64,000 nucleotides of DNA from the NCBI GenBank assembly GCA_030038445.1, contig JASHOW010000025.1, positions 1,281 to 65,280 of the forward strand. Reading direction: 5' to 3'. Numbering within the stretch: the stretch's first letter is position 1; each line of letters starts with the position of its first letter. This document shows positions 1-64,000 of this stretch, one piece after another. Origin of the DNA: Nitrosopumilaceae archaeon (lineage in GTDB: Archaea; Thermoproteota; Nitrososphaeria; Nitrososphaerales; Nitrosopumilaceae). A program made the translations under genes and the position numbers. Below the pieces are notes generated by a model. The model worked only from the letters and a program-made list of their open reading frames with translations. It had not been told where the DNA came from and did no database searches.

Positions 1-347
1 AAACCAGCACCCACTATCCCCCCCACTAGTGCATGGCTGCTTGAAGTCGGTAGTCCCAAAATCCAAGTTATCACATCCCAAACTATGGCACCTACCAAGG
101 CACCTACAACTATGTTGAGTGTTACAAAGTCTGGATTTATGATGCCTTTTCCTATGGTAGTTGCTACAGCTACGCCAAAAAGAAACGGTCCAATGAAGTT
201 AGCAAAGGCTGAGATACCAACTGCCGGAAGTGGCTTTAAGATTCTTGTTCCCACTACAGTAGCAATAGAGTTTGCTGCATCATGAAAGCCGTTTAAGAAA
301 TCAAAAACTAGTGCTGCCACTATGGCTCCAATAGCAAGTCCAATCAT
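1..347 (-). CDS. pitA: PiT-family inorganic phosphate transporter, N-terminal part (runs off window)
   Basis: Manual translation from ATG at 347: MIGLAIGAIVAALVFDFLNGFHDAANSIA..., carrying the PiT signature GxHDxAN; lies next to DUF47. Confidence 0.9.
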   Translation of the reverse strand, partial: MIGLAIGAIVAALVFDFLNGFHDAANSIATVVGTRILKPLPAVGISAFANFIGPFLFGVAVATTIGKGIINPDFVTLNIVVGALVGAIVWDVITWILGLPTSSSHALVGGIVGAG

Positions 348-355
348 ACAAAAGC

Positions 356-988
356 CTATGTGTACTTTAGAACTACGTCTTCTATGGAATCCGCCACATC
401 AAGACATCTATCTGAAGCCTCTTCCAAAGATTCGTAGATGTCTTTTAGTTTTATAATATTTATAACATCAGTTGTCTCCAGCAGTTCCCCCACAGCCTTT
501 CTGTATATATCATCAGCGTTATGCTCTATGACACTGACTGCGCGACAGTGGGCAATTATTGATTTATTGACCTTTAACTTGTTCAGGCTTGTAATCATAA
601 GGTTGATCTCTTTGGCAGCATTTTGTAGCTCCTTTGCTAACTCCAGCATGTATGGAGGTGGCGTTTTTATCTTGAAATTGACAATTCTGCCAGATATGCC
701 TTCAATATAATCAATAATGTCGTCTGTCTTGGAAGCAATACGGGATATATCTTCCCTGTCAAGTGGTGTGATGAATGTTTTATTTAGTTCCTCAAAGACA
801 GAATGTGTCAGTCCGTCAGCTTCTCGTTCTATCTTTTTTATCTGGGTATGATTCTCGTCTAATTTTTCAAAGTTATCAAATATACTTACCAACAGTTTTG
901 CTGCTTCCTCTGCCTTGCATGCCAGAGCGTTTAACAGCGATAAAATTTCCTTTTCGTTGGACTTGATCCAAGTCATCCACTGAGTCAT
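356..988 (-). CDS. DUF47 / PhoU-like phosphate transport regulator
   Basis: Motifs IEREAD...FITPLDREDI and D(R)CLDVAD; directly upstream of PiT. Confidence 0.9.
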   Translation of the reverse strand: MTQWMTWIKSNEKEILSLLNALACKAEEAAKLLVSIFDNFEKLDENHTQIKKIEREADGLTHSVFEELNKTFITPLDREDISRIASKTDDIIDYIEGISGRIVNFKIKTPPPYMLELAKELQNAAKEINLMITSLNKLKVNKSIIAHCRAVSVIEHNADDIYRKAVGELLETTDVINIIKLKDIYESLEEASDRCLDVADSIEDVVLKYT

Positions 989-1119
989 GTGGCTACTCTA
1001 AGATTTCATAGTTAAATGTCTGATGCATATAGGACACATGATCTATATAGTTACAAGATCTGCCTGCGATTCACATGCCTTTCAAAAAACAAATCTAGCC
1101 GTGTTACATAGGTTGATCC

Positions 1120-2052
1120 ATGGCTACATTTTCTGTTGAGGAGCTCAAAGTTCAATACCATTCAAGAAACTCAACTGTAAAAGCTGTGGATGGTGTCTCC
1201 TTTTCTCTTGATGACAAGGAGTCAATTGGGGTAGTGGGTGAGAGTGCATGTGGAAAAAGCACCCTGGGGCTTGCAATTATCAGATCTTCCTCCGGTGGAA
1301 AGATAGTTTCAGGAGACATATTGCTAGATGGCAAGTCCATAGTGAATATGACAGAGGTAGAGTTTACCAAAACAATGCGCTGGAAAGAGATATCCATGGT
1401 CTTTCAAGGAGCAATGAGCTCATTAGATCCCGTCTTTCCAATAAAGCAGCAATTTAAGGAGATCTTGAAGACATATGATTATAATGACAATCATATCAAA
1501 ACAATAGAGAATACCATAGATTTGGTTGGGCTTGATTCATCGGTACTAGACAAATTTCCCCACGAGCTTAGCGGAGGCATGAAACAGAGAGTAGTAATTG
1601 CTATGGCATTGCTTTTAAGGCCAAAACTGATGATTGCCGATGAGCCTACAACTGCACTTGATATGCTTACGCAAGCCCAAGTCCTAGACATTTTTAAAAA
1701 ACTGAAAAAAAATACATCCATCATGTTAATCTCCCATGACCTCGGCATAATCTCTGAGATCGCAGACAAGGTTGCAATAATGTACGCAGGACAGATTGTA
1801 GAATTTGGTACTCTGCAAGAGGTTTACTCAAACCCCAAGCACCCTTATACACAGGCATTGCTCAGATCTGTACCAAAGATCAAGGGTAAATCCGAGATAA
1901 CATCTCTAAAGGGCAATCCACCTAACTTGGTTAGCCCTCCTGCTGGGTGCAGGTTTTATGACAGATGTCCACAAGCAATGGAAAAATGTAAAAAAATGCC
2001 GCCCATGATCAAAATTAAGACAGGATACACATCATGTTGGCTCTATGAATAG
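1120..2052 (+). CDS. dppD: Oligo/dipeptide ABC transporter ATP-binding subunit (DppD/OppD-like)
   Basis: Walker A GESACGKS, LSGGMKQR, DEPT, C-terminal HPYT...GCRF..RC. Confidence 0.85.
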   Translation: MATFSVEELKVQYHSRNSTVKAVDGVSFSLDDKESIGVVGESACGKSTLGLAIIRSSSGGKIVSGDILLDGKSIVNMTEVEFTKTMRWKEISMVFQGAMSSLDPVFPIKQQFKEILKTYDYNDNHIKTIENTIDLVGLDSSVLDKFPHELSGGMKQRVVIAMALLLRPKLMIADEPTTALDMLTQAQVLDIFKKLKKNTSIMLISHDLGIISEIADKVAIMYAGQIVEFGTLQEVYSNPKHPYTQALLRSVPKIKGKSEITSLKGNPPNLVSPPAGCRFYDRCPQAMEKCKKMPPMIKIKTGYTSCWLYE

Positions 2053-2071
2053 AATAAAATAAAAAATTAAT

Positions 2072-2986
2072 CTAGTGAGAATATGTAGTCTGGTTGAGAC
2101 CTGCACCGTTGTAATATGCATTGTATATGTTTAATGCGTTCTGCAATGCCACTTCAGTTCCAGTCTCAATTTGCATATTTCTGTCGTCTGTATTGTGTTC
2201 ATTTGTAGTAGTGCTATTTAGTCCTACATAATTAGTTGAATAGGTTGCCGCAAGTGCCTTGGCATGAATCTCTTGGAATATCTGTATGGCTTTGTTCAGA
2301 GAAGATGCTTCATCTGTGGTCAGCTGTCTACCTTGAGTATTTTCATTTGTAGTACCATTGTATTGTAGATTCAGATATCCAGTATCAATTCTTGCAAGAT
2401 CATTGACAAGTGAAGTTGCCTGTATCTCCATTGCTTCCCTAGTCTTCTCTATCTGGGCCTCTCTATCAGGAGATTGTTCATTTGTAGTACCATTGTCTTG
2501 TAGATTAGTATATGCCTCATCTATTCGTGCCAACGCAGAAACAATAGATTGCGAATCGTTTAACGACACAGATCTTCCTTCAGCAATCAAGGCATTTCTA
2601 TCCCTTCCTTGCTCATCAGTTGTTGTACTATTCAAACCTGTATAGTTTGTCAGTTGCGATGAACTGAGTTGTTGTTCGTAGTACGGACTAAATCCCGACA
2701 TGGCATTCTGTAATGATGCCTGTGAAGCCGCTGGGATATCACGTCCTTTAGTATTCTCATCTGTTGTAGAATAAGATAAGCCTGACCAGTTTCTTTGTGA
2801 TCCGTTCACATCGTTATAGAGGTACTTGTCTGAATAAACCAAAGCAGCAGTTTTCTGAGCAACCAGCTCCCTTTGTTCAATCTGAGACCAAGGATCGTCA
2901 GCAAATGCAACTTTGCTTAGGTAAACAGAACCTCCACCTAGAACTAAACCTACAATCATCACTACGGACAGGAGTCGCATGTTCAC
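2072..2986 (-). CDS. Secreted repeat protein of unknown function
   Basis: Signal peptide plus about five internal repeats of Y-x-x-L-x(2-3)-TT-(D/N)-E. Confidence 0.75.
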   Translation of the reverse strand: MNMRLLSVVMIVGLVLGGGSVYLSKVAFADDPWSQIEQRELVAQKTAALVYSDKYLYNDVNGSQRNWSGLSYSTTDENTKGRDIPAASQASLQNAMSGFSPYYEQQLSSSQLTNYTGLNSTTTDEQGRDRNALIAEGRSVSLNDSQSIVSALARIDEAYTNLQDNGTTNEQSPDREAQIEKTREAMEIQATSLVNDLARIDTGYLNLQYNGTTNENTQGRQLTTDEASSLNKAIQIFQEIHAKALAATYSTNYVGLNSTTTNEHNTDDRNMQIETGTEVALQNALNIYNAYYNGAGLNQTTYSH

Positions 2987-3151
2987 GTTTGAGTATGATA
3001 TATCATAGCCTTTAAAACTTTGCGCTAGTCAGAATTTGACCAAGTGATCGGCCCAGACAGCACTAGTTAGATTATTCTTCTGCCTTCATAGATCTGTTGT
3101 GTGCGACTCTCCGCGTTTTCTTGATATACTTGATAAACAAGTAATGGTACG

Positions 3152-4111
3152 ATGAAAGAGGTTCTTTCCGTGAAGAACTTGGGAAAATACTTTGTAAAAG
3201 GTGAATTTTCTCGTCAAAAAGAGACAATAAGAGCAGTAGATGACGTATCGTTTTCAGTAAAAAAAGGTCAAACACTAGTACTAGCCGGTGAGTCAGGGTC
3301 TGGTAAGACAACCATTGCTCGTTTAATATTACGTGCAATTGAGCCAGATTCAGGCGAGATAGTTTTTGATGGTATCAAAATAGACAACTCCACTACCATA
3401 CTCAAAAAGATGCGAACTGAATGTCAAATGATATACCAAGATCCTTATGCATCGATAGATCCTAGAATGAAGATCTTGGACGCAGTAAGAGAACCGCTAG
3501 ATATACACAACATTGGAAGACCAAATGAGAGAAAAGAATTGGTTTTTTCTGCTCTAAGTGACGTTAAGCTAGATCCACAGGAGATAGCATTAAAATATCC
3601 ACATATGCTATCAGGTGGCCAAAGACAGAGAGTAGCAATTGCCAGATCAATTGCAACCAAGCCCAAATTGGTCATAGCTGATGAACCGGTTTCAATGCTT
3701 GATGTCTCAGTAAGGCTTGGAATTTTAGAATTGATAAAAGAATTGCAGGACAAGCATGATATATCATTTCTATACATAACACATGATCTAGCTACTGCAA
3801 AATATGTTGGACATGAGATTGCAATACTATATCTTGGCAAGATTGTTGAGGCGGGTCCCATCGACGAAGTGTTGTTACAACCAAGACATCCTTACACGCA
3901 AGCACTTCTTGATTCTATTTCGGAGCCAAGTCCTGATAATTTACACAAGGAGAAAAGAATTCGTATCAACGAGCCTCTAAAGATTGACACATACAAAGGA
4001 TGTAGATTTAGAGCAAGATGTCCTTATGCTATTGAAAAATGCAAACAAGAACCCACCCTTGAAGAGGTTGACAATCACAGATACGTTGCTTGTTTTGTAG
4101 AAATAAACTAG
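3152..4111 (+). CDS. dppF: Oligo/dipeptide ABC transporter ATP-binding subunit (DppF/OppF-like)
   Basis: GESGSGKT, LSGGQRQR, DEPV, HPYT, GCRFRARC. Confidence 0.85.
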   Translation: MKEVLSVKNLGKYFVKGEFSRQKETIRAVDDVSFSVKKGQTLVLAGESGSGKTTIARLILRAIEPDSGEIVFDGIKIDNSTTILKKMRTECQMIYQDPYASIDPRMKILDAVREPLDIHNIGRPNERKELVFSALSDVKLDPQEIALKYPHMLSGGQRQRVAIARSIATKPKLVIADEPVSMLDVSVRLGILELIKELQDKHDISFLYITHDLATAKYVGHEIAILYLGKIVEAGPIDEVLLQPRHPYTQALLDSISEPSPDNLHKEKRIRINEPLKIDTYKGCRFRARCPYAIEKCKQEPTLEEVDNHRYVACFVEIN

Positions 4112-7100
4112 TTTGCCACTTGTTGTATACCAGAGATTCTGTGTGACACAACATGGGAAATGCCGTTTCTTGGAAATACACCGTAGATCAGGGTTGCCTT
4201 TTGCACTACGGAGTCCTTTAATGACACCATGATAATCTGACTTCCACCAGATCTGTCTTCTAGTATTCTAGATAGTCTTTCTGTGTTTAGTGCGTCCAAG
4301 TGGGCATCAACTTCGTCAAGTAGATAAAATGGAGAAGGCTTAAGTTTTTGAAGTGCAAGAAGAAATGTAATTGCTGCAAGAGTTTTTTCTCCGCCGCTGA
4401 TTGATGTAGATTCTCGTTTTGGTTTGTCTGGAAACTGTACAAGGTACGAGATGCCTGATGAAAATATATCGTCTTCATTTTGGATTTCAAGCCAAGCATT
4501 TCCACCAGTCATCTTATTAAATATCTCACGAATGTCTTTGTCTACTTTATCATAAGACTCCAAAAATGTTTGCCTCTTGTCCTTGTCTATTTCTTCAATA
4601 AATTTTACTATAGAGTTGCGCTCTGTTTCAAGTTCATTTTTTCTTGTAGACATTGAACGGTATCCTTCTGAGACCTCTACATAAGTCTCAGGCGCTCTGG
4701 TGTTAAGGGAACCAGACATCTTTTTCTTCTCAGCTTCCAGTTCAACAAGGATTTGATCAACATCAAATGATTCAAGCAAGATCTCATAGCCGTATGAAAG
4801 CAGTGTTTTGTGTATTCTTGTCTCATTTTCTCCAAGATCCTTTATGTCACGCAAAATAGAGTCAGACTGTCTTTCCAATCCATTGACCTCTTTTGTTATT
4901 GCCCTCTCGGACTCGTAGAGGCCCTTCAGCTTAGAGTCATATTCTTTGAGTGTTGACACAGAGGTTCCAGACGTGGATATCAATTGTTGTTCTTTTTCTC
5001 TTAATAGCACTAATGATACATCAATGCTTTCCTTTTCCTTTGACAGTACTCTTGATTGCACTTCTAGATCAGACTTTTCATGATTTAGAGAGGATTGTTC
5101 TTCTGACAAGCGCCTCATGTTTGCTTTATGCGAGTTCTCTTCGTTGGTAAGCTCTGTAAGTTTCGTAGTTAATTCACGAAATTCGGTTGAGATAGTACTC
5201 TGTGTACTCAATAGAATAGAACGCTTCTCGTTTAGTGAAGAGATCATGGTAGCTATTCTTCTTTGTTCTTCTTCAGCATAGTTTTCTTTGGTTAGTGCAA
5301 TTCTTTCTTCCAATGATGTGACATAAGATTCAGTTTTTGTAAATTCCACTAATATGCTTTCATCTCTGCGTTGGAGTTGCGATATCCTTGAGAACAGCTG
5401 ATCTAGCGACATAGATATTGTCTTTAATTTTGTTTTTACATCTGTAAGGCTGAGGTCTGTATTAGCAAGCCCCGTCTCTGAAGAATTGTATCTACTCTCT
5501 AGGCTCCTTGTTATCCTCTCGATCTTCTTTATTTGTACTTGCTTATTTTGAATAAATCTCTTTAATAGTTCTAGAGATTGAACCAGTCCGTCTACAGATG
5601 TGCTAAGAAGTATTATTTTTGTAAGATTTGAGATCTTTGAATTCATGTCTACAATCACAGCATTTGCATCTGCCTCAAAGAACTGTCCTTCAAGTGTGAC
5701 TGCCTTGTAGCCTCTTTTTGACAATGCATAGGCTGACTCTTTAGAATTTGCAAGGGCAATATTCCCAAAGATAAAGTTTTTGAGAGGCTCTAGTTTTTCA
5801 TCACATTTTATAAAATCTGAGAGTATTCCAAGTATTCCTTCCTCTTGTTTGATAACCACTTTATGATTTGAAATTGCATCCAAGGGAATAATTCTAATTT
5901 TTGGGAGTTTTTTTTGCTGAGCAAAGTCTGCTATTCCAAGCAGGGTGGCAAAATCATTTACGACAAGCGCCTTTAGCCAATCAGAACCAACGGACAGAAT
6001 TGCCCTCTCATATTGTTTTTCCCATAGTAATAACTCATAGACAAGACCTTGAATCCCTAATCTTTTAGAATCCTCTTTGAGTTTTGCAATTGAGTAATCT
6101 TCATGCATAACTTCCTTCACAACTTTGATCTTTGCTTCATATTGTGCTGCAGCTTTGCTTGCCTTTTCAAAAATTATTGTGGTCTCTTCAATATCTTTTT
6201 CTGCCTTGGTACGTTTTTCGCGCAAATCAGAGAGTCTAGATTTTAGTTCATTTATTGCCAATTCATGGCCTGATCTTACTTGCCTGAGCTTTTGTTCAAG
6301 GTCAAGTAGTTTTGTTTTCTCATCGAGCAATGCAGTTGTCTTGAGTGAATTCTGCTCGATCTTGTTTTTTATGTCTAGCCGTTCATGTTCTAGTTTTGAG
6401 ATAGAAAGTTTTGCGTCATTTAGCGTGCTAGTAAGGTCACGTATTTTTTCGTCAGTTTTGAGTTTGTTACTTGTGACATGAGACTGCTGTCTCAGTGTTT
6501 GGTTTATTTCAGAATCGACAGATGTTAGCTCAGCGTTTGTATTCTTTTTTGATTCATTGATTACTTGTATAGAATTTTTCAGTTCTGTGATTTGTGACTC
6601 TAAAATAAGACGTTGTTCATGAAATTTTTCTAGTTCGGCATGAATTTCTGGCAGCCTAGCATCTACTTGCATAATTCTTCTTGCACCAGTAGCTAGCTTA
6701 CTATTTACCTCTTCAGATTGGTGCATAGCAGTTGAGAGTTCAGAATCTATCTTGGCCTTGGCAATGTTATATGCATTGACCTCTTCCATGAACTTTTGTT
6801 TTTCTTCTTCAATCTTCTTTATTTCCTCTTTTAAGTGGTTACGCTGTTCGTCAAGTTTATCATATTCAGACTGGATTGCATTAAGACTTCGCTCCTTGGA
6901 TATTTTTTGAGCATCGATATCACGTAGTTTATTGGATGCTTGGATGGCATAGAGTCTCTTCAGTTCCCTGTCCAAAAAGTCATACCTTAGCTGACTGTTT
7001 CGTTCTGCCTCCAGCTCATCAATACGTTTCTTTATCTCATCCATCCTAGCAAGTGCTATCTCAAGTCTTCTATCTGCCTCATCAAGTTGTTTTAGTGCTT

Positions 7101-7632
7101 CTGTCTTTTTTTCATCAAAATAGGCAAGTCCTATAATATCTTCAATTATTTTCCTTCTCTCTTCAGCGTTGAACTCTGAGATCCTTGTAATTGTACCTTG
7201 TTGTACTATGTTTAGCTTGTGTATCCCACAGTTTGCTATCTCTAGTAGATCCAAAATGTAATTTCTTAGTACCTTTTTTTGGTTCAGATAGTAGATATTC
7301 TCGCCAGACTCGTCCATTTCCCTTGTTATTGTAACTGTATTTGAGTCAACTGGGATCTTTCTATCAGAGTTATCAAAGTGGCAGCTTACCCGTGCTATCT
7401 TTGCACCATGGTGAGCGTTATCTACATCGTGTAATAACGAACGTAACTTGTCCACCCTCATTACCTTGGGCGAGTTTTCCCCAAGAGCAAAAGAAATTGC
7501 ATCTAGTATGTTGCTTTTACCAGATCCATTGGCACCAGAGATGGCCACAAGGCCTGGCTCAAAGTTGACTAGCGTATTCTTATATCCAAACGATTTGAAC
7601 CCAAAGATCTCCAGTTTGCGTATGTGTACCAA
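4108..7632 (-). CDS. smc: Chromosome segregation protein SMC
   Basis: FKSF...GANGSGKSN, long coiled coils, hinge, ISGGEK, DEVDAHLD; 1174 aa. Confidence 0.97.
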   Translation of the reverse strand: MVHIRKLEIFGFKSFGYKNTLVNFEPGLVAISGANGSGKSNILDAISFALGENSPKVMRVDKLRSLLHDVDNAHHGAKIARVSCHFDNSDRKIPVDSNTVTITREMDESGENIYYLNQKKVLRNYILDLLEIANCGIHKLNIVQQGTITRISEFNAEERRKIIEDIIGLAYFDEKKTEALKQLDEADRRLEIALARMDEIKKRIDELEAERNSQLRYDFLDRELKRLYAIQASNKLRDIDAQKISKERSLNAIQSEYDKLDEQRNHLKEEIKKIEEEKQKFMEEVNAYNIAKAKIDSELSTAMHQSEEVNSKLATGARRIMQVDARLPEIHAELEKFHEQRLILESQITELKNSIQVINESKKNTNAELTSVDSEINQTLRQQSHVTSNKLKTDEKIRDLTSTLNDAKLSISKLEHERLDIKNKIEQNSLKTTALLDEKTKLLDLEQKLRQVRSGHELAINELKSRLSDLREKRTKAEKDIEETTIIFEKASKAAAQYEAKIKVVKEVMHEDYSIAKLKEDSKRLGIQGLVYELLLWEKQYERAILSVGSDWLKALVVNDFATLLGIADFAQQKKLPKIRIIPLDAISNHKVVIKQEEGILGILSDFIKCDEKLEPLKNFIFGNIALANSKESAYALSKRGYKAVTLEGQFFEADANAVIVDMNSKISNLTKIILLSTSVDGLVQSLELLKRFIQNKQVQIKKIERITRSLESRYNSSETGLANTDLSLTDVKTKLKTISMSLDQLFSRISQLQRRDESILVEFTKTESYVTSLEERIALTKENYAEEEQRRIATMISSLNEKRSILLSTQSTISTEFRELTTKLTELTNEENSHKANMRRLSEEQSSLNHEKSDLEVQSRVLSKEKESIDVSLVLLREKEQQLISTSGTSVSTLKEYDSKLKGLYESERAITKEVNGLERQSDSILRDIKDLGENETRIHKTLLSYGYEILLESFDVDQILVELEAEKKKMSGSLNTRAPETYVEVSEGYRSMSTRKNELETERNSIVKFIEEIDKDKRQTFLESYDKVDKDIREIFNKMTGGNAWLEIQNEDDIFSSGISYLVQFPDKPKRESTSISGGEKTLAAITFLLALQKLKPSPFYLLDEVDAHLDALNTERLSRILEDRSGGSQIIMVSLKDSVVQKATLIYGVFPRNGISHVVSHRISGIQQVAN

Positions 7633-7717
7633 TAAAACCTGTGATCATGCATGCGAGATAACAGATTATTGACAAGTTTCGTTGACTAGACTAACAACAA
7701 TATTACTAACGCATGAA

Positions 7718-8782
7718 CTATTTTTCTCGTTTGCCTTCGACAAATTCTGTAAAGGCCTTCTTTGCATCAGTGTATGGCAGCTGTATCGGAGGATGCTTGA
7801 AGCAGTAAGACGAAATACTAGTCATTGGTCCAGAAAGTTTTCGATCTAGTGCTATTTTCAATCCACGTATTGCATCAATCATTATTCCTGCGCTATTGTA
7901 GGCGTCAATTACCTTGAGTTTTAGATCTAGTTTGATAGGTATCTTTCCAAAGTACTTACCTTCTATGTTGATGTAACAGATCTTTTCATTGTCAATGAAA
8001 TCAACATAATCACTCGGGCCTATCCTCATTGGTATGTCATAGTCTGCCATAGCCTTTACTGCACTAGTCTTGCTTATTCTTTTGTCTTCAAGCCTCTCTT
8101 CATCAAGCATATTGTAAAAATCCATGTCGCCCCCAATGTTCAACTGATATGTACCATCCACTAGAACTCCCCTGTCCACAAAGAGCTTGACAAGTGTCTT
8201 GTGAACTACTGTTGCGCCAAGCTGACTCATTACATCGTCTCCCGCCAGAGGAATCTTTTTGTCTGAATACATCTGCTGCCATTTTGGTTCTGATGCGATA
8301 AATACTGGAATAGCGTTAAGAAATCCAATTCCTGCTTCAAGTGCTTGACTCGCATAGTGTCTTACGGCCTCTGTGCTCCCAACAGGAAGGTAATTTACAA
8401 GCATCTCAGCACCGGCATCTTGCAATACTTTTTTTATGTTTACTTCTGGTTCCTGCGAGGGTGTAACTATCCTACTTAGGTGCCTACCCAATCCATCCTT
8501 TGTTGGTCCGCGTTGGACTGTTATCCCTGTATGAGGCACCTCAGCAACTGTTATGGTATTGTTAGGTCTTGCGTATATTGCCTCTGAGATATCTTTCCCA
8601 ACTTTTGTATCTGCAACGTCAAATGCAGCTACTACCTCGATGTCTCTTGGCTCGTATCCACCCAAGTTGTATGCAGTAAGGCCTACATTGTCATGAGGAT
8701 TATCAGTATAGTATTTTGCACCTTGAATTAGTGCAGATGCACAGTTGCCCACACCTGCTATGGCAATCTTGATCTTTCCCAA
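7718..8782 (-). CDS. ino1: Myo-inositol-1-phosphate synthase
   Basis: GVGNCAS, NYLPVGS, GDD.MSQ.GAT, YQLNIGG.MDF. Confidence 0.95.
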   Translation of the reverse strand: MGKIKIAIAGVGNCASALIQGAKYYTDNPHDNVGLTAYNLGGYEPRDIEVVAAFDVADTKVGKDISEAIYARPNNTITVAEVPHTGITVQRGPTKDGLGRHLSRIVTPSQEPEVNIKKVLQDAGAEMLVNYLPVGSTEAVRHYASQALEAGIGFLNAIPVFIASEPKWQQMYSDKKIPLAGDDVMSQLGATVVHKTLVKLFVDRGVLVDGTYQLNIGGDMDFYNMLDEERLEDKRISKTSAVKAMADYDIPMRIGPSDYVDFIDNEKICYINIEGKYFGKIPIKLDLKLKVIDAYNSAGIMIDAIRGLKIALDRKLSGPMTSISSYCFKHPPIQLPYTDAKKAFTEFVEGKREK

Positions 8783-8870
8783 CTTATTCGATAGATACCA
8801 AATTACACCTACATATTAATTGTGATTCGCTCAGGCAGAGGATTTTATATCCCAGAATGAATTGTGACGT

Positions 8871-9809
8871 GTGACAAAATCAGGCAGGCCGGTAAAAGAC
8901 ATCTTGGTAAAAAAAGGTGACACCGTAGATACAATATTTGATCAAATGTCAAAATCTGGCGGATTTGAGTCACGGAATCTTGCTGATGGGTTAAACATTC
9001 TTTGTTCAATGATTGAAGACAAGCAATGTTTGAAGTTCCTATCTTTTGTTGGCGCTGTGGTGTCAACAGGGCTTCGAGGAATAATTACTGACATGGTAAA
9101 AAACAAGATGTGTGATGTTATCATTACCACTTGTGGTGCTCTTGATCATGATATTGCAAGGCATTATTCTGATTATTTGGAGGGATCTTTTACCCTTGAT
9201 GATAGCGAGCTAGCAGACAAGAAAATTCACAGACTGGGAAACGTGTTGGTCCCGCTAAAAAGTTATGGTCCGTTGATTGAAGAAAAGGTTCAATCTTTTT
9301 TACAAAAGGAATATTCAGGTGGAAAAAAGGAAATGTCGACACACGAAGTTTGCAAGGCAATAGGGTCTAACCTTGGAGAGGATTCATTTCTGTATTGGGC
9401 ACACAAAAACAACATACCTGTAGTAGTTCCAGGTATAATGGATGGTGCCGTAGGCAGTCAGATTTGGATGTTTACGCAAAAACATAGTGACTTTAGATTA
9501 AATGTAGCTGCAGATGGAGATTTGTTGTCAGGATTAATCTTCAAGGCAAAAAAATCTGGTGCATTAATGATTGGTGGTGGAATCTCAAAACACCATACGT
9601 TGTGGTGGAATCAATACAGAGATGGATTGGATTATGCGGTGTATATTACAACTGCACAAGAGTTTGATGGAAGTCTAAGCGGCGCACTTGTACGGGAAGC
9701 AATATCATGGGGCAAGGTGACCCAAAATGCAAAACAAACAACCATACATGCAGAAGCAACAACTATTCTTCCATTTCTCTACTCTGCATTGCTTTCCAAG
9801 ATCAAATAG
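8871..9809 (+). CDS. dys: Deoxyhypusine synthase
   Basis: GGGISKHH, DGSLSGA..REAISWGK. Confidence 0.95.
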   Translation: MTKSGRPVKDILVKKGDTVDTIFDQMSKSGGFESRNLADGLNILCSMIEDKQCLKFLSFVGAVVSTGLRGIITDMVKNKMCDVIITTCGALDHDIARHYSDYLEGSFTLDDSELADKKIHRLGNVLVPLKSYGPLIEEKVQSFLQKEYSGGKKEMSTHEVCKAIGSNLGEDSFLYWAHKNNIPVVVPGIMDGAVGSQIWMFTQKHSDFRLNVAADGDLLSGLIFKAKKSGALMIGGGISKHHTLWWNQYRDGLDYAVYITTAQEFDGSLSGALVREAISWGKVTQNAKQTTIHAEATTILPFLYSALLSKIK

Positions 9810-10527
9810 TATAGATATTTTTTTTATATTCCTCTTTGAATCCTAGTTTCAAGTAAAAATCAAGCAATCCATCCAAACCATAAGTCTCAAGCATTAACAA
9901 CTCTAGGTTGCGCCTTTTGACTTCGTTAAGAGCAAAACCAATTAGCGAAGCCGCAAGTCCCTTTCTTCTCATGTCTGGCATAGTTCCAAGGCAGTAAAGT
10001 CCCAATATTGAGTTATTTTCGTACAAGGCCACGCAGGAGCTTGCAGATTTGTCAATGTAATATTCTATTGGGCCAATTGATTGTCTTACAATCTTATCTA
10101 CTGAAGTAATCCAATCATGACAATCATATGCTTGGCAGAATATTGTAGACCACAGCATAGATTCATTGTTTGATATCATGTAAGCAGAAGAGTTTAACGT
10201 CATGTCTGGATTCTTGGTTAGGACATGTTGCGTGTCACGTAGGTGGAAATTTTTTGCAACTAGCTTTTCTTCAAGTTTTTGGTTGTTTAGTGCATATACA
10301 TATGGAATTGTATGGTATCTCCTAGCAAGTGTAACTGCGCCGTCTATTGTCTGGTCGCTTATGCAGGTTAGGTCAGTAAGCTTGTTAAAGAAAATGTCAT
10401 TTGGTAATTCTTCATTGACAAAAAACCTTCCACATTGTAGATTTATCAGATTGCTCCAGAGGACTGTAAAGGCACTGTCAGTTTCCTCTATGCGTACAAT
10501 CAGATCTCTATTCCTAGTACTTGACAT
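9802..10527 (-). CDS. GNAT-family acetyltransferase
   Basis: Acetyl-CoA motif T.PDMRRKGLA and FYLKLGF; overlaps the end of the CysRS-like gene. Confidence 0.8.
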   Translation of the reverse strand: MSSTRNRDLIVRIEETDSAFTVLWSNLINLQCGRFFVNEELPNDIFFNKLTDLTCISDQTIDGAVTLARRYHTIPYVYALNNQKLEEKLVAKNFHLRDTQHVLTKNPDMTLNSSAYMISNNESMLWSTIFCQAYDCHDWITSVDKIVRQSIGPIEYYIDKSASSCVALYENNSILGLYCLGTMPDMRRKGLAASLIGFALNEVKRRNLELLMLETYGLDGLLDFYLKLGFKEEYKKNIYTI

Positions 10528-11660
10528 ATCCGTTCAAAATCATAAGAGCTAAGACTTTTTCCTTCAATTACTTTGGAACACATATTTTCAAATATTTCAA
10601 GTGCTTTTGGGGAATTAAGATCATCATCTAATGCAACAAGGAACTCGTCAAGTAATTTAGAAAGACTTGGATCTGTTTTATTAGATGTCATTGTATTTGT
10701 AAGATAGATTTTGTTCAGAAATGGCTTTTTTTCTGCAATTTGGCTTTCGGTAAAATTCACATCATCGCGATAATGTCTAGAGAACAAGTAAAGACGCAAT
10801 AGATTCTGGCCGTATTTTTGTACCAGATCTCTCGACCACACAACGTTTCCTATTGATTTGGACATCTTTTCGTCATTTGATAGAACTAGTCCCACATGCA
10901 TCCATATCTTAATTGGGTTCTCACATGTTGAAAGCATATTATACTGCGCAAGGTGTGCTTCATGATGCGGATACAAAAGCTCTCTTGCTCCTCCATGTAT
11001 GTCATAATTGATGCCAAAGTTCTCCAATGCAACCGTAGTATCCTGAATATGCCACCATGGGATCCCTTTTCCAAACTTGCTTGGCCACGAGAACTCAAAA
11101 TCTTCTGAACAGTTCCACAACATTATGTCTTCAGGATTCTTCTTGTTAGGTCCCATATCCAGCCTATGAAGTTGGAGTTGGTCTTTTGATTGTTTTGACA
11201 GCATGCCGTATGTTTTGATGTTAGATGTGTCAAGGTATACGTTTCCATTTGCGTAATATGCAACTTTTTGATCAAGCAAGTTGGAAATATGATTCTCTAT
11301 ATGGCAAACATAATCAGAGGCATAGGCAAGCCTGTTAATACTTTTTATATTAAGTAAGAGTAGGTCCTCAGCAAATTTGTTTGCATAAAACCTAGCAATG
11401 AAGGCATAATCTTTGGATTCTGTCCTTGCCTTGTTGAATACGTTCTGATTTATGTCTGTCATGTTTACCAACACATCAGTGGCATATCCTCTTTCATTCA
11501 GATGCCTGCATAGAAGATCATATGTCAGAAAGATCCTTGCGTGGCCAAGATGTGTGTAATCATACAAGGTAGGGCCACAAATGAATACCCTTACAAGATT
11601 TTTCTTGAATGGTTCAAAATTATCTTTATCAGACGAGAAAGAATTGAAGAGTTTGATCAT
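10500..11660 (-). CDS. Cysteinyl-tRNA synthetase-like (class I) paralog, short and with divergent active site
   Basis: CGPTLYD.THLGHAR and KMSKS are present; WHIQD replaces WHIEC, HHEAH replaces HHENE; only 386 aa. Confidence 0.8.
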   Translation of the reverse strand: MIKLFNSFSSDKDNFEPFKKNLVRVFICGPTLYDYTHLGHARIFLTYDLLCRHLNERGYATDVLVNMTDINQNVFNKARTESKDYAFIARFYANKFAEDLLLLNIKSINRLAYASDYVCHIENHISNLLDQKVAYYANGNVYLDTSNIKTYGMLSKQSKDQLQLHRLDMGPNKKNPEDIMLWNCSEDFEFSWPSKFGKGIPWWHIQDTTVALENFGINYDIHGGARELLYPHHEAHLAQYNMLSTCENPIKIWMHVGLVLSNDEKMSKSIGNVVWSRDLVQKYGQNLLRLYLFSRHYRDDVNFTESQIAEKKPFLNKIYLTNTMTSNKTDPSLSKLLDEFLVALDDDLNSPKALEIFENMCSKVIEGKSLSSYDFERICQVLGIEI

Positions 11661-11859
11661 GATTTACTTTGTAGCCCATGGTTTAAAAGATTGTAATTAT
11701 CAGTACGGCAGACTTCATTTCATATACAGTACGGCATGACAATTAGAAGAACCTGAGGTATATATCATATCTGTAAAATTCAGTTAAAATTAGATTATTA
11801 GATCTTGTCTTTAGATTCTGTTGTATTGCAGTGTATACTGACCAAGATTTATGTAAAAT

Positions 11860-12342
11860 ATGGGTTTTAAAAATATGATCAAAATTGAGACAAAGATGCA
11901 GATTGTTGCGTCTCAAGAGAAAGTTTGGAATATCATATCAAAGATAGATGATGACCCGCGTTATTGGAAAGGAATAACTTACATTAGAAACATATCAAAA
12001 AATCGAAATGTCATAACTCGCGAGGTATCACTAGCCAATGGTTCCAAGTGTAATCAAAGAATAACACTCTTTCCAAGAGAAGGGATTCACATACGATACA
12101 CCGGAGGCCCCATGGTAGGTATAAAAGACATTTTGCTAACTGGGATCGGCAATGTTACAATAATTGAAGTTCAGATAGACTGTAGGCTGTCAGGAGTTGT
12201 GCGCTTGATTCCAAAGAGCGTATTAGAAGAATTACAAACAGAATCTGAGTTTGCGTTACAGCTAATCAAAGAAGAGGCCGAAGGAATACCACGTGATATT
12301 TTGGTGAACAGGCAAGAAACTTTGGTGGATAGATCTAATTAA
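11860..12342 (+). CDS. SRPBCC / polyketide-cyclase-like protein
   Basis: N-terminal I.AS.EKVWNIIS.ID..P.YW pattern. Confidence 0.65.
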   Translation: MGFKNMIKIETKMQIVASQEKVWNIISKIDDDPRYWKGITYIRNISKNRNVITREVSLANGSKCNQRITLFPREGIHIRYTGGPMVGIKDILLTGIGNVTIIEVQIDCRLSGVVRLIPKSVLEELQTESEFALQLIKEEAEGIPRDILVNRQETLVDRSN

Positions 12343-13355
12343 TGACAAAAATACATAAGCTCACAGGCATTTTCAGTAAACCTCTGCGTGATGCAGGACC
12401 AACGTCAAAAATGTATAGCAGAGAGGGGATCAGGTGTCAGGTTGCGGGTTGCAAAGGAGGGCCTTTGATCACAGATGATTCAACTGGAGAGATAATCTGC
12501 GGCTTCTGTGGTTCCATATTGGTAGAAAGATTGATTGCTACAGATTTGGAGCGAACAAGGGATCCTGATGAGTTTTTGACCAAAACAAGGACTGGCCCCG
12601 GACAATCGCTGTCAATGTATGACATGGGTATAGCAACCATAATGTCAAACAAAGATGCAATGGGAAAATCCCTTTCAAGCGCTACAAAAAATACGTTTGA
12701 ACGCCTCAAGAGATTAGATAGTAGAAGCAAAACATCAACCAACAGAACACTAAGATCATCTTTGCTCCTACTTGATTTGCTTAAGACCAAACTTGCGATT
12801 CCTGATTCTACAGTAGAAAATGCAGCTTATATCTACAGAAAAGCCATGCAGAAAAAGATCACAATTGGACGAAGTGCAAAGAGCTTAATGTGCGCCTCAA
12901 TCTATGCAGCGTGTAGACAAGCTAGCATTCCAAGATCTATTCATGATATATCACAAGTAACCGGTATTGGTAGAAAAGAAATTAGCCGTGATTATAGGAA
13001 ATTGACTGAAGAACTCAGACTGGACCTAGACCATTGCAATGCGACTGAATTCGTGGCAAAAATTGCAACTGAAGTAAACATAAGCGAGCATATAAGAAGA
13101 GAATCTTTAATGATGCTTCAAAAACTATCAGACAAAGGATTGACCGATGGCAAGAATCCCATGGTTATGGCTGCATCCACATTATACCTGTGCTGCGTAC
13201 GAAATGGCGAATACAAGACACAAACCGAGATTGCAAGGGCAGCTGGAGTAACTGCTGTTTCTGTAAGAGCACGTTATCAAGCTTTGAAAAAAAATCTTGG
13301 GTTTGTCATGGATAATTTACCACACAGAATTGACAACAAAACAATGTTAAACTAG
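12342..13355 (+). CDS. tfb: Transcription initiation factor IIB paralog
   Basis: Zn ribbon (C..GEIICGFCG), cyclin repeats, GKNP, TQ.EIA.AAGVT.VSVR.RY. Confidence 0.92.
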   Translation: MTKIHKLTGIFSKPLRDAGPTSKMYSREGIRCQVAGCKGGPLITDDSTGEIICGFCGSILVERLIATDLERTRDPDEFLTKTRTGPGQSLSMYDMGIATIMSNKDAMGKSLSSATKNTFERLKRLDSRSKTSTNRTLRSSLLLLDLLKTKLAIPDSTVENAAYIYRKAMQKKITIGRSAKSLMCASIYAACRQASIPRSIHDISQVTGIGRKEISRDYRKLTEELRLDLDHCNATEFVAKIATEVNISEHIRRESLMMLQKLSDKGLTDGKNPMVMAASTLYLCCVRNGEYKTQTEIARAAGVTAVSVRARYQALKKNLGFVMDNLPHRIDNKTMLN

Positions 13356-13408
13356 GCGCGTATAACAAAGATGTAGATACTACCATGCATGATCATAATA
13401 ACAGTGAT

Positions 13409-13939
13409 TTATTCAGAAAATTCAAATGAGATTGTATTCTTGTCAGCTTTGATCAGTATTTTTTTATCAAAGACCTCTTGAAACATGAAATCCAGAATTG
13501 TCTTATGATATAACGACCAATTCTTTCCTATATCATGTTTCATGATATATGTATGAGATCCATTCTGCTGCGTATGGCTTACCTGTACAGACGAATTTAT
13601 CATTCTCATTTCAAACCATGACAAAAATGTCTCCAAGTCAAGCTTGCTTTTCATAAATAATGCAATGTCCTTTACTTCATTCTTACCAATTCTAGAAGCA
13701 ACGTCAATTATTTCTTCTTGCTTCATTTTACCAAAAATATGAATAAAAACTCGCTTGTTAATCATTACAAAACCAGATATTGGTTGGTACATATCCCATT
13801 CAAGGAATCGTCGCAATGCTTGGTTCACAAGTGTATTAGTGCTCACTTGTCTATGATTAGATTCTGCACGCAGTTTCTTTAGTATGTCATCGTCTAACCT
13901 AAATGTAATAGTAGACGTTTTCTTTGAAGTTTGGCTCAT
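13409..13939 (-). CDS. Ribbon-helix-helix DNA-binding protein (thaumarchaeal family)
   Basis: N-terminal TITFRLD...S.NTLVNQ.L RHH pattern. Confidence 0.65.
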   Translation of the reverse strand: MSQTSKKTSTITFRLDDDILKKLRAESNHRQVSTNTLVNQALRRFLEWDMYQPISGFVMINKRVFIHIFGKMKQEEIIDVASRIGKNEVKDIALFMKSKLDLETFLSWFEMRMINSSVQVSHTQQNGSHTYIMKHDIGKNWSLYHKTILDFMFQEVFDKKILIKADKNTISFEFSE

Positions 13940-14047
13940 GCCCCTAATTTATGATGGTACGTCTTTTAAGACTTGCAGACCAGAGTTACCTAATAAGAGA
14001 TAAGAGATTGAGGTATCTGGTTTAAAAGTATGTGTCAATTATGATAC

Positions 14048-14764
14048 TTGATGACCAATGAGATAATCGTCCGCGAGATCAAGCCAATCAATATAGAGGG
14101 AGGATACCTCATAGATGGATTTCCTTATGCAGGTTTGGCAAACGCAATAGCTACGGAATCTCTAATAAACACGACATCTCAGTTCGAGTTATCCGGCATA
14201 CTTGACTCAGATCTCTTTCCGCCAATTAGTATCATAAGGGACGAGGTTCCAAATTTTCCTGCTAGAATATTTGTCAATGAGGACCTCAAGGTAGCAATAT
14301 TTTCGTCGTATCTTACACCACATGAATCACTTCATAGAGAAGTTGCAAAAACCATGTTAAAGTGGGCAAATGACCACAAATGCTCCCTCATAGTAAGCAG
14401 TTCTGCAGTCAAGACTGAAGAAAAACCATTTGTGATAGGAGTTTCCAGTACCGAAGATGCAAAAAAGAGACTTGTTGACGCAGGCATACCCATACTCAGA
14501 AATGGAACCGTTCCTGGCATTCCCGGAATTTTGTTAAATGAAGGCGCTGTTACAAAGACCAATGTCATAGTACTCTTGTACAAAGGTCAAGAGACTGGGC
14601 CCGATTTTAGAGCAGGTGCAGAGATTTGCATGGCAATGTCCAAGATAGTTCCAGGCGCTTCATGTGATCTTCGAACCCTGATGAGTGAAGCAGAAAACAT
14701 AGAACAGAATCTAAAGCAGGCAGAACAAGAAGCTGGGCCACTACGAGATGCAATTTACGGATGA
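14048..14764 (+). CDS. PAC2-family proteasome assembly chaperone
   Basis: LIDGFP.AGL...IA, GIPG.LL, GPD.RA. Confidence 0.8.
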   Translation: MMTNEIIVREIKPINIEGGYLIDGFPYAGLANAIATESLINTTSQFELSGILDSDLFPPISIIRDEVPNFPARIFVNEDLKVAIFSSYLTPHESLHREVAKTMLKWANDHKCSLIVSSSAVKTEEKPFVIGVSSTEDAKKRLVDAGIPILRNGTVPGIPGILLNEGAVTKTNVIVLLYKGQETGPDFRAGAEICMAMSKIVPGASCDLRTLMSEAENIEQNLKQAEQEAGPLRDAIYG

Positions 14765-15009
14765 ATTACCAAGAGCGAGAGATCTCAAGAAATAGCCTTG
14801 AAAAGCACCTCAATGTGCTAGACTCTGACGAAGGAATAAGAATAGAAAACAAGCGAGGTTTTATCTTCATCAACAAAACCGCCAAGAGATACTGTGTAGA
14901 CATATCAGAGAACAACCATGAGGAATTTATTTACATGGCTAGCGTCAAGGAAGTCCTAAGTTTTTTATTAGATAAGATAGAGCACTCATCAAAGATTTTT
15001 TCATATTAG
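14761..15009 (+). CDS. Hypothetical protein
   Basis: ATGA overlap with the upstream gene; plausible 82 aa ORF. Confidence 0.55.
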   Translation: MNYQEREISRNSLEKHLNVLDSDEGIRIENKRGFIFINKTAKRYCVDISENNHEEFIYMASVKEVLSFLLDKIEHSSKIFSY

Positions 15010-15024
15010 GTAGACAATACATAG

Positions 15025-15642
15025 ATGACATCGATACTAGAATTTGCGTTAACAGTTATTATAATCTCAGCTTCTGGCGTCATGTCACCAGGACCACTCT
15101 TTGCTGCAAATGTCTCATATGGTACAAGACTTGGTTGGAAGTCAGGAATCAAGATTGCTTACGGACACACGGTAGTTGAACTTCCACTTGTCATACTTCT
15201 TGGTATTGGAGCAATCTCGCTTGTGACATTTCCGCAATTCAGAGAATACATATCCATTCTTGGTGCAATCAGCCTCTTTGCTTTTGCCGGACTCCAGATA
15301 AAAAATGTTTTACAAAGATCATCCACAGATCAGTTGCCAAAACATGGGCCATTTTTTATAGGTGTATTATTTAGTGCGCTTAATCCTTTTTTCTTGATTT
15401 GGTGGTTTACGGTAGGCTTCAAGTTAATTGCTGACGCATTGATACTTTATTCATTTATTGGAATCATCATAATGTTTGGATTTCACATATGGATGGACTA
15501 TGCTTGGCTTGGAACAGTAGGATTCTTATCCAATCGCGGAAAAGCCATACTCTCAACAAAAAACTATAAAATTGTCATGATAATATTGAGTGGAGTTCTA
15601 GTTTATTTTGGAATAGATTTCTTAATTGGAGCAGTCCACTAA
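15025..15642 (+). CDS. LysE-family translocator
   Basis: SGVMSPGP, GH..VE, LNPFF..WW; hydrophobic. Confidence 0.85.
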   Translation: MTSILEFALTVIIISASGVMSPGPLFAANVSYGTRLGWKSGIKIAYGHTVVELPLVILLGIGAISLVTFPQFREYISILGAISLFAFAGLQIKNVLQRSSTDQLPKHGPFFIGVLFSALNPFFLIWWFTVGFKLIADALILYSFIGIIIMFGFHIWMDYAWLGTVGFLSNRGKAILSTKNYKIVMIILSGVLVYFGIDFLIGAVH

Positions 15643-15878
15643 CCGCAATCAAGTATTTCCAGATTCCCCTTACAGTCATTGTCAAATTGTGATATTTCAT
15701 TATTTAATTGAGCACACAGGTCTGGATCTTTTGTTTGATCATATTTTTTGAGTTCTCCAACAATTTCAATCTGCTTTACTGGGCAGGTGTCTGCAATCCC
15801 AGTGCTGTATAGAACAACTATGGCAGCTGTGCCGCACATTACCAAAATGGTGACTTGTTTTAGAAATTTACTAGGCAT
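15639..15878 (-). CDS. Small membrane-anchored hypothetical protein
   Basis: One TM helix followed by a Cys-containing domain; start placed at MPSKF (uncertain). Confidence 0.5.
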   Translation of the reverse strand: MPSKFLKQVTILVMCGTAAIVVLYSTGIADTCPVKQIEIVGELKKYDQTKDPDLCAQLNNEISQFDNDCKGNLEILDCG

Positions 15879-16158
15879 TCTCAGGTCTGGAAACATCAAC
15901 TTCGATTGTTGATACATTTCTTTCTCTTCCATCCTTTGACTCCATTCTTTCAGAAAATATCCTCACGCCACTTACCACGTATCCTACAGCATTCATTCTC
16001 TTAACTATCATTTGTGAGACGTCTACTGCTGCCGTTATGCTCTTACCACGCGCCTTTATTGTCACGGTAGGTTCATTTGCAAGCAATGTCAGAGTGGCAT
16101 TGACGTATGTAAGAATCGTCTTTTTACCAATGAAGACAATATTTGGAGGTCTTGGCAC
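15871..16158 (-). CDS. alba: Alba DNA/RNA-binding protein
   Basis: VFIGKK...IKARGKSI..AVDV...RNVSTIE. Confidence 0.9.
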   Translation of the reverse strand: MPRPPNIVFIGKKTILTYVNATLTLLANEPTVTIKARGKSITAAVDVSQMIVKRMNAVGYVVSGVRIFSERMESKDGRERNVSTIEVDVSRPENA

Positions 16159-16182
16159 AGACCAACTCTTTATGTGTTTTAT

Positions 16183-16443
16183 TTAATGGTTAAGATTCTT
16201 TTTTTCTATATATTTTTCAAGAGTCTTTTCGATATCTTCTGGGCTTGATTGTTTTACTTCTTCAACAATTTCCTTTTCTTCTATTTCATAACAATTTAAG
16301 AGTTCATTTTTATCCTTAAAAAAAAGCATGACTTTTTCTTGATAAATGCAATAGTACAGCTTGTCAATCTCCATTTTTTCTGTCTGTAGTTTAATCCCTT
16401 CCTCACCTATTGAGACTGGATAATCCATGATGTTCATTGACAT
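16183..16443 (-). CDS. Hypothetical protein
   Basis: 86 aa ORF co-oriented with alba. Confidence 0.55.
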   Translation of the reverse strand: MSMNIMDYPVSIGEEGIKLQTEKMEIDKLYYCIYQEKVMLFFKDKNELLNCYEIEEKEIVEEVKQSSPEDIEKTLEKYIEKKNLNH

Positions 16444-16584
16444 AGACAGTATTTAGATGTAATTTGGAAAAAAATTACGAAAAATATAACCATATCAAGA
16501 TATAATGAAAAACGATTGATTTTTGACATTTATTGTTAAAGTGTTCTACAATAACATATTAGTAAAATGACATAGTAGAGATTT

Positions 16585-17679
16585 GTGTCCCATAGAGTTA
16601 TCTTCCATATTGATTTTGATTATTTTTATGCCCAATGCGAGGAATTGAGAAATCCTGAATTGAGAACAAGGCCTGTAGTAGTATGTGTTTTCTCAGACAG
16701 AGGAGGAGATAGTGGCGCCGTTGCAACCTCGAATTACCTAGCCAGAAAATATGGAGTGAAATCTGGAATGCCTATAAAATTTGCAAAAAGAAGACTGGAA
16801 AGTGTTCCAGAAGCCACATTCCTACCTACAGATTTTAATTATTATTCTGAGGTTTCAGAGTCTGCAATGAATTTGATTAGGAGTTATTCTGACGTTTTTG
16901 AGTATGTTGGAAGGGACGAGGCATATCTTGACGTCACAAAGCGAGCAGAAAACGATTTTACAAAGGCCCATCATTTGGCCCAACAATTAAAAAATTTAGT
17001 TCGCAGCAATACAAAGATTTCATCTACTGTAGGGGTATCGTCAAACAAGATTGTCTCAAAAATAGCTTCTGATTTTAAAAAACCAGATGGTTTGACAGTT
17101 GTAGAACCAGACAAGATAGAATCTTTTCTTGATCCATTATCGATCAAAGTCATACCAGGAATAGGTAAAAAATCTGAAGATAAATTTCATGAGATGGGTC
17201 TTCAAACCATATCTGATCTGAAAAAGATAGATGTCTTTACACTCAATGGTCTGTTTGGTCGAAAGACTGGTACGTACATTTACAATGCAGCAAGGGGAAT
17301 TGATGATGAACCGGTATCTCCTAGAGGCGACCCAATACAATACAGCAGAATAGTCACACTAAAGCAAGACACAAAAGACTTTACGTCACTATCAAAAGAT
17401 CTAGAACATCTCTGTACAGAGATACATGAAGCTGTAGTAAAAGACAACCTTGTCTTCAGGTCTGTTGGAATTCAGTTTATCCAAAAAGACCTTTCAAACA
17501 GAACAAAGTCAAAAACATTGAAAAATCCGACAGCAAACCTTGAAGAATTGAAAAAGACAGCCCTTCAGTTACTTAGGGAATCACTTGAGGACCAGAAAAT
17601 GCTTGTAAGAAGGCTTGGTGTTAAGGTATCCGATTTTGCTGAAGTATCTGGACAGGCAGACATTACAAATTTTTTCTAG
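16585..17679 (+). CDS. dinB: Y-family DNA polymerase IV
   Basis: HIDFDYFYAQ, DEAYLD, SDFKKPDG; C-terminal PIP-like QADITNFF. Confidence 0.95.
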   Translation: MSHRVIFHIDFDYFYAQCEELRNPELRTRPVVVCVFSDRGGDSGAVATSNYLARKYGVKSGMPIKFAKRRLESVPEATFLPTDFNYYSEVSESAMNLIRSYSDVFEYVGRDEAYLDVTKRAENDFTKAHHLAQQLKNLVRSNTKISSTVGVSSNKIVSKIASDFKKPDGLTVVEPDKIESFLDPLSIKVIPGIGKKSEDKFHEMGLQTISDLKKIDVFTLNGLFGRKTGTYIYNAARGIDDEPVSPRGDPIQYSRIVTLKQDTKDFTSLSKDLEHLCTEIHEAVVKDNLVFRSVGIQFIQKDLSNRTKSKTLKNPTANLEELKKTALQLLRESLEDQKMLVRRLGVKVSDFAEVSGQADITNFF

Positions 17680-18170
17680 GCCTCTAGTCCCACATGGGTT
17701 GCAAGTCTCTTATGCTCATCCTGTGATATCCACTCCACACGTAAATAATCCATTATCTCCTTAGGCTTCATGCCCAGTCTCTTTGCCTCTTCAACTGATA
17801 CGATGTATGCCTCGATCTCAGTAGGCCTGTCTACATAAGAATATGACTTGTCATATAGGTCAAGACCTTTTCTTTGTTGCTTTACATGTACAAGTTCATG
17901 TACGATATCAAGATACAAGACTATTTTTTCAGAATGTTTAAGATGATTCAGTCCAATCACAATTGTAGCATCTTCATTTTTTACGTGCATATAATGGCTA
18001 TTTGTGTCTACAACTATTTTTGTATTGAAAAAGACATCGTTCAGCTCATTGTTTGAGCTAAAGATCTTTTGTAGAATTTCGGTCTCCTTTAGGCCACCAA
18101 AAATATCTTCTATGTCATAAGTACCTGGATTTATGTCTCTATTGATTTTTATCGTATTCATGTTTTGCAA
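17676..18170 (-). CDS. HExxH-motif hypothetical protein (putative metallopeptidase)
   Basis: VHELVHVKQ...E.EAY. Confidence 0.6.
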   Translation of the reverse strand: MQNMNTIKINRDINPGTYDIEDIFGGLKETEILQKIFSSNNELNDVFFNTKIVVDTNSHYMHVKNEDATIVIGLNHLKHSEKIVLYLDIVHELVHVKQQRKGLDLYDKSYSYVDRPTEIEAYIVSVEEAKRLGMKPKEIMDYLRVEWISQDEHKRLATHVGLEA

Positions 18171-19191
18171 TCTTTACTTCACTTTTTTTTAATCGCCTTG
18201 TTTCTACATATGTGACAATGAGTAGAAAGACAAAGAGCCACGGAAGGAACATTATTTCACCCGCAATACCATGAAATGACTGAAACTCATTTACGTTAGT
18301 TGATACCTTGAGCACAAATAGCGAGAGAGAGAGTATCCTTATCACATTTACCCCAATTGTTCCAATTACCCCAAGTGCAAAATAGCATGCCTTTCTGTTT
18401 CGCGGAATATTCATCTTTAACAAGAACGCCATCATGACAAGTGAGTATATTATCATGCTGTGAACCCCGGCAGATGGCCAGAATACTTGCAGTGCAAAGG
18501 GGCCATGATCTCCACTTAAAAACATGATGTTCCCATGCGCGCTGGCAATTCCCAGATGGAAGGCTGTTATCAAAAAGACATCCAGTTTTACAAGATACGG
18601 AACAACATACTGTAATGGACCAAGAGAGTCATATGGGAAGAATGCGTCAAGTGACAGGATTATTGCCGTACCAGCAGAATAGATTGGGCCTGCTGGAGAT
18701 ATTCTTATCCATCTTTTACCAAATAGTATGGTCAGAGTAATCATAAAGAATGCTGCAATTACAATGAAATCCCACATCCAGTTCCATGAATCCAAAAGCA
18801 ATACGTGAAACTGTGGTGCAATCGAGGCCAGATAGTCTCGTAGTCCATATCCTGTACCTACAAGATATGCAATGGCTGCACCTGCCACTGGAAGTGTGGC
18901 AATGGGTCTTTTCCTTGGAATTTCAAACTTAATTCCTATCAGTTCTGCGGCGATAAATGCCATGGCGAAAAGAAATCCTCCCCTGCCTTGGTTCCAGCCA
19001 AGGCTAAACGTGTCTGGAAAGGCAGCTAATGCAAACATCACTGGGGACGCAATGATCGCTATAGCGATGATCATGCTTCTATTTTGCAATGATTTAGTGC
19101 AAAGCGTGTTCAATAAAAATGCTGTAGTCAGAAATAGTCCTTGATTGATTTTTGTTTTCTTGCTTTTTGTAATCTGCTTCTTGCCAGCCAC
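18139..19191 (-). CDS. artG: Thaumarchaeosortase (exosortase/archaeosortase family); true start probably downstream
   Basis: Multi-TM protein with GWNQGRGG, VFWPSAGVHS, N.IRI, FH..GE. Confidence 0.8.
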   Translation of the reverse strand: MAGKKQITKSKKTKINQGLFLTTAFLLNTLCTKSLQNRSMIIAIAIIASPVMFALAAFPDTFSLGWNQGRGGFLFAMAFIAAELIGIKFEIPRKRPIATLPVAGAAIAYLVGTGYGLRDYLASIAPQFHVLLLDSWNWMWDFIVIAAFFMITLTILFGKRWIRISPAGPIYSAGTAIILSLDAFFPYDSLGPLQYVVPYLVKLDVFLITAFHLGIASAHGNIMFLSGDHGPFALQVFWPSAGVHSMIIYSLVMMAFLLKMNIPRNRKACYFALGVIGTIGVNVIRILSLSLFVLKVSTNVNEFQSFHGIAGEIMFLPWLFVFLLIVTYVETRRLKKSEVKIAKHEYDKNQ

Positions 19192-20288
19192 TCCTTTTTA
19201 TCTATGCTGAGGCCTTTACATGCAAGATCCAATCCCTCTTCAAAAGTATATACTAGAACTGGTTTTTGTTTTAGCGCCATTCTTACTCCCTCTCTTACCT
19301 GCCATACTCCAACTGGAACTGTGTATTCTGGCCTTATCTCCCGAAGCACCATCACACCAGCTTGGATTTTGTTTGCCAAGAGATATTCTGCCACTGCAAG
19401 CCTAGAAGCAAAATGTGCACCTGCAGTCTCTGGATAATGTGAAAGGCCATTCATTCCTTCAAAATCAGAGCCAAACCCTATGTTTCCATCTTGATCATAC
19501 CATGCTTCCTGCATCTCAAACATCCACCTGCTTGGGAATAGGATTATGGCATACAGGTTACCCAGATGTTCAAAAGTGAAAAGGCAATAGATGTCAATCT
19601 CTGTAAAAGTAATTATCTCTTCAAGTAGAGATTTTGATATCATATCATCAGTTGCAGTTATACTCCACCTAGTTGGAACAAGCTTGCGGTTTTTTCCAAA
19701 CATGCCTATGCTGAAGCATTTCTGAATTTTGCTTATCTCAATTCCTCTGTTGTAGAGCTCAAGGACGGCATCTTGCGACAGAATGTCCTTATCATAGAAC
19801 ATCTTTTGGATGCTCCTGTCTGACGATGAATTTGAAAACTTGGCAGTTTTTATCTCTCCAACAGGTCCAAATGGCGCATTTTCTGAATCTACAAACGAGT
19901 ATGCCCTAGTGTTTTTTACAAATTCTAGCTCGGAATCGGTAGAGTGCGTTGACATTGCGAGATCCTGCAAACTTTCGATGTATCTTCCCTGAGGCATGCT
20001 TACCTTGATTGGTTGTATTCCTCTTATCAGCGACAGTCTATAGTTGACAATATCTTCCAAGCTCTTTCCAATCCAAGATTCCGGCATATCCATGACCTGC
20101 GTATCCCCGTGAACCGGCGGTACCAGTGGGCCCACCAGAACCTTGGGATATCCATAAGAGCCGACAAAGACCGAAGGCGGGCTAGAGCCTTCCACATAGT
20201 TTGAGGAGAAGAGATTGGCATATTTTGAGAGATATTCGTTCCAGTTTGATTCTATTGCTTTTCTTACATCAGCAGCTTTTCTGCTCAC
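19128..20288 (-). CDS. nreA: Nre-family archaeal DNA repair protein
   Basis: GSSPPSVFVG.YGYP, LVPTRWSITA.D, PVGVWQVRE; C-terminal PIP box QKSIKDYF. Confidence 0.88.
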   Translation of the reverse strand: MSRKAADVRKAIESNWNEYLSKYANLFSSNYVEGSSPPSVFVGSYGYPKVLVGPLVPPVHGDTQVMDMPESWIGKSLEDIVNYRLSLIRGIQPIKVSMPQGRYIESLQDLAMSTHSTDSELEFVKNTRAYSFVDSENAPFGPVGEIKTAKFSNSSSDRSIQKMFYDKDILSQDAVLELYNRGIEISKIQKCFSIGMFGKNRKLVPTRWSITATDDMISKSLLEEIITFTEIDIYCLFTFEHLGNLYAIILFPSRWMFEMQEAWYDQDGNIGFGSDFEGMNGLSHYPETAGAHFASRLAVAEYLLANKIQAGVMVLREIRPEYTVPVGVWQVREGVRMALKQKPVLVYTFEEGLDLACKGLSIDKKEWLARSRLQKARKQKSIKDYF

Positions 20289-20375
20289 CGATTTTTTGGA
20301 TCCTTTGTGGCTAATAACATGTATGTTACAATCTCTTTTGAGTTATATTCAGCTATTTCTAACGAATAACAAAAA

Positions 20376-20762
20376 TTGGCAGACTCGGAAGCTTTTGGAA
20401 TAGAGAAGGGTTTTGGGAAACAAGCAGTGGATTGGATGAATGAAGAGGCCAAGAAAGCCAAGTGGAAATTTGAAGCAAGACTATACAACTATGAGGTAGC
20501 TACCAAAAATTTTGGTACGTTTGAGATGTTTTCATGGATTGGAGATCCAAAGGCTGCACGTGAGTTGATCATCAAGGCAAGCAAGAGGTTTAAGATCAAG
20601 GTGATAGAAGGAGGATACAAAACAAGGCAACTGATTGTCAAAGTTATACGTAATGAATACGGAATGGTACGAAAAGGAGACCGTGTGATCGGACAGATAG
20701 AATTTTCGTCATCACGGCTGACACAGAGCAAGTGGGCAATAACCAAAGAAGAACGAAAGTAA
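20376..20762 (+). CDS. Conserved hypothetical protein
   Basis: 128 aa ORF that fills the gap between convergent and divergent genes. Confidence 0.6.
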   Translation: MADSEAFGIEKGFGKQAVDWMNEEAKKAKWKFEARLYNYEVATKNFGTFEMFSWIGDPKAARELIIKASKRFKIKVIEGGYKTRQLIVKVIRNEYGMVRKGDRVIGQIEFSSSRLTQSKWAITKEERK

Positions 20763-20763
20763 G

Positions 20764-21339
20764 TCAGGGTCTTGAGTCTAGTTCTGACTTGGCAAGCAGT
20801 TGGGCCACTCTCAGTGGCTCTGGAACCGCTCCCTGCAACGTAAACGTATCAAGAAGTTTTCTTGCTTCGTTTATTTCACAGCCCTCTATGCGTACGTAAA
20901 TGTCATATTTTGTGTGCAAGGACATCTTTGTTCTGGGGCCTAGTTTATCATACTGCATCGTCTTAGATTTATAAGAATCTGGAAAGTGGTGTTTGATTGC
21001 ATCTTCAATGCCGTCAGATTCTTCGTATGTCACGCCAATAACTGGCACCTTGATGTCTTTCCACAGTTTTTTGATGTCTATTATATTGTACATGGAGATT
21101 ATCAGTCCAGAGAGTAGTATGAAGCTGATGTCTTGACGGGCAAGTCTTTCATACATTGAAAGTATCACATTTGTTGCGTCGTCACCCTCAATCGTTGCCT
21201 TACCAAAGACAAATCCATCTATTACAAAATCCCTTCTCATAACAACTCCAGCCAAGTTAGATGTCATATCTGTCTCTCTGAAGCTCTCCGCCACAGCAAG
21301 CCCCCGTAGACCTTTCTTCTCAAGGTGTATGTGATTCAT
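20764..21339 (-). CDS. DUF99 / endonuclease V-like (endonuclease dU) protein
   Basis: GVVMR.D..IDG, GDDAT, PEPLRVA. Confidence 0.8.
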   Translation of the reverse strand: MNHIHLEKKGLRGLAVAESFRETDMTSNLAGVVMRRDFVIDGFVFGKATIEGDDATNVILSMYERLARQDISFILLSGLIISMYNIIDIKKLWKDIKVPVIGVTYEESDGIEDAIKHHFPDSYKSKTMQYDKLGPRTKMSLHTKYDIYVRIEGCEINEARKLLDTFTLQGAVPEPLRVAQLLAKSELDSRP

Positions 21340-21531
21340 TGTTGCTTCTTTTTGTAAATTTTTTATAAACTAGTGAGACTATGACAATGAAGATGGCGGT
21401 AATTGATGACCATGAAACAAATGCGACGGTATCAAAATTAGGCATGTACATCACGGATACCCAATAGAGATATTTTAGTCAATGTAGGCACCTAGCATTC
21501 CCAAATCGGTTTTCAGATATACCTGGCCAAA

Positions 21532-22455
21532 CTATCCAGTAATTGGTCCACTGCCTACTATTCGTATAGTCTGTGATTCTGGTTTTAGAATAACACAGAT
21601 CTCATTTTTTGTAAATGCTACTGGTTTGTTAAGAGAAAGTTTCATAGGAGTAATTGATATTATCTTAGCTGCCCTTGTCTGCAGCCCTACATTGACAAGA
21701 AATGTCTGGTTTTCGGCTAGGTTATCTTTAAAGAATTTATTTTGCATGTAATCCAGTACAATATTCTGCGATATGCTAATTTCATCACCGCCCATGTACA
21801 ACTGATCACCTCTTTGTACATCATCAGATGTTACCCCTTTTACAGCAAGCCCAACGCGAGCAGGCGACATGGCCTCTTCTACGGGGTCGTCATGCATCTG
21901 GATTGACTTGACCATAACCTCGTCTCCTTTTGGTAACAGTTTGAGCTTGTCATATGCCTTGACCATACCCTGAGTTACCTTGCCAAGTATGACGGTACCT
22001 ACACCTTTTACGTCAAAACAATGGTCAATCGGAATCCTTAGCGTGCCATCTTGTGAAACAGGTTCTAGTAGGTCCATCTCTTTTTTGAGATCATCTAGTT
22101 CTACCATCTTGTATTGTTCTACGACTGTTCCTTTTATCATCAAGAGAAGTTTTTCCCTGTCCACGTCATAAGAATGGGTCAGTAGCCCCTTGTTTTTCTT
22201 TAGAACATCAAGGGCAACTATTTGCTCTCCGGTAAACTTGTCAAGCTTTGATACGTGAAAAATGACATACTCGCCCATGTTTATGGCCTGAAGAAGTGGA
22301 GGTATCTTCTCTGGAAAGCCTGTTGGCAGAGTCCATGTTTTTACGGCGCCTGTCTCCTTTTTGTCATATATCGTAATATCAGTGGATGTTCCTTTCTTTC
22401 CAAAATCCTTGGCCATGGCTTCGTCTCCAAGTAGTGTATAGTTGATAGACTTCAT
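21532..22455 (-). CDS. EF-Tu/SelB domain II-containing protein with degenerate G domain
   Basis: IDHCFDVKGVGTVILG, VKSIQMHD, ARVGLA; no P-loop. Confidence 0.8.
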   Translation of the reverse strand: MKSINYTLLGDEAMAKDFGKKGTSTDITIYDKKETGAVKTWTLPTGFPEKIPPLLQAINMGEYVIFHVSKLDKFTGEQIVALDVLKKNKGLLTHSYDVDREKLLLMIKGTVVEQYKMVELDDLKKEMDLLEPVSQDGTLRIPIDHCFDVKGVGTVILGKVTQGMVKAYDKLKLLPKGDEVMVKSIQMHDDPVEEAMSPARVGLAVKGVTSDDVQRGDQLYMGGDEISISQNIVLDYMQNKFFKDNLAENQTFLVNVGLQTRAAKIISITPMKLSLNKPVAFTKNEICVILKPESQTIRIVGSGPITG

Positions 22456-22573
22456 TTTATTTGTGAGGACTCCAACTAGTAAAATGTCTTGTGGAAACAT
22501 CAAAGCAGTCAACCGCGTAAAAAAGCCATATTGTGTTTAAGATGAAAAATAGAATATCTTTCGAAGTTACAAA

Positions 22574-22888
22574 CTAGACAACGCCTACTTCATGTAGTGT
22601 AATTAGACCATTATCCCCAATAATCGCTTTGATTGCTGGCAATATAATTTCAATTTTTTTCAGCTCATCAATCACCTCTATTAATAATGGCATGTTAACT
22701 GATATTCCGTCTATCTGAAAATTGGATTTTCCACGTTTACCATATCCAGCTACTCCCGTCCATACTGTAGCTCCAGATATTTTTCCGTTCTTTAGAATAT
22801 CTAATACTAAGTTATGTACGCGTTTTCCATTGAAAGTGTCGTTGCGTTTGATTCGAATCACAAGCGACCACATTTCTAGAGTTCTCAT
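22574..22888 (-). CDS. DUF190 PII-like protein (usual CrcB partner)
   Basis: GATVW.G.AGYG, S..MPLLIEVID; ATGA overlap with crcB. Confidence 0.9.
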   Translation of the reverse strand: MRTLEMWSLVIRIKRNDTFNGKRVHNLVLDILKNGKISGATVWTGVAGYGKRGKSNFQIDGISVNMPLLIEVIDELKKIEIILPAIKAIIGDNGLITLHEVGVV

Positions 22889-23274
22889 CTAAATCCTCCT
22901 CCTAAGATTACGCTTACCAAAGTCTTGCCACCAAATATAGCGCCCAACGACAGCCCTACATTAGACAGTATATTAATTGCCACCATTAGGTATTGTTTAT
23001 TATCAATTAGGTTTGAGGCCTCAAGGGCAAATGAGGACATTGTGGTCAACCCTCCACAAAACCCTATTGCCACAAGTAATGCATATCGCTGATCAAGATT
23101 CCATTGTTGAGAGAAAACTGCAAAGGCTCCAAGAATAAAACTTCCAATGATATTTACCAACAGCACGTTTATAGAAAATGTTCCTAGTAAGAGTGGAGAT
23201 TTTGTTATGCCATACCGTAGAAAAACTCCCGATACTCCGCCAGCTGCAAGAAACAAGATTTCTATCATTTTCAT
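22885..23274 (-). CDS. crcB: Fluoride channel Fluc/CrcB
   Basis: GG..G..LRY, VN..GSF, GFCGGLTTMSSF; four TM helices. Confidence 0.95.
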   Translation of the reverse strand: MKMIEILFLAAGGVSGVFLRYGITKSPLLLGTFSINVLLVNIIGSFILGAFAVFSQQWNLDQRYALLVAIGFCGGLTTMSSFALEASNLIDNKQYLMVAINILSNVGLSLGAIFGGKTLVSVILGGGFR

Positions 23275-23276
23275 AT

Positions 23277-23564
23277 CTACTCATCAATATTCTTACTTAA
23301 ATTTGCTATCTGAAAACCCGTAATATGATGTGCGATTTTTTCGATTTGAGTTTCTGGAGTTAACTTTATTTGATGGTGATTTTTATCAAACGTTTTTCTG
23401 TACATTATTGAAGATCCTCTTTTACTTTTGGACTTACAGGTAGAATCATTTTCATTCCTTTTCCATGGCATATCGACCTTTTCTTTATTAATCCTGTTGT
23501 AACATCTAGTTACCTTGAATTTTGACTTGGTTTTCTGATGGCTTGGTGCATCACCTTGACTCAA
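23277..23564 (-). CDS. Basic hypothetical (spacer/coupling) ORF upstream of crcB
   Basis: TTGA overlap with the upstream HTH gene; ends 2 nt before the crcB ATG. Confidence 0.4.
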   Translation of the reverse strand: MSQGDAPSHQKTKSKFKVTRCYNRINKEKVDMPWKRNENDSTCKSKSKRGSSIMYRKTFDKNHHQIKLTPETQIEKIAHHITGFQIANLSKNIDE

Positions 23565-23812
23565 TCCTGCACAACCTCCGAAAATTTGAGATTGTATTTT
23601 GCCACTCTTCTGCGTCTCTCACCAATGATGTAGGTCTTTCTTATTACTCCTTGCCTTACCATGCTTTCTATTATTCTGTATGCTGTGCTTGAAGGGATCG
23701 CAAGCTCCAAGCTAATCTGAGAAACTGTCTTTGCATTATTTTGTATTGAGGTTCTAATGAGGTTGTTATATCTGGTTTCTTGTCTGCCTATTCTAGACAT
23801 GTTCCATATCAT
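23561..23812 (-). CDS. Small winged-helix (HTH) regulator
   Basis: KT.SQIS.EL.IP.STAYR; paralog of 31943-32176 and 50441-50731. Confidence 0.7.
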   Translation of the reverse strand: MIWNMSRIGRQETRYNNLIRTSIQNNAKTVSQISLELAIPSSTAYRIIESMVRQGVIRKTYIIGERRRRVAKYNLKFSEVVQD

Positions 23813-23939
23813 AACACAAAAATGTCATAACTTGTCGAGTCTTAACACACCGTTTTCTGTATTGTGTTCTGTTTTATTGTAAGAACAAGTAAAAAACTGG
23901 TTTTTTCTGTCCTTTCTCTCTGATAATACAAATCCTGTT

Positions 23940-25493
23940 TCATATTGGAGACTTCTTAAGCGTTGTGTCAGTTTTTGCAGCTACAGGTCTATAACCTACA
24001 TACTTTTTCCTTCTCACGTGTTTAATGGTATATACGGCTGCCACCGCAACCGCAGCTGGTACAAAGAACAGAGGCATCAGCCAAAAATTCACATCACTAT
24101 TTCTTGCAGGCTCTACCATGGGCATATTCATGTCTGAGTTTGTACCGTTTCCAGGCTTAACTATGGTTGTAAACTGAACATCCTGACCACTATGTGCAAT
24201 GTCAGAAAAATCAAATGTTACGGGGCCAGGATTACTGAATGTAAAATACTGATATGCCCCACCAAACTGTGTAGACTCTTCGATGTGATAGAGTTGCTGT
24301 CCGCCCTGAGTAATAGTAAAGATATAGTGAGCTGGTATTGCCTCGTTTTGTATGTTGTCGTATATTTGGTAAATGAATATTATCTGCTGTCCGGTTGTAA
24401 TGTAATGCGGCTCCCAGTCAAGGTCCAACTCATATGCCCTATCAGGAGTGAATCGTACGACTGGAAACTTCATGATCTGATTTCCGAAAGCGTCAGTGGG
24501 TACAAGTGCTGCTGGTTGTACAATTACATATCCCTGCATCCATGGATGAATCTCACAGAAATACTCGAATGTTCCAGAACGTGTGAACTTTTGAGTCCAA
24601 GACCCTCCAATTGGAATGGTACCGCTGTCAAAGAGGCCATCGGGTTGTCCAACTCCATTGCCAAGAAGACCAGCCCTGCCTACAGAGTGACCGCTTGTTA
24701 CAGTATGGACCTCCTTGTCTTGATTTATCCAAGTTACATTCTGATTTACTCCAATTGTGATAACGGATGGTTCATACCACATGGGAGCAGCAGTATTGTA
24801 GTTTGGATCATATGCCCCATAGGGGATCGTAACTACCTGATTTGTTCCTTTAGGCGCATCTGATACTGCAATGCGTGCACTGTACTTCGCGCCAAGCGTT
24901 ATACTGAGTATCTCGTTTGGCCCCTTCCATTCAGCGGAGCTTATATCAGGAGGACCGGCGCCGTACAGCTGGATCTGAAAGTTGACTGGGCTTACGTTCT
25001 GAAGTGGGTCAGTCACCTGTATGTCTGTACCAGTGACTGCAACTGCAGTCTCGTTTGAGATTATCAAGACGCCGTTGCCTTCCATCTGTTGTGCCCTTAT
25101 CCCATAATTCTCATACGGAATCAGATTTCCATTCGAATCTGTAAATTTTATTTGCAATGCAAGTGACTGGTCTGCCTCTATTGGGGTCGATGTAATGGTA
25201 GCACGAACAGAACCGTCAGATGAGACTGCAGTTCCTTCAATCAGTTGGTGGCTGTTAGTTCCTTGCTGTGCTACTATCTGAGGGCTGTAATACCCTGTCT
25301 GTGCAAAGGCAGATTCCTGCACCAGATACAAACTAAACAGCATGACTATGATCACGCCTCCCAGAAGAGACCTCTTGAGGATCTCATTAGGTCTGACATG
25401 TACAAGCAGGCATAAACCTCTCAATAGACTAATATCATTCTCCCTACGATTTCTTTGTTTTTTGTTCATTGATATATCTACCCCCAATTCCAT
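23940..25493 (-). CDS. Membrane-anchored cupredoxin (plastocyanin-like) protein with N-terminal extension
   Basis: HTVTSG...FDSG...YFCEIHPWM; signal peptide preceded by ~40 extra aa; C-terminal TM. Alternative start at 25469. Confidence 0.85.
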   Translation of the reverse strand: MELGVDISMNKKQRNRRENDISLLRGLCLLVHVRPNEILKRSLLGGVIIVMLFSLYLVQESAFAQTGYYSPQIVAQQGTNSHQLIEGTAVSSDGSVRATITSTPIEADQSLALQIKFTDSNGNLIPYENYGIRAQQMEGNGVLIISNETAVAVTGTDIQVTDPLQNVSPVNFQIQLYGAGPPDISSAEWKGPNEILSITLGAKYSARIAVSDAPKGTNQVVTIPYGAYDPNYNTAAPMWYEPSVITIGVNQNVTWINQDKEVHTVTSGHSVGRAGLLGNGVGQPDGLFDSGTIPIGGSWTQKFTRSGTFEYFCEIHPWMQGYVIVQPAALVPTDAFGNQIMKFPVVRFTPDRAYELDLDWEPHYITTGQQIIFIYQIYDNIQNEAIPAHYIFTITQGGQQLYHIEESTQFGGAYQYFTFSNPGPVTFDFSDIAHSGQDVQFTTIVKPGNGTNSDMNMPMVEPARNSDVNFWLMPLFFVPAAVAVAAVYTIKHVRRKKYVGYRPVAAKTDTTLKKSPI

Positions 25494-25496
25494 TAG

Positions 25497-25558
25497 GTAG
25501 ACATTATTAGCGCCTTCTGGAGCAGTTTAGGAATCATTCCACGGCTAATGTCATAGCC
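25497..25558 (-). ncRNA. Fluoride (crcB) riboswitch aptamer, copy 1
   Basis: Minus strand GGCTATGACATTAGCC...TAAACTGC...GCTAATAATGTCTAC; P1, P2 and the GACATT/AATGTC pseudoknot match the crcB consensus. Confidence 0.9.
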
Positions 25559-25766
25559 TACAGCTTTTCCATCTATGTATCTACTATTAAGGATTTTCAT
25601 GATCCGTTTTTCGACACTTTCTTTACTAACATTAGACAGACAAAGAGGAGTAAAGATACGTGTTTGTTTTCTATCTTGAGTATGAGATCATACAACATAG
25701 AAAAACAATGCTGCAAAAATAAAGAAAAATAAATTATTCAAATTTAAATGAAAACATGTGTTAGAA

Positions 25767-26768
25767 TTAAATTCTAAAGGTTTGAGCAGAATCGTCTTCA
25801 AAAGACATATCGTCCTGAAACAATCTTGTTCGTAACTCTTTGTACCTGTTTCTCACAGTAACTTCAGTTACGCCAGATGCGCCTGCAATATTTTTCTGAG
25901 TTATTTTATTACCATTCATCATACAAGAAAGATACAATGCGGATGCTGCAAAACCAAGCGGATCTTTGCCAACAACAATATTAAATTCAGTTGCGCGTTG
26001 AATAATTTCTAGTGCTTTACGCTTTGTCTTTTCATTTATGTTGGTTTTACTTGCAATTCTTGCTACGCATTTCGTGGGATCTGCTATAGGCATTTTAAGA
26101 TCTAGTTCTCTGAGAATCAACCTGTAACATGCTGCCATCATTTTTTTGTTCACGTTAATTTCCTTTGAAATATCTTTTAGACTACGTGGAGTTTCAGTGT
26201 ATCTACATGCGGCGTAAAGAGAGGCGCCAAGTATCCCAGAAATGCTTCTACCTCTAGTCAGACCTTTATCGACCGCCTTTCTGTAAATATATGCAGCTTG
26301 TTCCAATATAACATACGAAAGTCCTAGTGAGTCTTTTAAGCGATCAAGCAAAGTAAAAGCTATACGAAGGTTTTTACTGTACATAGTATCAGTTTGACTA
26401 CGGCTATCCCACTTTCGTAGTCTTTCAATTGCATATTTCATGGGTGCAGAAAGTGGCCTGCCAAACGCATCTTTATCTACAGTACCAATAATGGTTGCAA
26501 GACCCATGTCATGTTTTGCAAGTGAATAGTGAGAACCGCTTCTAGCATTTCTGACATCATCATTGGACGGAACTCTTTCGGGTCCCAAGTCCTCAATTCT
26601 TTCTATCAGAACAAACCCACAATTATTACAGATTAATTCACCAGTTTCTGCATCAGCTATTATAATTCCTTTTTTACAGAAGAAGCAGCTTCGTTCCGCC
26701 TTGTTAATTTTGGTTAATTGTCTCGTTTTTGGATCTCCGGTGATCTCCATGTCATCATATGATGCCAT
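25767..26768 (-). CDS. tfb: Transcription initiation factor IIB paralog, downstream of a riboswitch
   Basis: C..C...GELICNNCG, HDMGLAT, GKDP, GVTEVTVRNRY. Confidence 0.93.
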   Translation of the reverse strand: MASYDDMEITGDPKTRQLTKINKAERSCFFCKKGIIIADAETGELICNNCGFVLIERIEDLGPERVPSNDDVRNARSGSHYSLAKHDMGLATIIGTVDKDAFGRPLSAPMKYAIERLRKWDSRSQTDTMYSKNLRIAFTLLDRLKDSLGLSYVILEQAAYIYRKAVDKGLTRGRSISGILGASLYAACRYTETPRSLKDISKEINVNKKMMAACYRLILRELDLKMPIADPTKCVARIASKTNINEKTKRKALEIIQRATEFNIVVGKDPLGFAASALYLSCMMNGNKITQKNIAGASGVTEVTVRNRYKELRTRLFQDDMSFEDDSAQTFRI

Positions 26769-26870
26769 TTATCTTACATCCAAGATTAATGCACGATCAA
26801 CATCATCAACAATACAACGGCATTCATCGTCAGATTTATTTTGTGATTTTTTTATCATCATGTCCACCAT
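26769..26870 (-). CDS. Riboswitch leader ORF (33 aa) abutting tfb
   Basis: Manual translation MVDMMIKKSQNKSDDECRCIVDDVDRALILDVR*; TAA is immediately followed by the tfb ATG. Confidence 0.5.
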   Translation of the reverse strand: MVDMMIKKSQNKSDDECRCIVDDVDRALILDVR

Positions 26871-26877
26871 TATGCTG

Positions 26878-26943
26878 GTAGACATTATCAGCATCGCACG
26901 ATGCAGTTAAGGAGCTAGTTACTCCATGGCTAATGCCATAGCC
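26878..26943 (-). ncRNA. Fluoride riboswitch aptamer, copy 2
   Basis: GGCTATGGCATTAGCC...TTAACTGCATCGTGCGATGCTGATAATGTCTAC. Confidence 0.9.
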
Positions 26944-27051
26944 GCGTTCCATACTCAGGTGACAATATTAAATCTTATGAATGCATACGATCTTCGTCAT
27001 GATTACAAAATAGTATCATCGGTTTTTTAGTCGGAATTACGAAATAAGGTT

Positions 27052-27855
27052 TTGATGCTACAAATAGATGCAATATTTTCTGATTATGATGGTACGCTAA
27101 GCCCTTTTGCCGTAAACCGAGATAATGCACTAGTTCCGAGGCCATTGTACAAAACCCTTAGCATCGTTTCAAAAAAAATTCCTTTTTGTATCATCACTAC
27201 AAAGACTGTAAATTACATACAAGACAAGATAGAATTTTGTAAAGGAGTAGCAGGTATTGGAGGTTTGGAGATAAGCATTGGCGCCAAGATGATTTATCCA
27301 AGTGTATCTAGCCATACAAGAAAATCAATTCTTACTGTCTTTGATTTTGCAAGATCAGTCATGCATGATATGAAAGATGTGTTGTTGGAAGAAAAGAAAA
27401 CTGCAGGAGGAGAACTGCTAGGCTTTACAGTAGACTGGAGATTATCAAAAAATTGGGATTCATATAAAGAAGTAGTAAGACCACTGATACAAAAATCTAA
27501 GAGAGACGGTTTGTTTGTTCTAACCTATAGAGACCACCCATTTTTTGATGTATATGTTAAAAAACCAGACAAGGGAAAGGCACTGATTAAACTCAAAAAA
27601 GAACTACGCATAAATGGAAACATACTCTATCTTGGAGATTCGGAGAACGATAGCACGGCCTTCGAAAAAAGTGGCGTATCCATAGGAATTACACGAGAGG
27701 AAGTCAAACCACTCCTAAACTGCGAGTATCTTTTACCATATGATAATCTTAATGCTGCTCTACGAACACTCGTTAAAAACAACATGATATTTGATCCTGT
27801 GTTATTAAATTTAAAAAGAAATTCCACTTATGATTACACAAGCGATAAACAATAG
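27052..27855 (+). CDS. HAD-superfamily (IIB-like) phosphatase
   Basis: DYDGTL motif I, DKGKAL, GDSEND motif IV. Confidence 0.88.
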   Translation: MMLQIDAIFSDYDGTLSPFAVNRDNALVPRPLYKTLSIVSKKIPFCIITTKTVNYIQDKIEFCKGVAGIGGLEISIGAKMIYPSVSSHTRKSILTVFDFARSVMHDMKDVLLEEKKTAGGELLGFTVDWRLSKNWDSYKEVVRPLIQKSKRDGLFVLTYRDHPFFDVYVKKPDKGKALIKLKKELRINGNILYLGDSENDSTAFEKSGVSIGITREEVKPLLNCEYLLPYDNLNAALRTLVKNNMIFDPVLLNLKRNSTYDYTSDKQ

Positions 27856-27935
27856 CAAGTAAAAGTACGCCTGATAAAAATAAGAAAGATCAAAGATTGT
27901 ACCTACTATCATAATACTAGTAACTGAAGAAAAAA

Positions 27936-28577
27936 CTAGCCAAACATGACCCATCGTGTTAGTGAACGACGGCGCCTTCTTCGAGAAGAGGCCTCATCTC
28001 TTTTGAAAAAGAGCATAAAATTACTTGTTCTAGTATTTTTTATTGGAGCGTCTAGTTTCGGATAATTTGAATATTTGAAGCTAGAACAAGACAATGAGAA
28101 TACTTTGGCAAATAAATTTGGAACATTGGCGCTTCTCCATCTCACACATATTTCTCTTCCATTATTAATATGTCCAAATAATTCATGTGGATCGATGACT
28201 GAAATTTCTGGTTGGTCATATTCTAAAGACATAGAAGCTTGAGATATCGTTTCCACTCCAGGTAATTTTCCTGATTCATCAGTAAGAAATCTTGATAGAA
28301 ATGCTATAACGTGGTCTGAAAAAGATTTGTTCAAACTTTGTGCTTCTACATGATCATACTTGTTACAAAGATCGGGAAGTTCAGTATAATGAATTACTCT
28401 CCATGCAGATTCTTTATCTGTTTTATTTGACAGGCATGATATCAAATAATCAGAATCTCCTCTCCATGCAAGCCAGAGCTTTTTAGCTTCATCAAGTGCT
28501 ATCTCGGTTGGAAGTTTGAAATGGGCATAAATTCGTGTAGCCTGTGTCTCAAACTTTTTTTCCGAGTCTATGATCAT
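27936..28577 (-). CDS. Hypothetical protein
   Basis: 213 aa ORF with no recognised motif; Arg-rich tail. Confidence 0.5.
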   Translation of the reverse strand: MIIDSEKKFETQATRIYAHFKLPTEIALDEAKKLWLAWRGDSDYLISCLSNKTDKESAWRVIHYTELPDLCNKYDHVEAQSLNKSFSDHVIAFLSRFLTDESGKLPGVETISQASMSLEYDQPEISVIDPHELFGHINNGREICVRWRSANVPNLFAKVFSLSCSSFKYSNYPKLDAPIKNTRTSNFMLFFKRDEASSRRRRRRSLTRWVMFG

Positions 28578-28829
28578 ATACTACAAAATATTTATTTATT
28601 AGATTTAGGAACTTTTCTTAAATTTTTTTAATCTTCAAGTCATGAGTGTTCTATGAGTTAATATTGCCTAATCTCGTTTTTTCAAAATATTAACAGATGT
28701 TTTCAAGATGAAAAATGTAGAAGTATCTACAAAAATGAGAATCATACGACAAAGAAGAGAGAACCATCAAACTAAACAATGAGAAACAGAAGTGTTATAA
28801 GATTTTCAATTCTTAAATCATATAGAAAC

Positions 28830-30068
28830 ATGCCCAAGATAACCTCAATTAGTGGAACAGTTGTTTACAATAGCAGAGGGCACAAGACAATCGAGGTTAG
28901 TGTAATTTCTGACAACAAGTATCTTGGAAGAGTTTGTGCGCCGTCAGGAGCAAGTGTAGGTAAACATGAAGCAATAAATTTTCCAGACAATAATCCTCAA
29001 AAAAGCCTCGATATATTACGATCAAACGAAAAAAAGTTCATAGGGCTTGATCCCTCTGACTTGAAATCAATTCATGAGACATTGAGAAAAATAGATTCGA
29101 CTACAAATTATTCAGAGATCGGTGGGGCCGTTGCATTTTCTCTGACTATTGCATCAACAGAGTCAGCGGCAAGATCAGAAGGAGTTCCATTATTCAAGAT
29201 ATTGACCAAAGACGCTCATCTTAGACTACCATTTCCATTAGGCAATATTTTAGGCGGTGGTGCTCACGCCGGTATAGGAACCCCAGACATTCAAGAGATA
29301 TTGGTTTGTGCCATAGGATCAAAAACAATACGTGAATCTGCAGAAACAAATTTTTTGATACATCAAGAGCTTGGAAAGATGTTAGAGAGACATGATGCCA
29401 AGTTTACAAGAGGGAGGGGGGATGAAGGGGCATGGGCACCAAGAATAAACAATGACAAGGCTGTAGAATACTGTGCAGATACATGTGAAAAGTTGGGATA
29501 CACACTGGGTAAAGAAGTCTCATTGGGAATAGATTTTGCATCTTCGGTATTATGGAACGAGAAAAGGGGAAAATACGTCTATTCTAGACAAGGCATAGAA
29601 AGATCTCCAGAACAACAAATAGAATTTGTTTCAGAGATGATAAAAAAATACAAACTTGTTTGTGTGGAAGATCCAGTTCACGAAGACGCATTTGAAGACA
29701 TGGCAGAATTAACAAAAAAATTTCCGCGTATTCTTATAATTGGGGACGACATTGTGGTTACAAACCAAACACGACTGTCAAAGGCCATAAATACAAAATC
29801 ATGCAATGCTGTAATACTAAAGGTAAATCAGGCGGGAAGCCTGTATGATGCACTAGAATTTGCAAAATTGGCAAATAAAAACAACATGAAATTGATCACC
29901 TCACACAGATCTGGCGAGTCAACAGATAGCCACATATCTCACATAGGTCTTGCCACAAAATCAAATATGCTCAAAGTAGGTGTTGTGGGAGGAGAAAGAG
30001 TGGCCAAGATCAACGAATTGATTCGCATTTCTGAAGAAAATAACATACACAACATGGCAAATATTTGA
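28830..30068 (+). CDS. eno: Enolase (probably an extra copy)
   Basis: NSRG..T, APSGAS.G.HEA, GDEG, KVNQ.G, SHRSGES; start placed at MPKI. Confidence 0.95.
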   Translation: MPKITSISGTVVYNSRGHKTIEVSVISDNKYLGRVCAPSGASVGKHEAINFPDNNPQKSLDILRSNEKKFIGLDPSDLKSIHETLRKIDSTTNYSEIGGAVAFSLTIASTESAARSEGVPLFKILTKDAHLRLPFPLGNILGGGAHAGIGTPDIQEILVCAIGSKTIRESAETNFLIHQELGKMLERHDAKFTRGRGDEGAWAPRINNDKAVEYCADTCEKLGYTLGKEVSLGIDFASSVLWNEKRGKYVYSRQGIERSPEQQIEFVSEMIKKYKLVCVEDPVHEDAFEDMAELTKKFPRILIIGDDIVVTNQTRLSKAINTKSCNAVILKVNQAGSLYDALEFAKLANKNNMKLITSHRSGESTDSHISHIGLATKSNMLKVGVVGGERVAKINELIRISEENNIHNMANI

Positions 30069-30163
30069 TGAATCATTTACAATTAAGACGAACTATCAAA
30101 CATTAATGAACATATAGGATCTTGATATCTAAAAAAACGTTTTTGAATAATGGTGAGTGCTCT

Positions 30164-30427
30164 TTACCAATACGCGCTCTCGCTTTCAGTTGCTGTATTT
30201 TTTCTATCCATAGTGACATATTTTCTTATCTCATCAAGATCTTTGAATATTCCCTCAGGGGCAAAAACTGAAGGAGTCTTTGTAGTTGGGAGATCACCGC
30301 AGCAGCTTTCAGCAAATTTCCTCACATCATACTCCACATACTCAATCCCATTGCTTTTCAGAAGCATCATAGCTTGCTGAGATTTTTCCGAACCATCTAC
30401 CAAAAGAATTGGTTTGCGCTGCATCAT
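30164..30427 (-). CDS. Glutaredoxin-like small protein
   Basis: LL..NGIEY.EYDV...TPSVF pattern; no CxxC in the canonical position. Confidence 0.5.
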   Translation of the reverse strand: MMQRKPILLVDGSEKSQQAMMLLKSNGIEYVEYDVRKFAESCCGDLPTTKTPSVFAPEGIFKDLDEIRKYVTMDRKNTATESESAYW

Positions 30428-30662
30428 AAGAATTAAAGGATCTACAAAAATTAAGTCTTGTTAGAGTTAGTCACAGATGAGATATCATCTCCTAGTGTAT
30501 TGTACTATAGGTGATTATCTGTACCCAATAGAGAATGGAGGTATTTTCATATAATATTAATGATATACAGGACTTCTAACACAATTATTTAAAACTCAAC
30601 CCTCATTATCTGTGGCATACTTTTAACAGAATTTAATAATTGGAGGAATATGAGGTATCTCA

Positions 30663-31247
30663 ATGACCAAAGGTGAAGTTCCAAACATCGTAGCCCTCGA
30701 AGTCCTAAAAAAGAACGGTGTGAATGTAGACAAACTCAAAGAACTACTGACTAAAGGAGTAGGTGCAGAGTTTACGACATACTACTATTATACCATACTC
30801 CGAATGCACTGTACAGGACTTGAGGGAGAAGGAATAAAGGAAATCGTAGAAGATGCTAGAATAGAGGACAGAAATCACTTTGAAGCAATGGTACCCAGAC
30901 TGTACGAATTGGGTGGAAGCCTACCAAGAGACATTAGAAAGTTTGCTGACCAAGCAGGTTGTCCAGATGCTTACCTACCAGACAACTGGGAAGATATCAA
31001 TTCCATCCTGAAGGTATTGCTAGAGGCAGAACAATGTGCAATACGTTCATGGGGTGAGGTCTGTGATATGACTGCAGGGAAGGACCCAAGAACATATGAC
31101 ATTGCCCAAAGAATAATGCAGGAAGAAGTCGAACACGAAGCATGGTTCATAGAATTGTTATCAAAGAGACCATCAGGACACTTTAGAAGAAAGTTTGCTG
31201 GACAGTCTCCGCACACTGGATCGCAAGGCGGTCTGATACACCTCTAA
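30663..31247 (+). CDS. dps: DPS-like (DpsL) ferritin-superfamily protein
   Basis: [39 protein letters not shown]. Confidence 0.92.
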
Positions 31248-31283
31248 GAATTAAATATTTTCCAATTTTTTTAATTTTTAGTC

Positions 31284-31661
31284 ATGAAAGATACCATAAA
31301 GGAAGAACGATATCCAGTTTGCAAAAGCGCGGAACTTGCAGATAACACCATGAGGAAGATAACTGTGGATACGATAGATCTGCTAGTGGGAAGAAAGAAT
31401 GGAAAATTGTTTGCATGTGACAATTTCTGCCCTCACAAAGGTGCATCTCTTTCAAAGGGTCACTTTAATGGAGACAACATTGTATGCTATATGCACGGAT
31501 ATGAATACAACCTTTTTACAGGCAAGCTAGAGAAAATGACGTCATGGAAAAAGGAAGACACTTGGGTTGAACAAGATGCGGAGTGGAGAAAATCTGGGGA
31601 TTTGATTTTGTATCCCATATCAGAAGAGGACGGAATGATTTATGTCAAAAAGCCAGGTTAG
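31284..31661 (+). CDS. Rieske [2Fe-2S] protein
   Basis: CPH...C.MHG ligand set. Confidence 0.85.
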   Translation: MKDTIKEERYPVCKSAELADNTMRKITVDTIDLLVGRKNGKLFACDNFCPHKGASLSKGHFNGDNIVCYMHGYEYNLFTGKLEKMTSWKKEDTWVEQDAEWRKSGDLILYPISEEDGMIYVKKPG

Positions 31662-31942
31662 TTTCAGAAGCACATAGTGCAAGAAAGACGTAAATTGAAT
31701 AATCTTTTTCAAATCGTTTGATCTTAATTTTAACAAGCATTGTGCACCCATAAGGTAGAACAGTGTAGCAAATATGCAACCATAAACAAGAAACTGTTCA
31801 CAGTCTTACCGTCACGATGTAGAAATACGACCATCGCGCGCAGACAATAAACAGATAATCCACTCGCAGGTGTTGCATTTCTGTTAAGTCAATTAGCTTT
31901 GTTCATAATGTGGCATCTAATCTTAAAATCATACAATCATTT

Positions 31943-32176
31943 TCATATTGACAGACTGTATACTGCAACCCTCTTTCGATTTTTCCCAATAACATATCTT
32001 ATTTTCACGTATTTTAATTCGGCCAGTCTTTTAACTAATCTATATACCGTGCTTAGTGGAATGTCTGTTTTTTCACTGATAGTATTGATAGTTTTTTCAT
32101 TACTTCTTAATGATTCTATAATAAGTTTGTAGTATCTGCCTTGTATTCCAATATTTTTATCATTTTTATTTATCAT
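31943..32176 (-). CDS. Small winged-helix (HTH) regulator directly downstream of a riboswitch
   Basis: KTI..ISEKTDIPLSTVYR.V..L. Confidence 0.75.
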   Translation of the reverse strand: MINKNDKNIGIQGRYYKLIIESLRSNEKTINTISEKTDIPLSTVYRLVKRLAELKYVKIRYVIGKNRKRVAVYSLSI

Positions 32177-32193
32177 GTCTACTAATCCTCCAT

Positions 32194-32256
32194 GTAGACA
32201 TTATCAGCATCGCGCGATGCAGTTTAGGAGCTTATTCCATGGCTAATGCCATAGCC
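32194..32256 (-). ncRNA. Fluoride riboswitch aptamer, copy 3
   Basis: GGCTATGGCATTAGCCATGGAATAAGCTCCTAAACTGCATCGCGCGATGCTGATAATGTCTAC. Confidence 0.92.
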
Positions 32257-32367
32257 AACAGGTTAAAAATCCGAAATAGTAGATTTAAACTTTCAGACAT
32301 GTATACGAAATGGAGTTTCAAACCATAATCAATGTAAAATCCTAAATCAGAGAAATTTTAATTAGAT

Positions 32368-32793
32368 TTGAGCATAATGCCCGTACAGAAGATAATGATA
32401 GGATATGATGGTTCTGAATCATCCGAACGTGCATTAGAGTTAGCTATAGATTTGGCAAAACAATGTGATGCTGAGATACACCTTGTATTTGTAGTTAATG
32501 AACCAACAGGTATGATGAATCCCATTCCTGATGAAGTGTACCAATCTCTTGTAAATATTGGAGAGAGGACCCTGCTAAATGCGATACAACAGGTAAAAAA
32601 ACAGTTTTTAAAATACATAACACATTTAGAGACTGGTAACTCTGGAGAGAAATTATTAGAGCTCGCAGACGAGATTAAGCCAGATTTGATAATAATTGGT
32701 GCCATCAAGCATTCATCTTCTGAGAAATTACTTGGTACAGTCTCATCTCATTTCTTAAAATCTAGAAAACACCCTATTCTTTTAGTACCGTAA
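32368..32793 (+). CDS. Universal stress protein (UspA family)
   Basis: KIMIGYDGSE.S.RAL, DLIIIG, LLGTVS, PILLV. Confidence 0.9.
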   Translation: MSIMPVQKIMIGYDGSESSERALELAIDLAKQCDAEIHLVFVVNEPTGMMNPIPDEVYQSLVNIGERTLLNAIQQVKKQFLKYITHLETGNSGEKLLELADEIKPDLIIIGAIKHSSSEKLLGTVSSHFLKSRKHPILLVP

Positions 32794-32795
32794 AA

Positions 32796-34832
32796 CTACA
32801 TTATCACAAAAAAAGTATACAGCATGACAAAAATGAATGCTACCATAATGTAGATAAGATATACAAATAACTTGCCTGGCATTATCTTTCTGGCAGCATG
32901 ATATGAGAGAGAAAGAGCATATTTTGTCAGTAGGTCATAAAGTTTTTTGAAAACATCCAAAACTTCTAGTTCTACGATGTATTCTTCTGGAGAAAGAATC
33001 ACAGGACGGCGAATGGCACCTACTTGTATTATCCTCTCTTTTGTCCTAAATAGAAAACTTAGCATGATTCTGATCGGAGTACTATAACCAAATGAGTTGT
33101 ATAATTCAAAAGTACTGGTTGGTTGGTTCTGCCCACTAAACCATCCATATGTTTTTCTTATCTTCCATTTTGCGCCCCACCGCGTTATGGCATATGGTAT
33201 AACTAAAAGACATAACATGAAGATTGCTACAAATGTAGGAGAGAAGCCTCCAAATGGACTTCCAGATAAGATTACAAAATGTGCCGGAATTCCCAAGAGA
33301 CCAGTAACAAAGATATCAAACGTTTTTTCTCGCAAGATCTGGTTTGCGCCGCTTGATGCAAGAAGAAATATTCCTGGTGCCAAAACTCCCAATGCGATTA
33401 TAAGAATTAGAAAATAGTACGAGCTTGCGCGTATGATCGGCATCTTCTTGATGTTGTTATTACCATTAGATTCAACCATCCCGGATAACAATACTCCAAA
33501 TCCATACACCTTTGTCATCGCTATAATTACTACTCCAGTAGCCAGAGCCACTATTGCTCCAATTATAGTGCCAACAATTTGGCTAGTAGTGTCGCCAAAT
33601 CTAAACGATTGAAATAATGACTCTAGTATCATCCATTCAGAAACAAACCCTGCAAGTGGTGGAACTGCTGCCAGTGAAAGTATGGTAGCCATCCCTGCCA
33701 GATATGTACCATCTTTTGCTGCCTTTGTTGAAGATCGATTGTTAAGATCAAAACTCTCTTTGAGTTTACTTTTCCACCCCATTATGAGGAATAACGAAGC
33801 TTTTGAAATAGAGTGAGAAAAGGCATGATATAGTGCTGCAATAAGAGCAAACCCACTGAGTAATGGCAGATTATAATATGACGCTAGTATATAGACGCCT
33901 ACTGCTACTATAATTAGTCCATTATTTTCTATTGTACTATACGCTGGTAGACCCTTAGAATGTTCTGATACGGAAGCAAAAAGAGCCCCCAATAACGCAG
34001 AGATTCCACCAATAACAAGTGTAATCCAACCCCACCACAGTTCGGAGTGGCCAAGATGTGACAAGATGTTGATGTAGCCATAAACACCCATGAGCGTCAG
34101 AGTAGCAGAGAGGATTGCAGATGCATTAGATGGAGCATTAGAGTGAGCGATTGGCAGCCATTCACTCATATGAAATGGCGCAATCCCCATCTTCAGTCCA
34201 AACCCTACAAGAGATGCAACAAATATCCATGAGAGGGTAATTTCACTTGCATGAATCGTGGAAGTCGAAAGAAAGTTAAAACTGCCTACTGATGAAAACA
34301 TGCCCACAAATGCTAGCATGACAAAAACTGTACTTGCTTCTCCAAAACCTAGAAAGAGAAAGGCAGCTTTTCGTATTACATCAGGTTTGCCTCTTCCTTG
34401 TAGGATCATGAAAAATGCACTTATGGTCATAGATTCCCAACCCACTAGGAATGAAATTGCATCACCTGCCAGAATTATAATCACCATAGAAAACATTGTA
34501 AGAACAAGTAATGACGATAATCCATTAGGATAGTCATCATATCGTAATGAGTACAGACATGTTCCAAACCATACAAGGCAAGAAATGAGCAGGAACAAAG
34601 AATTGAATGGAGTTAACAAAAATTCAAATGAGCTATTTTGTGTTACCTGCCACAAGACAAGATCAATTCTGTTAGCACCACCAAGCAACATCCATAATGA
34701 AAGAGATATCCCAAGTGCAGAACCTATTGTTCCCAATACATAACAAAAGATCTTTGAAATGCGTCCAATAGCAACAGCTGTGGCAAATGATACAAAGACT
34801 CCAAAAAGAATGATGACGGGTAGATAATCCAA
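32796..34832 (-). CDS. hyfB: HyfB/NuoL-like proton-translocating membrane subunit
   Basis: GWESM, K.G..PFH..WLP.AH..APS, AYSTIEN, PPL.GFVSEW. Confidence 0.85.
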   Translation of the reverse strand: MDYLPVIILFGVFVSFATAVAIGRISKIFCYVLGTIGSALGISLSLWMLLGGANRIDLVLWQVTQNSSFEFLLTPFNSLFLLISCLVWFGTCLYSLRYDDYPNGLSSLLVLTMFSMVIIILAGDAISFLVGWESMTISAFFMILQGRGKPDVIRKAAFLFLGFGEASTVFVMLAFVGMFSSVGSFNFLSTSTIHASEITLSWIFVASLVGFGLKMGIAPFHMSEWLPIAHSNAPSNASAILSATLTLMGVYGYINILSHLGHSELWWGWITLVIGGISALLGALFASVSEHSKGLPAYSTIENNGLIIVAVGVYILASYYNLPLLSGFALIAALYHAFSHSISKASLFLIMGWKSKLKESFDLNNRSSTKAAKDGTYLAGMATILSLAAVPPLAGFVSEWMILESLFQSFRFGDTTSQIVGTIIGAIVALATGVVIIAMTKVYGFGVLLSGMVESNGNNNIKKMPIIRASSYYFLILIIALGVLAPGIFLLASSGANQILREKTFDIFVTGLLGIPAHFVILSGSPFGGFSPTFVAIFMLCLLVIPYAITRWGAKWKIRKTYGWFSGQNQPTSTFELYNSFGYSTPIRIMLSFLFRTKERIIQVGAIRRPVILSPEEYIVELEVLDVFKKLYDLLTKYALSLSYHAARKIMPGKLFVYLIYIMVAFIFVMLYTFFVIM

Positions 34833-34836
34833 GGAT

Positions 34837-35619
34837 CTAAGTTTCTCCTTTTGATTTTATCATGTCTGTCTCCTGTCCTTTTACACATCTGTCCATGCAT
34901 AGTAACAAGCCCTCTAAGATCTGAATAGGAGTAGGCGGACAACCTGGAACAATTACATCTGTTGGTATCACATCTTGTACTGGGGAAACAAAACTTTCAG
35001 TGTCTTTGAATACTCCCCCGCTAATAGCACATGCTCCAATTGAAATCACAAATTTTGGCTCTGGCATGCTTTCGTAGGTTTGTTTCAAGACGTTTGTCAT
35101 GGCTTTATTTAATGCACCCACAACAACAAGTACATCTGCGTGTTTGGGTGAATTAGTAAAAAAGATCCCCAGTCTTGTCAGGTCATAATATGGATTAGCA
35201 AGATTTAGTACCTCAATGTTGCATGCATTACACGAACCTACATCTATCATCAAAATGTGAAATGATTTCTGAAATGTTTTTGCCTTTGTCTTAAAGGCGG
35301 CATAGAGGTCTTTATTTGCATCTTTATTTTGCAAGATTTTTGCCTGTAGTGCAGTTTTCCTAGATTTTGTACCATCCTCAAAGAAAAATGAGGCGTCAGA
35401 GCAACGCCTACAGTATATACATTTTCCAAGATCTATATTTGCCTCGTTTTCTATTGCTCCAGTAGGACACAGTTCTTTACCTACGGTCCAATTTGATTCC
35501 TGTACAGAAGTGGGTGGGACAGATTTTAGCGGTATCTCTTCTGGGGTTGGTTCCTTCTTAGGATATTTGGTAGTCAGTATTCCATTTTTAATTCCATGTA
35601 GAACCCAGAACTTGACCAA
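34837..35619 (-). CDS. Fused 4Fe-4S (HyfH/NuoI-like) and small subunit (HyfI/NuoB-like)
   Basis: CPTGAI, CIYCRRC, GSCNAC..E, GACA.SGG, PGCPP. Confidence 0.85.
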   Translation of the reverse strand: MVKFWVLHGIKNGILTTKYPKKEPTPEEIPLKSVPPTSVQESNWTVGKELCPTGAIENEANIDLGKCIYCRRCSDASFFFEDGTKSRKTALQAKILQNKDANKDLYAAFKTKAKTFQKSFHILMIDVGSCNACNIEVLNLANPYYDLTRLGIFFTNSPKHADVLVVVGALNKAMTNVLKQTYESMPEPKFVISIGACAISGGVFKDTESFVSPVQDVIPTDVIVPGCPPTPIQILEGLLLCMDRCVKGQETDMIKSKGET

Positions 35620-35628
35620 TTTTTCACC

Positions 35629-36966
35629 TCACCGATCCGAATCCGCATATGAAAGGCCATAACTTTCATACGCAAATTGAAAGTCGGTAAACACGTTACC
35701 CTCCAAACTCTTTGCAAGTGGTAACCAGTTGACTAGGGAAGATGGCCTCATGTGTAGTAATTTAATTCGACCTGTTTTATCTATCTGAACTGCATGAATT
35801 AGATCGCCACTTGGACTTTCAATTCTACAGAATGAAAAAGATGCTTGTTCATCATATCGCTCGGAAGAAACATCCAGTTTGCTTGGTGCATGACCATCAA
35901 CTGGCATCTTGTCCAAGAGTTGTTCTAATAGGAATACACTAGACTGGATTTCGTGAATTCTAACCATCGTCCTAGCCATGGTGTCCCCTTCTTCATCAGT
36001 CTTTAAATCTACAAAGACATCATTGTATGGCTCTATAGGATACGTCAGCCTATCATCCCATTCTATTGCTGAAGCTCGTGCGGACGGACCAACAGCTCCC
36101 ATTTTTAACGCATCTTGATTTGATAATCTTGCAGTATTTTGTAACCTATCTAGAAATATTCTAGAAGAAAGAAAATAAGTTACAAGATTAGAAAACTTGT
36201 TTGTTATTTCTTTGATCTCGTTTAAAAGTGATCTTCTCTCTTCCTTTGAGAGAAGATTGTGAGAGACGCCACCGACTCTGTTAAATCCAAATAGATACCT
36301 ATGACCAAAATATTTTGCATTAATTCGAAGTACTCTCTCTTTTAACACATGTGTTTCAGCAGCCGAGACATTTTGAGTAGCAGCCTCAGACAGGCGACCA
36401 AAGACATGCAGGTGGTTGTAGATTCTTTCTAGTTCAATTGCTATGGCTCTAATCCATTTCGACCTTGAGGGCACTTCCAGATTCAAAATAGTTTCCACTG
36501 CTGTTACAAAACATGTCGAGTATGATGCAGAAAAATTTCCAGCGGATCTTTCTATTAAAAGTAATGCATCATTAGGCTGCATTCCAATTACTTTTCTTTC
36601 GATTCCTCGTTTTTTGAAATTGATTTGTGGTATGATTTTGACAATGCGTTCACCGTACGTTATTAATTTAAATCCTCCAGATTCTGGTACTCCAGAGCTT
36701 ACTGGGCCATAGGGAAAAGCAAAGATTCCATACCCTTCGACTTTTCCTCCCATATCGAGGTCTATCTGATGTCCAGGCTGTACATCTTTAAGGAATATTT
36801 CTGATTCTTCACCAAGTCTGAGAGGAATATCACTTAGGATTGTTTTTCTGTTTTCAATATCTGATAGTAATGCCAGTGTCCTTCCATCTATTTCAAATAT
36901 AGATGAGATTTGGACATTAGTGTTGATCTCGGCAACTTGTTTTTGTATAACAAAATTAGGAATCAT
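35629..36966 (-). CDS. Hydrogenase large-subunit homolog (HyfG/HycE/NuoD-like) lacking Ni-binding cysteines (Ehr type)
   Basis: GPV..G..E, ELERIYNHL, E.P.G; L1 site reads ERSAGNFS and L2 site reads YGLSYADSDR. Confidence 0.85.
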   Translation of the reverse strand: MIPNFVIQKQVAEINTNVQISSIFEIDGRTLALLSDIENRKTILSDIPLRLGEESEIFLKDVQPGHQIDLDMGGKVEGYGIFAFPYGPVSSGVPESGGFKLITYGERIVKIIPQINFKKRGIERKVIGMQPNDALLLIERSAGNFSASYSTCFVTAVETILNLEVPSRSKWIRAIAIELERIYNHLHVFGRLSEAATQNVSAAETHVLKERVLRINAKYFGHRYLFGFNRVGGVSHNLLSKEERRSLLNEIKEITNKFSNLVTYFLSSRIFLDRLQNTARLSNQDALKMGAVGPSARASAIEWDDRLTYPIEPYNDVFVDLKTDEEGDTMARTMVRIHEIQSSVFLLEQLLDKMPVDGHAPSKLDVSSERYDEQASFSFCRIESPSGDLIHAVQIDKTGRIKLLHMRPSSLVNWLPLAKSLEGNVFTDFQFAYESYGLSYADSDR

Positions 36967-36983
36967 TTTGCACTCTCCATTTT

Positions 36984-38456
36984 TTATTTCATTCCTGATA
37001 CAGCATGGAGAAATATAGGAAACATGTAAATCCCAATCACTAAAGATATGCCAAGATTTATCATAGGAATCAAAATAGAAAGTCGATTTTCTTTTTTAGG
37101 TTTTGAAATCGACTTCCCTTCATAGTCATGAACAGACAATGTGGAATTTTGAGAAGATTCTTCTGTAGATACGTTAGTCTGTTGACCAAAGACCATCAAA
37201 GTTGTCTGCCTATTCAGGCCAATGAAGGCGTAGATATAGATGACGGCAAGAATTATTGTTAATAGAAAATTTCCAGACAACATTGCTTGCGACATGATCA
37301 TGAATTCACCTAAGAAGACGCCGAAGGGTGGAGCTCCTGTAACTGACAGACAAGAGAGAGTGAAAAGATATCCTGTAGATTTCAGTCTATGAATAACACC
37401 TTGGATATCACTCATTTTTGTAGTATTGTACTCAGCAACCATATTTCCAGAAGAATAGAAAGCAGCAGACTTGGCAAAAGCGTGAGATACTATCTGAATA
37501 ATTGCTCCAAGAATCCCAATTCCTCCAAGCGCAATACCAACTAGGATTATTCCCATATTTTCCATGCTTGAATATGCTAACATTCTTTTGTAGTTTCGCT
37601 GATGTCCAATTATTATTGCGGCAATTAGAGATGTCATGACACCAAAGCCTATCACTAAATTTTGCAGATCAGCAAATGTAGTGGTTCCTTGTAAGAGAAC
37701 AAACGTTCTACTAAAGGCATAAAGTGAAGTTGGTAGAAGAACAGCCGAGAACATGGCGCTGATTGGCGACGGTGCTTCGCTATGTGCATCTGGGAGCCAT
37801 GCATGCATTGGCGCAATTCCTGCCTTTGTGCCATACCCCACAAGCGCAAATCCGACTGCCATAGACATGATCATTAGGTTTTTTGGTGGCTGGTGCAATA
37901 ATGTAGAAAATTGCAATGTTCCCTGAGAAGAGAATACAAATATGACAGATAGGAGAGATATCACAAGCCCAGCTGAAACTATCAGTGTATACCTCCATGC
38001 TGCCTCTATACTTGTTCGTTCCCTCTCAAGTGCTATCAGCAGAGCGCTGGTAACAGTGGTTGCCTCTACTGCAAGCCAGACAAAGCCCAGATCATTTACT
38101 GTAACGGCAAGAAGCATAGTAAAGGCAAAAAGATTCATCAGGCAATAATACCACCTAAATCGAAGAAAGGATTCTTTTATTCTCTTCAGGTAAAAGATAG
38201 AATATGCAACTGACGTTAGAAAAATAGCAGATATCGTTATTGACATTATCCTAGTCAAGCCATCAACATAGAAGTAACCGTACGTTCCAGAAGGTTCTGA
38301 AATTAATATGATAAGAGAGGCAGTAACAGATATGGCAGCCATGACAAGCGAAGATACCATTTCCACGCCTTTCTTAGGTAATAATGAAATTAACGCTCCA
38401 GATAATGGAGCTCCTAATAATATTAAAAGTAAAAATTCAGGTCCCATCTCAACCAC
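36984..38456 (-). CDS. hyfF: HyfF/NuoN-like membrane subunit
   Basis: EATT..SA, EAAWRY, GYGTK.G.APMH.WLPDAHSEAP, KRMLAYSS.E. Confidence 0.88.
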   Translation of the reverse strand: MVEMGPEFLLLILLGAPLSGALISLLPKKGVEMVSSLVMAAISVTASLIILISEPSGTYGYFYVDGLTRIMSITISAIFLTSVAYSIFYLKRIKESFLRFRWYYCLMNLFAFTMLLAVTVNDLGFVWLAVEATTVTSALLIALERERTSIEAAWRYTLIVSAGLVISLLSVIFVFSSQGTLQFSTLLHQPPKNLMIMSMAVGFALVGYGTKAGIAPMHAWLPDAHSEAPSPISAMFSAVLLPTSLYAFSRTFVLLQGTTTFADLQNLVIGFGVMTSLIAAIIIGHQRNYKRMLAYSSMENMGIILVGIALGGIGILGAIIQIVSHAFAKSAAFYSSGNMVAEYNTTKMSDIQGVIHRLKSTGYLFTLSCLSVTGAPPFGVFLGEFMIMSQAMLSGNFLLTIILAVIYIYAFIGLNRQTTLMVFGQQTNVSTEESSQNSTLSVHDYEGKSISKPKKENRLSILIPMINLGISLVIGIYMFPIFLHAVSGMK

Positions 38457-39108
38457 TCAACTGATCCAGATCCGATGGTTCTAGTGTTTTGAATGCATCT
38501 CTTTGCGCAGAAAGAATAACGCCGATGATCACAACTCCCATCACATCAAGCACTACAGCAAATTCCGTTAAGAGCTGTATTCCTGGGGCAATCAAAGCTC
38601 CCATATACAAAATACCATTTTCTTCTTGTATGTATCCGCACATTTGTGTAAGCGAGTTTTTTCTTGTAATAATCAGAAGAAATCCGAGTAAAAGAAGAAC
38701 GAATGGAATCGATATTTCAGGATTTGAAAAATATGGCAACACAACAGATTTGAATATAGCATATCCAATTATGATGATGATAATGCCTGTCAATACAAGT
38801 GACGGAGTTTTCTGGCTTGTACCAGTTTCTCTAAGCTTATGTCTGAAGTGTTTTACTTGGTAGAGCATAACTAACGGAAACACAATGCCACGCATGACTC
38901 CTGTTATAATAGCAAGGTAGAGGAGATTCAGATCGTCTGTGTGTAAAAACAAAATAACTATGAGTGCAGTAATTAGTAGGGATTGGATTGCTATGGCACG
39001 TATTGTTGGATCTACAAAGGATTGACCTTGCATATAGAGACTAGACAGGAGTACAGATATTCCTAGAAAACCTACTATTTCCTCGTAAAATGGAACTACA
39101 AAGACCAA
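38449..39108 (-). CDS. hyfE: HyfE-like membrane subunit
   Basis: Seven TM helices, Q..GY..EENG, E..V.LD. Confidence 0.8.
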   Translation of the reverse strand: MVFVVPFYEEIVGFLGISVLLSSLYMQGQSFVDPTIRAIAIQSLLITALIVILFLHTDDLNLLYLAIITGVMRGIVFPLVMLYQVKHFRHKLRETGTSQKTPSLVLTGIIIIIIGYAIFKSVVLPYFSNPEISIPFVLLLLGFLLIITRKNSLTQMCGYIQEENGILYMGALIAPGIQLLTEFAVVLDVMGVVIIGVILSAQRDAFKTLEPSDLDQLSG

Positions 39109-39109
39109 T

Positions 39110-40075
39110 TTACGTCACTTTTCCTCCTAAAAATAGCGCAAGAATGGAAAGTAATGCTAAACTAAAGGAAATTGAGAGAAAATCCAATATTTTGAAGAGG
39201 CGCAGCTTGGCAAATGTTTCTTCTATTATAACTATAATAACAATCAGGGCAAGCAGTTTAAAAAACAGGGTACCAACTGAATAAAGTGCGCCAGTTACAC
39301 TTACATCCCCAGACATCCACCAGGGAATAACGAATACATTAAGAAACACAGCCATCAAAAGAAATTGTTTCATGTATCCTCCCCATCTTGATATGGCAAG
39401 CAGTTTGCCGGAATATTCTATTACCTTCGCATCATCTATCATGCCAAATTCTACAAGACCTGAGCTTTCTACTGGGAGTCTTCCTGTTTCAACTAAGATT
39501 AGCATGAAGAAGGCAGCCATAACAAGGATATGAGTAGCAGAAAGATACCAAGAGGCAGAACTTGCCAATAGATTGTTTGTCGTATACGGATTGTTTGTAC
39601 CTGTAATCATGGCAACTGCAATGAAGATCATGATTAGTGTTGGTTCCGCCAATGCGGTAAATGAAGCGCTACGGCTTGCGCCCATTGTTGAATAATTAGT
39701 ACGAGCATCTATTGCGGCTATAATACTAATTACACCTGCAAACCCAAACATGAGAGCTCCTCCAAGTAGATCCAACAATATACCATATGGAAGAGGATAT
39801 GGTGTCACGATAGGAACTACTAGAGAGATTACTAGATATGCCACAAATGAAACTAGGGGAGCTATGACAAAGAACGATGATGATTTTTCAGGTACAACAA
39901 CTTCTTTTCTTAGAAGTTTAGATAGATCATAATACGGTTGAAAGATTGATGGGCCATGTTTGGATTCAATCATGGATTTTAAACGATTTATGATTCCAGC
40001 AATTAAAGGAGAAAGAAACAACACTGTACCAATTTGAATTATATTTATCAGTTGAAGCGTGATTGGGTCACTCAT
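39110..40075 (-). CDS. hyfC: HyfC/HycD/NuoH-like membrane subunit
   Basis: GPSIFQPYYDL.KL..KE, GASR, ETGRLPV, EYSG. Confidence 0.88.
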   Translation of the reverse strand: MSDPITLQLINIIQIGTVLFLSPLIAGIINRLKSMIESKHGPSIFQPYYDLSKLLRKEVVVPEKSSSFFVIAPLVSFVAYLVISLVVPIVTPYPLPYGILLDLLGGALMFGFAGVISIIAAIDARTNYSTMGASRSASFTALAEPTLIMIFIAVAMITGTNNPYTTNNLLASSASWYLSATHILVMAAFFMLILVETGRLPVESSGLVEFGMIDDAKVIEYSGKLLAISRWGGYMKQFLLMAVFLNVFVIPWWMSGDVSVTGALYSVGTLFFKLLALIVIIVIIEETFAKLRLFKILDFLSISFSLALLSILALFLGGKVT

Positions 40076-40257
40076 TTTTTGTCACCTTTTTTAAAAGAAT
40101 GATTTATTCTATATGCGACAATATATTTTGAAGTAGGTTGCTCAATAATAAAATCATCGTATATTGAATTCAATCTCTCGTTATAATCCAATATACTATA
40201 GTCAAGCATCCATGTCTCCAGTATTTTTTGATTTTGGTTCACTTTTGATCTTTCCAC
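40072..40257 (-). CDS. Riboswitch leader ORF (61 aa) coupled to hyfC
   Basis: GTG start 5 nt after the aptamer; ATGA overlap with hyfC. Confidence 0.5.
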   Translation of the reverse strand: MERSKVNQNQKILETWMLDYSILDYNERLNSIYDDFIIEQPTSKYIVAYRINHSFKKGDKK

Positions 40258-40262
40258 TATCT

Positions 40263-40322
40263 GGAGACATTATCATCCCTTTAGGGCAGTTTAGACGTAT
40301 AGTCAAGGCGAATGTCATCGCC
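40263..40322 (-). ncRNA. Fluoride riboswitch aptamer, copy 4
   Basis: GGCGATGACATTCGCC...TAAACTGCCCTAAAGGGATGATAATGTCTCC; canonical GGCG/CGCC P1. Confidence 0.88.
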
Positions 40323-40542
40323 CTATTGAATTAGTAATGGTGCCTAGCTAAGATTAAAAATGTTGCTCTGAAAGAATTCATTAACTAATCTGATCCTATT
40401 TGTCATTCATCCTTGTTTAAGTATATAACTCATTTTTCTCATAAGGTACGAAAGGTTTTCCGGCGATTTTATCCGCGTCCATATCACACATAACTCTCAG
40501 ATTTAAAAGATAGATTTAACATGTTGTAAACCAACTTTAGTA

Positions 40543-40890
40543 GTGTATTTTATGACTAATGACCCAAATGTTTTAAAGAACCAGACAAAAATGTGGCGTC
40601 TTTTGATCCAGTTTAGGAAAACCGATAAGATTGGAGATGCATTATTAAGAACCGAGTTGATGGCATTATTCAAAAAAGCTGACATATCTGGTGCAACCGA
40701 ATGGTCTGGAATAGGCGGGTATGGTAAACATGGAAAATACTACCAACAACAAGAAGGAATATCAATGGATGCTCCAATGATGTTAGAAGTAATTGACGAA
40801 GTTTCTAAGATCAAGATAATTTTACCAATGCTCAAGGATATTGTAAATGATCATGGATTGATTAGTATCCACGAAGTCATTGTAGTTTAA
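40543..40890 (+). CDS. Second DUF190 PII-like protein
   Basis: ISGAT.W.G.GGYG, S.DAPMMLEVID. Confidence 0.85.
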   Translation: MYFMTNDPNVLKNQTKMWRLLIQFRKTDKIGDALLRTELMALFKKADISGATEWSGIGGYGKHGKYYQQQEGISMDAPMMLEVIDEVSKIKIILPMLKDIVNDHGLISIHEVIVV

Positions 40891-41016
40891 AGGGACTTTT
40901 TATTGAGAAATTAAGAGAGCGCCTATCGTACAAATCGTAGATGTACGATATCATTTACAGATATGTTTTCTTACTAGTTGAAAAACAGGTGATTTTATAA
41001 TGACATAAAATTATCG

Positions 41017-41613
41017 TCAAGATTTGTTTGCATGTATGTCATCAAGAGAAAAGCCATGTCGAAAAGTCTCATTTTTTTCTGCAAGAGATAAGAGAAGTTT
41101 CTTATCATCTTCTTCTAATCTGATAAAACAATCTTTAGCACCACTACCCATACCATACGCAAAATCAGGCGATAGGTAAGAAAAATCAAAGATAATTTTC
41201 CTCATATTTGATTTTAGTTTGTAGAAATTATAGCCTATGGCATATCCCATCTTGGTTGCAATGAAGGAGTCATTTTTTGCAAGTTCAATCAAACTTAACA
41301 TTGATTCTATGGTAATCTTTCTCATGTGGTTTCCAAGACTGCTGCAGAATTTGTTTGCCACTTCATGATTTGATTTGCACAGATCTAATACGATTTTTTT
41401 TGTCTGATCACGTGCATTTGCAAACTTCCATCCTGCCCCTTGTCCAAACGCTCCTGCAAATACTTTGTTTGTATCTATCAATCCTATCACGCTACGTCGT
41501 ATTCCCTCTGATAACCTATCAAAGATAGACCCATAATAGAATCCAAGTTCATAATCTAATTCAGGATCAAATCCTGCAGTTACAAGTAACGAACCTTTTG
41601 AATTTTTATTCAT
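41017..41613 (-). CDS. Helical-repeat hypothetical protein
   Basis: About four repeats of F/IA..(L/M)G..xG..F..(L). Confidence 0.55.
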   Translation of the reverse strand: MNKNSKGSLLVTAGFDPELDYELGFYYGSIFDRLSEGIRRSVIGLIDTNKVFAGAFGQGAGWKFANARDQTKKIVLDLCKSNHEVANKFCSSLGNHMRKITIESMLSLIELAKNDSFIATKMGYAIGYNFYKLKSNMRKIIFDFSYLSPDFAYGMGSGAKDCFIRLEEDDKKLLLSLAEKNETFRHGFSLDDIHANKS

Positions 41614-41623
41614 ATCTAGTCAT

Positions 41624-41764
41624 TTATTGTTTGGCATATTGATCAAGGTTGAAAATACTTTCAGAACCGCAGCTTGGGCAATTCCACACTATCCTAGTTC
41701 CTATATACTTTGAATATACAACGCCACAATGTGCACATACTCTAAGGCTACTGGTCTTAACCAT
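41624..41764 (-). CDS. Small Zn-ribbon protein (46 aa, not in the ORF track)
   Basis: MVKTSSLRVCAHCGVVYSKYIGTRIVWNCPSCGSESIFNLDQYAKQ*; overlaps the ferredoxin stop. Confidence 0.65.
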   Translation of the reverse strand: MVKTSSLRVCAHCGVVYSKYIGTRIVWNCPSCGSESIFNLDQYAKQ

Positions 41765-42257
41765 CTTTGTATGCCTCTGCTGCTTTTTTATGAACTTCTA
41801 AATTAGCTTGGTCTACCTTGATTGCCTGTGTTGGACACACTGTAACACATGCCATACACCATATACAGTCGTGTTCTCTTACGGGCTCTGATTTATCAGT
41901 AAAATCTTTACGCTCATCTCTTACACAGCTACCTGTTCCAGCGCTAGTACCATTGATCATCTGTTCTGCAGGAATATCATTTTCTGTTCTGTACCACTGA
42001 TAGACCTGAACAGGGCATACATCTATACAACCTCCATCTGCAATACATGAATCCCAATCAACTGCTACAGAAGTACCATGCACACCCAAAGGAACAAGCC
42101 GTTCTCCCCTTTTTTCATAGTCAGCCATTACCTTAGGTTCGGAAGCCGCCTCTGCTTCTTTTCCAGGGCCCCAAACAAAATAGAAATTTTTTCCATTATC
42201 ATTATTGCGTTTCCCTATCACACGATAATTATCTGGAAATTTTAGATCAATTGGCAT
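41757..42257 (-). CDS. Dicluster ferredoxin (thaumarchaeal type)
   Basis: CIADGGCIDVCP and CIWCMACVTVCP. Confidence 0.9.
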   Translation of the reverse strand: MPIDLKFPDNYRVIGKRNNDNGKNFYFVWGPGKEAEAASEPKVMADYEKRGERLVPLGVHGTSVAVDWDSCIADGGCIDVCPVQVYQWYRTENDIPAEQMINGTSAGTGSCVRDERKDFTDKSEPVREHDCIWCMACVTVCPTQAIKVDQANLEVHKKAAEAYKDG

Positions 42258-42328
42258 TATTCTTTGCCTCCAAAAACTTGTTGTTAACTTCTTTTACTGT
42301 AACACAGAATACAGCGGTTTCATATTCG

Positions 42329-42847
42329 TTATTTTGCATTGTGTTTCATCTCACTTTGGTTAAATTTTATTTTGATTAAATTTGATATTAAAAATGCTAG
42401 TTGAAATACGTTAAGATCTTTTTGTACAAAGACAGATAGAATTTCCTCGCTTATGGGAAAATCTATTGATACCAATTTGTCTGAGTACGATATAGTGAAG
42501 TTTATTGCACCAAAGTATTTGTCGTATGCTTTTTTCATCCTATTTCCTAATGCAATCTGTGCAAGTAGGATTTCTTGTTCTTTCGGATCTAAGATTTCCC
42601 ATTGTATTTTTTTATTTTGTACAAGCACTGTTCCTTTGAAATCTATTATTCCAGCAAATATTATTTTATGATCAAGGTTGATAATTTCATTACAGATAGA
42701 TTCCAGCATATCGGTTTGAATCAATTCGGTTCTTTGTTTGATTGAGTTAATACTATTGTCATGTGCTATAGTTGAAGATACTAGGCCGTTATGACAGTCC
42801 ATACTGGTTTTTCTCCTCTCTATTCTTGATTTTGATTTTTTATTCAT
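42329..42847 (-). CDS. Roadblock/longin-like thaumarchaeal domain protein with ~46 aa N-terminal extension
   Basis: C.EI..LD..I.FAGIID..G...D..FG pattern; directly downstream of a riboswitch. Confidence 0.6.
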   Translation of the reverse strand: MNKKSKSRIERRKTSMDCHNGLVSSTIAHDNSINSIKQRTELIQTDMLESICNEIINLDHKIIFAGIIDFKGTVLVQNKKIQWEILDPKEQEILLAQIALGNRMKKAYDKYFGAINFTISYSDKLVSIDFPISEEILSVFVQKDLNVFQLAFLISNLIKIKFNQSEMKHNAK

Positions 42848-42867
42848 TGGTCTACCTGCTTTGCATT

Positions 42868-42965
42868 GGTAGACATTATCAGCTTCTTCTAGAGCAGTTT
42901 AGGATTCTCCATGGCTAATGTCCTAGCCTAATCTAATATATCATCATTCACATTTTTAAAGTTTT
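42868..42965. repeat. 98-bp direct repeat (promoter plus riboswitch), first copy
   Basis: Matches 46366-46463 with one mismatch (42951 C versus 46449 T). Confidence 0.9.
42869..42928 (-). ncRNA. Fluoride riboswitch aptamer, copy 5 (conserved U7 replaced by G)
   Basis: GGCTAGGACATTAGCC...TAAACTGCTCTAGAAGAAGCTGATAATGTCTAC. Confidence 0.82.
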
Positions 42966-43190
42966 TTGTCATTGTAACAATTCGATTTGAAATACTGAAT
43001 TCTTTTCCATTGTTATTGTAATAACTAAGATCTAGGGTAGATAAAACAAGAAAAGAACCAAATGGTAAACTATTCATCTAGACATAGATCAATTCTTTGA
43101 TATTGGTATTAGAGAATCTACATAAACGGCATGATGTGGCAATACAAAAAACCATGAAAAATGATTTTTTGGTTAGTAAAATTCATCGTC

Positions 43191-43697
43191 TTAATGATGT
43201 GCCCCAAATTTTTCCATGCCTCTACTGTAGAAATCAAGAAACGCCTCGAAATCTACAGGCTCGTCTAAAATTTCTGCCATCTTTATTACTTTATCTACTA
43301 CAACAGCACACTGTTGTCTGAAATTATTCTCATTAAATTCTATTACAGTCAATTTTGTCTTTATACTTTGTATTTCCTCTAGATTATCATTAACTATCAG
43401 TATAACTTTCAATCCTTTTCCTTGTGCATAGCCTATTTCCTGATTAATCAGACTTGAATTAAGAAAATCCGAAGTAAGAACCGCAATAAAGCAGATGGAT
43501 AAGCGAATCATATCTTTTATTTCGTCAAAAATAAAATTACCATAAGATTCACTATTTGACATATAAGCCCCAAATCCTTTTTCCCCGAGCATATGTTCTA
43601 AAACAGACGCTTTTTCACAATCTTCTTTGGCATAACATACAAATACTTTAAATTTATGGTGCGGTTTCTCTGGTTTTCCTGTATTACCTTGACTCAA
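43191..43697 (-). CDS. Stand-alone TIR-domain protein
   Basis: KVFVCYA.ED, FIAVLT.DF..S...NQEIGYA with the putative catalytic Glu. Confidence 0.8.
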   Translation of the reverse strand: MSQGNTGKPEKPHHKFKVFVCYAKEDCEKASVLEHMLGEKGFGAYMSNSESYGNFIFDEIKDMIRLSICFIAVLTSDFLNSSLINQEIGYAQGKGLKVILIVNDNLEEIQSIKTKLTVIEFNENNFRQQCAVVVDKVIKMAEILDEPVDFEAFLDFYSRGMEKFGAHH

Positions 43698-43801
43698 TTT
43701 TTATCTCCTCTGTTACAATTAGACTTAGCATTTGGCAAGTGCGATCTATAGTCACAGCTAAGTTTTTTGTAAGAAAAATTTGTACCCAGTTTGTATTTCA
43801 T
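43694..43801 (-). CDS. Riboswitch leader ORF (35 aa) coupled to the TIR gene
   Basis: MKYKLGTNFSYKKLSCDYRSHLPNAKSNCNRGDKN*; TTGA overlap with the TIR start. Confidence 0.45.
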   Translation of the reverse strand: MKYKLGTNFSYKKLSCDYRSHLPNAKSNCNRGDKN

Positions 43802-43827
43802 TTGTCTATCTACCTAAATCCCATTCG

Positions 43828-43892
43828 GCAGACATCATCAGCACCTTTTCGGGAGCGGTTTTGGCTTTTACACCAAGGCTAATGTCATAGCC
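43828..43892 (-). ncRNA. Fluoride riboswitch aptamer, copy 6
   Basis: GGCTATGACATTAGCC...AAAACCGCTCCCGAAAAGGTGCTGATGATGTCTGC. Confidence 0.88.
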
Positions 43893-44190
43893 ACTTTTTA
43901 TTCGCTAGATGATTTTTTAAGTTTTGCTATATGTCAGAATTTGTTGCGATTTCATTTTGAAATCATGGGTTTTGATCAGAGCTGCAAACTAATCTTTTAA
44001 TTCTACAGATAGAAGTAATATTTTCTAACTAGGATGGAGAACCTATAACGTATAGAAAAGATCTATAGTGGAAAAAGTCCAGGAGACAGAATCGTATTCC
44101 ACGTAAGAGGAGAACTAAACAGTTTATGTCAGTAAGATGGACTAGTTCTCAGATAAATGTTCATCAAGACAAAAATAACTTGGTTTCGAA

Positions 44191-45360
44191 TTATTTTGTT
44201 TTAGCAAGTATTACTGCTCCAGCCAAGCTAAATAGTGCCGCGAATCCAAAACCATACGATGGAGAAAATACAGTCCACAACACGCCTACTATGGTACTTG
44301 ATACAAAATCACCTAATCCATTCACAGTGCCTAGAACGCCATAACCTATTGTAACGGATTTCTTTTCTAACATACCTCCCGATACGGCTCCTTCAAGTGC
44401 GTCTACTCCAGATACATATAGTCCTGAAATTGAAAAGAGTACGACAAATGTCCAAATATCTGGATGTAGGAAAATAAAGCCCACAAAACATATAGTAGCT
44501 AGTAGATATGTTGTGACTAGAACTCTCTTCCTTCCCATTCTGTCTCCAAGATAGCCTAACGGGAAAGATGCGGCTGCATAGACCACATTTCTTACAATGT
44601 AAAAAGATGCAGACAATATTGATGCTTTCAATAAACCAAATTCTGGGGTTAGACTAGTTGTAGCATAGAGTATAAGTAATGTAGGGGCAAAATCACCTAC
44701 TCCGAATATACCCACCCCAAGCAAAAAGTTTTTGAAATTCTTTGGTAGATCTCGCATACTTGAGAAGAATCTCACATTATCATTTTTTTTGGCAAATTTA
44801 TCTTTGACAAAAAATGCAAAGAGAAGTGCGGCAAATACTGCAGGTATGACAGAATACCACATGATCTCTCGGTAATTAATAAGTGGAAGTATTACAAGAG
44901 CGGCTACTGGTCCACATATAGCACCAAGTGTATCGCCTGCTCTGTGTAACCCAAATGCCTTACCAAGATCGTTTGCATCAACAGACTCTACCAGAATTGC
45001 ATCGCGTGGAGGACCTCTAATTCCCCTCCCAAACCATCCAAGTACACGCCCAAATAGTACTTGCAAGAAACCTGAGGAAGTCGCCATAATTATTGGCATC
45101 AAGGATGTCAATAGATAACCCAAGACACTGAACTGTTTCTTCTTCCCTACCTTGTCAGAATAATAGCCAGATCCCATCTTAGTGAAGCTTGATGCTGCAT
45201 CAGATGCTCCCTCTATCAATCCCAAGGCAGCTGCACCTATGCCCATCGTTGCGAGAAAAGCCGGCAGTATAACAGTGACTGCCTCATGACTAAAGTCACT
45301 TAAGAAACTTGTGGCACTCATAGATGCCACATTCCTATTAAGCCAGTTTGTTTTTTTCAT
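44191..45360 (-). CDS. MFS transporter
   Basis: Twelve TM helices, G..SDKVG.K, GRGIRGPPRDA, G.LGDRMGRK. Confidence 0.92.
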   Translation of the reverse strand: MKKTNWLNRNVASMSATSFLSDFSHEAVTVILPAFLATMGIGAAALGLIEGASDAASSFTKMGSGYYSDKVGKKKQFSVLGYLLTSLMPIIMATSSGFLQVLFGRVLGWFGRGIRGPPRDAILVESVDANDLGKAFGLHRAGDTLGAICGPVAALVILPLINYREIMWYSVIPAVFAALLFAFFVKDKFAKKNDNVRFFSSMRDLPKNFKNFLLGVGIFGVGDFAPTLLILYATTSLTPEFGLLKASILSASFYIVRNVVYAAASFPLGYLGDRMGRKRVLVTTYLLATICFVGFIFLHPDIWTFVVLFSISGLYVSGVDALEGAVSGGMLEKKSVTIGYGVLGTVNGLGDFVSSTIVGVLWTVFSPSYGFGFAALFSLAGAVILAKTK

Positions 45361-45520
45361 AATTGATTATTACTGTCACTTGTTGTAGAATCACGCGAAA
45401 CAACACAAAAACCATTCGCGATATGTTAATGGAGAAACGAGTATTCCTCAAAGTACGTGATTCGTCCAAAGTGTATCTCATTTTTACTATATTTTTATCC
45501 AACATGTACCTAGATTCCAT
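45338..45520 (-). CDS. Riboswitch leader ORF (60 aa) overlapping the MFS start
   Basis: ATG 3 nt after the aptamer; 23-nt overlap with the MFS gene. Confidence 0.45.
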   Translation of the reverse strand: MESRYMLDKNIVKMRYTLDESRTLRNTRFSINISRMVFVLFRVILQQVTVIINYEKNKLA

Positions 45521-45523
45521 CAG

Positions 45524-45591
45524 ATAGACATTATTAGCAGAGCATCTTTGCGAGCAGTTTAGGAGCTTATTCCATGGCTAATGCCATAGCC
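45524..45591 (-). ncRNA. Fluoride riboswitch aptamer, copy 7
   Basis: GGCTATGGCATTAGCCATGGAATAAGCTCCTAAACTGC...GCTAATAATGTCTAT; first 38 nt identical to copy 3. Confidence 0.88.
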
Positions 45592-45702
45592 TACTTAAGT
45601 AGCTTTTAGCATTACTTTTAATCTTTCTTTTTTGTAAATTTTTGTCCAGATTATGTGTGTATTAATTCCATGTCTTTCCAAAGATCCAGATTAAGAAAAC
45701 TG

Positions 45703-45903
45703 CTATGAATCTTCCCATTGAATCTCATCTAATATTTGGTGGATCTCTTTTTCATAAGAGAGAGTTAACTTTCCATTCATTTTCAGTACAAAGTTTTCTG
45801 CCCAGCTTTGTGCTGCCCACAAAGCAGCCTCTTTTCCCAATTTAGGATGTTTTGTACGATAATATTCATATTGTTTTCTTATTCCTTTTTCAAGGTCTTT
45901 CAT
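45703..45903 (-). CDS. Small hypothetical protein
   Basis: ATGA overlap with the AsnC-like gene. Confidence 0.55.
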   Translation of the reverse strand: MKDLEKGIRKQYEYYRTKHPKLGKEAALWAAQSWAENFVLKMNGKLTLSYEKEIHQILDEIQWEDS

Positions 45904-46166
45904 ATCATCGTCTTACCTTCTTGTTCTTCGTTGACCAACATGGTTGTAGTTGAGGTTATCTTGTCGATTTTTCTAATTTCTTTGAGAATGTCTTTCATAT
46001 CATTCATGCTATTGCATTCTGCTCTTACGACTATATCATATACGCCGTTTACTCCTTGTATTTCGTATTTTACAGATTGATCATTCCTGTTGATTCCTTT
46101 GATTGTTCTGATTATTTCAACCTCCGAACCCGGATTATTAGTTAATAAGATGTACACAACTGTCAT
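45900..46166 (-). CDS. Lrp/AsnC ligand-binding (RAM) domain protein
   Basis: YILL...PG.E.E, V.GVYDIVV, IRKID.I.ST.TM; start placed at MTVVY. Confidence 0.8.
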   Translation of the reverse strand: MTVVYILLTNNPGSEVEIIRTIKGINRNDQSVKYEIQGVNGVYDIVVRAECNSMNDMKDILKEIRKIDKITSTTTMLVNEEQEGKTMI

Positions 46167-46363
46167 GTTTTTCCCCTTAGAAATGTGCTCAAGATGGACT
46201 TTGAAGGCTGTTTGAACGTACAACAAAAATAAGACTCGAGATGTTTGCTATGTAGTTTGATTTGTGAAAAGACATAACTTTTTAATGATAAAATATTTTG
46301 ATTACATGTTCCTCCTACTATGCTTGAATTTAGTTCTTTCATGCTATCTACCCATTTTTTCAT
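46163..46363 (-). CDS. Riboswitch leader ORF (66 aa) coupled to the AsnC-like gene
   Basis: ATG 3 nt after the aptamer; ATGA overlap at 46163-46166. Confidence 0.5.
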   Translation of the reverse strand: MKKWVDSMKELNSSIVGGTCNQNILSLKSYVFSQIKLHSKHLESYFCCTFKQPSKSILSTFLRGKT

Positions 46364-46365
46364 TC

Positions 46366-46463
46366 GGTAGACATTATCAGCTTCTTCTAGAGCAGTTTAG
46401 GATTCTCCATGGCTAATGTCCTAGCCTAATCTAATATATCATCATTCATATTTTTAAAGTTTT
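46366..46463. repeat. 98-bp direct repeat (promoter plus riboswitch), second copy
   Basis: 97/98 identical to 42868-42965. Confidence 0.9.
46367..46426 (-). ncRNA. Fluoride riboswitch aptamer, copy 8 (identical to copy 5)
   Basis: Same sequence as 42869-42928. Confidence 0.82.
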
Positions 46464-46576
46464 GTAGACTGAATTGGATTCGATTTAATTTGAAATACAC
46501 GTATTTTTTATCAAGTTACTATCATGATCATAATTGTTACATTTCAGATTATTACGTGAAGTTATCATCACTAAAA

Positions 46577-47376
46577 TTAACTCCTCGAATATGTTCCTAT
46601 TAACAATGTTTCATTGATAATATGTCCTGTCATGGTTTGTTCCAGATCACTTCGTGTCGCATTTTGATCAAGATTAAGAACGATATCTAAAGCATATAAT
46701 GTAAAGAAATACCTATGAATGCCAGATGGCGGGCATGGCCCTTTGTATCCGATCGTTCCGGCACTTGTCATTCCCTGAGGAAATGACATGTTCTCTCCTC
46801 CAGTAAACACCGTCTTGTTTACTGGGATATTCCATACAACCCAATGCGTAAATGGGCCTCTTGGTGCATTAACATCCACTACAGTAAGCGCAAGACTTTT
46901 CGCGGTTTGCGGAACCCCTGATATTGTTAGAGGCGGGGACGTGCTATTTCCATCACATGTATATTGTGATGGAATGGTGTCATTATTTTCAAAAGCAGGA
47001 CTAGATAGTTCAAAAATTTGAACAGGTTTTAGTTGAATAATATTTTTCTGCACCAAGTATGAGAGTCCTTTTACAAAATCATCATTCCCATAGTTCCGTT
47101 TGCCCACCAGCCAGCATTGTTTCTAACCCACGTTGGAATCTGCTGCACTCCAGGAGTTGCAGTAGAGTTTGCTTGTGTAGGTATCTGGATTATTCCTTGC
47201 TGTATCAGGTATTGTATTCCCTTGACAAAATCTGAATCACCCACTTGCCCTTGGTACCACCATTTGGCAGTGTTTTTTACCCATAGCGGTATCTGGATTG
47301 CGTCAGCGTGAGAATTCACAAGAGATATTGTAAAAAATACAATAACAAAAAATGCCATACAAACAGAGAGTTGCAC
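46577..47376 (-). pseudogene. Frameshifted secreted protein: WVKNxAxWW repeats plus YbhB/YbcL (PEBP) domain
   Basis: Two overlapping ORFs join into ...WWANGTMG/NDDFVKGLSYL... if one A is added near 47085; PEBP motifs FTHWVVWNIP and GPCPP.G.HRY. Confidence 0.75.
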
Positions 47377-47480
47377 GGAAAAGATAGAACCTACTTTTAA
47401 ATAAATTAATTCTGGATTACACTATATTAAGGAGACCTCAGATTACAAAATTTTAATAGAATTATAGATAAACCACAGTT

Positions 47481-48557
47481 ATGACAGTAGACGTAATCAG
47501 AACAATCAACAGGGTAGGCAAGTGGTCTTTGAACAGGGCAATTGGAAGAAGACGGCCCCTCATTGCAGTATTTAGTCTCACACATTATTGCAACTATTAC
47601 TGTCCCATGTGCCCATTTGGAGATTCAGACAAGCAGGGTCAGCTAAAACTCGCAAGCAAGAACGATCTTACTACCGACCAGTGGAAGAAGATATTTGACA
47701 AGGTTGCACAATATTGTATTTGGTCTATAGTAGAGGGCGGAGAACCCACAAGCAGGCCGGATTTTATGGAGCTTATTCGCCACCTTTACAGCCTCAAGTT
47801 ACCAATTACGCTGATTACAAACTGTTCTCTGCTGCACACCATAGACCTTGATGAGCTAAAAAAATACATCCAGTTCATCACGTGTAGTATAGATTCAGTC
47901 TTTGAGGAATCCTACTGTAAGGTTAGAGGGGTTATCCCACAGACGTATCAACGTGTCATGCAAAATCTGCGACTATTGACAGAACTCAAGGTGCCGCATT
48001 ATTTCAATTCCGTCATAACCAAGTTTAATACAAAAGAATTCATTGACAAGTCGTATTTTAGAAGAGCAAAGGAACTTGGTGTAAATGCTGTCTCCTTGAC
48101 TTTTGTAGAAGACAGATCAGATGTTGATTACTCTTTGCTGCCAGACAGAGATACCATTGTGAAGGTTTGCAAGAGCGTGTTAGAACACATACAGAGCAAG
48201 GAAGATCCACAGGTGATGATCCCTCCTCAGTATTTCGAACAGATAATAGAGCATGGAAGAGGAATGTATGACGAGTGTGGTGTGTGGAAGAGCATCTTTG
48301 TAAATGGCAACGGCACTGTCATGGTGCCGTGCTGGAAATATAGCAAGCCGGAAAACACATACAGCCTTCTTGAAAAGAGTGTAGATGAGATTTGGAGTGC
48401 GCCACAGTGGGAGATTGCAAAAACATGTCATGATTGCGAGGTATTGGGATGCATATGGTATTCCTCTCAGCCTGTGACCACATTTGCCCAAAACTATATG
48501 CGTGGATTATCCAAGATGATAAGCCAGCGCGCTCCTGAGATGTCATCACAGATCTAG
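47481..48557 (+). CDS. Radical SAM protein with C-terminal Cys-rich (SPASM/twitch-like) domain
   Basis: CNYYCPMC, GGEP, C-terminal cysteines. Confidence 0.88.
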   Translation: MTVDVIRTINRVGKWSLNRAIGRRRPLIAVFSLTHYCNYYCPMCPFGDSDKQGQLKLASKNDLTTDQWKKIFDKVAQYCIWSIVEGGEPTSRPDFMELIRHLYSLKLPITLITNCSLLHTIDLDELKKYIQFITCSIDSVFEESYCKVRGVIPQTYQRVMQNLRLLTELKVPHYFNSVITKFNTKEFIDKSYFRRAKELGVNAVSLTFVEDRSDVDYSLLPDRDTIVKVCKSVLEHIQSKEDPQVMIPPQYFEQIIEHGRGMYDECGVWKSIFVNGNGTVMVPCWKYSKPENTYSLLEKSVDEIWSAPQWEIAKTCHDCEVLGCIWYSSQPVTTFAQNYMRGLSKMISQRAPEMSSQI

Positions 48558-49432
48558 ATGCTACCCTTTTGCGCCACAATCAAGTCTACTTTGTAATTTA
48601 GACTCAGCCTTGAATTTACGTTTAATCTCCAGGGAATGTAGTTTGGGCGACTTGTGCCTTGTATTAATTTAAAGCCAATATCACGTACATGCGATCTTAG
48701 CTCTTCTGGGCTTGTTCTGAGTTTTACTGAGTTTTCCCCACGCTCAAAATCATATGGGTCAGAGAGAATAAGAAATTTTTCTGCTTGATACGAAATGGTT
48801 TGTAAGAGATCTCTGGGCTCGACGATGTCAAGCAAGTTCAGTGCAATTACTAGATCAAATTTTTGTCTACCAAACGGCGGATTTAGTGAGTCAGATACAA
48901 TAAAATCGGAGTTTTTTCTTTGTTGTCTTTTTGCTTCCAAGATTCCATAAAATGATTTATCAATTCCAAACACATACCGGTTTCTTTTTGCAGACTCTGA
49001 CGCTATGCGCCCAATGGAGCAGCCATGTTCTAGCACCATGCTACATGCAGGCATCTTTTTCATAGAATTTTTCACACTGGTATAGAACTTTGATCTTATG
49101 CTTTGTTTGTAGATTCCAACCCATCTTCTCTCCAGCTCAGATGTATCTTTAGGTGCATGTTTTATTTTTTTTAATGTATTTTTGACAAAGAATTTCATCT
49201 TGTCAGACTTTGCCATCAACATCAGTTGTCCCCCCAGTGTCATTCTAACTGATAGATACGATGCAAAATCTTTCAATACAAAAGGCACAGAAGATATTAC
49301 AGGATATACTGCCATACAGTTGGTACAATTAAGAAATCCCTCTAGGAGTTCATCACCGGAGACCAATGATACAACTGACAGGCCGGAATTACAGTTTACA
49401 CATTTGAGATATTTTGTTGTAAAGTCAAACAA
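48554..49432 (-). CDS. SAM-dependent methyltransferase with Trm112-like Zn domain
   Basis: C..C...C..C..YPV...VP; VLEHGCSIG; PF...FDLVI. Confidence 0.8.
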   Translation of the reverse strand: MFDFTTKYLKCVNCNSGLSVVSLVSGDELLEGFLNCTNCMAVYPVISSVPFVLKDFASYLSVRMTLGGQLMLMAKSDKMKFFVKNTLKKIKHAPKDTSELERRWVGIYKQSIRSKFYTSVKNSMKKMPACSMVLEHGCSIGRIASESAKRNRYVFGIDKSFYGILEAKRQQRKNSDFIVSDSLNPPFGRQKFDLVIALNLLDIVEPRDLLQTISYQAEKFLILSDPYDFERGENSVKLRTSPEELRSHVRDIGFKLIQGTSRPNYIPWRLNVNSRLSLNYKVDLIVAQKGSI

Positions 49433-49475
49433 TAAAATTCTGTAAACATGTCACGGATTAAATTCATACCGATAT

Positions 49476-50291
49476 TTACTCATGGATCTTATTTTCTTGA
49501 AACGAACCAGAGTTGTACCAGCAATACCTGAAATAATCAAGGCACCACTCGTGAAATAGAGAGTCTTTGCTATAGAACATCTCCCTCATGTCTGCAATAC
49601 CATCTAGTGTTGGAAAGCCAACACATGCCTCCTTCTCGTTTAATACCACCACCACATTAGTTTCAGCTCTCATCCTCCGCTCTACCAAGCCCTTGTTTAT
49701 CAAATCCTTTAGACCTAGTTTATCAAGCAATTCCCTTCTGCCCTTTGGAACAATGACAGATTCAGAAAAGATGTAATGCAATTGGATTCCTTTTCTTACT
49801 TTGGTCAAAAGGGGCTCTACCAGATCAAGTGGTACTTCGGTGAAAATCTCATATACAAACTCGTCTGCATTTTTGTAAATTGCTTTCCACTGTTCAAGAA
49901 CCTTAACAAATCCTTTAATTGGTTGCCCACCTGCAAGAGCCCCTATTCTCTGTATAAACTTCATTGGTATATCTCCAAAGTTATGATTCTCAAAGTGTTT
50001 TCTGTTCTTAGATAGAAAAAGCAAGGCAGGAACCTGCGTGCATATGGTTTTGCCATATGTTGTAAGGTCATACATGCCATCCCTATCTTTTGCGATAAGT
50101 CCCGCATTTACAAGTCGTTCAAAATTCCTATGAACTTCTTGTACTGTTACATGCAGTTCCTTTGCCATACTTGAGATCTTTGATTTTTTTTCCAAAAGTT
50201 TGAACAGTATATTTAGGCGCTGTTTGCTTGCAAGTTCAAGAAAGTCATTTGCGGCATTTTCATATATATCAGTCACGCCAAAAATGCACAA
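49476..50291 (-). CDS. ArsR-like HTH transcriptional regulator (thaumarchaeal family)
   Basis: LAS.QRL.IL...E.HRN..RL...GLI..LT.YG. Confidence 0.75.
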   Translation of the reverse strand: MCIFGVTDIYENAANDFLELASKQRLNILFKLLEKKSKISSMAKELHVTVQEVHRNFERLVNAGLIAKDRDGMYDLTTYGKTICTQVPALLFLSKNRKHFENHNFGDIPMKFIQRIGALAGGQPIKGFVKVLEQWKAIYKNADEFVYEIFTEVPLDLVEPLLTKVRKGIQLHYIFSESVIVPKGRRELLDKLGLKDLINKGLVERRMRAETNVVVVLNEKEACVGFPTLDGIADMREMFYSKDSLFHEWCLDYFRYCWYNSGSFQENKIHE

Positions 50292-50440
50292 AGTTATTTA
50301 TCTAAATCTTTGCTCTTATGCAATAATGGTTTCTTTTCAGATCATGACAGAAAAGATCTTTAGTGAATTTTTATGCAAGAATCAGCTTGATATATAAAAA
50401 ACTAAGTTAACTTAGTTACGTAATCCATTAAATTGCAGAA

Positions 50441-50731
50441 GTGAAACTAGTAGCGATGTTAGAAGTTCAAAGCAGCAATGACAGAGAGATACAGGAACTC
50501 TTGTCAGACAAATGCAACAGAATGATCCTTGAATCAATCAAGACAGTCCCAAAATCTACAAGCCAGATCTGCGTAGAATGCAACATACCTACGAGTACGG
50601 CATACAGAAAGATGCAGAAATTATTAGATTTCAAAACAATACGCAGAATGGGGACAATAAATGAGTTTGGTAAGAGAGAGGTACTTTACAAGAGTAATTT
50701 TTTTGTGCTGAAAAACATCTTAAACTGGTGA
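50441..50731 (+). CDS. Small winged-helix (HTH) regulator
   Basis: R.ILESI...PKS..QI..E.NIP.STAYRK. Confidence 0.7.
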   Translation: MKLVAMLEVQSSNDREIQELLSDKCNRMILESIKTVPKSTSQICVECNIPTSTAYRKMQKLLDFKTIRRMGTINEFGKREVLYKSNFFVLKNILNW

Positions 50732-50771
50732 CCTTGTTAAATTAAAATACAGTACTGTTTTTTGACAGATC

Positions 50772-51140
50772 GTGATCACGGTTAACTGCCGAGATATCCC
50801 TTCAATAAAATCTTCATTGGCAGTATACGCCTCCGATAAGGTAGGGGCAGTTCCAGCCTTAAAGTTGCACGAGTTTGTTCTTGCGCCCATAGAAGACGAG
50901 AAGATAAACCCCTCAGATGTGATCACGGCAATCAAGATGTTTCTTGCATCCATTGGATGCGAAAGGCACTTTGCGGTAATACAAAAAAATGATATTATTA
51001 CAGTGGTGTCATTGGATGGATACAAGCTGGAATCTGTCCCACAGGGAAGATCTGATCAGTTTTTCTCATGCATTCACTGTGGTCATGTTACCCAGTTTGA
51101 GACAGTTCACAATAACCATATGAAGATCCATTACCTATGA
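50772..51140 (+). CDS. Hypothetical protein with C-terminal C2H2 zinc finger
   Basis: CIHCG.........H.KIH. Confidence 0.6.
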   Translation: MITVNCRDIPSIKSSLAVYASDKVGAVPALKLHEFVLAPIEDEKINPSDVITAIKMFLASIGCERHFAVIQKNDIITVVSLDGYKLESVPQGRSDQFFSCIHCGHVTQFETVHNNHMKIHYL

Positions 51141-51202
51141 GATTCTCTGAGACACAAGATTAGATGAAAAATCAATTTTATGGTGCCTGAGATTTGCTTT
51201 GA

Positions 51203-51487
51203 TTAGTTGACAATTACGTCGTAAAACATGGGTTTTGGTGGTGACTCCATATACGAATGACCCTTTGACTGGATCCTAAAATGCTCTTGTGTTTGATGCA
51301 TCTTCTCAAACTTTTCTTGATTTTCAAACTCCACCAGCATGACGTGCTTGCCAGTGCGGGTAACCAATAGTCTTCTATTAATGAACCCGTCAAACTTTGC
51401 AAGATCCTTATTGGATTCATTGACCCATTTCTTGAACTCGTCTTCCATTCCCTTTTTTAGTTGAACCTCAACTACTACTACGAACAC
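51203..51487 (-). CDS. Antibiotic biosynthesis monooxygenase (ABM) family protein
   Basis: K.G.E.EF...GF...LL...E.F....EH pattern. Confidence 0.7.
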   Translation of the reverse strand: MFVVVVEVQLKKGMEDEFKKWVNESNKDLAKFDGFINRRLLVTRTGKHVMLVEFENQEKFEKMHQTQEHFRIQSKGHSYMESPPKPMFYDVIVN

Positions 51488-51562
51488 AGGATTCTTCGAT
51501 GACTAAAGGATTTAAGAGGATTTCTAATATTCCCATATCTTGCCAGTAAGACACACTCAATA

Positions 51563-51853
51563 ATGCTAAATACAGGATTACGTTCGATCAGATACATGAA
51601 TGAGCGGCTTTTAATATTTGGAGGGATTGCGGCCGCAATAGCAGTTATGACCACGATCGTATTCCCGTTTTGGAATCTTATTCCAAACATGGTAACTGAA
51701 ACTGTCACGGTAAAGGCCGTGGACCAAGGCGGTTGTTATGTTCAGACTCATGATGGTTTTGTCATAAAGATACCTCCATGCAATGCACAGCCTGGACAGA
51801 ACATCACGGCAACGTTTGACGGCAAGGTAAGAGACCGAGAAAAACAGATCTAG
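51563..51853 (+). CDS. Small membrane-anchored hypothetical protein
   Basis: N-terminal TM helix plus small beta domain. Confidence 0.55.
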   Translation: MLNTGLRSIRYMNERLLIFGGIAAAIAVMTTIVFPFWNLIPNMVTETVTVKAVDQGGCYVQTHDGFVIKIPPCNAQPGQNITATFDGKVRDREKQI

Positions 51854-51859
51854 TAAAAA

Positions 51860-52216
51860 TTAAAGCAATTTTAGGCTTTGAGTAACTTTATCAATCATAT
51901 CCTCTGGGGCAGGGCCTATAGAGATGCAAGTTATTGTACCGGGCGCGATTTGTGTATGACCAGCATCTGTAACCTCAGACCATGGCAAGCTAAGAGAGAT
52001 AGCATGTCTTTTCACATCCTCCAATTCTGAAAGACTTGACACCTTGAGTACTACCTTTTCTTGGCCAGATTCCTGCCATGCATCATACCATCCTCTGTTT
52101 AATTTCCTTACATGCTCTGCGCCAAGTACACATGCGTGACCCACCTGAGCCGCAATCTTTCCAGTTCCCATGCCAAGGTCTCTTCTCACGACTATTACCT
52201 GTTTTATGATACCCAT
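51860..52216 (-). CDS. pth2: Peptidyl-tRNA hydrolase Pth2
   Basis: VR.DL.M..GKIAAQ..HA, DAGHTQI..GT.T...IGP. Confidence 0.95.
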   Translation of the reverse strand: MGIIKQVIVVRRDLGMGTGKIAAQVGHACVLGAEHVRKLNRGWYDAWQESGQEKVVLKVSSLSELEDVKRHAISLSLPWSEVTDAGHTQIAPGTITCISIGPAPEDMIDKVTQSLKLL

Positions 52217-52367
52217 ATCAATTCTGAATAATTATAGCACATGTTAAACTTTTGAATTATTCCATATCAAGTAGAAACCTATACTAACATTCTGTTAGTA
52301 TAGGGGAGTTTGTTTTATTGTTACATACATGAGATTATATTCTAAAGGTCAGATGAAATGATCAAAA

Positions 52368-52517
52368 ATGGAAACCATACAAAGAATAATCAGGCCGTTG
52401 TGTTCTTACTGCAACGCAGAGATGAGATTTGTTGAAGGCGATGTCATATTTGGTGACAAGTGGTTCCACAGAGATTGTGCGTTACAATATAGATTCAAGC
52501 GCAATTCTACAGTGTAG
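52368..52517 (+). CDS. Small CxxC...HxxC zinc-finger protein (49 aa, not in the ORF track)
   Basis: METIQRIIRPLCSYCNAEMRFVEGDVIFGDKWFHRDCALQYRFKRNSTV*. Confidence 0.6.
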   Translation: METIQRIIRPLCSYCNAEMRFVEGDVIFGDKWFHRDCALQYRFKRNSTV

Positions 52518-52580
52518 AAAGATACGAACGGTTTTGTTGCATGATGTTTGATATAAATAATTGATAAAAAGTAACAAGCC

Positions 52581-53717
52581 ATGGATTATGACGTAGTTGT
52601 TGCTGGTGGTAGCGTGGCAGGTCTCTTGTGCGCAAGAGAGATCGCTTCGCAAGGTCACAAAGTTATGGTAATAGAGGAGGATTATGAGATAGGAACACCC
52701 GAACACTGTGGTGGCCTTGTAAGCATACCAGCAATGGATGAGCTTGGAGTAATCCCGATGAGGGCTACGCTTGACAACAAGATAAGGTCAGCACGCATAA
52801 TATCTCCGTCCGGAAAAGACTTTACGCTTGATGCAAGACCGCAACAGGTCATAGTGCTTGACAGAAGAGAATTCGATAAACAAATTGCACACCAAGCCAA
52901 GATCAATGGAGCTGAGATACGGGTTAGAACATCGCTCAGAGAGATAACAAAAGAAGGTGTCAGGACCAGCGATGGCGAGATCAAATGTAAAACAATTGTT
53001 GATGCAAGAGGAGTCTCATCTTTAATTCACAAGGATCGCACAGGTACATTGCAATCAGCACAATATGAGGTATATGCAGATTGGATTGACAAAGAGCGAG
53101 TAGAGGTGTATCTTGATCAAGAAAAATATCCAGGGTTTTTTGCATGGGTAATACCAACAAGACATGATGAAGCAAAGGTGGGCGTTGCTGGAAAAGGAAT
53201 CAATGCAGCTACAGCACTGGAGGAATTTTTAAGACAAAAGGGGAGATACTCTAGCATAAGGAAGATATTTGCGCCAATATGGGTAAAGGGGCCAATCAAG
53301 GAGTTTGTTACAAGAAACGTGGTGATAGTGGGAGATGCCGCAGGGCAGGCAAAGCCCACCACTGCAGGAGGAATCTACTCCTCAGGGTTTGGAGGCATAT
53401 TAGCAGGAAATGCCATATCACAATTTTTAAAATCTGGAAAAGAGGAAAAATTGCAAAGATACCAAAAAGAATGGTCAGATAAATTTGGAAAAGAGTTTGA
53501 CCAAATGCTCCTTGCTAGATCCATTCTTGAGAGGCTTGATAACAAGTCGATCAATAGCCTTTTTGGATCAATAACTCCCGAAGTGTTAAATGAGATTTCA
53601 AAAGAGGGAAGTTTTGATTTTCATACAATATCAGTTGCAAAACTTTTGGGAGTAAAGGGATCTGCAAAAGCTGTTCAGACTATTTTGGGAAATGAGTTAA
53701 GAAGATTACTAAGCTAA
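52581..53717 (+). CDS. Geranylgeranyl reductase-family FAD oxidoreductase
   Basis: DVVVAGG..AG, P.HCGG, WVIP, GDAAGQ.KP.T.GGI. Confidence 0.85.
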   Translation: MDYDVVVAGGSVAGLLCAREIASQGHKVMVIEEDYEIGTPEHCGGLVSIPAMDELGVIPMRATLDNKIRSARIISPSGKDFTLDARPQQVIVLDRREFDKQIAHQAKINGAEIRVRTSLREITKEGVRTSDGEIKCKTIVDARGVSSLIHKDRTGTLQSAQYEVYADWIDKERVEVYLDQEKYPGFFAWVIPTRHDEAKVGVAGKGINAATALEEFLRQKGRYSSIRKIFAPIWVKGPIKEFVTRNVVIVGDAAGQAKPTTAGGIYSSGFGGILAGNAISQFLKSGKEEKLQRYQKEWSDKFGKEFDQMLLARSILERLDNKSINSLFGSITPEVLNEISKEGSFDFHTISVAKLLGVKGSAKAVQTILGNELRRLLS

Positions 53718-53767
53718 ACATACATTAATTGACAAGATATAAATTCGGTGTAAAGTCAGTTTTATAC

Positions 53768-53947
53768 ATGTCATCATCTATTGCTTTGCCAGTGTGCAGT
53801 TCTTGCCATAGGCCAATAATGCCTAATGATAAATGCGTAAAATTCAACTGCCCAAGCTGTGGTTCCGTTTTGCTTTGGAGATGCGAGAGCTGTAGAGATG
53901 CTGCAAGAACATATACGTGCAAGTCATGTAATTTTGAAGGACCATAA
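53768..53947 (+). CDS. DUF1610 zinc-ribbon protein
   Basis: C..C, FNCPSCG, RC..CR, C..C.FEGP; usual position upstream of EF-1beta. Confidence 0.85.
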   Translation: MSSSIALPVCSSCHRPIMPNDKCVKFNCPSCGSVLLWRCESCRDAARTYTCKSCNFEGP

Positions 53948-53952
53948 AGGAA

Positions 53953-54234
53953 ATGCCACGATTAGCATTACGTGCAAAGATTTTACCAACAGGAACTGAG
54001 GTCGATCTTGATAACGTAGCCAAGAAGATAGGCTCGTCCTTAAAGGATGGAATAACACTTGCAAAATATACAAAAGAACCACTTGCTTTTGGTCTTTACT
54101 TTATCAATGCAGAATTCTCCCTAGATGACAAGGAAGGACAGATGGATTCGCTTGAAAATAGCGTCCGCTCTATTGAAGGCGTAGGAGAGTTCGAAGTACT
54201 AGGAATAAGCCGAGCTTCTGTAGACGCAAAGTAG
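53953..54234 (+). CDS. ef1b: Translation elongation factor 1-beta
   Basis: KILP...VDL, EPLAFGL. Confidence 0.9.
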   Translation: MPRLALRAKILPTGTEVDLDNVAKKIGSSLKDGITLAKYTKEPLAFGLYFINAEFSLDDKEGQMDSLENSVRSIEGVGEFEVLGISRASVDAK

Positions 54235-54244
54235 GTGCAACCCA

Positions 54245-56413
54245 ATGAGAAAAGACGAGCTACTACAAATGCGCGTCGGAGAAGCCAAACAGAGAGATGT
54301 AGGCAAAAGGCGCGCAAGGATAGAACCAGAAGCCATGGAATTTTTAAAAGTTGCACCTGGCGACATGATAGAAATAATAGGGAAAAAATCCAGTTGTGCA
54401 ATAGTTTGGCCTGCTGACGATGACAACAAAGCACCAGACATGGTAAGAGTAGATGGTCAGACAAGAAAGAACATTGGCGTCGGAATAAATGACTTGGTTA
54501 ATGTTAGAAAGGTGGTTGCCAAACCAGCAAAGACTGTTGTTCTCATGCCAGTCAATGGAAACGTTACCGTAGACAAGGAATTTACTGATTTTGTTAAAAA
54601 TAGACTAAAGGGCTTACCGTTGTCAGAAGGTGACGAGATATCGGTGATGATCCTTGGAAATTCCATGGACTTTAAGATACACAAGATTGCACCAAAGAGT
54701 GTTGTAAAAATAGAACGAAACACATCTCTTACCATCTTAACTGAGACATCAGTCGACAAAAAAGTCAGAGTCACATACGAGGAGATAGGCGGTCTTAGAG
54801 CGCAGATAAACAGGATGCGCGAGATTGTGGAACTTCCCTTAAAGCATCCTGAAGTCTTTAGCAGACTAAACATAGAGCCACACAGTGGAATTCTTTTGTA
54901 TGGCCCTCCGGGATGCGGAAAGACATTGATTGCCAAGGTGCTTGCAAGTGAATCAGAAGCCAACTTTTATTCTATAAATGGTCCTGAGATAATGAACAAG
55001 TACTACGGCGAGACAGAGGCAAGGCTTAGGGACATATTCAAGGAAGCAAAGGACAATGCTCCAAGTGTAATATTTATTGATGAGATTGATGCAATTGCTC
55101 CAAAAAGAGAAGAAGCTTACGGTGACGTTGAGAAAAGAGTCGTAGCACAGCTATTGGCATTGATGGACGGTCTTACAGACAGAGGCAATGTCATAGTATT
55201 AGGGGCAACAAACAGGCCAGAGAGTGTAGACCCCGCTCTACGAAGACCAGGAAGGTTTGACAGAGAGATTGAGATTGCGGTGCCAAATGCAGACGGTAGA
55301 CTAGAGATCCTTCAGATTCATACAAGGGGAATGCCGCTTGCAGAAGACATTGATCTGAAGACATTGGCAGCAGAACTTCATGGCTACACAGGTGCAGACA
55401 TCAAATCACTCTGCAGAGAAGCTGCCATGCAGGCACTCAGAGTCTTTTTGCCTGAGCTTGACATGGAAACTGAAAAGATATCTTCTGAGATTTTGCAAAA
55501 GATAGCAATACACCTGCATGACTTTTACGATGCAATGCATGAGATTGTTCCCACAGCAATGAGAGAGTTTTACGTGGAAAGCCCAAAAATATGGTGGAAG
55601 GATGTTGGTGGACTGGATGATGCAAAAAGGACATTAAATGATAACTTGATAATGGCAATAAAGGAGCCAGCAAAGTTTCAGAAGATGGGAATCAAGCCCC
55701 CCAAGGGAGCACTACTCTATGGACCACCAGGCTGTGGAAAAACATTGCTTGCAAGAGCATTAGCAACAGAAAGTGGAGGCAATATGATACTTGTAAGAGG
55801 CGCAGAGATACTCTCAAAGTGGGTAGGAGAATCTGAAAAAGCGATAAGGGAGATATTCAGGAAGGCAAAGGCATCTTCACCATGTATCATAATATTTGAT
55901 GAACTGGATTCTTTGGCAAGATCAAAATCACTTGATGAAGGCGGGGTGGGAGAGAGATTGCTCAGCCAGTTGCTTACAGAAATGGAAGATGGTGGAGCTT
56001 CAAGAGTTATAGTTGTTGGAATTTCTAACAGGCCAGACTTGATAGACCCATCATTGCTCAGGCCAGGACGCTTAGATTTGATACTCTTCATCCCACCGCC
56101 AGAAGAAAAGGGAAGATTTGAGATAATCAAGGCACTTACGCGACAGATGCCTCTGGCTGGAGATGTAGACTTGAAAGAGATTGCACTTGCAACAAAGGGA
56201 TATACTGGAGCTGACCTAGTTGCCGTATGTAGGGAGGCTGCTGTGCAGGCAATGCGAAACAGCACTCCGAAGATAGATGCCGCTGATTTTTCTGCCTCAC
56301 TAAAAGTTATCAAACCGTCCATCACCAAAGGCGTAGAAGACTGGTACTCATCAATCAAAGACAATATATCATACGCCTTGCCAAAGCCAATAGACAAGGC
56401 GTTTTATGGTTAA
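54245..56413 (+). CDS. cdc48: CDC48/VCP AAA+ ATPase
   Basis: Two GPPGCGKT AAA modules plus N domain. Confidence 0.97.
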   Translation: MRKDELLQMRVGEAKQRDVGKRRARIEPEAMEFLKVAPGDMIEIIGKKSSCAIVWPADDDNKAPDMVRVDGQTRKNIGVGINDLVNVRKVVAKPAKTVVLMPVNGNVTVDKEFTDFVKNRLKGLPLSEGDEISVMILGNSMDFKIHKIAPKSVVKIERNTSLTILTETSVDKKVRVTYEEIGGLRAQINRMREIVELPLKHPEVFSRLNIEPHSGILLYGPPGCGKTLIAKVLASESEANFYSINGPEIMNKYYGETEARLRDIFKEAKDNAPSVIFIDEIDAIAPKREEAYGDVEKRVVAQLLALMDGLTDRGNVIVLGATNRPESVDPALRRPGRFDREIEIAVPNADGRLEILQIHTRGMPLAEDIDLKTLAAELHGYTGADIKSLCREAAMQALRVFLPELDMETEKISSEILQKIAIHLHDFYDAMHEIVPTAMREFYVESPKIWWKDVGGLDDAKRTLNDNLIMAIKEPAKFQKMGIKPPKGALLYGPPGCGKTLLARALATESGGNMILVRGAEILSKWVGESEKAIREIFRKAKASSPCIIIFDELDSLARSKSLDEGGVGERLLSQLLTEMEDGGASRVIVVGISNRPDLIDPSLLRPGRLDLILFIPPPEEKGRFEIIKALTRQMPLAGDVDLKEIALATKGYTGADLVAVCREAAVQAMRNSTPKIDAADFSASLKVIKPSITKGVEDWYSSIKDNISYALPKPIDKAFYG

Positions 56414-56416
56414 GAT

Positions 56417-56737
56417 ATGACAACTATGCCACTTAGAAACTCAGTATATGAGATAGTAAGAAACTCTGGTTCCATGACAGACTCGGAGCTCTCAAAGGCG
56501 TTGATAAAAGCAGGAATATCCATTCCAGAAGACGAGTTTAACAAGACACTTTTGAATCTTGAAATTTATGGGCTTGTCAAGGTCACATGGTTAACAAAAG
56601 ATGAGAGGCGAATCGAGATTGCCGAGAAAGAAGAAGATGAAGACGAGATAGAAAAACAGAACAGGGAAAACCTAGAAAAAGAATATGAGGCCGGGTTTCC
56701 AGGTGTCGTACAGGATATACAGGAAGAAGAGGAATAG
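56417..56737 (+). CDS. Conserved hypothetical winged-helix-like protein with acidic tail
   Basis: FNK.LL.LEI.GL.KV; follows cdc48. Confidence 0.6.
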   Translation: MTTMPLRNSVYEIVRNSGSMTDSELSKALIKAGISIPEDEFNKTLLNLEIYGLVKVTWLTKDERRIEIAEKEEDEDEIEKQNRENLEKEYEAGFPGVVQDIQEEEE

Positions 56738-56738
56738 A

Positions 56739-57665
56739 TTATCTTAACACCGGAATGTGAAAAGCCGCATCAAGTGCAATTCCGACAAATATTATTGTAA
56801 GGTACGGCGCAGTAACCTTGTAAGCTTTCCATGCAAAGTCTGAAGTTGGAGTCTTTGTCAGTTTGTAATGGTACAACAACATAAGGCCCCCTGAGACTGC
56901 CGCAACTACGAGATAAACATAGCCTAGCCCAAATGCCACAAGTGCCAATGAATATGGAAGTAGTATTGCCGTGTTGACAAGTATGTACTTGGATGTCTTT
57001 TGCATTCCAATTAATACCGGCAACATTGGAACATGTGCTTCTGCATAATCGTCGCGGATCTTCATTGCAAGGCACCAAAAATGAGAAGGTGTCCATACAA
57101 AGACTAGAATTCCGACAAGTGCTCCCAACATATCCATAGAGCCTGTTGCTGCAGACCATCCAGCCATAGATGCACAGCTACCAGCAAATCCGCCAATCAC
57201 AATGTTTGAAGAGTTTGTTCGCTTGAGCCATGCAGTATACACTATCACATAAAAGAAGACTCCAAGAGCAATGAAAAATGTTGAAAGCGGGTTTAGGGTA
57301 AACCAAGCGTAAATTACAGAGATCGCACTTACAACTAGACCATATATCAACACATTTCTTGCAGACATTCTTCCAGATGGGATTGGCCGTTTACTAGTTC
57401 GCTTCATCAACGGATCAATATCTCTGTCATAATAGTGGTTAAGAGCGCTGGATCCTGCAGAAGAGAGCGATCCAGCTATAATGATGTGTAAAAGACTTAC
57501 ATAGTTAAGTTGTGGGCCTATTAGCTTACTTGCGGCGTACATCGATGTTACTGCAGTAATCACAAGTAAAACTACGATACGTGGTTTGGATATCTCTAGT
57601 ATTTCTTTTAATCCCACTAACCATAGAGGGACTTTTGGGAATTTAATTTCTTCGAAGTTTGCCAT
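56739..57665 (-). CDS. cyoE: Protoheme IX farnesyltransferase (heme o synthase)
   Basis: KPRI, N..YDRDID..M.RT..RPIP.G, WTP.HFW, DY....VPMLP. Confidence 0.93.
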   Translation of the reverse strand: MANFEEIKFPKVPLWLVGLKEILEISKPRIVVLLVITAVTSMYAASKLIGPQLNYVSLLHIIIAGSLSSAGSSALNHYYDRDIDPLMKRTSKRPIPSGRMSARNVLIYGLVVSAISVIYAWFTLNPLSTFFIALGVFFYVIVYTAWLKRTNSSNIVIGGFAGSCASMAGWSAATGSMDMLGALVGILVFVWTPSHFWCLAMKIRDDYAEAHVPMLPVLIGMQKTSKYILVNTAILLPYSLALVAFGLGYVYLVVAAVSGGLMLLYHYKLTKTPTSDFAWKAYKVTAPYLTIIFVGIALDAAFHIPVLR

Positions 57666-57705
57666 TCATAGTTCAAAAGAATTAAGTACCTCACTTAATC
57701 GAACT

Positions 57706-58812
57706 ATGACGATGAGTGACTGGGATCTCATGATGCCTGGCATGGGACTGACCTCTATTGGTCTTGGAGGAGTCATTTTATCTTACCTTGGAATTGCCAA
57801 TACCTTCCTTACCGGGATGCAAGCTCTTTCAGGCTTGACCATGGTCATGGGCCTAGTGTTTCTTGCTGCTGGAATCTTAAACGGCGGAGTTTCAACTAGT
57901 GGAAGAGCCAAGGCAACAACTCTTGTCATCTTTGGCATTGCAGGCTCGGTGGCAGGATATGCACTTAGCCTAAATACAGTCATAACATCGTTGCCAAGAT
58001 TTATCGGACTTTTAATCATCATAATCATACCAACCATTGTTATAGCATTTGCTTCCATGAGGATGCCGAAATACTTCAAGCCAATAGCAGTAATATTCGT
58101 AGCAGCAATGGCGGTGGGCATAGGGTCTTACACTGCGTTTGGGTTTATGGGACCTGGTGCGCAGTTCTTTTTGAATGCACAACAGAACGGGACAAACTCT
58201 ACTAGTGCTTCCAACCAGACTTTGCCAACAGCTCCTGTGATACCAGTAGAGATTCCAGTAAATGCATCAATCAAAGGAAATCCAAACTTTACGCCAAACA
58301 CTGTCACCGTTCCAAAAGGTGATATCATAGAGTGGACAAATAATGACACAGTACCACACACTGTCACCAGTGCTCCTGATGGCTCTGTATTTGATTCAAG
58401 TCTGATTGCAGCAGGCAAGACATTTTCACTTGATACATCAAAACTAAATGCCACAGAATACGACTACATGTGTACAGTGCATCCATTTATGACAGGCAAG
58501 ATAGTGATAACACAACCAGTAATCTCAAACGTTACAATCTCAAAGGGGGCATCTACACAGAGTGCTGGACAGAAATACTTTGACCCAGCAAGCCTACCCG
58601 TAAAAGTTGGAACAACTGTCATATGGACAAATCAGGATGCTGCAGCACACACTGTTACAAGCGGTGATCCCACTGCTGGACCCTCTGGAACATTTGACTC
58701 TGGATTGATAAAACCTGGCAACACATTCAAGTATACGTTTTCAGATGCAGGCACAGTATCATACTTCTGCTCAGTTCATCCATGGATGACTGGAAAAGTA
58801 ATAGTAGGATGA
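57706..58812 (+). CDS. Membrane protein with two C-terminal cupredoxin domains
   Basis: Five TM helices and two copies of HTVTS...C..HP.M; start placed at MTMSDW. Confidence 0.85.
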   Translation: MTMSDWDLMMPGMGLTSIGLGGVILSYLGIANTFLTGMQALSGLTMVMGLVFLAAGILNGGVSTSGRAKATTLVIFGIAGSVAGYALSLNTVITSLPRFIGLLIIIIIPTIVIAFASMRMPKYFKPIAVIFVAAMAVGIGSYTAFGFMGPGAQFFLNAQQNGTNSTSASNQTLPTAPVIPVEIPVNASIKGNPNFTPNTVTVPKGDIIEWTNNDTVPHTVTSAPDGSVFDSSLIAAGKTFSLDTSKLNATEYDYMCTVHPFMTGKIVITQPVISNVTISKGASTQSAGQKYFDPASLPVKVGTTVIWTNQDAAAHTVTSGDPTAGPSGTFDSGLIKPGNTFKYTFSDAGTVSYFCSVHPWMTGKVIVG

Positions 58813-59222
58813 CATTACAAAAAAAGATAGTCTTTTCCAAAAATCACGTAGCGACACTAAAAAAGCACGCGATACAAAACAAACCAAACGAGTCTTGTGC
58901 CATATTGTTTGGAAACAATGACGACAGACAATTTTTGATAAAAGATATTTTTTTGACGAAAAACTCCAAACCGTCTCCAGTCAATTTCGCCATATCAAAC
59001 GAAGAACTCATACAGGCATATCAAGAGGCAGAGAAGAGAGGCTTGGAAGTAATAGCAATCTTTCATTCGCACCCTGACTCGGTGGCATATCCGTCTTCTA
59101 CCGACCTTCAATACATGCAGATAAACCCTGTGCCGTGGGTTATCTACTCAAATGCAAGCAATGAATTGATGGCCTATATTTTAGAATCAACGATAATACC
59201 GCTTGATGTGACAATCATTTAA
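58809..59222 (+). CDS. Mov34/MPN/JAMM metalloprotease
   Basis: PNESC and HSHP...YPS..D motif. Confidence 0.88.
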   Translation: MTLQKKIVFSKNHVATLKKHAIQNKPNESCAILFGNNDDRQFLIKDIFLTKNSKPSPVNFAISNEELIQAYQEAEKRGLEVIAIFHSHPDSVAYPSSTDLQYMQINPVPWVIYSNASNELMAYILESTIIPLDVTII

Positions 59223-59226
59223 GCGC

Positions 59227-59376
59227 CTATTGTTTGTGTATGTTCTTTTTATGGCGCTCAAAATGTTCCTTGTCTACAAAGGTTGCGCTGCAATCCTTAC
59301 ACTTGAATTCGGCTTTTTGGCCCCACAACAGAGAGGTAATACAACAAGTTACGTAAAAGGATTCTGTGTATGGCAT
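59227..59376 (-). CDS. Small C2H2 zinc-finger protein (true start possibly TTG near 59328)
   Basis: ...FKCKDCSATFVDKEHFERHKKNIHKQ*. Confidence 0.65.
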   Translation of the reverse strand: MPYTESFYVTCCITSLLWGQKAEFKCKDCSATFVDKEHFERHKKNIHKQ

Positions 59377-59403
59377 TGACCGTTTAATACATTAGTAAAG
59401 AGA

Positions 59404-59793
59404 TCATTTGAGTCTGAAGGTGGCCCTTGTTCCAGCGCGTATATTTTTGATAGACTTGTTGCCTGTATACGTTATCTTTCCTATCACATTTACAGGCGAG
59501 TATGGTCTTATCTCACCTTTTTTCCCTATTGGAGTAGGGCCAAAAAATAGACATATTGCATTTCCAGGAAGCCAGTAAGCTACATCCATTAGATCCACCA
59601 AAGGTTTGGAGTTTTCTTCACTTGCATCTATTGGAATCTTGTCTGTGTACAGTTCCTCGCCCCAAACATTTATTCCAATATCAATTGGGAGGCAATTTAG
59701 AAACGACTTGACTGTCTTTGGAGCAATTTCATCATCTAATTCTAGGACAATGTTCTTGATCTCTGGAAGATCGACTACGACTTTGTGTATCAC
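59404..59793 (-). CDS. Cyclophilin-like fold protein (DUF369)
   Basis: APKT, WGEELY, VAYW.PG.AICLFFG.TP. Confidence 0.85.
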   Translation of the reverse strand: MIHKVVVDLPEIKNIVLELDDEIAPKTVKSFLNCLPIDIGINVWGEELYTDKIPIDASEENSKPLVDLMDVAYWLPGNAICLFFGPTPIGKKGEIRPYSPVNVIGKITYTGNKSIKNIRAGTRATFRLK

Positions 59794-59846
59794 AATAAAA
59801 AGCAGTATGATTTAGAATAAATAGCCCTTTTCTGCCCATCAGAAAT

Positions 59847-60104
59847 ATGGAAATTCATGTATATGATACATACGTGGAGGCAAAGGACGGACATACAATG
59901 CATTTTGATGTCATTACAAGTGTAAAGGATCACCAAAAAGCAATCCAGTATGCAAAAGAATGGTTAAAGACCATTGGCGAAGGAGAATCAAAGGTAACAA
60001 CAGAAGAGTGCCAATTCTGTCACTCACAGGGTGCTCCGCCGCCAATTGCCAACGAGATCCAAAAAAAGGGATACTTTATCCAGAAGATGGAAGGCTGTCC
60101 GTAG
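59847..60104 (+). CDS. DUF2024-family protein
   Basis: VYDTYV..KDG.TMHFDV, C.FCH. Confidence 0.8.
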   Translation: MEIHVYDTYVEAKDGHTMHFDVITSVKDHQKAIQYAKEWLKTIGEGESKVTTEECQFCHSQGAPPPIANEIQKKGYFIQKMEGCP

Positions 60105-60161
60105 CGCTATCTTTTCAATTTTTTAACCTCTACTATTTTTGAAAACTCTTTATCTTGTCTT

Positions 60162-60374
60162 ATGTTATCTTGGTTTGTGGTAACCAACAGCAAATATAAC
60201 AAATTAACAGTGGAAGGCGAGATCCAGACCAAATGGATATGCGGCTGTTTTGAGACAGTAGACGGTTTCTTCAAGTTTTGCTCAGAGCACAGTGATGCCA
60301 TGAAGCGAACCATAGAAGCTCAGATAGATGAGCTTGACATGACCATAGTGGTAGACGACAAGGGCCACAGCTAG
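60162..60374 (+). CDS. Small Cys/His-containing hypothetical protein
   Basis: W.CGC...FC.EH motif. Confidence 0.5.
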   Translation: MLSWFVVTNSKYNKLTVEGEIQTKWICGCFETVDGFFKFCSEHSDAMKRTIEAQIDELDMTIVVDDKGHS

Positions 60375-62467
60375 AGTATCAGTATTGCAACAAATGCTGA
60401 CACAAATACTATGGCTACAGTATTTAGCAACTTTATGACTGTATTGAGGGCAGGACCTGCAGTGTCTTTGTATGGGTCCCCTATCACGTCTCCTACAATG
60501 GCAATCTTGTGTTCTTCTGTGCCCTTCTTTCCCTTTATCTCCATGTACTTTTTTGCATTATCCCATGCACCTCCAGTATTTGCAAGGTGGAAGGCAAGGA
60601 AAATTCCGGTGATGACTGCACCCATTAGTAGTCCTACTACGGCTGGAGGCCCAATTATCACGCCCAGAACAATAGGAGCTGCAATAGTAATGGCAGCAGA
60701 CTTCCACAGTTCCCGCAACGATGCCACAGTTGCAACATCGACACATTTGGCATAGTCTGGCTTGGTCTTGTAGGTCAAAATATCTGGCGATTCCTTGAAC
60801 TGCCTTCTTATCTCCTCGACCATCTTTGATGCTGCCCTTGCTACTGCGGCTATCAGTTGATTTGTAATGAAAAATGGCAACAGTCCGCCAACCAATAGTC
60901 CTATCACCACCGCTGGATTTGATAGGCTGTAGTTTAGCGCATAATGAACCGTGCTTGTTGGGTCATGTCTTATTATTTTATTGCCAACAAAATCAAATAT
61001 CTTTCCTGCTTCATACTGGAACGCTTGGATCATTGCTAATGCCGCAAGTCCTGCACTGGCAATTGCAAACCCCTTGGTAACAGCTTTTGTGGTGTTTCCT
61101 ACTGCATCAATCTCATCAGTAACCTTGCGGTTCTCCTCTCCCATTCCTGTCATCTCCACAATTCCTCCCGCGTTGTCACTAATTGGACCAAACGCGTCTA
61201 TACTCAATACAATGCCAGCCAAGCTAAGCATTGCCATCGCAGTAAGCGATGTACCAAAGACGCCGTACAAGACTATCTGCGACTGGTCAGCCTGCATTCC
61301 TTGTGCCGCAGATGATACAATCACATATGAGATGGCAAGTGAGACTACGATTGCAATCATGAAAGGCCCAGTGGAGCGCATACCTTGTATTATTCCCATC
61401 AGTGTAAGTGACGCATATCCCCACTTGGCAGAGCCCTCTATTTCTTGCACAGGTTTGAACCGGTAGCTTGTAAAGTAGTCAGTTATCCTCTGTATCACAG
61501 GTACCAGAATAACTCCGACAACCGTACTGCCAAACATTGCGTACGATAATGCGGAATGATCAAGAAATACATACGTAAAGACAAAATTAAGTATAATGGC
61601 AATTGCTGCAGAGACATAAAATGCCCGTGCCAATGGCTTGTTGACATCGTCTATTTTTCTTGGGCCTATCGTGGCAATTCCTATAATTGATGCAATCAGC
61701 CCTGACGCACCGATAAACATTGGATACAAGAGGTTTTGCCCGCTTCCAATTAGTGCGGCAAGCAACAGAGAGGCAAGCATTGTAACAATGTATGATTCAT
61801 AGATATCAGAACCCATACCGGCCGCATCTCCTACATTGTCACCAACATTGTCTGCAATTGTGGCCGGATTTCTCGGGTCATCCTCTGGTATGTTTGCCTC
61901 AACCTTTCCTACAAGATCTGCGCCCATATCAGCTGCCTTTGTGAATATTCCTCCCCCTACCCTGATGAAAAGTGCAATCAGGCTTGCACCAATTCCCACA
62001 CCGGCTATAGTTATTGGGCTTCGAAAGAAAAAATACAACAAAGTAATTGCAAGCAGAGCCATTGCTGGAACCACCAAACCTACTGTGGCACCGCCGCGAA
62101 ATGCAAGCGCAAAGGTGTGCCCAAGTCCTTGTCCTGACGAGTTTGCTGCCCTGACTGCTGCCTTGACTGTAATCTTGAGCGCTATGATACCAGCTACTGC
62201 AGAGAGGCTTGCTCCGACTGCAAAGGCAATGCCGTTTGAGGCTCCAATTGCCACGCCAATTATTACTGCAATCCCTATGGCAATTGGAACAACTATCTTA
62301 AATTCACGCTTGAGAAATGCCATTGCACCCTCCTTGACGGCATCTGAGATCTCAAGCATCTGCTGGGTTCCAGGTTTTTGTTTTGAGACCCAGCTTGCAA
62401 GCACCGCAGCAACTACAAAGGAGATAACAGAGGCGCCAATAGGTACGGCAACCTCTTTTAACGTCAT
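60371..62467 (-). CDS. hppA: Membrane H+-translocating pyrophosphatase, K+-independent type
   Basis: D.GADLVGKVE, EDDPRN, DNVGDNVGD; GNTTKA carries the Lys that marks K+ independence. Confidence 0.95.
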   Translation of the reverse strand: MTLKEVAVPIGASVISFVVAAVLASWVSKQKPGTQQMLEISDAVKEGAMAFLKREFKIVVPIAIGIAVIIGVAIGASNGIAFAVGASLSAVAGIIALKITVKAAVRAANSSGQGLGHTFALAFRGGATVGLVVPAMALLAITLLYFFFRSPITIAGVGIGASLIALFIRVGGGIFTKAADMGADLVGKVEANIPEDDPRNPATIADNVGDNVGDAAGMGSDIYESYIVTMLASLLLAALIGSGQNLLYPMFIGASGLIASIIGIATIGPRKIDDVNKPLARAFYVSAAIAIILNFVFTYVFLDHSALSYAMFGSTVVGVILVPVIQRITDYFTSYRFKPVQEIEGSAKWGYASLTLMGIIQGMRSTGPFMIAIVVSLAISYVIVSSAAQGMQADQSQIVLYGVFGTSLTAMAMLSLAGIVLSIDAFGPISDNAGGIVEMTGMGEENRKVTDEIDAVGNTTKAVTKGFAIASAGLAALAMIQAFQYEAGKIFDFVGNKIIRHDPTSTVHYALNYSLSNPAVVIGLLVGGLLPFFITNQLIAAVARAASKMVEEIRRQFKESPDILTYKTKPDYAKCVDVATVASLRELWKSAAITIAAPIVLGVIIGPPAVVGLLMGAVITGIFLAFHLANTGGAWDNAKKYMEIKGKKGTEEHKIAIVGDVIGDPYKDTAGPALNTVIKLLNTVAIVFVSAFVAILIL

Positions 62468-62553
62468 CCAAAAGTTAGAGTTTAGATGAGGTATTTATGT
62501 AAATTTATCCTGTTTTTTTTATATAATGTTATAATGTACTATCTAAAACAGGT

Positions 62554-62931
62554 TTAGGTTAAATTTTTTGCCCTTTTCCTGTATGGTTTGAAATTTTTTC
62601 CTGCCAGTCCCTGCCGTACAAGCCTGTTAAAGCGCTTCCCATGGCTCAGGTACGGAAATCTCATGTGTACCAGTTCATGCACTATAGTATTTTCCAAAGT
62701 CTTGTCATCAGGTATCTTTCTGATGTTGATAAATACCAAATTGTGCTGCATGTATGATACGCCCAGATACTTGTAGGCCGATGTCCTTCTTCCTTGTGTT
62801 ATCGCCTTTGGCATCTCAAGAACCTCCTTTGTAGTCAACAGCACCTTTGGCTCTTGTATCCCAAACCGGCAAGAATAGATCCCAACTTTTTCCAGTATCC
62901 CAAGCCTCAGATCCGAATCTACCCTCATCAT
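62554..62931 (-). CDS. HExxH metallopeptidase-like hypothetical protein
   Basis: VHELVH......H...F. Confidence 0.65.
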   Translation of the reverse strand: MMRVDSDLRLGILEKVGIYSCRFGIQEPKVLLTTKEVLEMPKAITQGRRTSAYKYLGVSYMQHNLVFINIRKIPDDKTLENTIVHELVHMRFPYLSHGKRFNRLVRQGLAGKNFKPYRKRAKNLT

Positions 62932-63281
62932 TTTAGAGATATTATCAACTCGGTTTAATTGGAATTGTCAAATATCGTGCCAAGGTTTGTGGATTTTTAC
63001 AGCATTACCAAAAAAGTAGTTATACAGGGTCAGAAATTATGTAGCTTCATCACAGATCATACAGCCACCGTATCATCATACCCTAAGATAATACAACTTT
63101 TTTACGCCATAAAAACAATCTCTGTGTACCCCACAACGAGATCTGCAAATATTGACACCCCATGACAATGCCTTTATCAGCATGTGTGCATGTTGGCAGA
63201 TCGAACATATTGCAAGAAATTGCAATAGATGCAGATCCATAGATAACATTAAAGTTTAGATGCAAGCCCATTAGAGCATAG

Positions 63282-63860
63282 TTGTTGAAGTCTTTTGTGT
63301 TGTATCTTGTGGCATCCATATTGATAATCATCTCATTGACTACGCTGACGCCAATATCTTTTGTGCATGCACAGATTCAAAACAGCACGGCTCAGAACAT
63401 GACACAAAATGGCGTGATGATGCAGTTTGACTATTCGCCTTCCAGTCCCATAATCAACAACTATACACGCCTGTCCTTTAACGTGATAAACATGACAACA
63501 GGCAAGCCAGTTCAGAACTACGTAGGCTCAGTTACAATAGGCAATGTTGTTGGGTTTACCGGCGGAAGTGGCTACTATAACTTTAGCAAGATAACTGTGC
63601 CAAATGGAAACTTTACCGTAAGTTACGCATTTCCAAACGATGGACTCTTTCCTATATTTTTCCGTGCAGATTATCCAACGTCAGCATATGGACCTGGAAG
63701 TCCAATTGCAATAGGAGAGTTCAAGGTCATCGTACCTGCCCCAAGCGTTTTTCCAAGTGACTCCAATACCATCATCTATATCGGAGTGGGAATAGCCGCA
63801 GTTGGTGGGGGAGTAGCAGTAGTGCTCATGCAAAAGAAAAAAGCCGGCACCACCCAGTGA
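63282..63860 (+). CDS. Secreted, membrane-anchored hypothetical protein
   Basis: Signal peptide, C-terminal TM helix and basic tail. Confidence 0.65.
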   Translation: MLKSFVLYLVASILIIISLTTLTPISFVHAQIQNSTAQNMTQNGVMMQFDYSPSSPIINNYTRLSFNVINMTTGKPVQNYVGSVTIGNVVGFTGGSGYYNFSKITVPNGNFTVSYAFPNDGLFPIFFRADYPTSAYGPGSPIAIGEFKVIVPAPSVFPSDSNTIIYIGVGIAAVGGGVAVVLMQKKKAGTTQ

Positions 63861-64000
63861 TGATAATTCATCTTTGAAAAATTTTAATCATATCATCATG
63901 TCCATTATTTTTTTTACACTTTGTCGTGCCTTGTCATTTACTGTTACTATGACCAAGCCCTCATTTGGTTGTCCATACATGACGACAGAGTTTTCTGGAG

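Follow-up and report, generated by a model that had tools for sequence, protein, structure and literature searches.

Eight elements that by sequence and structure belong to the fluoride (crcB-motif) riboswitch class lie on the minus strand at a single locus of a Nitrosotalea genome, and we consider it likely that they are eight functional fluoride riboswitches acting as translational ON units in an expanded fluoride-stress regulon. The window analysed is a stretch of 64,000 nucleotides from this acidophilic ammonia-oxidising archaeon, whose DNA is present in a peat metagenome; the preliminary description of the sequence had pointed to an archaeal, acidophilic host, and the genus bears this out.

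Eight aptamers of the fluoride riboswitch class

The consensus proposed at the outset for the repeated element, GGCKAKGRCATTMGCC, has exactly eight matches, all on the minus strand, relative to 0.00 expected (100 shuffles). A cmscan search with all of Rfam finds RF01734 at all eight sites with E-values from 1e-7 to 8e-4, in keeping with the roughly eight hits that had been predicted, and no further match occurs in the rest of the window or of the whole 1.49-Mb genome. The positions first given for the copies fall 6 nt inside the 3' end of each RF01734 match. Four aptamers exceed the RF01734 gathering score of 34 bits (36.4–40.2 bits), these being RS2 (26872-26952; 38.6 bits), RS3 (32188-32265; 36.4 bits), RS4 (40257-40331; 38.5 bits), and RS6 (43822-43901; 40.2 bits). 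The other four score 28.4–32.5 bits (E 4e-5 to 8e-4) and are RS1 (25491-25567; 31.1 bits), RS5 (42863-42937; 32.5 bits), RS7 (45518-45600; 28.4 bits, the lowest, with a long P2 loop), and RS8 (46361-46435; 32.2 bits, within repeat D4). These lower scores arise in part because the Rfam model cannot score the compensated pseudoknot described below and penalises an inserted hairpin. With a lineage-specific covariance model (R1) the eight copies score 63–80 bits (RS1, 77.8; RS2, 71.9; RS3, 80.2; RS5 and RS8, 70.4 each; RS7, 65.5), and the next-best match has 12.8 bits.

Covariation was examined in 30 distinct aptamer copies, with 500 shuffles and slid pairings as controls. Pairing in P1 is 100%, and two of its four pairs have changed on both sides; the inner pairs of P2 also show changes on both sides, and all six pseudoknot pairs are 100% paired in the 30 sequences. 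An extra hairpin in the P1-P2 linker is 98.9% paired, with both-side changes at two of three pairs. The observed pairing and covariation values were reached by none of the 500 shuffles, and slid controls were 30–52% paired. Helix and pseudoknot pairing thus agree with the RF01734 matches and R1 scores in supporting the crcB/fluoride fold originally claimed. The covariation offered for that fold is real in P1, where RS4 has G-C and the other copies U-A, but the pseudoknot variation within the window is wobble (A-U/G-U and U-A/U-G). Compensatory pseudoknot changes are found among relatives at pairs 8-74 and 12-70, both in a single sequence (G032), and the pseudoknot is doubly compensated relative to the Rfam consensus (GRCAU/AUGUC here, GGAGU/ACUCC in Rfam). 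The unpaired core is conserved, with invariant columns that include A5, G7, AAC, and U..AU.AUG.CU. There are two exceptions: column 6 is U in 29 of the 30 distinct aptamers and G in RS5 and RS8 alone (the AGG loop variant), and CUAAU replaces CUGAU in RS1 and RS7, a departure also present in relatives.

Genes of the island and its origin

All of the riboswitch-led genes are on the minus strand, and the domains named below were assigned by Pfam. RS1 leads the ancestral fluoride operon (22574..25469), encoding a 509-aa cupredoxin (AUG at 25469), an 83-aa winged-helix (wHTH) protein, orf95, the 129-aa CrcB/Fluc, and a DUF190 protein; crcB is single in the genome (one PF02537 match). Behind RS2 is a 333-aa TFB (TFIIB) paralogue (25767..26768; TFIIB 4.6e-39 in two stretches), which is full length, has two cyclin repeats, and retains its Zn ribbon (CFFC...CNNC) intact, with a Zn_Ribbon_TF match that is below cut-off (25.8 bits vs 29). 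It is 61% identical to the housekeeping TFB and 65% identical to the aptamer-preceded G048:C37:72055-72957. The platform AUG of RS3 is the start of a small winged-helix protein (77 aa, TrmB/IclR/MarR-type HTH; 31943..32176) with a homologue behind an aptamer at L065, and RS5 precedes genes for a DUF6659 protein (172 aa), a 2x[4Fe-4S] ferredoxin (166 aa), and orf198 (41017..42847), a set that also stands behind an aptamer in G056. A stand-alone TIR-domain protein of 168 aa (43191..43697; TIR_2 3.7e-10) follows RS6, and fluoride aptamers also stand upstream of its orthologues in L050, L057, L065, G048, G056, G006, and G041, the G041 orthologue (L169) being situated behind crcB-DUF190. RS7 is followed by a 389-aa MFS transporter (44191..45360; MFS_1 4.2e-39), and RS8 by a 108-aa Lrp/AsnC ligand-binding-domain protein that has no HTH (45900..46226; AsnC_trans_reg 2.2e-8).

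The largest unit is the six-gene operon behind RS4 (32796..40075; Pfam and NCBIfam), which encodes NuoH/HyfC-like, HyfE-like, HyfF-like, NuoD-like, NuoB-like, and HyfB-like subunits of a Ni-less Hyf/Ehr-like complex related to complex I and Mrp, and within the genus is found in G000 and G048 only. Its NCBIfam matches are all below equivalog cut-offs. We considered and rejected identity as a [NiFe] group-4 hydrogenase or formate hydrogenlyase; the 445-aa large subunit has only two cysteines (152 and 380) and neither the N- nor the C-terminal CxxC Ni ligands, and since all Ni-ligand cysteines are missing (Ehr-type) the complex cannot be a hydrogenase. An ion-translocating or redox function is more probable.

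The crcB, enolase, HAD, Usp, MFS, and Hyf-like genes listed in the preliminary description are all present in the interval by Pfam, but those for enolase, HAD, and Usp are plus-strand neighbours without their own aptamer, and searches with RF01734 (E<=10) and R1 found no aptamer on the plus strand. These aptamer-free genes (27052..32793, plus strand; Pfam) encode a HAD phosphatase, a second enolase that is 69% identical to the other copy on contig C68, a ferritin/Dps, a Rieske protein, and Usp; the same range also contains the minus-strand orf213 and the RS3-wHTH unit. A second DUF190 (PII-like) gene is likewise on the plus strand without an aptamer (40543..40890; 1.3e-15). On the right, PEBP, orf101, and a radical-SAM gene (46577..48557) form a conserved flank that anchors the site in all relatives. 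The regulon would thus span export (CrcB and perhaps MFS), ion and energy homeostasis (the Ni-less complex and the ferredoxin), a regulatory tier (the alternative TFB, two wHTH proteins, and the Lrp-like ligand-domain protein), and the TIR protein.

A typical relative has one aptamer before (cupredoxin)-crcB-DUF190 at the same site; the same crcB operon occupies this site in 12 named Nitrosotalea loci, and crcB lies behind about 50 of the 57 other aptamer units in the genus. The 12 loci have the left326/DUF190/crcB and PEBP/rSAM flanks in common while the content between these flanks varies from 0 to ~21 kb, which answers the earlier suggestion of a presence-or-absence comparison, and the locus described here has ~21 kb inserted, carrying seven additional units. 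The number of aptamers per genome is 0–3 among 63 genomes of the genus, with a single exception of seven (G048), and no other genus exceeds two among 150 genomes of the family, so that eight is, as proposed, far more than is typical. Most congeners have a single switch, and acidophily is therefore not by itself a sufficient explanation of the expansion. The exception, from another species (MAG JOPF002), constitutes a second island with seven units that include aptamer-leader-TFB, and a third, partial instance is present in metagenome contigs (JGI).

The RS5 and RS8 modules are identical at 97 of 98 positions (a 98-nt repeat), several aptamer copies have mosaic halves in common, and the only long repeats in the window are the aptamer modules. 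The site contains an integrase in L051; no signatures of mobility (integrase, tRNA, direct repeats, or skewed GC) were found in the window, where GC is 0.35–0.41 in the island and 0.37–0.44 in the flanks. We propose that the expansion arose as promoter-aptamer modules were copied and recombined, and further genes acquired, at a variable hotspot, the ancestral crcB locus.

Expression platforms and alternative explanations

Every unit has a TATA-like box ~30–35 nt upstream of P1 together with an A-rich BRE-like stretch, and the predicted order is BRE-like/TATA-like promoter, short 5' leader, aptamer, and expression platform. In the platform, the 3' strand of the pseudoknot (AUGUCUACC) has a downstream complement (GGUAGACAU), adjoining or including an AUG, with which it can pair instead. 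This anti-pseudoknot helix is 7–10 bp long and ends -2 to +5 nt from the AUG in 33 of the 35 distinct leaders compared within the genus, and minimum free energy (MFE) folds of seven of the eight leaders contain P1, the extra hairpin, P2, and the anti-pseudoknot hairpin. The arms are compensated in RS4 relative to the other copies (GUCUCCAG/CUGGAGAC) and in G032 (AUGCCU/AGGCAU). No U-tract directly follows the hairpin in the units, the sequence there being A-rich, and the platform 3' arms (GGUAGAC, GGUGGAC, and CUGGAGAC) are weakly SD-like, with cores of 3–4 nt only.

The units, all on the minus strand, have the following geometry. In RS1 (25469..25567) a 10 bp hairpin at ~25474-25504 ends 4 nt before the AUG at 25469, and in RS2 (26859..26952; MFE -34.7 kcal/mol, z -3.8) the hairpin at 26860-26885 includes the AU of the AUG at 26861, as that of RS3 (32174..32265; hairpin 32175-32201) covers the AU of the AUG at 32176. 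RS4 (40207..40331) has a long-loop hairpin (40212-40270) with AUGs at 40213 and 40209. The hairpins of RS5 (42845..42937), RS6 (43799..43901), and RS8 (46340..46435) lie at 42850-42874, 43808-43833, and 46345-46373, with AUGs at 42847, 43801, and 46342 respectively. RS7 (45503..45600; AUG at 45505) has a weak or imperfect hairpin and a leader fold with z = -0.03. The position of the hairpin, abutting or covering the AUG, suggests a translational ON switch, in which the hairpin would form without fluoride and occlude the initiation site, and binding of a Mg-F complex would lock the pseudoknot, expose the AUG, and allow translation to start.

The cargo gene begins directly at the platform AUG in RS1, RS3, and RS5, and is reached through a leader ORF in the other five units. 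The RS2 leader ORF has 30 codons (26769..26861) and its TAA stop abuts the TFB start (TAAATG), that of RS4 has 45 codons (40072..40209) with an ATGA stop/start overlap with the first operon gene, and that of RS6 has 35 codons (MKYKL...; 43694..43801) with a TTGA overlap onto the TIR start. The RS7 leader ORF of 55 codons (45338..45505) has a 23-nt out-of-frame overlap with the MFS start, and the 59-codon ORF of RS8 (46163..46342) runs 64 nt into the Lrp-like gene. Orthologous cargo genes in relatives also have leader ORFs, with little peptide conservation: there is a 47-codon leader at the orthologous TFB in G048, leaders of 48 and 51 codons precede the orthologous Hyf-like operons in G048 and L136, the L057 TIR gene has a related leader in front of it, and the RS8 leader ORF is conserved in G048 with 38% identity and the same overlap. 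In G006 (L014) a similar MKYKL leader follows the aptamer and a TIR homologue lies ~220 nt downstream. To judge from these junctions, with leader ORFs of 30–59 codons that end 0–64 nt into the cargo start, termination-reinitiation coupling probably accounts for expression of the cargo. The best fit is at the three junctions at 0 or -4 nt, and archaeal coupling at -4/-1 overlaps has been demonstrated experimentally (PMC6728339, PMC10666635); the overlaps of 23 and 64 nt are beyond the lengths shown to couple.

Other explanations were also considered. The switches could act mainly on transcript yield, with fluoride-dependent translation or folding of the leader preventing premature termination or RNA decay; termination would occur at oligo-T tracts or, as in polarity, through a factor that acts on RNA left untranslated, and the leader ORFs would be the control point. 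The long (100–180 nt), ORF-bearing leaders of five of the eight units, the T5 tracts in three of them, and the accumulation by itself of the 86-nt riboswitch RNA in T. kodakarensis (PMC4247193) all fit this account. However, no T-run stands directly after the hairpin, a genome of ~38% GC contains many T5 tracts, leader ORFs are missing from three units, and the spacing between AUG and helix is kept within a few nucleotides in 33 of 35 leaders, as occlusion of initiation predicts. We regard control of transcript yield as unlikely, and favor the translational ON models.

It is also conceivable, though quite improbable, that only some copies are working sensors and that RS5, RS8, and RS7 are decaying, changed in ligand, or constitutive. 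Their lower Rfam scores (28.4–32.5 bits), the loop U-to-G change of RS5 and RS8 at column 6 (U in 29/30), and the RS7 leader fold, which is no better than shuffles, are consistent with this, but all eight reach 63–80 bits with the lineage model and keep the P1, P2, and pseudoknot pairing, and RS5 and RS8 have good platform hairpins, intact cargo genes, and a variant that was recently copied together with its promoter. That the copy number or arrangement is an assembly artefact, from strain mixing or chimeric joins via aptamer cores, is very hard to credit. Coverage is low (~4–8x) and independent (Logan) unitigs end inside the repeated aptamer cores of RS3, RS5, RS7, and RS8, so the order of the cassettes rests on the MAG assembler, and the mosaic halves could be read in the same way. 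Nevertheless, the copies differ in sequence, and the eight 5' flanks and eight 3' flanks, all different, are each covered at >=99% identity; the independent MAG G048, from another study, has seven units at the same site with homologous cargo; and intermediate forms are present in G056 and the JGI contigs. RS4 is bridged whole by an independent contig. Eight riboswitches of the translational ON type remain our preferred interpretation.

Significance and comparison with known systems

With a riboswitch in front of a TFB, a general transcription factor would come under the control of a defined chemical signal. Thaumarchaea have many TFB paralogues, and since many of these have no assigned role, a riboswitch-led TFB offers an inducer with which one could be tested. 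We tentatively propose, as a possibility rather than a probability, that fluoride-induced TFB and the riboswitch-led wHTH and Lrp-like proteins redirect RNA polymerase to a second, aptamer-free tier of genes: those for the additional enolase, HAD phosphatase, Usp, Dps, Rieske, and second DUF190 proteins, and perhaps others elsewhere in the genome. Such a system would amount to an archaeal counterpart of an ECF-sigma cascade, with RNA as the sensor, and would give a thaumarchaeal TFB paralogue its first ligand-defined role. The mechanisms of archaeal riboswitches have been examined for one natural example (PMC8241225), and the more than 60 natural variants of a compact promoter-aptamer-hairpin-AUG architecture in this lineage provide a mutable model for riboswitch gating of initiation that includes leader ORFs reaching the cargo. 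The island also illustrates how a regulon may grow through copied and recombined promoter-aptamer cassettes at a hotspot, and defines a candidate accessory fluoride regulon for ammonia oxidisers of acid soil and peat (TIR, DUF6659, ferredoxin, orf198, and the Ni-less Hyf/Ehr-like complex). HF enters cells via weak-acid accumulation (PMC11139923), and the regulon may be relevant to nitrification in acidic soils bearing fluoride or aluminium-fluoride.

The aptamers share P1, P2, and the loop-to-3'-tail pseudoknot with known fluoride riboswitches (B. cereus crcB, P. syringae eriC-F, and the T. petrophila structure), and have in common with the RF01734 class the conserved unpaired core (AUG..., AAC, CUGAU.A...CUAC), the link to crcB, and a platform overlapping the pseudoknot 3' strand. 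They differ in the 10–16-nt covarying hairpin inserted in the P1-P2 linker, in the doubly compensated pseudoknot sequence, in their archaeal promoters, and in a platform that would occlude an AUG, with neither a terminator nor a strong SD. Known fluoride-riboswitch cargo includes an exporter, antiporter-like/formate hydrogenlyase genes, HAD, and enolase (PMC11139923). A Hyf-like membrane module behind an aptamer is shared with the formate-hydrogenlyase/Na+/H+-antiporter-type genes (Baker 2012, via PMC11139923), but the large subunit here has no Ni-ligand cysteines. Alternative archaeal TFBs are described as stress- or programme-specific factors in the Halobacterium TFB expansion (PMC3261711), in the UV response of Sulfolobus (TFB3; PMC6101591), and in the cell cycle (TFB2; bioRxiv 10.64898/2026.09.06.749720). 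A TFB paralogue tied to a condition is common to these systems, whereas here a riboswitch in the leader of the TFB itself would sense the signal, and the literature searched contained no riboswitch-TFB link.

Eight switches are not a prokaryotic record, because Methylobacterium extorquens DM4 is cited as having at least 10 (Baker et al. 2012, cited in PMC6785547 and PMC11139923). Both genomes have a many-switch fluoride regulon, but DM4 is a bacterial degrader of halogenated compounds, for which the literature searched describes no single 21-kb island of switches, whereas here all switches of a 1.5-Mb archaeal genome are at one locus; no link to halogen metabolism was found in the Nitrosotalea host. 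The only tested archaeal fluoride riboswitch, according to the available account, is that of T. kodakarensis TK0513, which is presumed to be translational (Speed et al. 2018, per PMC8241225) and whose transcript has been seen (PMC4247193). Both systems are archaeal and presumed translational, and the TK0513 switch precedes a non-crcB first gene next to crcB. It is a single copy in a euryarchaeon, in contrast to the eight units in a thaumarchaeon described here, which are known from sequence and have regulators and a TFB as cargo. The switch class is thus a known one, and it is the scale, with eight copies in one 21-kb island, and the cargo including a TFB, that are unusual for archaea.

Eight fluoride aptamers on the minus strand

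The preliminary description had read from the sequence an island with eight fluoride riboswitches, all within 21 kb, and its literal consensus matches the 64-kb window exactly eight times, always on the minus strand, and not once in 100 shuffles. Scanning the window against all 4227 Rfam families places the fluoride riboswitch model RF01734 at the same eight positions (RS1 to RS8), as had been anticipated, with no other credible match; four copies exceed the gathering score of 34 bits (36.4–40.2 bits) and four fall just under it (28.4–32.5 bits, E 4e-5 to 8e-4). A weak snoPyro_CD match (archaeal C/D-box sRNA) at 63027–63083 (-) is far below threshold (21.9 bits, E = 4); its C (AUGAUGA) and D (CUGA) boxes can be recognised. 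The eight are the only RF01734 matches in the whole genome (1.49 Mb, 89.7% complete). With R1, a lineage-specific covariance model that we built on 30 distinct genus aptamers, they score 63–80 bits, against 12.8 bits for the runner-up in the genome, a gap from which we conclude that there are no hidden plus-strand copies.

Across the 30 aligned sequences every P1 and pseudoknot cell is paired (100%), as are 98.9% of the cells of an extra hairpin between P1 and the AAC linker, which has both-sided changes at two of its three pairs. None of 500 shuffles attains the observed values, and slid partners give 30–52% paired. The P1 covariation described previously, U-A versus G-C, is correct, with the G-C in RS4. 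That proposed for the pseudoknot is, within the window, only wobble; real compensation is seen in G032, a relative that belongs to another family, and in comparison with the Rfam consensus, whose strands GGAGU/ACUCC are GRCAU/AUGUC here. This departure, together with the linker hairpin, which is a 10–16-nt insertion in terms of the Rfam model, accounts for the sub-threshold RF01734 scores. RS5 and RS8 carry a G in the P1 loop for the otherwise invariant U (GGCUAGGAC versus GGCUAUGAC; window 42913–42928 and 46411–46426), a position that is U in 29 of the 30 distinct aptamers, and the substitution might change affinity or folding.

Sequencing depth is about 4–8x, and independent unitigs from peat runs end within the repeated aptamer cores. 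Because these unitigs cover all unit flanks at ≥99% and bridge RS4 whole, the existence of eight units is solid; the order of the cassettes rests on the MAG assembler.

Expression platform and leader ORFs

At every aptamer an A-rich stretch and a TATA-like box lie about 30–35 nt upstream of P1. The complement of the pseudoknot 3' strand lies 6–39 nt downstream of it, ahead of an AUG, and the resulting platform helix of 7–10 bp ends between -2 and +5 nt from the AUG in 33 of 35 distinct leaders genus-wide. Its arms co-vary (GUCUCCAG/CUGGAGAC in RS4, AUGCCU/AGGCAU in G032). ViennaRNA minimum-energy folds contain P1, the extra hairpin, P2 and the platform hairpin in seven of the eight leaders; the RS7 leader fold is weak (z about 0). 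No U-run follows the platform hairpin, the sequence there being A-rich instead. The AUG-adjacent anti-pseudoknot helix, its co-varying arms, the folds and the missing U-run together suggest an ON switch, in which the Mg-F complex would lock the pseudoknot and free the initiation codon. We term the effect occlusion of the AUG region rather than SD sequestration, because the platform 3' arm is only weakly Shine-Dalgarno-like.

The cargo gene is started directly by RS1, RS3 and RS5. At RS2, RS4, RS6, RS7 and RS8 a short leader ORF (30, 45, 35, 55 and 59 codons, respectively) intervenes, whose end lies at 0, -4, -4, -23 and -64 nt as counted from the start of the cargo gene. Leaders also occur at orthologous TFB, NuoH-like, TIR and Lrp-like genes of other genomes, with peptides little conserved past the first dozen codons; the arrangement, rather than the peptide, seems to be important. 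Termination-reinitiation coupling has been shown in archaea at such short overlaps (PMC6728339, PMC10666635), and the long overlaps of -23 and -64 nt agree less well with it.

Two genes diverge from aptamer promoters across about 100 nt, Usp from that of RS3 (32266–32367) and HAD from that of RS2 (26953–27051), and Usp is likewise divergent from an aptamer promoter in G048 (MAG JOPF002). The promoter regions of each pair may be shared or mutually interfering.

Cargo of the aptamer units

RS1 leads an operon that begins with a cupredoxin gene (AUG 25469 being its probable true start) and continues with a wHTH protein, orf95, crcB and DUF190, and this crcB is the sole copy in the genome. RS2 precedes a full-length TFB paralogue and RS3 a wHTH protein of 77 aa, and behind RS4 lies a Hyf-like operon of six genes. 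RS5 is followed by DUF6659, ferredoxin and orf198. A TIR protein is encoded behind RS6, an MFS transporter behind RS7 and an Lrp/AsnC ligand-domain protein behind RS8. In other Nitrosotalea the aptamer is followed first by a gene for a cupredoxin protein (about 510 aa) or, in many cases and ahead of crcB, by one for a protein of about 389 aa without a Pfam family and with an N-terminal hydrophobic segment (L057:7222–8391 (-); G048 and many loci of the genus have homologues). From its hydrophobic N-terminal stretch, assessed by eye, the protein leading the fluoride operon is putatively exported.

Enolase, HAD and Usp, listed in the preliminary description among the fluoride-associated genes, are indeed island genes but lack an aptamer, as is also the case for Dps, a Rieske protein and a second DUF190. 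The island enolase (window 28779–30068 (+)) is the second in the genome and shares 69% identity with G000:C68:2398–3642 elsewhere; a TAG in the latter, considered as a gene break, was rejected as such and is read from the lengths as the normal stop codon. The enolases of the window and G048 islands are only 32% identical, and each island has thus acquired a different enolase.

The NuoD/hydrogenase-like large subunit of the RS4 operon (window 35629–36966 (-)) has only Cys152 and Cys380 and is without any Ni-ligand cysteines, and the module is therefore of the Ehr, non-hydrogenase type. Its NuoB-like subunit keeps the Fe-S cysteines and has an extra N-terminal CxxCxxC stretch. Homologues of the NuoD-like subunit in other Nitrososphaerota are 60–78% identical; apart from the window genome and G048, genus members do not have this subunit and match only through their canonical NuoCD at 32–34%; the Ehr-type complex is widespread in soil Nitrososphaerota at this 60–78% identity and rare in Nitrosotalea. 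R1, which is lineage-specific, found no aptamer in the short upstream flanks of the Hyf/Ehr-like homologues that Nitrosopolaris and further Nitrososphaerota carry (L138–L141).

The stand-alone TIR-domain protein (window 43191–43697 (-)) also sits behind fluoride aptamers in no fewer than seven further Nitrosotalea genomes (L050, L057, L065, G048, G056, G006 and G041), and at L055 the gene adjoins an aptamer but is not behind it. Loci include L050:3224–3733, L057:8577–9053, L065:8158–8640, L055:8794–9291 and L048:9426–9902. The block NQxIGYAQGKGL is invariant, and the putative catalytic Glu is present in five of six aligned orthologues, with Gly in G048.

The most interesting open reading of the cargo is a TFB cascade. 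With the island TFB as a pattern, a scan of the named genomes was negative, because the closest genus copy in a six-frame search is only 65% identical. YCTAAATC, considered as a shared TFB-target promoter motif, was rejected since its 9 matches in the window are no enrichment over the 6.8 +/- 2.8 expected; the motif precedes orf213 and, in three genomes, Usp. By eye, no other motif is common to the promoters of the aptamer-less island genes. With this search empty, we keep the TFB cascade as a hypothesis.

The island site, its relatives and known systems

The window DNA is found in a peat metagenome, and its flanking radical-SAM gene is 91–95% identical to those of Nitrosotalea MAGs and Ca. 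Nitrosotalea sp. TS. In 12 named relatives the site reads left326, DUF190, crcB, (cupredoxin), one aptamer, PEBP and rSAM, and the window genome has about 21 kb with seven further units between RS1 and PEBP. The suggestion of far more switches than usual is borne out, as the 63 genus genomes have 0–3 aptamers each except G048, with seven on one contig, and no other genus of the family exceeds two (150 genomes, 27 genera). The G048 island has the same flanks and homologous but rearranged cargo, including an aptamer-leader-TFB unit (TFB 65% identical) and a DUF6659-TFB2-TIR-Lrp operon behind a single aptamer. On JGI metagenome contigs aptamers precede the same six-gene operon, with Usp, pyrophosphatase, MFS, enolase and transposases nearby. 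About 50 of 57 further genus units lead to crcB and a few to TIR, DUF6659-Fdx-TIR-orf198, orf198 or Usp, with none ahead of TFB or a Hyf-like operon. The island site is a hotspot, where L050 has an aptamer-TIR unit and L065 aptamer-wHTH-TIR-crcB.

A 98-nt promoter-plus-aptamer segment recurs in RS5 and RS8 (97/98 identical) before unrelated genes, the 5' halves of RS3 and RS7 are 98% identical, and the 3' halves of RS2 and RS3 are 95% identical. These likenesses point to growth of the regulon by copying and recombination of regulatory cassettes. L051 (Centralia_MAG_78) carries a phage-integrase-family gene (3910–5019 (+)) and three unknown ORFs exactly at the island site, by which the crcB-PEBP junction is identified as a hotspot of integration. 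In the window itself no mobility signatures turned up, whether as a tRNA, a GC shift or terminal repeats.

The riboswitch class, its presence in archaea and most of the cargo classes are already known (PMC5473149, PMC11139923), and the island, which belongs to an acidophilic ammonia oxidiser, is a real and well-supported expansion of this class whose regulatory cargo is unusual. In the literature searched we found no TIR protein as fluoride-riboswitch cargo, and no paper linking a fluoride riboswitch with TFB, linking Nitrosotalea with fluoride biology, or combining Ehr, hydrogenase, fluoride and riboswitch. PMC6785547, citing Baker 2012, describes a bacterium that has 10 or more fluoride switches. 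A 2017 census lists a single riboswitch in Thaumarchaeota (PMC5473149), and tests of natural archaeal riboswitches are limited to one (PMC8241225).

Follow-up and report, generated by a model that had tools for sequence, protein, structure and literature searches.

Eight fluoride riboswitch aptamers lie within 21 kb of a Nitrosotalea genome, and in seven of them the 3' strand of the aptamer pseudoknot, (A)UGUCUACC, is followed by its own complement, GGUAGACA(U). Reading from the sequence, we consider it probable that every leader acts as a translational ON switch induced by fluoride, with occlusion of the initiation region as its means of control. The ligand dependence, the direction of switching and translation as the output are the parts that we infer. 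In thaumarchaea, a translational ON reading appears well supported by comparison.

Aptamers and Platform Hairpins

The window is a 64,000-nucleotide stretch of a 1.49-Mb Nitrosotalea MAG. Using cmscan, we identified eight RF01734 fluoride aptamers in the window, every one on the minus strand (Table 1), and none elsewhere in the MAG; the eight are the whole set of this genome. Four copies score above the RF01734 gathering score of 34 bits, and the remaining four lie between 28.4 and 32.5 bits, each at E <= 3e-4. The host is an ammonia-oxidising archaeon of acid soil.

Table 1. Fluoride aptamers and their expression platforms in the window (shuffles: number out of 2000 that reach the observed helix)
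Feature	Position	Strand	Score, or arms and start codon	Hairpin	Shuffles
Copy 1 fluoride aptamer	25491..25567	(-)	RF01734, 31.1 bits, E 4e-5
Copy 1 platform	25467..25504	(-)	5' arm 25504-25495 (AUGUCUACCU), 3' arm 25483-25474 (GGGUAGAUAU), AUG 25469-25467	10 bp (2 G-U included), loop 11 nt, -11.4 kcal/mol, z -2.7	7
Copy 2 fluoride aptamer	26872..26952	(-)	RF01734, 38.6 bits
Copy 2 platform	26859..26885	(-)	5' arm 26885-26876, 3' arm 26869-26860 (UGGUGGACAU), AUG 26861-26859, 2-nt overlap with arm	10 bp, loop 6 nt, -14.9 kcal/mol, z -5.8	2
Copy 3 fluoride aptamer	32188..32265	(-)	RF01734, 36.4 bits
Copy 3 platform	32174..32201	(-)	5' arm 32201-32194 (AUGUCUAC), 3' arm 32182-32175 (GUAGACAU), AUG 32176-32174 overlaps arm	8 bp, loop 11 nt, -8.9 kcal/mol, z -3.2	33
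Copy 4 fluoride aptamer	40257..40331	(-)	RF01734, 38.5 bits
Copy 4 platform	40207..40270	(-)	5' arm 40270-40261 (AUGUCUCCAG), 3' arm 40221-40212 (CUGGAGACAU), AUGs 40213-40211 and 40209-40207	10 bp, loop 39 nt, -13.9 kcal/mol, z -1.7	2
Copy 5 fluoride aptamer	42863..42937	(-)	RF01734, 32.5 bits, E 1.4e-5
Copy 5 platform	42845..42874	(-)	5' arm 42874-42868 (GUCUACC), 3' arm 42856-42850 (GGUAGAC), AUG 42847-42845	7 bp and inner 3-bp stem, -11.1 kcal/mol, z -4.1	13
Copy 6 fluoride aptamer	43822..43901	(-)	RF01734, 40.2 bits
Copy 6 platform	43799..43834	(-)	5' arm 43834-43827 (UGUCUGCC), 3' arm 43814-43807 (GGUAGAUA), AUG 43801-43799	8 bp (2 G-U included), -9.8 kcal/mol, z -3.1	48
Copy 7 fluoride aptamer	45518..45600	(-)	RF01734, 28.4 bits, E 3e-4; weakest of eight, P2 unusual
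Copy 7 degenerate platform	45503..45532	(-)	AAUGU 45532-45528, ACAUG 45507-45503, AUG 45505-45503	no significant helix, z -0.1	1460
Copy 8 fluoride aptamer	46361..46435	(-)	RF01734, 32.2 bits, E 1.8e-5
Copy 8 platform	46340..46373	(-)	5' arm 46373-46366 (UGUCUACC), 3' arm 46352-46345 (GGUAGAUA), AUG 46342-46340	8 bp (1 G-U included), -9.6 kcal/mol, z -3.8	38

For each copy, the downstream 45-48 nt were dinucleotide-shuffled 2000 times, and the best ungapped helix was compared with what the shuffles reach. The seven significant hairpins have 7-10 bp and energies of -8.9 to -14.9 kcal/mol. The hairpin is the MFE structure of the local fold (z of -2.7 to -5.8 in copies 1, 2, 3, 5, 6 and 8), and whole-leader folds contain it in the MFE structure of 7 of the 8 copies. 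The complementary pairs quoted in the initial annotation for these same six copies are present letter for letter. Its remark that pairing is weaker in copies 4 and 7 holds for copy 7 only. The helix of copy 4, which it overlooked, has no mismatch and closes a long loop; here the aptamer tail reads CUCCAG in place of CUACC, and the arms (CUCCAG/CUGGAG) are compensatory with respect to the orthologous G180 leader (CUACC/GGUAG). In copy 7 we found no significant helix (modelled ddG 0.3 kcal/mol), and the alignment shows a gap of 2 nt in its 3' arm where relatives read GGUAGACAUG; copy 7 is without a working helix.

Start Codons, Shine-Dalgarno Matches and Termination Signals

Wherever the hairpin is significant (seven copies), an AUG lies at -2 to +5 nt from the end of the 3' arm, and codons 2-6 are 47-80% A, compared with a genome mean of 36%. 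Both observations agree with what had been described from the sequence, namely a hairpin that overlaps or just precedes an AUG followed by A-rich codons. The AUG opens a cupredoxin-domain ORF in copy 1, a 77-aa winged-helix protein in copy 3 and a DUF6659 protein in copy 5. The other copies with a hairpin have short leader ORFs: 30 aa in copy 2, ending in TAAATG at the start of a TFB gene; 45 aa in copy 4, opened by the second AUG and joined by an ATGA overlap to the first gene of a hydrogenase-like operon; 35 aa in copy 6, with a stop that overlaps the TTG start of a TIR protein; and 59 aa in copy 8, with an ATGA overlap to an AsnC-type ligand-domain gene. In relatives, the masked AUG often belongs to crcB itself, as in Nitrosotenuis, Nitrosopumilus, Nitrosarchaeum and other genera, or, in Nitrosotalea relatives, to a leader ORF joined by ATGA to crcB. 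An ON switch fits this fluoride exporter.

The hairpin was also said to cover a Shine-Dalgarno (SD)-like element. The element is covered, but the SD label is weak. GGUAG makes a poor SD: the 16S tail GGAUCACCUCCU offers pairing partners to (A/G)GGU only. When the proposed comparison with the 16S rRNA 3' tail was run, the Nitrosotalea consensus gave -4.3 kcal/mol, the 41st percentile of genes and no better than the average gene. The best match among the eight is the GGGGGU of copy 1, at -11.9 kcal/mol. The real GGAG(G) of copy 3 (GGAGG) and of the Nitrosotenuis crcB leaders lies in the loop and not in the stem. SD use across the host genome is sparing, and many host mRNAs are apparently leaderless.

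The hairpins had been noted to lack a U-tract, and indeed no hairpin-plus-T site follows any of the eight aptamers; a T5 run within 40 nt occurs in copy 6 only. These data bear on an alternative that we think unlikely, in which the hairpin acts mainly on transcript abundance: the OFF leader, untranslated or structured, would undergo factor-dependent premature termination (polarity of the aCPSF1/FttA type) or faster decay, and fluoride would raise the mRNA level rather than initiation as such. Rho-dependent termination reportedly often accompanies translational riboswitches in bacteria. Archaeal termination does not require a hairpin. Moreover, the 86-nt riboswitch of Thermococcus kodakarensis appears as a discrete RNA in RNA-seq (PMC4247193). 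All three points speak for an effect on the transcript. However, the intrinsic signal in archaea is an oligo-T tract, and T5 runs occur in just 5 of 47 non-redundant platforms, four of them within crcB codons. A translational device, unlike a terminator, needs both the tight, conserved placement of the arm relative to the AUG and leader ORFs with precise ATGA/TTGA junctions. Any polarity would come downstream of a translational block, and a secondary effect on transcript level, by polarity or decay, may exist alongside translation.

Conservation and Covariation in Relatives

The helix is significant (p <= 0.05) in 45 of 47 non-redundant Nitrosopumilaceae platforms. Among 88 switches selected by pattern from species representatives, the helix score is >= 7 in all 88, and in 84 an AUG lies between -2 and +6 nt from the arm, although the sampled sequences are mostly close kin and such counts overstate independence. 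From a MAFFT alignment made blind to structure, RNAalifold predicts the same 8 bp, four of them doubly changed. In the alignment, 83.9% of cells pair, compared with 24-39% in slid registers, and six pairs change on both sides (14 cells), a number reached by none of 500 shuffles. Pairs that change on both sides do so in keeping with the sequence of the pseudoknot. Three-way covariation links the P1 loop to the 3' strand and to the downstream arm (GACAU/AUGUC/GACAu, GGCAU/AUGCC/GGCAU, GGCGU/ACGCC/GGCGU and GGAGU/ACUCC/GGAGa), and the 5' arm of the hairpin is the pseudoknot 3' strand itself, which supports the earlier proposal that hairpin and pseudoknot exclude each other. In distant families of the class (f9, f18, f22, f23), the ungapped helix test is significant in only 1 of 14 cases, so the architecture is not universal there.

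Could the complement be a by-product with no role in switching, either inherited with a duplicated promoter-aptamer-start cassette or serving as a mere stabiliser of the mRNA 5' end? The copies are paralogous, the modules of copies 5 and 8 are near-identical, and among relatives that are mostly close kin identity alone proves little. Nevertheless, we regard this explanation as very unlikely. The identity of copies 5 and 8 stops with the final base of the 5' arm, yet each of the unrelated downstream parts retains a 3' arm of its own. Compensatory changes are found in the arms of copy 4 and of two relatives (ACA/UGU in G128; ACUCA/UGAGU in G180f), and three others (G159, G081, G074) carry changes in the pseudoknot core. 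Meanwhile, the loops are free in sequence and in length (6 to 39 nt), and the helix always takes the one strand whose availability depends on the ligand.

Proposed Mechanism

Transcription would start about 20-28 nt 3' of a TATA-like box, near the aptamer's 5' end. As long as fluoride is absent, (A)UGUC, the 3' strand of the pseudoknot, and the UACC after it would pair with the downstream GGUAGACA(U). The resulting OFF hairpin would bury about -12 to -1 of the initiation region, together with the first two bases of the AUG in the GACAUG forms, and the small ribosomal subunit could not load. Fluoride and Mg2+ would lock the pseudoknot, probably co-transcriptionally and ahead of synthesis of the 3' arm, through pairing of the P1-loop GACAU with AUGUC, as the sequence of copy 1 allows. 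The 3' arm would then be single-stranded, and the AUG and its A-rich, unstructured first codons would be open. Where there is a short leader ORF, the signal would be handed to the real gene through the stop/start overlap (ATGA, TTGA, TAAATG). Opening -12 to +3 is modelled to cost 6-14 kcal/mol when the pseudoknot strands are free and 2.4-6.2 kcal/mol when they are locked. By calculated secondary-structure energies, which leave out aptamer tertiary structure, the hairpins (-9 to -15 kcal/mol) are more stable than a 5-bp pseudoknot and ligand binding together can offset; the switch would therefore have to be kinetic or use tertiary stabilisation.

The opposite arrangement is also conceivable: the fluoride-favoured structure might repress initiation, or an upstream AUG after CUACC might compete with the main AUG in a dual-function element. 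A conserved AUG does stand directly 3' of the aptamer tail (CCUAAUGG), and it opens mini-ORFs that either stop within or close to the 3' arm or continue in frame to the main AUG (copies 1, 2, 7 and 8). This AUG is, however, not conserved outside the genus. Since hairpin and pseudoknot draw on the same bases, the ligand can only disfavour the hairpin, and crcB, the gene controlled in relatives, must be induced. To our knowledge, all characterised fluoride switches are ON switches. An OFF or dual-function element thus seems to us extremely improbable.

Comparison with Known Fluoride Switches

A fluoride riboswitch of T. kodakarensis, TK0513, has reportedly been described, and we know of no other natural archaeal riboswitch tested in vivo. 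Because a single archaeal case has been tested, it was fair to call the mechanism poorly characterised in archaea. It is not new in kind, translational fluoride switches being already known in Pseudomonas, Burkholderia and T. kodakarensis. Two papers describe the T. kodakarensis switch as translational (PMC8241225, PMC11077080). Like the Nitrosotalea copies, it is a fluoride riboswitch in an archaeon and is found upstream of a non-crcB gene (PMC4247193); we liken the two by description. T. kodakarensis is a euryarchaeal hyperthermophile with one copy, whereas Nitrosotalea has eight copies within 21 kb and a helix that covaries and is conserved across the family.

The crcB transcriptional switch of Bacillus cereus has the same aptamer as Nitrosotalea, and in both the 5' strand of the platform overlaps the pseudoknot 3' strand; in B. 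cereus the ligand blocks strand invasion (PMC11077080). The B. cereus platform is an intrinsic terminator with a U-tract, whereas in Nitrosotalea there is no U-tract, the helix abuts the AUG and A-rich codons come next.

Bacteria are known to have translational fluoride switches that use sequestering hairpins (PMC12667848). Those of Pseudomonas syringae eriC and Burkholderia pseudomallei belong to the same aptamer family as the Nitrosotalea copies, and the logic is shared: without a terminator, a sequestering hairpin that includes the 3' strand of the pseudoknot hides the ribosome-binding region. Unlike these bacteria, Nitrosotalea is archaeal; its SD use is sparse, and many of its mRNAs are apparently leaderless. 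Its pseudoknot strand is AUGUC, in contrast to ACUCC in the bacterial pair, and the complement is therefore GACAU(G), which adjoins or overlaps the start codon, where the bacterial switches have a GGAG SD. The output in Nitrosotalea, again in contrast to the bacterial pair, often passes through an ATGA-coupled leader ORF.

A Hairpin Downstream of the Aptamers

In the window, cmscan finds eight matches to the fluoride riboswitch family RF01734 between positions 25491 and 46435, all on the minus strand. Four of them (36.4-40.2 bits) reach the gathering score of 34 bits, and the other four fall below this cut-off (28.4-32.5 bits; E-values 1.4e-5 to 3e-4). The pseudoknot between the P1 loop and the 3' tail has five of five pairs in all eight copies (GACAU or GGCAU with AUGUC) and in all but two of the tabulated relatives, which retain four of five. 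A TATA-like element (TTTAAA, TTAAAA or TTTAAT) stands 19-28 nt 5' of the model start of every aptamer; together with the TFB encoded in the window, these elements identify the host as an archaeon. All eight also contain an extra small hairpin (such as UGGAAUGAUUCC; e.g., 25530-25541) between P1 and the AAAC/P2 segment, which is an insertion in the Rfam model and is conserved among Nitrosopumilaceae relatives.

What lies 3' of these aptamers? In seven of the eight copies, the pseudoknot strand AUGUC together with the following UACC forms the 5' arm of a hairpin. We took as 5' arm the 12 nt from the A before UGUC, looked for the best ungapped helix (G-U pairs counted half) with the 45-48 nt that follow, and compared its score with 2000 shuffles per copy (see table); a second shuffle run gave similar values. 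By RNA folding, the hairpin is both the minimum free energy (MFE) and the centroid structure (-8.9 to -14.9 kcal/mol), with z-scores of -2.7 to -5.8 in six copies, -1.7 in copy 4 and -0.1 in copy 7. When whole leaders are folded, it is within the MFE structure in seven of eight. The complementary strings quoted in the initial annotation are all found in the sequence as given. Copy 4, which was there considered weakly paired, is not weak: its tail reads CUCCAG rather than CUACC, and a perfect complement, CUGGAGACAU (40221-40212), lies 39 nt downstream. Copy 7 was rightly called weak; its pairing is degenerate and its 3' arm is two bases short in the alignment.

Hairpins, leader ORFs and neighboring features of the window
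Feature	Coordinates	Strand	Helix (bp)	Shuffles reaching helix (of 2000)	Relation to downstream gene
Copy 1			10	7	AUG opens cupredoxin protein directly
Copy 2, leader ORF	26769-26861	minus	10	2	abuts TFB start (TAAATG)
Copy 3			8	33	AUG opens 77-aa winged-helix protein directly
Copy 4, leader ORF	40072-40209	minus	10	2	overlaps start of hydrogenase/complex-I-like operon (ATGA)
Copy 5			7	13	AUG opens DUF6659 protein directly
Copy 6, leader ORF	43694-43801	minus	8	48	overlaps TIR protein start (TTGA)
Copy 7, leader ORF	45338-45505	minus	6	1460	23-nt overlap with MFS transporter start
Copy 8, leader ORF	46163-46342	minus	8	38	overlaps start of AsnC-type ligand-domain protein (ATGA)
crcB	22885-23274	minus
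Promoter-aptamer module, copy 5	42868-42965
Promoter-aptamer module, copy 8	46366-46463
C/D-box-like match	46515-46580	minus
C/D-box-like match	47063-47089	minus

Comparative Support for the Helix

A search of 41 relatives and 151 genomes of the class yielded 64 non-redundant expression platforms. Among the 47 platforms of the window's own family, the helix has p ≤ 0.05 in 45 and p ≤ 0.01 in 41. A MAFFT alignment of 42 platforms, blind to structure, brings both arms into register, and RNAalifold derives from it an 8-bp helix, UGUCUACC/GGUAGACA, in which four pairs are doubly changed. In an 11-bp version, 83.9% of cells are paired; sliding the 3' partner by 1-3 columns lowers this to 24-39%. 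Changes on both sides are seen in six pairs, which is matched by none of 500 shuffles. Loop length varies between 6 and 39 nt, with no conservation from one genus to another. In a second, independent set obtained by pattern scan, all 88 non-redundant switches have a helix score of at least 7. We regard the double changes and the free loops as the true evidence, counts from kin not being independent events.

Two comparisons between leaders stand out. The promoter-aptamer modules of copies 5 and 8 differ by one mismatch, and their identity stops at the last base of the hairpin 5' arm; the unrelated continuations each supply their own GGUAGA(C/U), at differing distances. Copy 4 pairs CUCCAG with CUGGAG, where the orthologous leader of the hydrogenase-like operon in G180 (JASHNR010000001.1, a genome of the same genus) pairs CUACC with GGUAG.

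The same ungapped anti-pseudoknot helix was not found class-wide: in four other families of the class (f9, f18, f22, f23) it is significant in only 1 of 14 platforms. Several platforms of these families have GAGG or GGUG directly 3' of the tail. In the more distant Nitrososphaeria of families f21, f22 and f23, the fluoride switches at five loci (L038, L049, L040, L043, L066) precede different genes, of which some start with TTG; their products include a Cys-rich protein (SKDI..DCPIC motif) and a protein beginning LEYKSLLGS. Their platforms, with GAGG or GGUG directly after the tail, do not pass the ungapped helix test.

Competition with the Pseudoknot

Since the 5' arm of the hairpin is the same AUGUC that closes the pseudoknot, the two structures cannot coexist in full, as had been proposed. 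Sequence comparison across the class further indicates that three strands covary together: the P1 loop, the pseudoknot 3' strand and the downstream anti-strand are GACAU, AUGUC and GACA(U/A) in Nitrosopumilaceae; GGCAU, AUGCC and GGCAU in f15 and f9; GGCGU, ACGCC and GGCGU in f21; and GGAGU, ACUCC and GGAGa in a member of f18. The downstream arm thus mimics the P1 loop strand, and such mimicry should be a feature of a ligand-gated competitor.

We modeled accessibility with ViennaRNA partition functions for each leader, taking unavailability of the pseudoknot strands as a proxy for the bound state. In this model, which ignores tertiary structure, opening the region from -12 to +3 costs 6.0-14.1 kcal/mol when the strands are free to pair and 2.4-6.2 kcal/mol when they are unavailable. 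Between the two states, seven copies differ by 3.1-7.9 kcal/mol and copy 7 by 0.3 kcal/mol; given this value, its shuffle count and its z-score of -0.1, we reject copy 7 as a working switch. Read literally, the modeled energies make the hairpins more stable than a 5-bp pseudoknot, so the folding decision is probably made co-transcriptionally, as in the bacterial switches that have been studied (PMC11077080).

The Start Codon as the Probable Masked Element

The hairpin had been described as overlapping or just preceding an AUG, and this is borne out: measured from the AUG, the 3' arm ends at -2 to +5 nt in each of the seven significantly paired window copies and in 44 of 46 platforms of the family. 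In the pattern-scan set, 84 of 88 switches have an AUG -2 to +6 nt from the arm end. In Nitrosotenuis, Nitrosopumilus, Nitrosarchaeum and other genera, the masked AUG is the start of crcB (MKGIEL..., MKIIEL...), often in the form GGUAGACAUG, with the A and U of the codon inside the arm. The ORF that it starts in Nitrosotalea relatives encodes either a membrane-anchored cupredoxin-like protein or 18-34 amino acids; in the latter case, the stop overlaps the crcB start as ATGA. In the window, five of the eight switches have leader ORFs (30-59 amino acids), and the remaining three open a protein directly (see table). Such exact junctions are sensible only if translation of the leader matters. Judged from these gene starts, we take the masked AUG to be a genuine start.

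The codons that follow are A-rich, in agreement with the initial annotation. Codons 2-6 average 67% A in the family, compared with 36% for the genes of the genome, and 83% of family platforms have at least 60% A there, compared with 7% of genes. This richness is kept while the peptides vary, which points to selection for an unstructured landing site, not for the peptide.

A further AUG occurs directly after CUACC in copies 1, 3, 5, 6, 7 and 8 (e.g., 25493-25491, 46363-46361; genus consensus CCUAAUGG), and copy 2 has a similar in-frame AUG deeper within the hairpin loop. The post-CUACC AUG opens mini-ORFs that either stop in or beside the 3' arm or run in frame into the main AUG (copies 1, 7 and 8). 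Outside the genus it is not conserved. We reject it as the true start since, in most relatives, its frame is wrong or is interrupted by a stop.

Is a Shine-Dalgarno (SD) sequence also masked? The 16S rRNA 3' tail of the genus is GGAUCACCUCCU, and pairing of the arm with it is limited to (A/G)GGU. The proposed SD-like GGUAG is a match of 3-4 nt, and the genus consensus duplex (-4.3 kcal/mol) stands at the 41st percentile of genes; as a general reading, GGUAG as an SD is not upheld. The proposal does better in individual copies, with good duplexes in copy 1 (GGGGGU, -11.9 kcal/mol), copy 3 (-9.3) and copy 5 (-8.3) and ordinary ones in the rest. In copy 3 and in the Nitrosotenuis crcB leaders, a real GGAG(G) lies in the hairpin loop, not the stem; for this reason we describe the device as one that would occlude the initiation region together with the start codon, with SD masking at most contributory in some copies. 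Across the genome, SD use is modest: ideal-SD four-mers show an approximately two-fold peak at -15 to -9, and 10.9% of genes have a 5-nt SD match where a control window gives 4.8%. Enrichment amounts to 3.3-3.7 fold for GGAG and GAGG, 1.8 fold for AGGU and 1.1 fold for GGGU. Many mRNAs may be leaderless, judging from a TATA-like peak at -33 to -28 relative to the ATG.

Termination or Translation

Could the hairpin act as a terminator of the bacterial type? Archaeal intrinsic termination requires an oligo-T run. On the minus strand, no hairpin-plus-T site was found 3' of any aptamer, and T5 occurs within 40 nt past the hairpin in just 5 of 47 family platforms, four of the five being Phe-Leu codons of crcB; the sequence past the helix is A-rich, with 34 A5+ runs per kb. 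The noted lack of a U-tract holds, and we reject the terminator reading. Factor-dependent polarity or decay may still follow as a consequence of a translational block. The reading of these leaders as putative translational ON switches is supported by the comparative evidence.

Bacteria are known to have fluoride riboswitches whose sequestering hairpins control translation, and the mechanism proposed here is of the same kind; a recent preprint takes those of B. pseudomallei and P. syringae as translational controls (PMC12667848). The T. kodakarensis fluoride switch is the one natural archaeal riboswitch known to have been tested in vivo, and it is later described as presumably or simply translational (PMC8241225, PMC11077080). 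A 2017 census counts one riboswitch in Thaumarchaeota (PMC5473149). Our literature search found no paper connecting Nitrosotalea with fluoride riboswitches. The mechanism itself is the expected one, known in kind, and the surprise for a riboswitch specialist is moderate; new here are its well-supported occurrence and conservation in Nitrosopumilaceae, as well as the start-codon-centered form and its eight uses in one 21-kb island.

It is tempting to go further, to a reading we hold as tentative and somewhat on the improbable side: that the Nitrosopumilaceae switch was retuned from anti-SD mimicry to start-codon capture. Elsewhere, the pseudoknot strand ACUCC resembles the CCUCC of 16S rRNA and traps GGAG; here, AUGUC would trap GACAU(G), which would suit a lineage with mostly leaderless or SD-poor mRNAs. 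TATA box, aptamer, hairpin, AUG and A-rich codons would then constitute a portable translational cassette, placed by Nitrosotalea before unrelated genes (for TFB, a TIR protein, a cupredoxin protein, a hydrogenase-like complex and an MFS transporter), with its output passed on by termination-reinitiation at ATGA-type junctions. If true, the cassette would be a natural model of how archaea initiate internally without an SD and regulate such initiation.

The platform architecture itself is comparatively well supported for a whole archaeal family (88 instances), with cultured hosts that include Ca. Nitrosotalea devanaterra, Ca. Nitrosotenuis chungbukensis and Nitrosopumilus sp. b1. Because these organisms make rare use of SD sequences and the helix covers the start codon, not a clear SD, these leaders are a ready probe of leadered-mRNA initiation in thaumarchaea. 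They are also candidate inducible-expression parts for ammonia-oxidizing archaea, for which we know of no genetic tools.

Distribution and Genomic Context

When species-representative genomes were scanned for exact matches to the P1 hairpin and tail of these aptamers, only Nitrososphaeria were hit, among them Ca. Nitrosotalea devanaterra, N. bavarica, Nitrosotenuis, Nitrosarchaeum, Nitrosopumilus and some Nitrososphaera MAGs. In the window's own genome (a 1.49-Mb, 130-contig, 89.7%-complete assembly), no RF01734 match was found beyond the eight. Fluoride, as HF, is more toxic at low pH, and eight switches fit an acidophile: the window comes from a MAG of Nitrosotalea, an acidophilic ammonia oxidizer of the family Nitrosopumilaceae.

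An association with fluoride resistance is seen: in relatives, the switches stand directly on crcB or on a crcB-coupled leader ORF. The crcB of the window, the only one in the genome, is without an aptamer of its own; copy 1 lies 2.2 kb upstream of it on the same strand. Between them, at intervals that include 23277-23564 and 23561-23812, are the cupredoxin gene, a winged-helix gene that is a paralog of the copy 3 gene, and a 95-amino-acid ORF; the N-terminus of this ORF resembles the copy 6 TIR protein, and the ORF may be a remnant. The cupredoxin stop is followed by a T6 run, which makes co-transcription uncertain.

A multi-switch island is not unique to this MAG. G180 (contig positions 54369-73392; L063/L064) has seven fluoride switches in approximately 19 kb, preceding partly orthologous genes (hydrogenase-like operon, TFB, AsnC-domain protein, cupredoxin protein); among the other genomes of the genus, most carry between one and three switches. 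Finally, two weak matches to C/D-box snoRNA models (E-values 5.8-7.6) have UGAUGA and CUGA boxes and are possibly archaeal C/D sRNAs; one falls between copy 8 and a PEBP-family gene, the other inside the ORF of that gene.

What the first reader, a model, noticed from the sequence alone, without database searches (positions are those of the whole stretch)
25767..26943. General transcription factor TFB placed under a fluoride riboswitch
Seen: aptamer 2, then a 33-aa leader, then an intact tfb. Known: thaumarchaea carry several TFB paralogs thought to redirect transcription. Inference: a sigma-factor-like cascade in which fluoride induces an alternative TFB that could activate island genes lacking switches (enolase, HAD, Usp, DpsL, DUF190).
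Basis: partly seen in the sequence, partly recalled or inferred. Interest (0 to 1): 0.8.

Follow-up and report, generated by a model that had tools for sequence, protein, structure and literature searches.

The report
Fluoride riboswitch controlling a TFB paralogue
In an acid-soil ammonia-oxidising archaeon (Nitrosotalea group), a fluoride-sensing RNA sits in front of a short leader reading frame and an intact extra copy of the general transcription factor TFB, so fluoride probably switches on a spare transcription initiation factor whose targets are still unknown.

Summary
An Rfam fluoride aptamer (26872-26952, minus strand, 38.6 bits against a cut-off of 34) is followed by a 10-bp hairpin. 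This hairpin pairs the aptamer's pseudoknot strand with the start region of a 29-33-codon leader ORF. The leader's UAA stop directly abuts the AUG of an intact 333-aa TFB (25767-26768).

It is one of eight aptamers in a ~24-kb island that grew at the crcB locus. The order aptamer, leader, tfb, next aptamer recurs in one congeneric genome (G121, seven aptamers), where the leader stop overlaps the tfb start (AUGA). G121 also carries a second TFB inside another aptamer-led operon. No other genome or metagenome searched has this TFB clade or the linkage.

The two island TFBs are sister sequences under purifying selection (dN/dS 0.18). They keep the zinc ribbon, B-linker, both cyclin repeats and an unchanged BRE-recognition helix, but have lost the conserved B-reader Trp and Phe.

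The most likely mechanism is a translational ON switch passed to tfb by termination-reinitiation. The proposed cascade onto switchless island genes is plausible but untested. I found no distinctive shared BRE, and nothing in the DNA-reading helix predicts one. No paper in the library searched describes this. I rate it a new variant of known kinds.

The parts
26964..26973 (-). TATA-like box (ATTTAATATT) of the riboswitch-tfb transcription unit, about 30 nt upstream of P1
   Evidence: Read from the sequence. All 15 aptamer units of G000 and G121 have a TATA-like box at the same distance from P1. This promoter and its G121 counterpart lack the A-rich BRE (AAAAC) seen in most of the others. Function is inferred; no transcription start data.
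26872..26952 (-). Fluoride riboswitch aptamer (crcB motif, RF01734)
   Evidence: 38.6 bits against gathering score 34, E 3.7e-07, full-length model match. The P1 loop GGCAUU can pair with AAUGUC in the 3' tail to form the pseudoknot (read from the sequence). The same AUAAUGUCUAC tail occurs in aptamers before crcB in relatives.
26860..26885 (-). Sequestrator hairpin: AUGUCUACCA (26885-26876), loop GCAUAA, UGGUGGACAU (26869-26860). It competes with the pseudoknot and covers the leader start codons.
   Evidence: RNAfold MFE and centroid both contain this 10-bp stem; the whole 121-nt fold has z = -3.6 against shuffles. In 100 distinct Nitrososphaerota aptamers the equivalent stem averages 9.2 bp against 5.6 in shuffled downstream sequence, and in about 95 an AUG lies within -2 to +5 nt of the 3' arm. 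Compensatory variants include CUCCAG/CUGGAG and CUACUCA/UGAGUAG.
26769..26870 (-). Leader ORF: 33 codons from AUG 26870, or 30/29 from AUG 26861/26858, plus the UAA stop at 26771-26769
   Evidence: The G121 counterpart is a 47-codon leader with weak similarity (IKKSQNKSDDEC against IKNQNESDVDC). Leader dN/dS is 0.42, from a short and noisy alignment. There is no U-run in the leader, so it does not look like an archaeal terminator.
26766..26771 (-). Stop/start junction UAA|AUG (0-nt spacer) between the leader and tfb
   Evidence: Read from the sequence. The G121 orthologue has an AUGA overlap instead. The other leaders in the island end in AUGA or UUGA overlaps. No clear Shine-Dalgarno sequence precedes the tfb AUG.
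25767..26768 (-). tfb paralogue ('F-TFB'), 333 aa, intact
   Evidence: Pfam TFIIB x2 at 4.6e-39. NF001658 scores 311.8 bits, below the curated cut-off of 384. PDB 1D3U_B matches at 4.5e-41. It is sister to the G121 island TFB (support 94/91). dN/dS is 0.18. The B-reader Trp and Phe are lost, while the Zn ribbon, B-linker, cyclin repeats and recognition helix are kept.
25701..25729 (-). Three T5 tracts downstream of the tfb stop: probable end of the transcription unit
   Evidence: Read from the sequence. Oligo-T is the usual archaeal termination signal (general knowledge); this is inference only. The next aptamer (25491-25567) follows.

Best explanation
This is a fluoride-inducible gene for an alternative transcription initiation factor.

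Proposed order of events:
1. A promoter about 30 nt upstream of P1 makes an mRNA that begins with the fluoride aptamer.
2. Without fluoride, the aptamer's 3' pseudoknot strand pairs with the start region of a short leader ORF in a 10-bp hairpin, so ribosomes cannot start.
3. With fluoride, the pseudoknot forms, the start region is freed and the leader is translated.
4. Ribosomes ending at UAA restart on the adjoining AUG (termination-reinitiation) and make the TFB paralogue.

The protein is functional. It should bind TBP and BRE/TATA DNA like the housekeeping TFB, but it has a changed B-reader, the part that sits near the RNA polymerase active site and template strand. It therefore probably alters or sustains transcription initiation during fluoride stress. 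Its target promoters are unknown; the island itself is the obvious candidate.

Shown here: the parts, their order, their conservation and selection on the protein. Inferred: ligand response, coupling and the role of the protein.
For: - The aptamer scores above the Rfam cut-off.
- The hairpin is in the MFE and centroid folds. It is a lineage-wide feature with compensatory changes, also found in aptamers before crcB, the known fluoride exporter gene.
- There is no U-run after the hairpin.
- The leader stop abuts or overlaps the tfb start in both genomes. Such overlaps or very short gaps are what termination-reinitiation coupling requires in archaea (PMC6728339, PMC10666635).
- Genome-wide, TATA-like hexamers peak 25-34 nt before start codons, so most genes look leaderless and SD-less. 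This explains why a leader ORF is needed to hand ribosomes on.
- The order aptamer, leader, tfb, next aptamer is conserved in G121. A second TFB in G121 lies in a tightly overlapping operon behind another aptamer.
- This TFB clade occurs only in the two genomes with 7-8 aptamers.
- dN/dS is 0.18 and all DNA-, TBP- and RNAP-docking modules are kept.
- Stress-linked TFB paralogues with divergent B-readers are known, for example P. furiosus TFB2 (PMC13502027).
Against:
- Only two genomes carry the arrangement, both uncultured MAGs.
- The recognition helix is unchanged, so promoter selectivity is not predicted from sequence.
- No shared motif was found upstream of the switchless genes.
- The TFB pair is only 65% identical, while flanking genes are 79-95% identical and the housekeeping TFBs are identical. 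This could reflect relaxed constraint.
- An ATTAAT at -22 to -17 before the tfb AUG cannot be fully excluded as a weak internal promoter.
Confidence: 0.6

Rival explanations
1. Specific cascade. The fluoride-induced TFB has its own promoter preference and activates the island genes that lack aptamers (HAD, enolase, Dps/Rieske, Usp, DUF190), or the aptamer-bearing units themselves as a feed-forward loop.
For: - The switchless genes all lie on the opposite strand, so no aptamer operon can cover them. Several are divergent partners of aptamer promoters: HAD with tfb, Usp with wHTH, DUF190 with the Hyf-like operon.
- TFBs are the only aptamer-controlled DNA binders that I found in both islands.
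- The TFB clade co-occurs only with the expanded islands.
Against: - The BRE-recognition helix is the same as in the housekeeping TFB.
- No shared upstream motif was seen.
- The aptamer promoters are strong versions of the generic genome consensus (A-rich BRE plus TATA), and they are similar partly through module duplication.
- Two small wHTH regulators behind aptamers in this window could do the same job.
Confidence: 0.3
2. Non-selective stress factor. The paralogue binds the same promoters as the housekeeping TFB and changes initiation globally, for example lower promoter-opening efficiency as in P. furiosus TFB2, or an initiation step that tolerates fluoride stress better. It would not switch on a defined regulon.
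For: - The DNA- and TBP-binding core and recognition helix are unchanged. [quoted passage not shown]
- The island also holds spare copies of fluoride-sensitive enzymes such as enolase and a HAD phosphatase, which fits a 'replacement part' logic.
Against: - TFB is not a known fluoride target.
- Four of the six TFB paralogues in this genome also lack the Trp, so this is not specific to the island copy.
- No functional data.
Confidence: 0.25
3. Linkage without control. The promoter-aptamer-leader module was copied in front of tfb by the same duplication process that spread it through the island, but tfb is expressed on its own (internal or leaderless start), or the paralogue is decaying.
For: - Modules are clearly duplicated: aptamers W5 and W6 are nearly identical, and the aptamers before tfb and the wHTH gene share P2 and the 3' half.
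- Most genes in the genome look leaderless.
- The TFB pair evolves fast.
Against: - The linkage and the stop/start junction are conserved across 35% protein divergence.
- A second TFB sits in an aptamer-led operon in G121.
- dN/dS is 0.18 and both copies are intact.
- There is no TATA-like hexamer 25-34 nt before either tfb AUG.
Confidence: 0.1

Closest known systems
Fluoride riboswitch (crcB RNA motif, Rfam RF01734) and its regulons
   Same: The aptamer fold is the same and scores above the family cut-off. It lies in a locus with crcB, DUF190, enolase, Usp, a HAD phosphatase and an Mrp/Hyf-like complex. From my own knowledge, most of these are typical fluoride-regulon genes.
   Different: Here the controlled gene is a general transcription initiation factor. 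The expression platform is a start-site sequestrator followed by a leader ORF coupled to the gene, not a terminator. There are 8 aptamers in one 21-kb stretch, whereas the relatives with an aptamer mostly have one and at most three. No paper in the searched library links a fluoride riboswitch to TFB or to Thaumarchaeota.
Stress-linked alternative TFBs: P. furiosus TFB2, Sulfolobus TFB3, Halobacterium Tfb paralogues
   Same: It is a TFB paralogue tied to a stress condition. Its B-reader is divergent while the core domain is kept, as in P. furiosus TFB2, which supports transcription with weaker promoter opening (PMC13502027). TFB3 is induced by UV and activates damage-response genes (PMC6101594, PMC6101591).
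   Different: Where the mode of induction of those factors is described, it is at the transcript level. Here a ligand-sensing RNA in the gene's own mRNA is the predicted control. Unlike TFB3, this protein is full length with both cyclin repeats.
Clostridioides difficile Cd1 c-di-GMP riboswitch upstream of the flgB operon, which encodes sigma factor SigD
   Same: The logic is the same: a riboswitch in the leader of a transcription unit that encodes an initiation factor, so that a small ligand reprograms transcription in trans (PMC5386303, PMC11477304).
   Different: That case is a bacterial sigma factor, the ligand is a second messenger, and the switch is a transcription-termination OFF switch. 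Here it is an archaeal TFB, the ligand is a toxic anion, and the switch is a predicted translational ON switch working through a leader ORF.
Translational coupling by termination-reinitiation in archaea
   Same: The stop and start codons are adjacent or overlapping (UAA|AUG here, AUGA in G121), as that mechanism requires (PMC6728339, PMC10666635).
   Different: The upstream partner is a poorly conserved 29-47-codon leader behind a riboswitch, not a subunit gene. Coupling here would serve to transmit a riboswitch decision.

Membership tests
Fluoride riboswitch RF01734 | Covariance-model score at or above the curated gathering score | tested here: met
   38.6 bits against 34, E 3.7e-07, model positions 1-64.
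Fluoride riboswitch RF01734 | P1, P2 and the pseudoknot between the P1 loop and the 3' tail | tested here: met
   No non-canonical pairs are flagged in P1 or P2. GGCAUU pairs with AAUGUC (one G-U). Other copies have GACAUU with GAUGUC, which is a covarying change (read from the sequence).
Fluoride riboswitch RF01734 | Genomic association with fluoride-resistance genes | tested here: met
   The genome's only crcB, plus DUF190, lie 3.5 kb away in the same island. In relatives, aptamers with the same conserved P1 and 3' tail precede crcB.
Fluoride riboswitch RF01734 | Binds fluoride and changes gene expression | not testable with these tools
   Needs in-line probing or reporter assays.
TFB/TFIIB | N-terminal zinc ribbon with four Cys | tested here: met
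   CFFC-x15-CNNC is present. The Pfam Zn_Ribbon_TF score of 25.8 bits is below its cut-off of 29.
TFB/TFIIB | Two cyclin-like repeats forming the TBP/DNA-binding core | tested here: met
   Pfam TFIIB has two stretches at 4.6e-39. Residues 131-316 align with 1D3U_B at 4.5e-41.
TFB/TFIIB | BRE-recognition helix in repeat 2 | tested here: met
   VTEVTVRNRYKEL is identical to P. woesei TFB. The housekeeping TFB differs only by V to I and E to G.
TFB/TFIIB | Conserved B-reader helix motif (PEWRxF) | tested here: not met
   GPE-RVPS here and SPE-RIIT in G121, against GPEWRSFS in the housekeeping TFB. The Trp and Phe are lost and there are two one-residue gaps. The B-linker is conserved.
TFB/TFIIB | NCBIfam NF001658 curated cut-off | tested here: not met
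   311.8 bits against a cut-off of 384, although the alignment is full length. It is a divergent paralogue, not the canonical orthologue.
Termination-reinitiation coupled gene pair | Overlap or very short distance between the upstream stop and the downstream start | tested here: met
   0-nt spacer (UAA|AUG) here and a 4-nt AUGA overlap in G121.
Termination-reinitiation coupled gene pair | Downstream translation depends on upstream translation | not testable with these tools
   Needs reporter constructs with a moved or removed leader stop or start codon.

The most novel reading that the evidence does not exclude
Fluoride, sensed directly by mRNA, triggers a swap of transcription initiation factor in an archaeon. 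One TFB in this genome, and two in its relative, would be made only under fluoride stress and would redirect RNA polymerase to a stress regulon. That would be the first riboswitch-to-general-transcription-factor cascade in archaea, working like an ECF sigma factor.
Probability: 0.3. Interest if true: 0.85.

Novelty: new variant of a known kind. Interest (0 to 1): 0.62.

Why it matters
How archaea deploy their many TFB paralogues is largely unknown outside a few model species, and riboswitch mechanisms in archaea are little studied. This locus offers a defined ligand, a defined RNA switch and a defined factor. The question 'does an alternative TFB reprogram transcription on a signal?' can therefore be tested with a simple inducer. 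It also shows how a mostly leaderless-mRNA organism can place SD-less genes under riboswitch control, through a portable promoter-aptamer-hairpin-start module and a coupled leader ORF. The ecological sense is clear. Nitrosotalea live in acid soils, where fluoride enters cells as HF (general knowledge), and these two genomes have the largest fluoride aptamer sets among the relatives searched.

Tried and rejected
- Metagenome scan with the 15-mer GCTRATAATGTCTAC: mostly chance hits. Only 7 true aptamers were found among the 80 loci listed (of 119 stretches matched), none with a TFB. Fetching more of one multi-aptamer metagenome contig was not possible.
- GTDB-wide scan for the thaumarchaeal aptamer subtype: of the 90 loci returned, all of the 80 listed by name are Nitrososphaerota or labelled as its relatives. 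A TFB downstream of an aptamer occurs only in G121. In two other genomes (L245 Nitrosarchaeum, L072) a TFB paralogue is merely divergent to the crcB aptamer. Aptamers of other sequence subtypes, such as euryarchaeal ones, were not surveyed.
- Shared BRE or operator upstream of the switchless genes: nothing beyond generic TATA-like boxes was seen by inspection or by pairwise alignment with G121. No formal motif finder was run.
- Island-specific promoter class: rejected. The aptamer promoters are strong versions of the genome-wide consensus and are related by duplication.
- Read-through fusion of leader and TFB (they are in frame across UAA here): rejected, because in G121 the two frames differ.
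- Transcription attenuation: no U-run follows the hairpin.
- Internal leaderless promoter for tfb: no TATA-like hexamer lies 25-34 nt before the AUG in either genome, though ATTAAT at -22 is not strictly excluded.
- Relatives of the second G121 TFB: its best outside hit (51%) sits among housekeeping genes with no aptamer context.
- TBP: two genes, neither in the island.
- The 16S 3' end was not found in the assembly, so the anti-SD could not be read.

Full report
**1. What is there**

Rfam's fluoride model (RF01734) hits 26872-26952 on the minus strand at 38.6 bits (cut-off 34, E 3.7e-07). The match is full length and no irregular pairs are flagged.

Reading the minus strand, the order of features is:
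- a TATA-like box at 26973-26964;
- the aptamer;
- an ORF from AUG 26870 (further in-frame AUGs at 26861 and 26858) to UAA at 26771-26769, giving 33, 30 or 29 codons;
- immediately after, the AUG (26768) of a 333-aa ORF ending at 25767.

That ORF is a TFB:
- Pfam TFIIB scores 4.6e-39 over two repeats.
- NCBIfam NF001658 aligns over nearly its whole length, at 311.8 bits against a cut-off of 384.
- P. woesei TFB core (1D3U_B) matches at 4.5e-41.
- The zinc-ribbon Pfam model falls just below its cut-off (25.8 against 29 bits), but all four Cys are present.

**2. Context**

The window is contig C57 of a 1.49-Mb, 89.7%-complete genome. Two congeners have a housekeeping TFB identical to the one a database source names Nitrosotalea devaniterrae, and GTDB titles of close relatives say Nitrosotalea.

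The genome has eight fluoride aptamers, four above and four just below the Rfam cut-off. All lie on the minus strand within 21 kb of this contig. What each aptamer precedes is listed below.

| Aptamer | What follows |
|---|---|
| W7 | secreted cupredoxin protein operon that ends in crcB-DUF190 |
| W2 | this tfb |
| W4 | a 77-aa winged-helix regulator |
| W3 | six-gene Mrp/Hyf-like membrane complex |
| W5 | a DUF6659 protein |
| W1 | a TIR-domain protein |
| W8 | an MFS transporter |
| W6 | an AsnC-type ligand-domain protein |

On the other strand, without aptamers, lie a HAD phosphatase, enolase, Dps-like ferritin, a Rieske protein, Usp and a second DUF190.

In other family members the aptamer, where present, is mostly single and usually precedes crcB. 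In two congeners the locus reads 358-aa gene, PBP-like gene, aptamer, crcB, DUF190, EF-Tu-like gene. The island is therefore a ~24-kb expansion at the ancestral crcB site. Its G+C content is like that of the flanks.

**3. Is the linkage conserved?**

Of 151 genomes of the family, 35 have an aptamer. Apart from this genome (8) and one congener, G121 (7, all on one contig), none has more than two. Five more genomes reached through the GTDB pattern scan have two or three.

In G121 an aptamer (37.9 bits) lies upstream of the only close relative of this TFB (65% identity). Another aptamer follows that gene, as it does here. Between aptamer and tfb, G121 has a 47-codon leader whose UGA overlaps the tfb AUG (AUGA).

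G121 also has a second TFB (340 aa, 50% identical, on a long branch). It sits in an operon with overlapping stops and starts: aptamer, 54-codon leader, DUF6659, TFB, TIR, AsnC-like.

A search of 5.8 billion protein clusters found no other member of the island-TFB clade. Everything else is at most 62% identical, the same level as the housekeeping TFB. A GTDB-wide exact-pattern scan for this aptamer subtype returned 90 loci, those listed all thaumarchaeal. A TFB lies downstream of an aptamer only in G121. Two genomes have a TFB paralogue divergent to the crcB aptamer, which is not control.

**4. The protein**

In a maximum-likelihood tree of TFB paralogues the two island TFBs are sisters (support 94/91). 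They sit on a 0.44 stem with tips of 0.38 and 0.50, while the two genomes' housekeeping TFBs are identical. Flanking genes are 79-95% identical between the genomes, the Hyf-like operon 72-88%, crcB 82%, and the island TFB 65%. The TFB therefore evolves fast. Even so, dN/dS is 0.18 (dN 0.24, dS 1.35, which is near saturation), so it is under purifying selection.

The alignment shows the following are conserved:
- the zinc ribbon;
- the B-linker;
- both cyclin repeats;
- a recognition helix identical to P. woesei TFB and nearly so to the housekeeping copy.

The B-reader helix is altered. GPEWRSFS becomes GPE-RVPS here and SPE-RIIT in G121. This removes the Trp that corresponds to P. furiosus TFB1 W44; the numbering is from PMC13502027 and the mapping is by my own alignment from memory. 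That paper states that B-reader mutations impair promoter opening. [quoted passage not shown] Four of the six TFB paralogues in this genome lack the Trp, so this is a general trait of the alternative copies. The copy in this window also has about 22 extra N-terminal residues and an acidic C-terminal tail.

**5. How the switch most likely works**

RNAfold puts AUGUCUACCA (26885-26876) and UGGUGGACAU (26869-26860) into a 10-bp hairpin. The 5' arm contains the pseudoknot strand AAUGUC. The 3' arm and loop contain or touch all three candidate leader AUGs.

Across 100 distinct thaumarchaeal aptamers, including those before crcB:
- the equivalent stem averages 9.2 bp, against 5.6 bp in shuffled downstream sequence;
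- in about 95, an AUG lies within -2 to +5 nt of the 3' arm;
- arm variants are compensatory.

No U-run follows the hairpin. This is the design of a translational ON switch.

Genome-wide, TATA-like hexamers peak 25-34 nt before start codons, so most mRNAs look leaderless and their genes lack SD sequences. No clear SD precedes tfb. A leader ORF that ends at the gene's AUG can then pass ribosomes on by termination-reinitiation. That mechanism is shown in archaea for overlapping or abutting pairs (PMC6728339, PMC10666635). Other island genes use the same module, either through such leaders or by in-frame fusion to the module's own start. The leader peptides are poorly conserved (dN/dS 0.42 and 0.69 from short alignments), so it is probably their translation that matters rather than their sequence.

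**6. What the TFB does**

This part is inference.
- The switchless genes lie on the other strand.
- Several of them share intergenic regions with aptamer promoters.
- TFBs are the only aptamer-controlled DNA binders that I found in both islands.

Against it, the BRE-reading helix is unchanged. The upstream regions of the switchless genes show no common motif. The aptamer promoters are simply strong versions of the generic consensus, and they are related by duplication. Both tfb promoters themselves lack the A-rich BRE. Two wHTH regulators in this window are also behind aptamers. A non-selective role, with altered initiation through the B-reader, is about as likely as a specific regulon.

**7. 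Known or new**

Full-text searches found no paper linking a fluoride riboswitch to TFB, to Thaumarchaeota or to Nitrosotalea. Stress-induced TFB paralogues are known (PMC6101594, PMC6101591, PMC13502027). A bacterial riboswitch upstream of a sigma-factor operon is also known (PMC5386303, PMC11477304). I therefore class this as a new variant of known kinds.

Earlier notes of this scan on the same window agree on the eight aptamers, the hairpin and the leaders. Notes from other genomes report structured leaders before TFB paralogues in Asgard archaea, which I did not test.

**8. Limits**

- There are only two genomes, both MAGs.
- The wider survey covered one aptamer subtype only.
- The motif search was by inspection.

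Noticed in passing
L081:5177-7541 (G121 contig C37:55177-57541, minus strand): The related genome has a second, orphan TFB paralogue (340 aa, 50% identical to the window's) inside an operon with overlapping stops and starts behind another fluoride aptamer: leader, DUF6659, TFB, TIR, AsnC-like.
   Followed up: partly
window 31943-32265 (-): A fluoride aptamer (36.4 bits) lies directly before a 77-aa winged-helix regulator (TrmB/IclR-type HTH), with no leader ORF. Its P2 and 3' half are almost identical to those of the tfb aptamer, suggesting the two regulator switches are sister copies.
   Followed up: partly
window 22574-47107: The eight-aptamer island is a ~24-kb expansion at the ancestral aptamer-crcB-DUF190 locus, between a PBP-like gene and an EF-Tu-like gene. 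Congeners with one aptamer have just those genes there.
   Followed up: yes
100 aptamer loci (window, L081, L082, L225-L304): The anti-pseudoknot hairpin next to a start codon is near-universal in Nitrososphaerota fluoride riboswitches (mean stem 9.2 bp against 5.6 shuffled), with compensatory arm variants. This looks like a lineage-wide translational expression platform.
   Followed up: yes
whole genome G000: TATA-like hexamers peak 25-34 nt upstream of start codons, so most mRNAs appear leaderless. Riboswitch-led mRNAs are exceptions that carry their own start module.
   Followed up: partly
window 43191-43901 (-): A stand-alone TIR-domain protein (Pfam TIR_2, 3.7e-10) is behind a fluoride aptamer through a 35-codon leader with a UUGA overlap. 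A TIR gene is also in the G121 aptamer operon.
   Followed up: no
L245:1749-3110 and L072:1500-2907: In a Nitrosarchaeum MAG and in genome G054, a TFB paralogue (41% identical) is transcribed divergently from the crcB aptamer. It is adjacent but not under the switch.
   Followed up: partly
window 26964-26985 and L082:1770-1800: Both island-tfb promoters lack the A-rich BRE (AAAAC) present in most other aptamer promoters, which suggests weaker basal transcription.
   Followed up: no
window 42863-42937 and 46361-46435 (-): Two aptamers with their promoters are almost identical yet precede unrelated genes (DUF6659 and the AsnC-like gene), indicating recent duplication of the regulatory module.
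   Followed up: no
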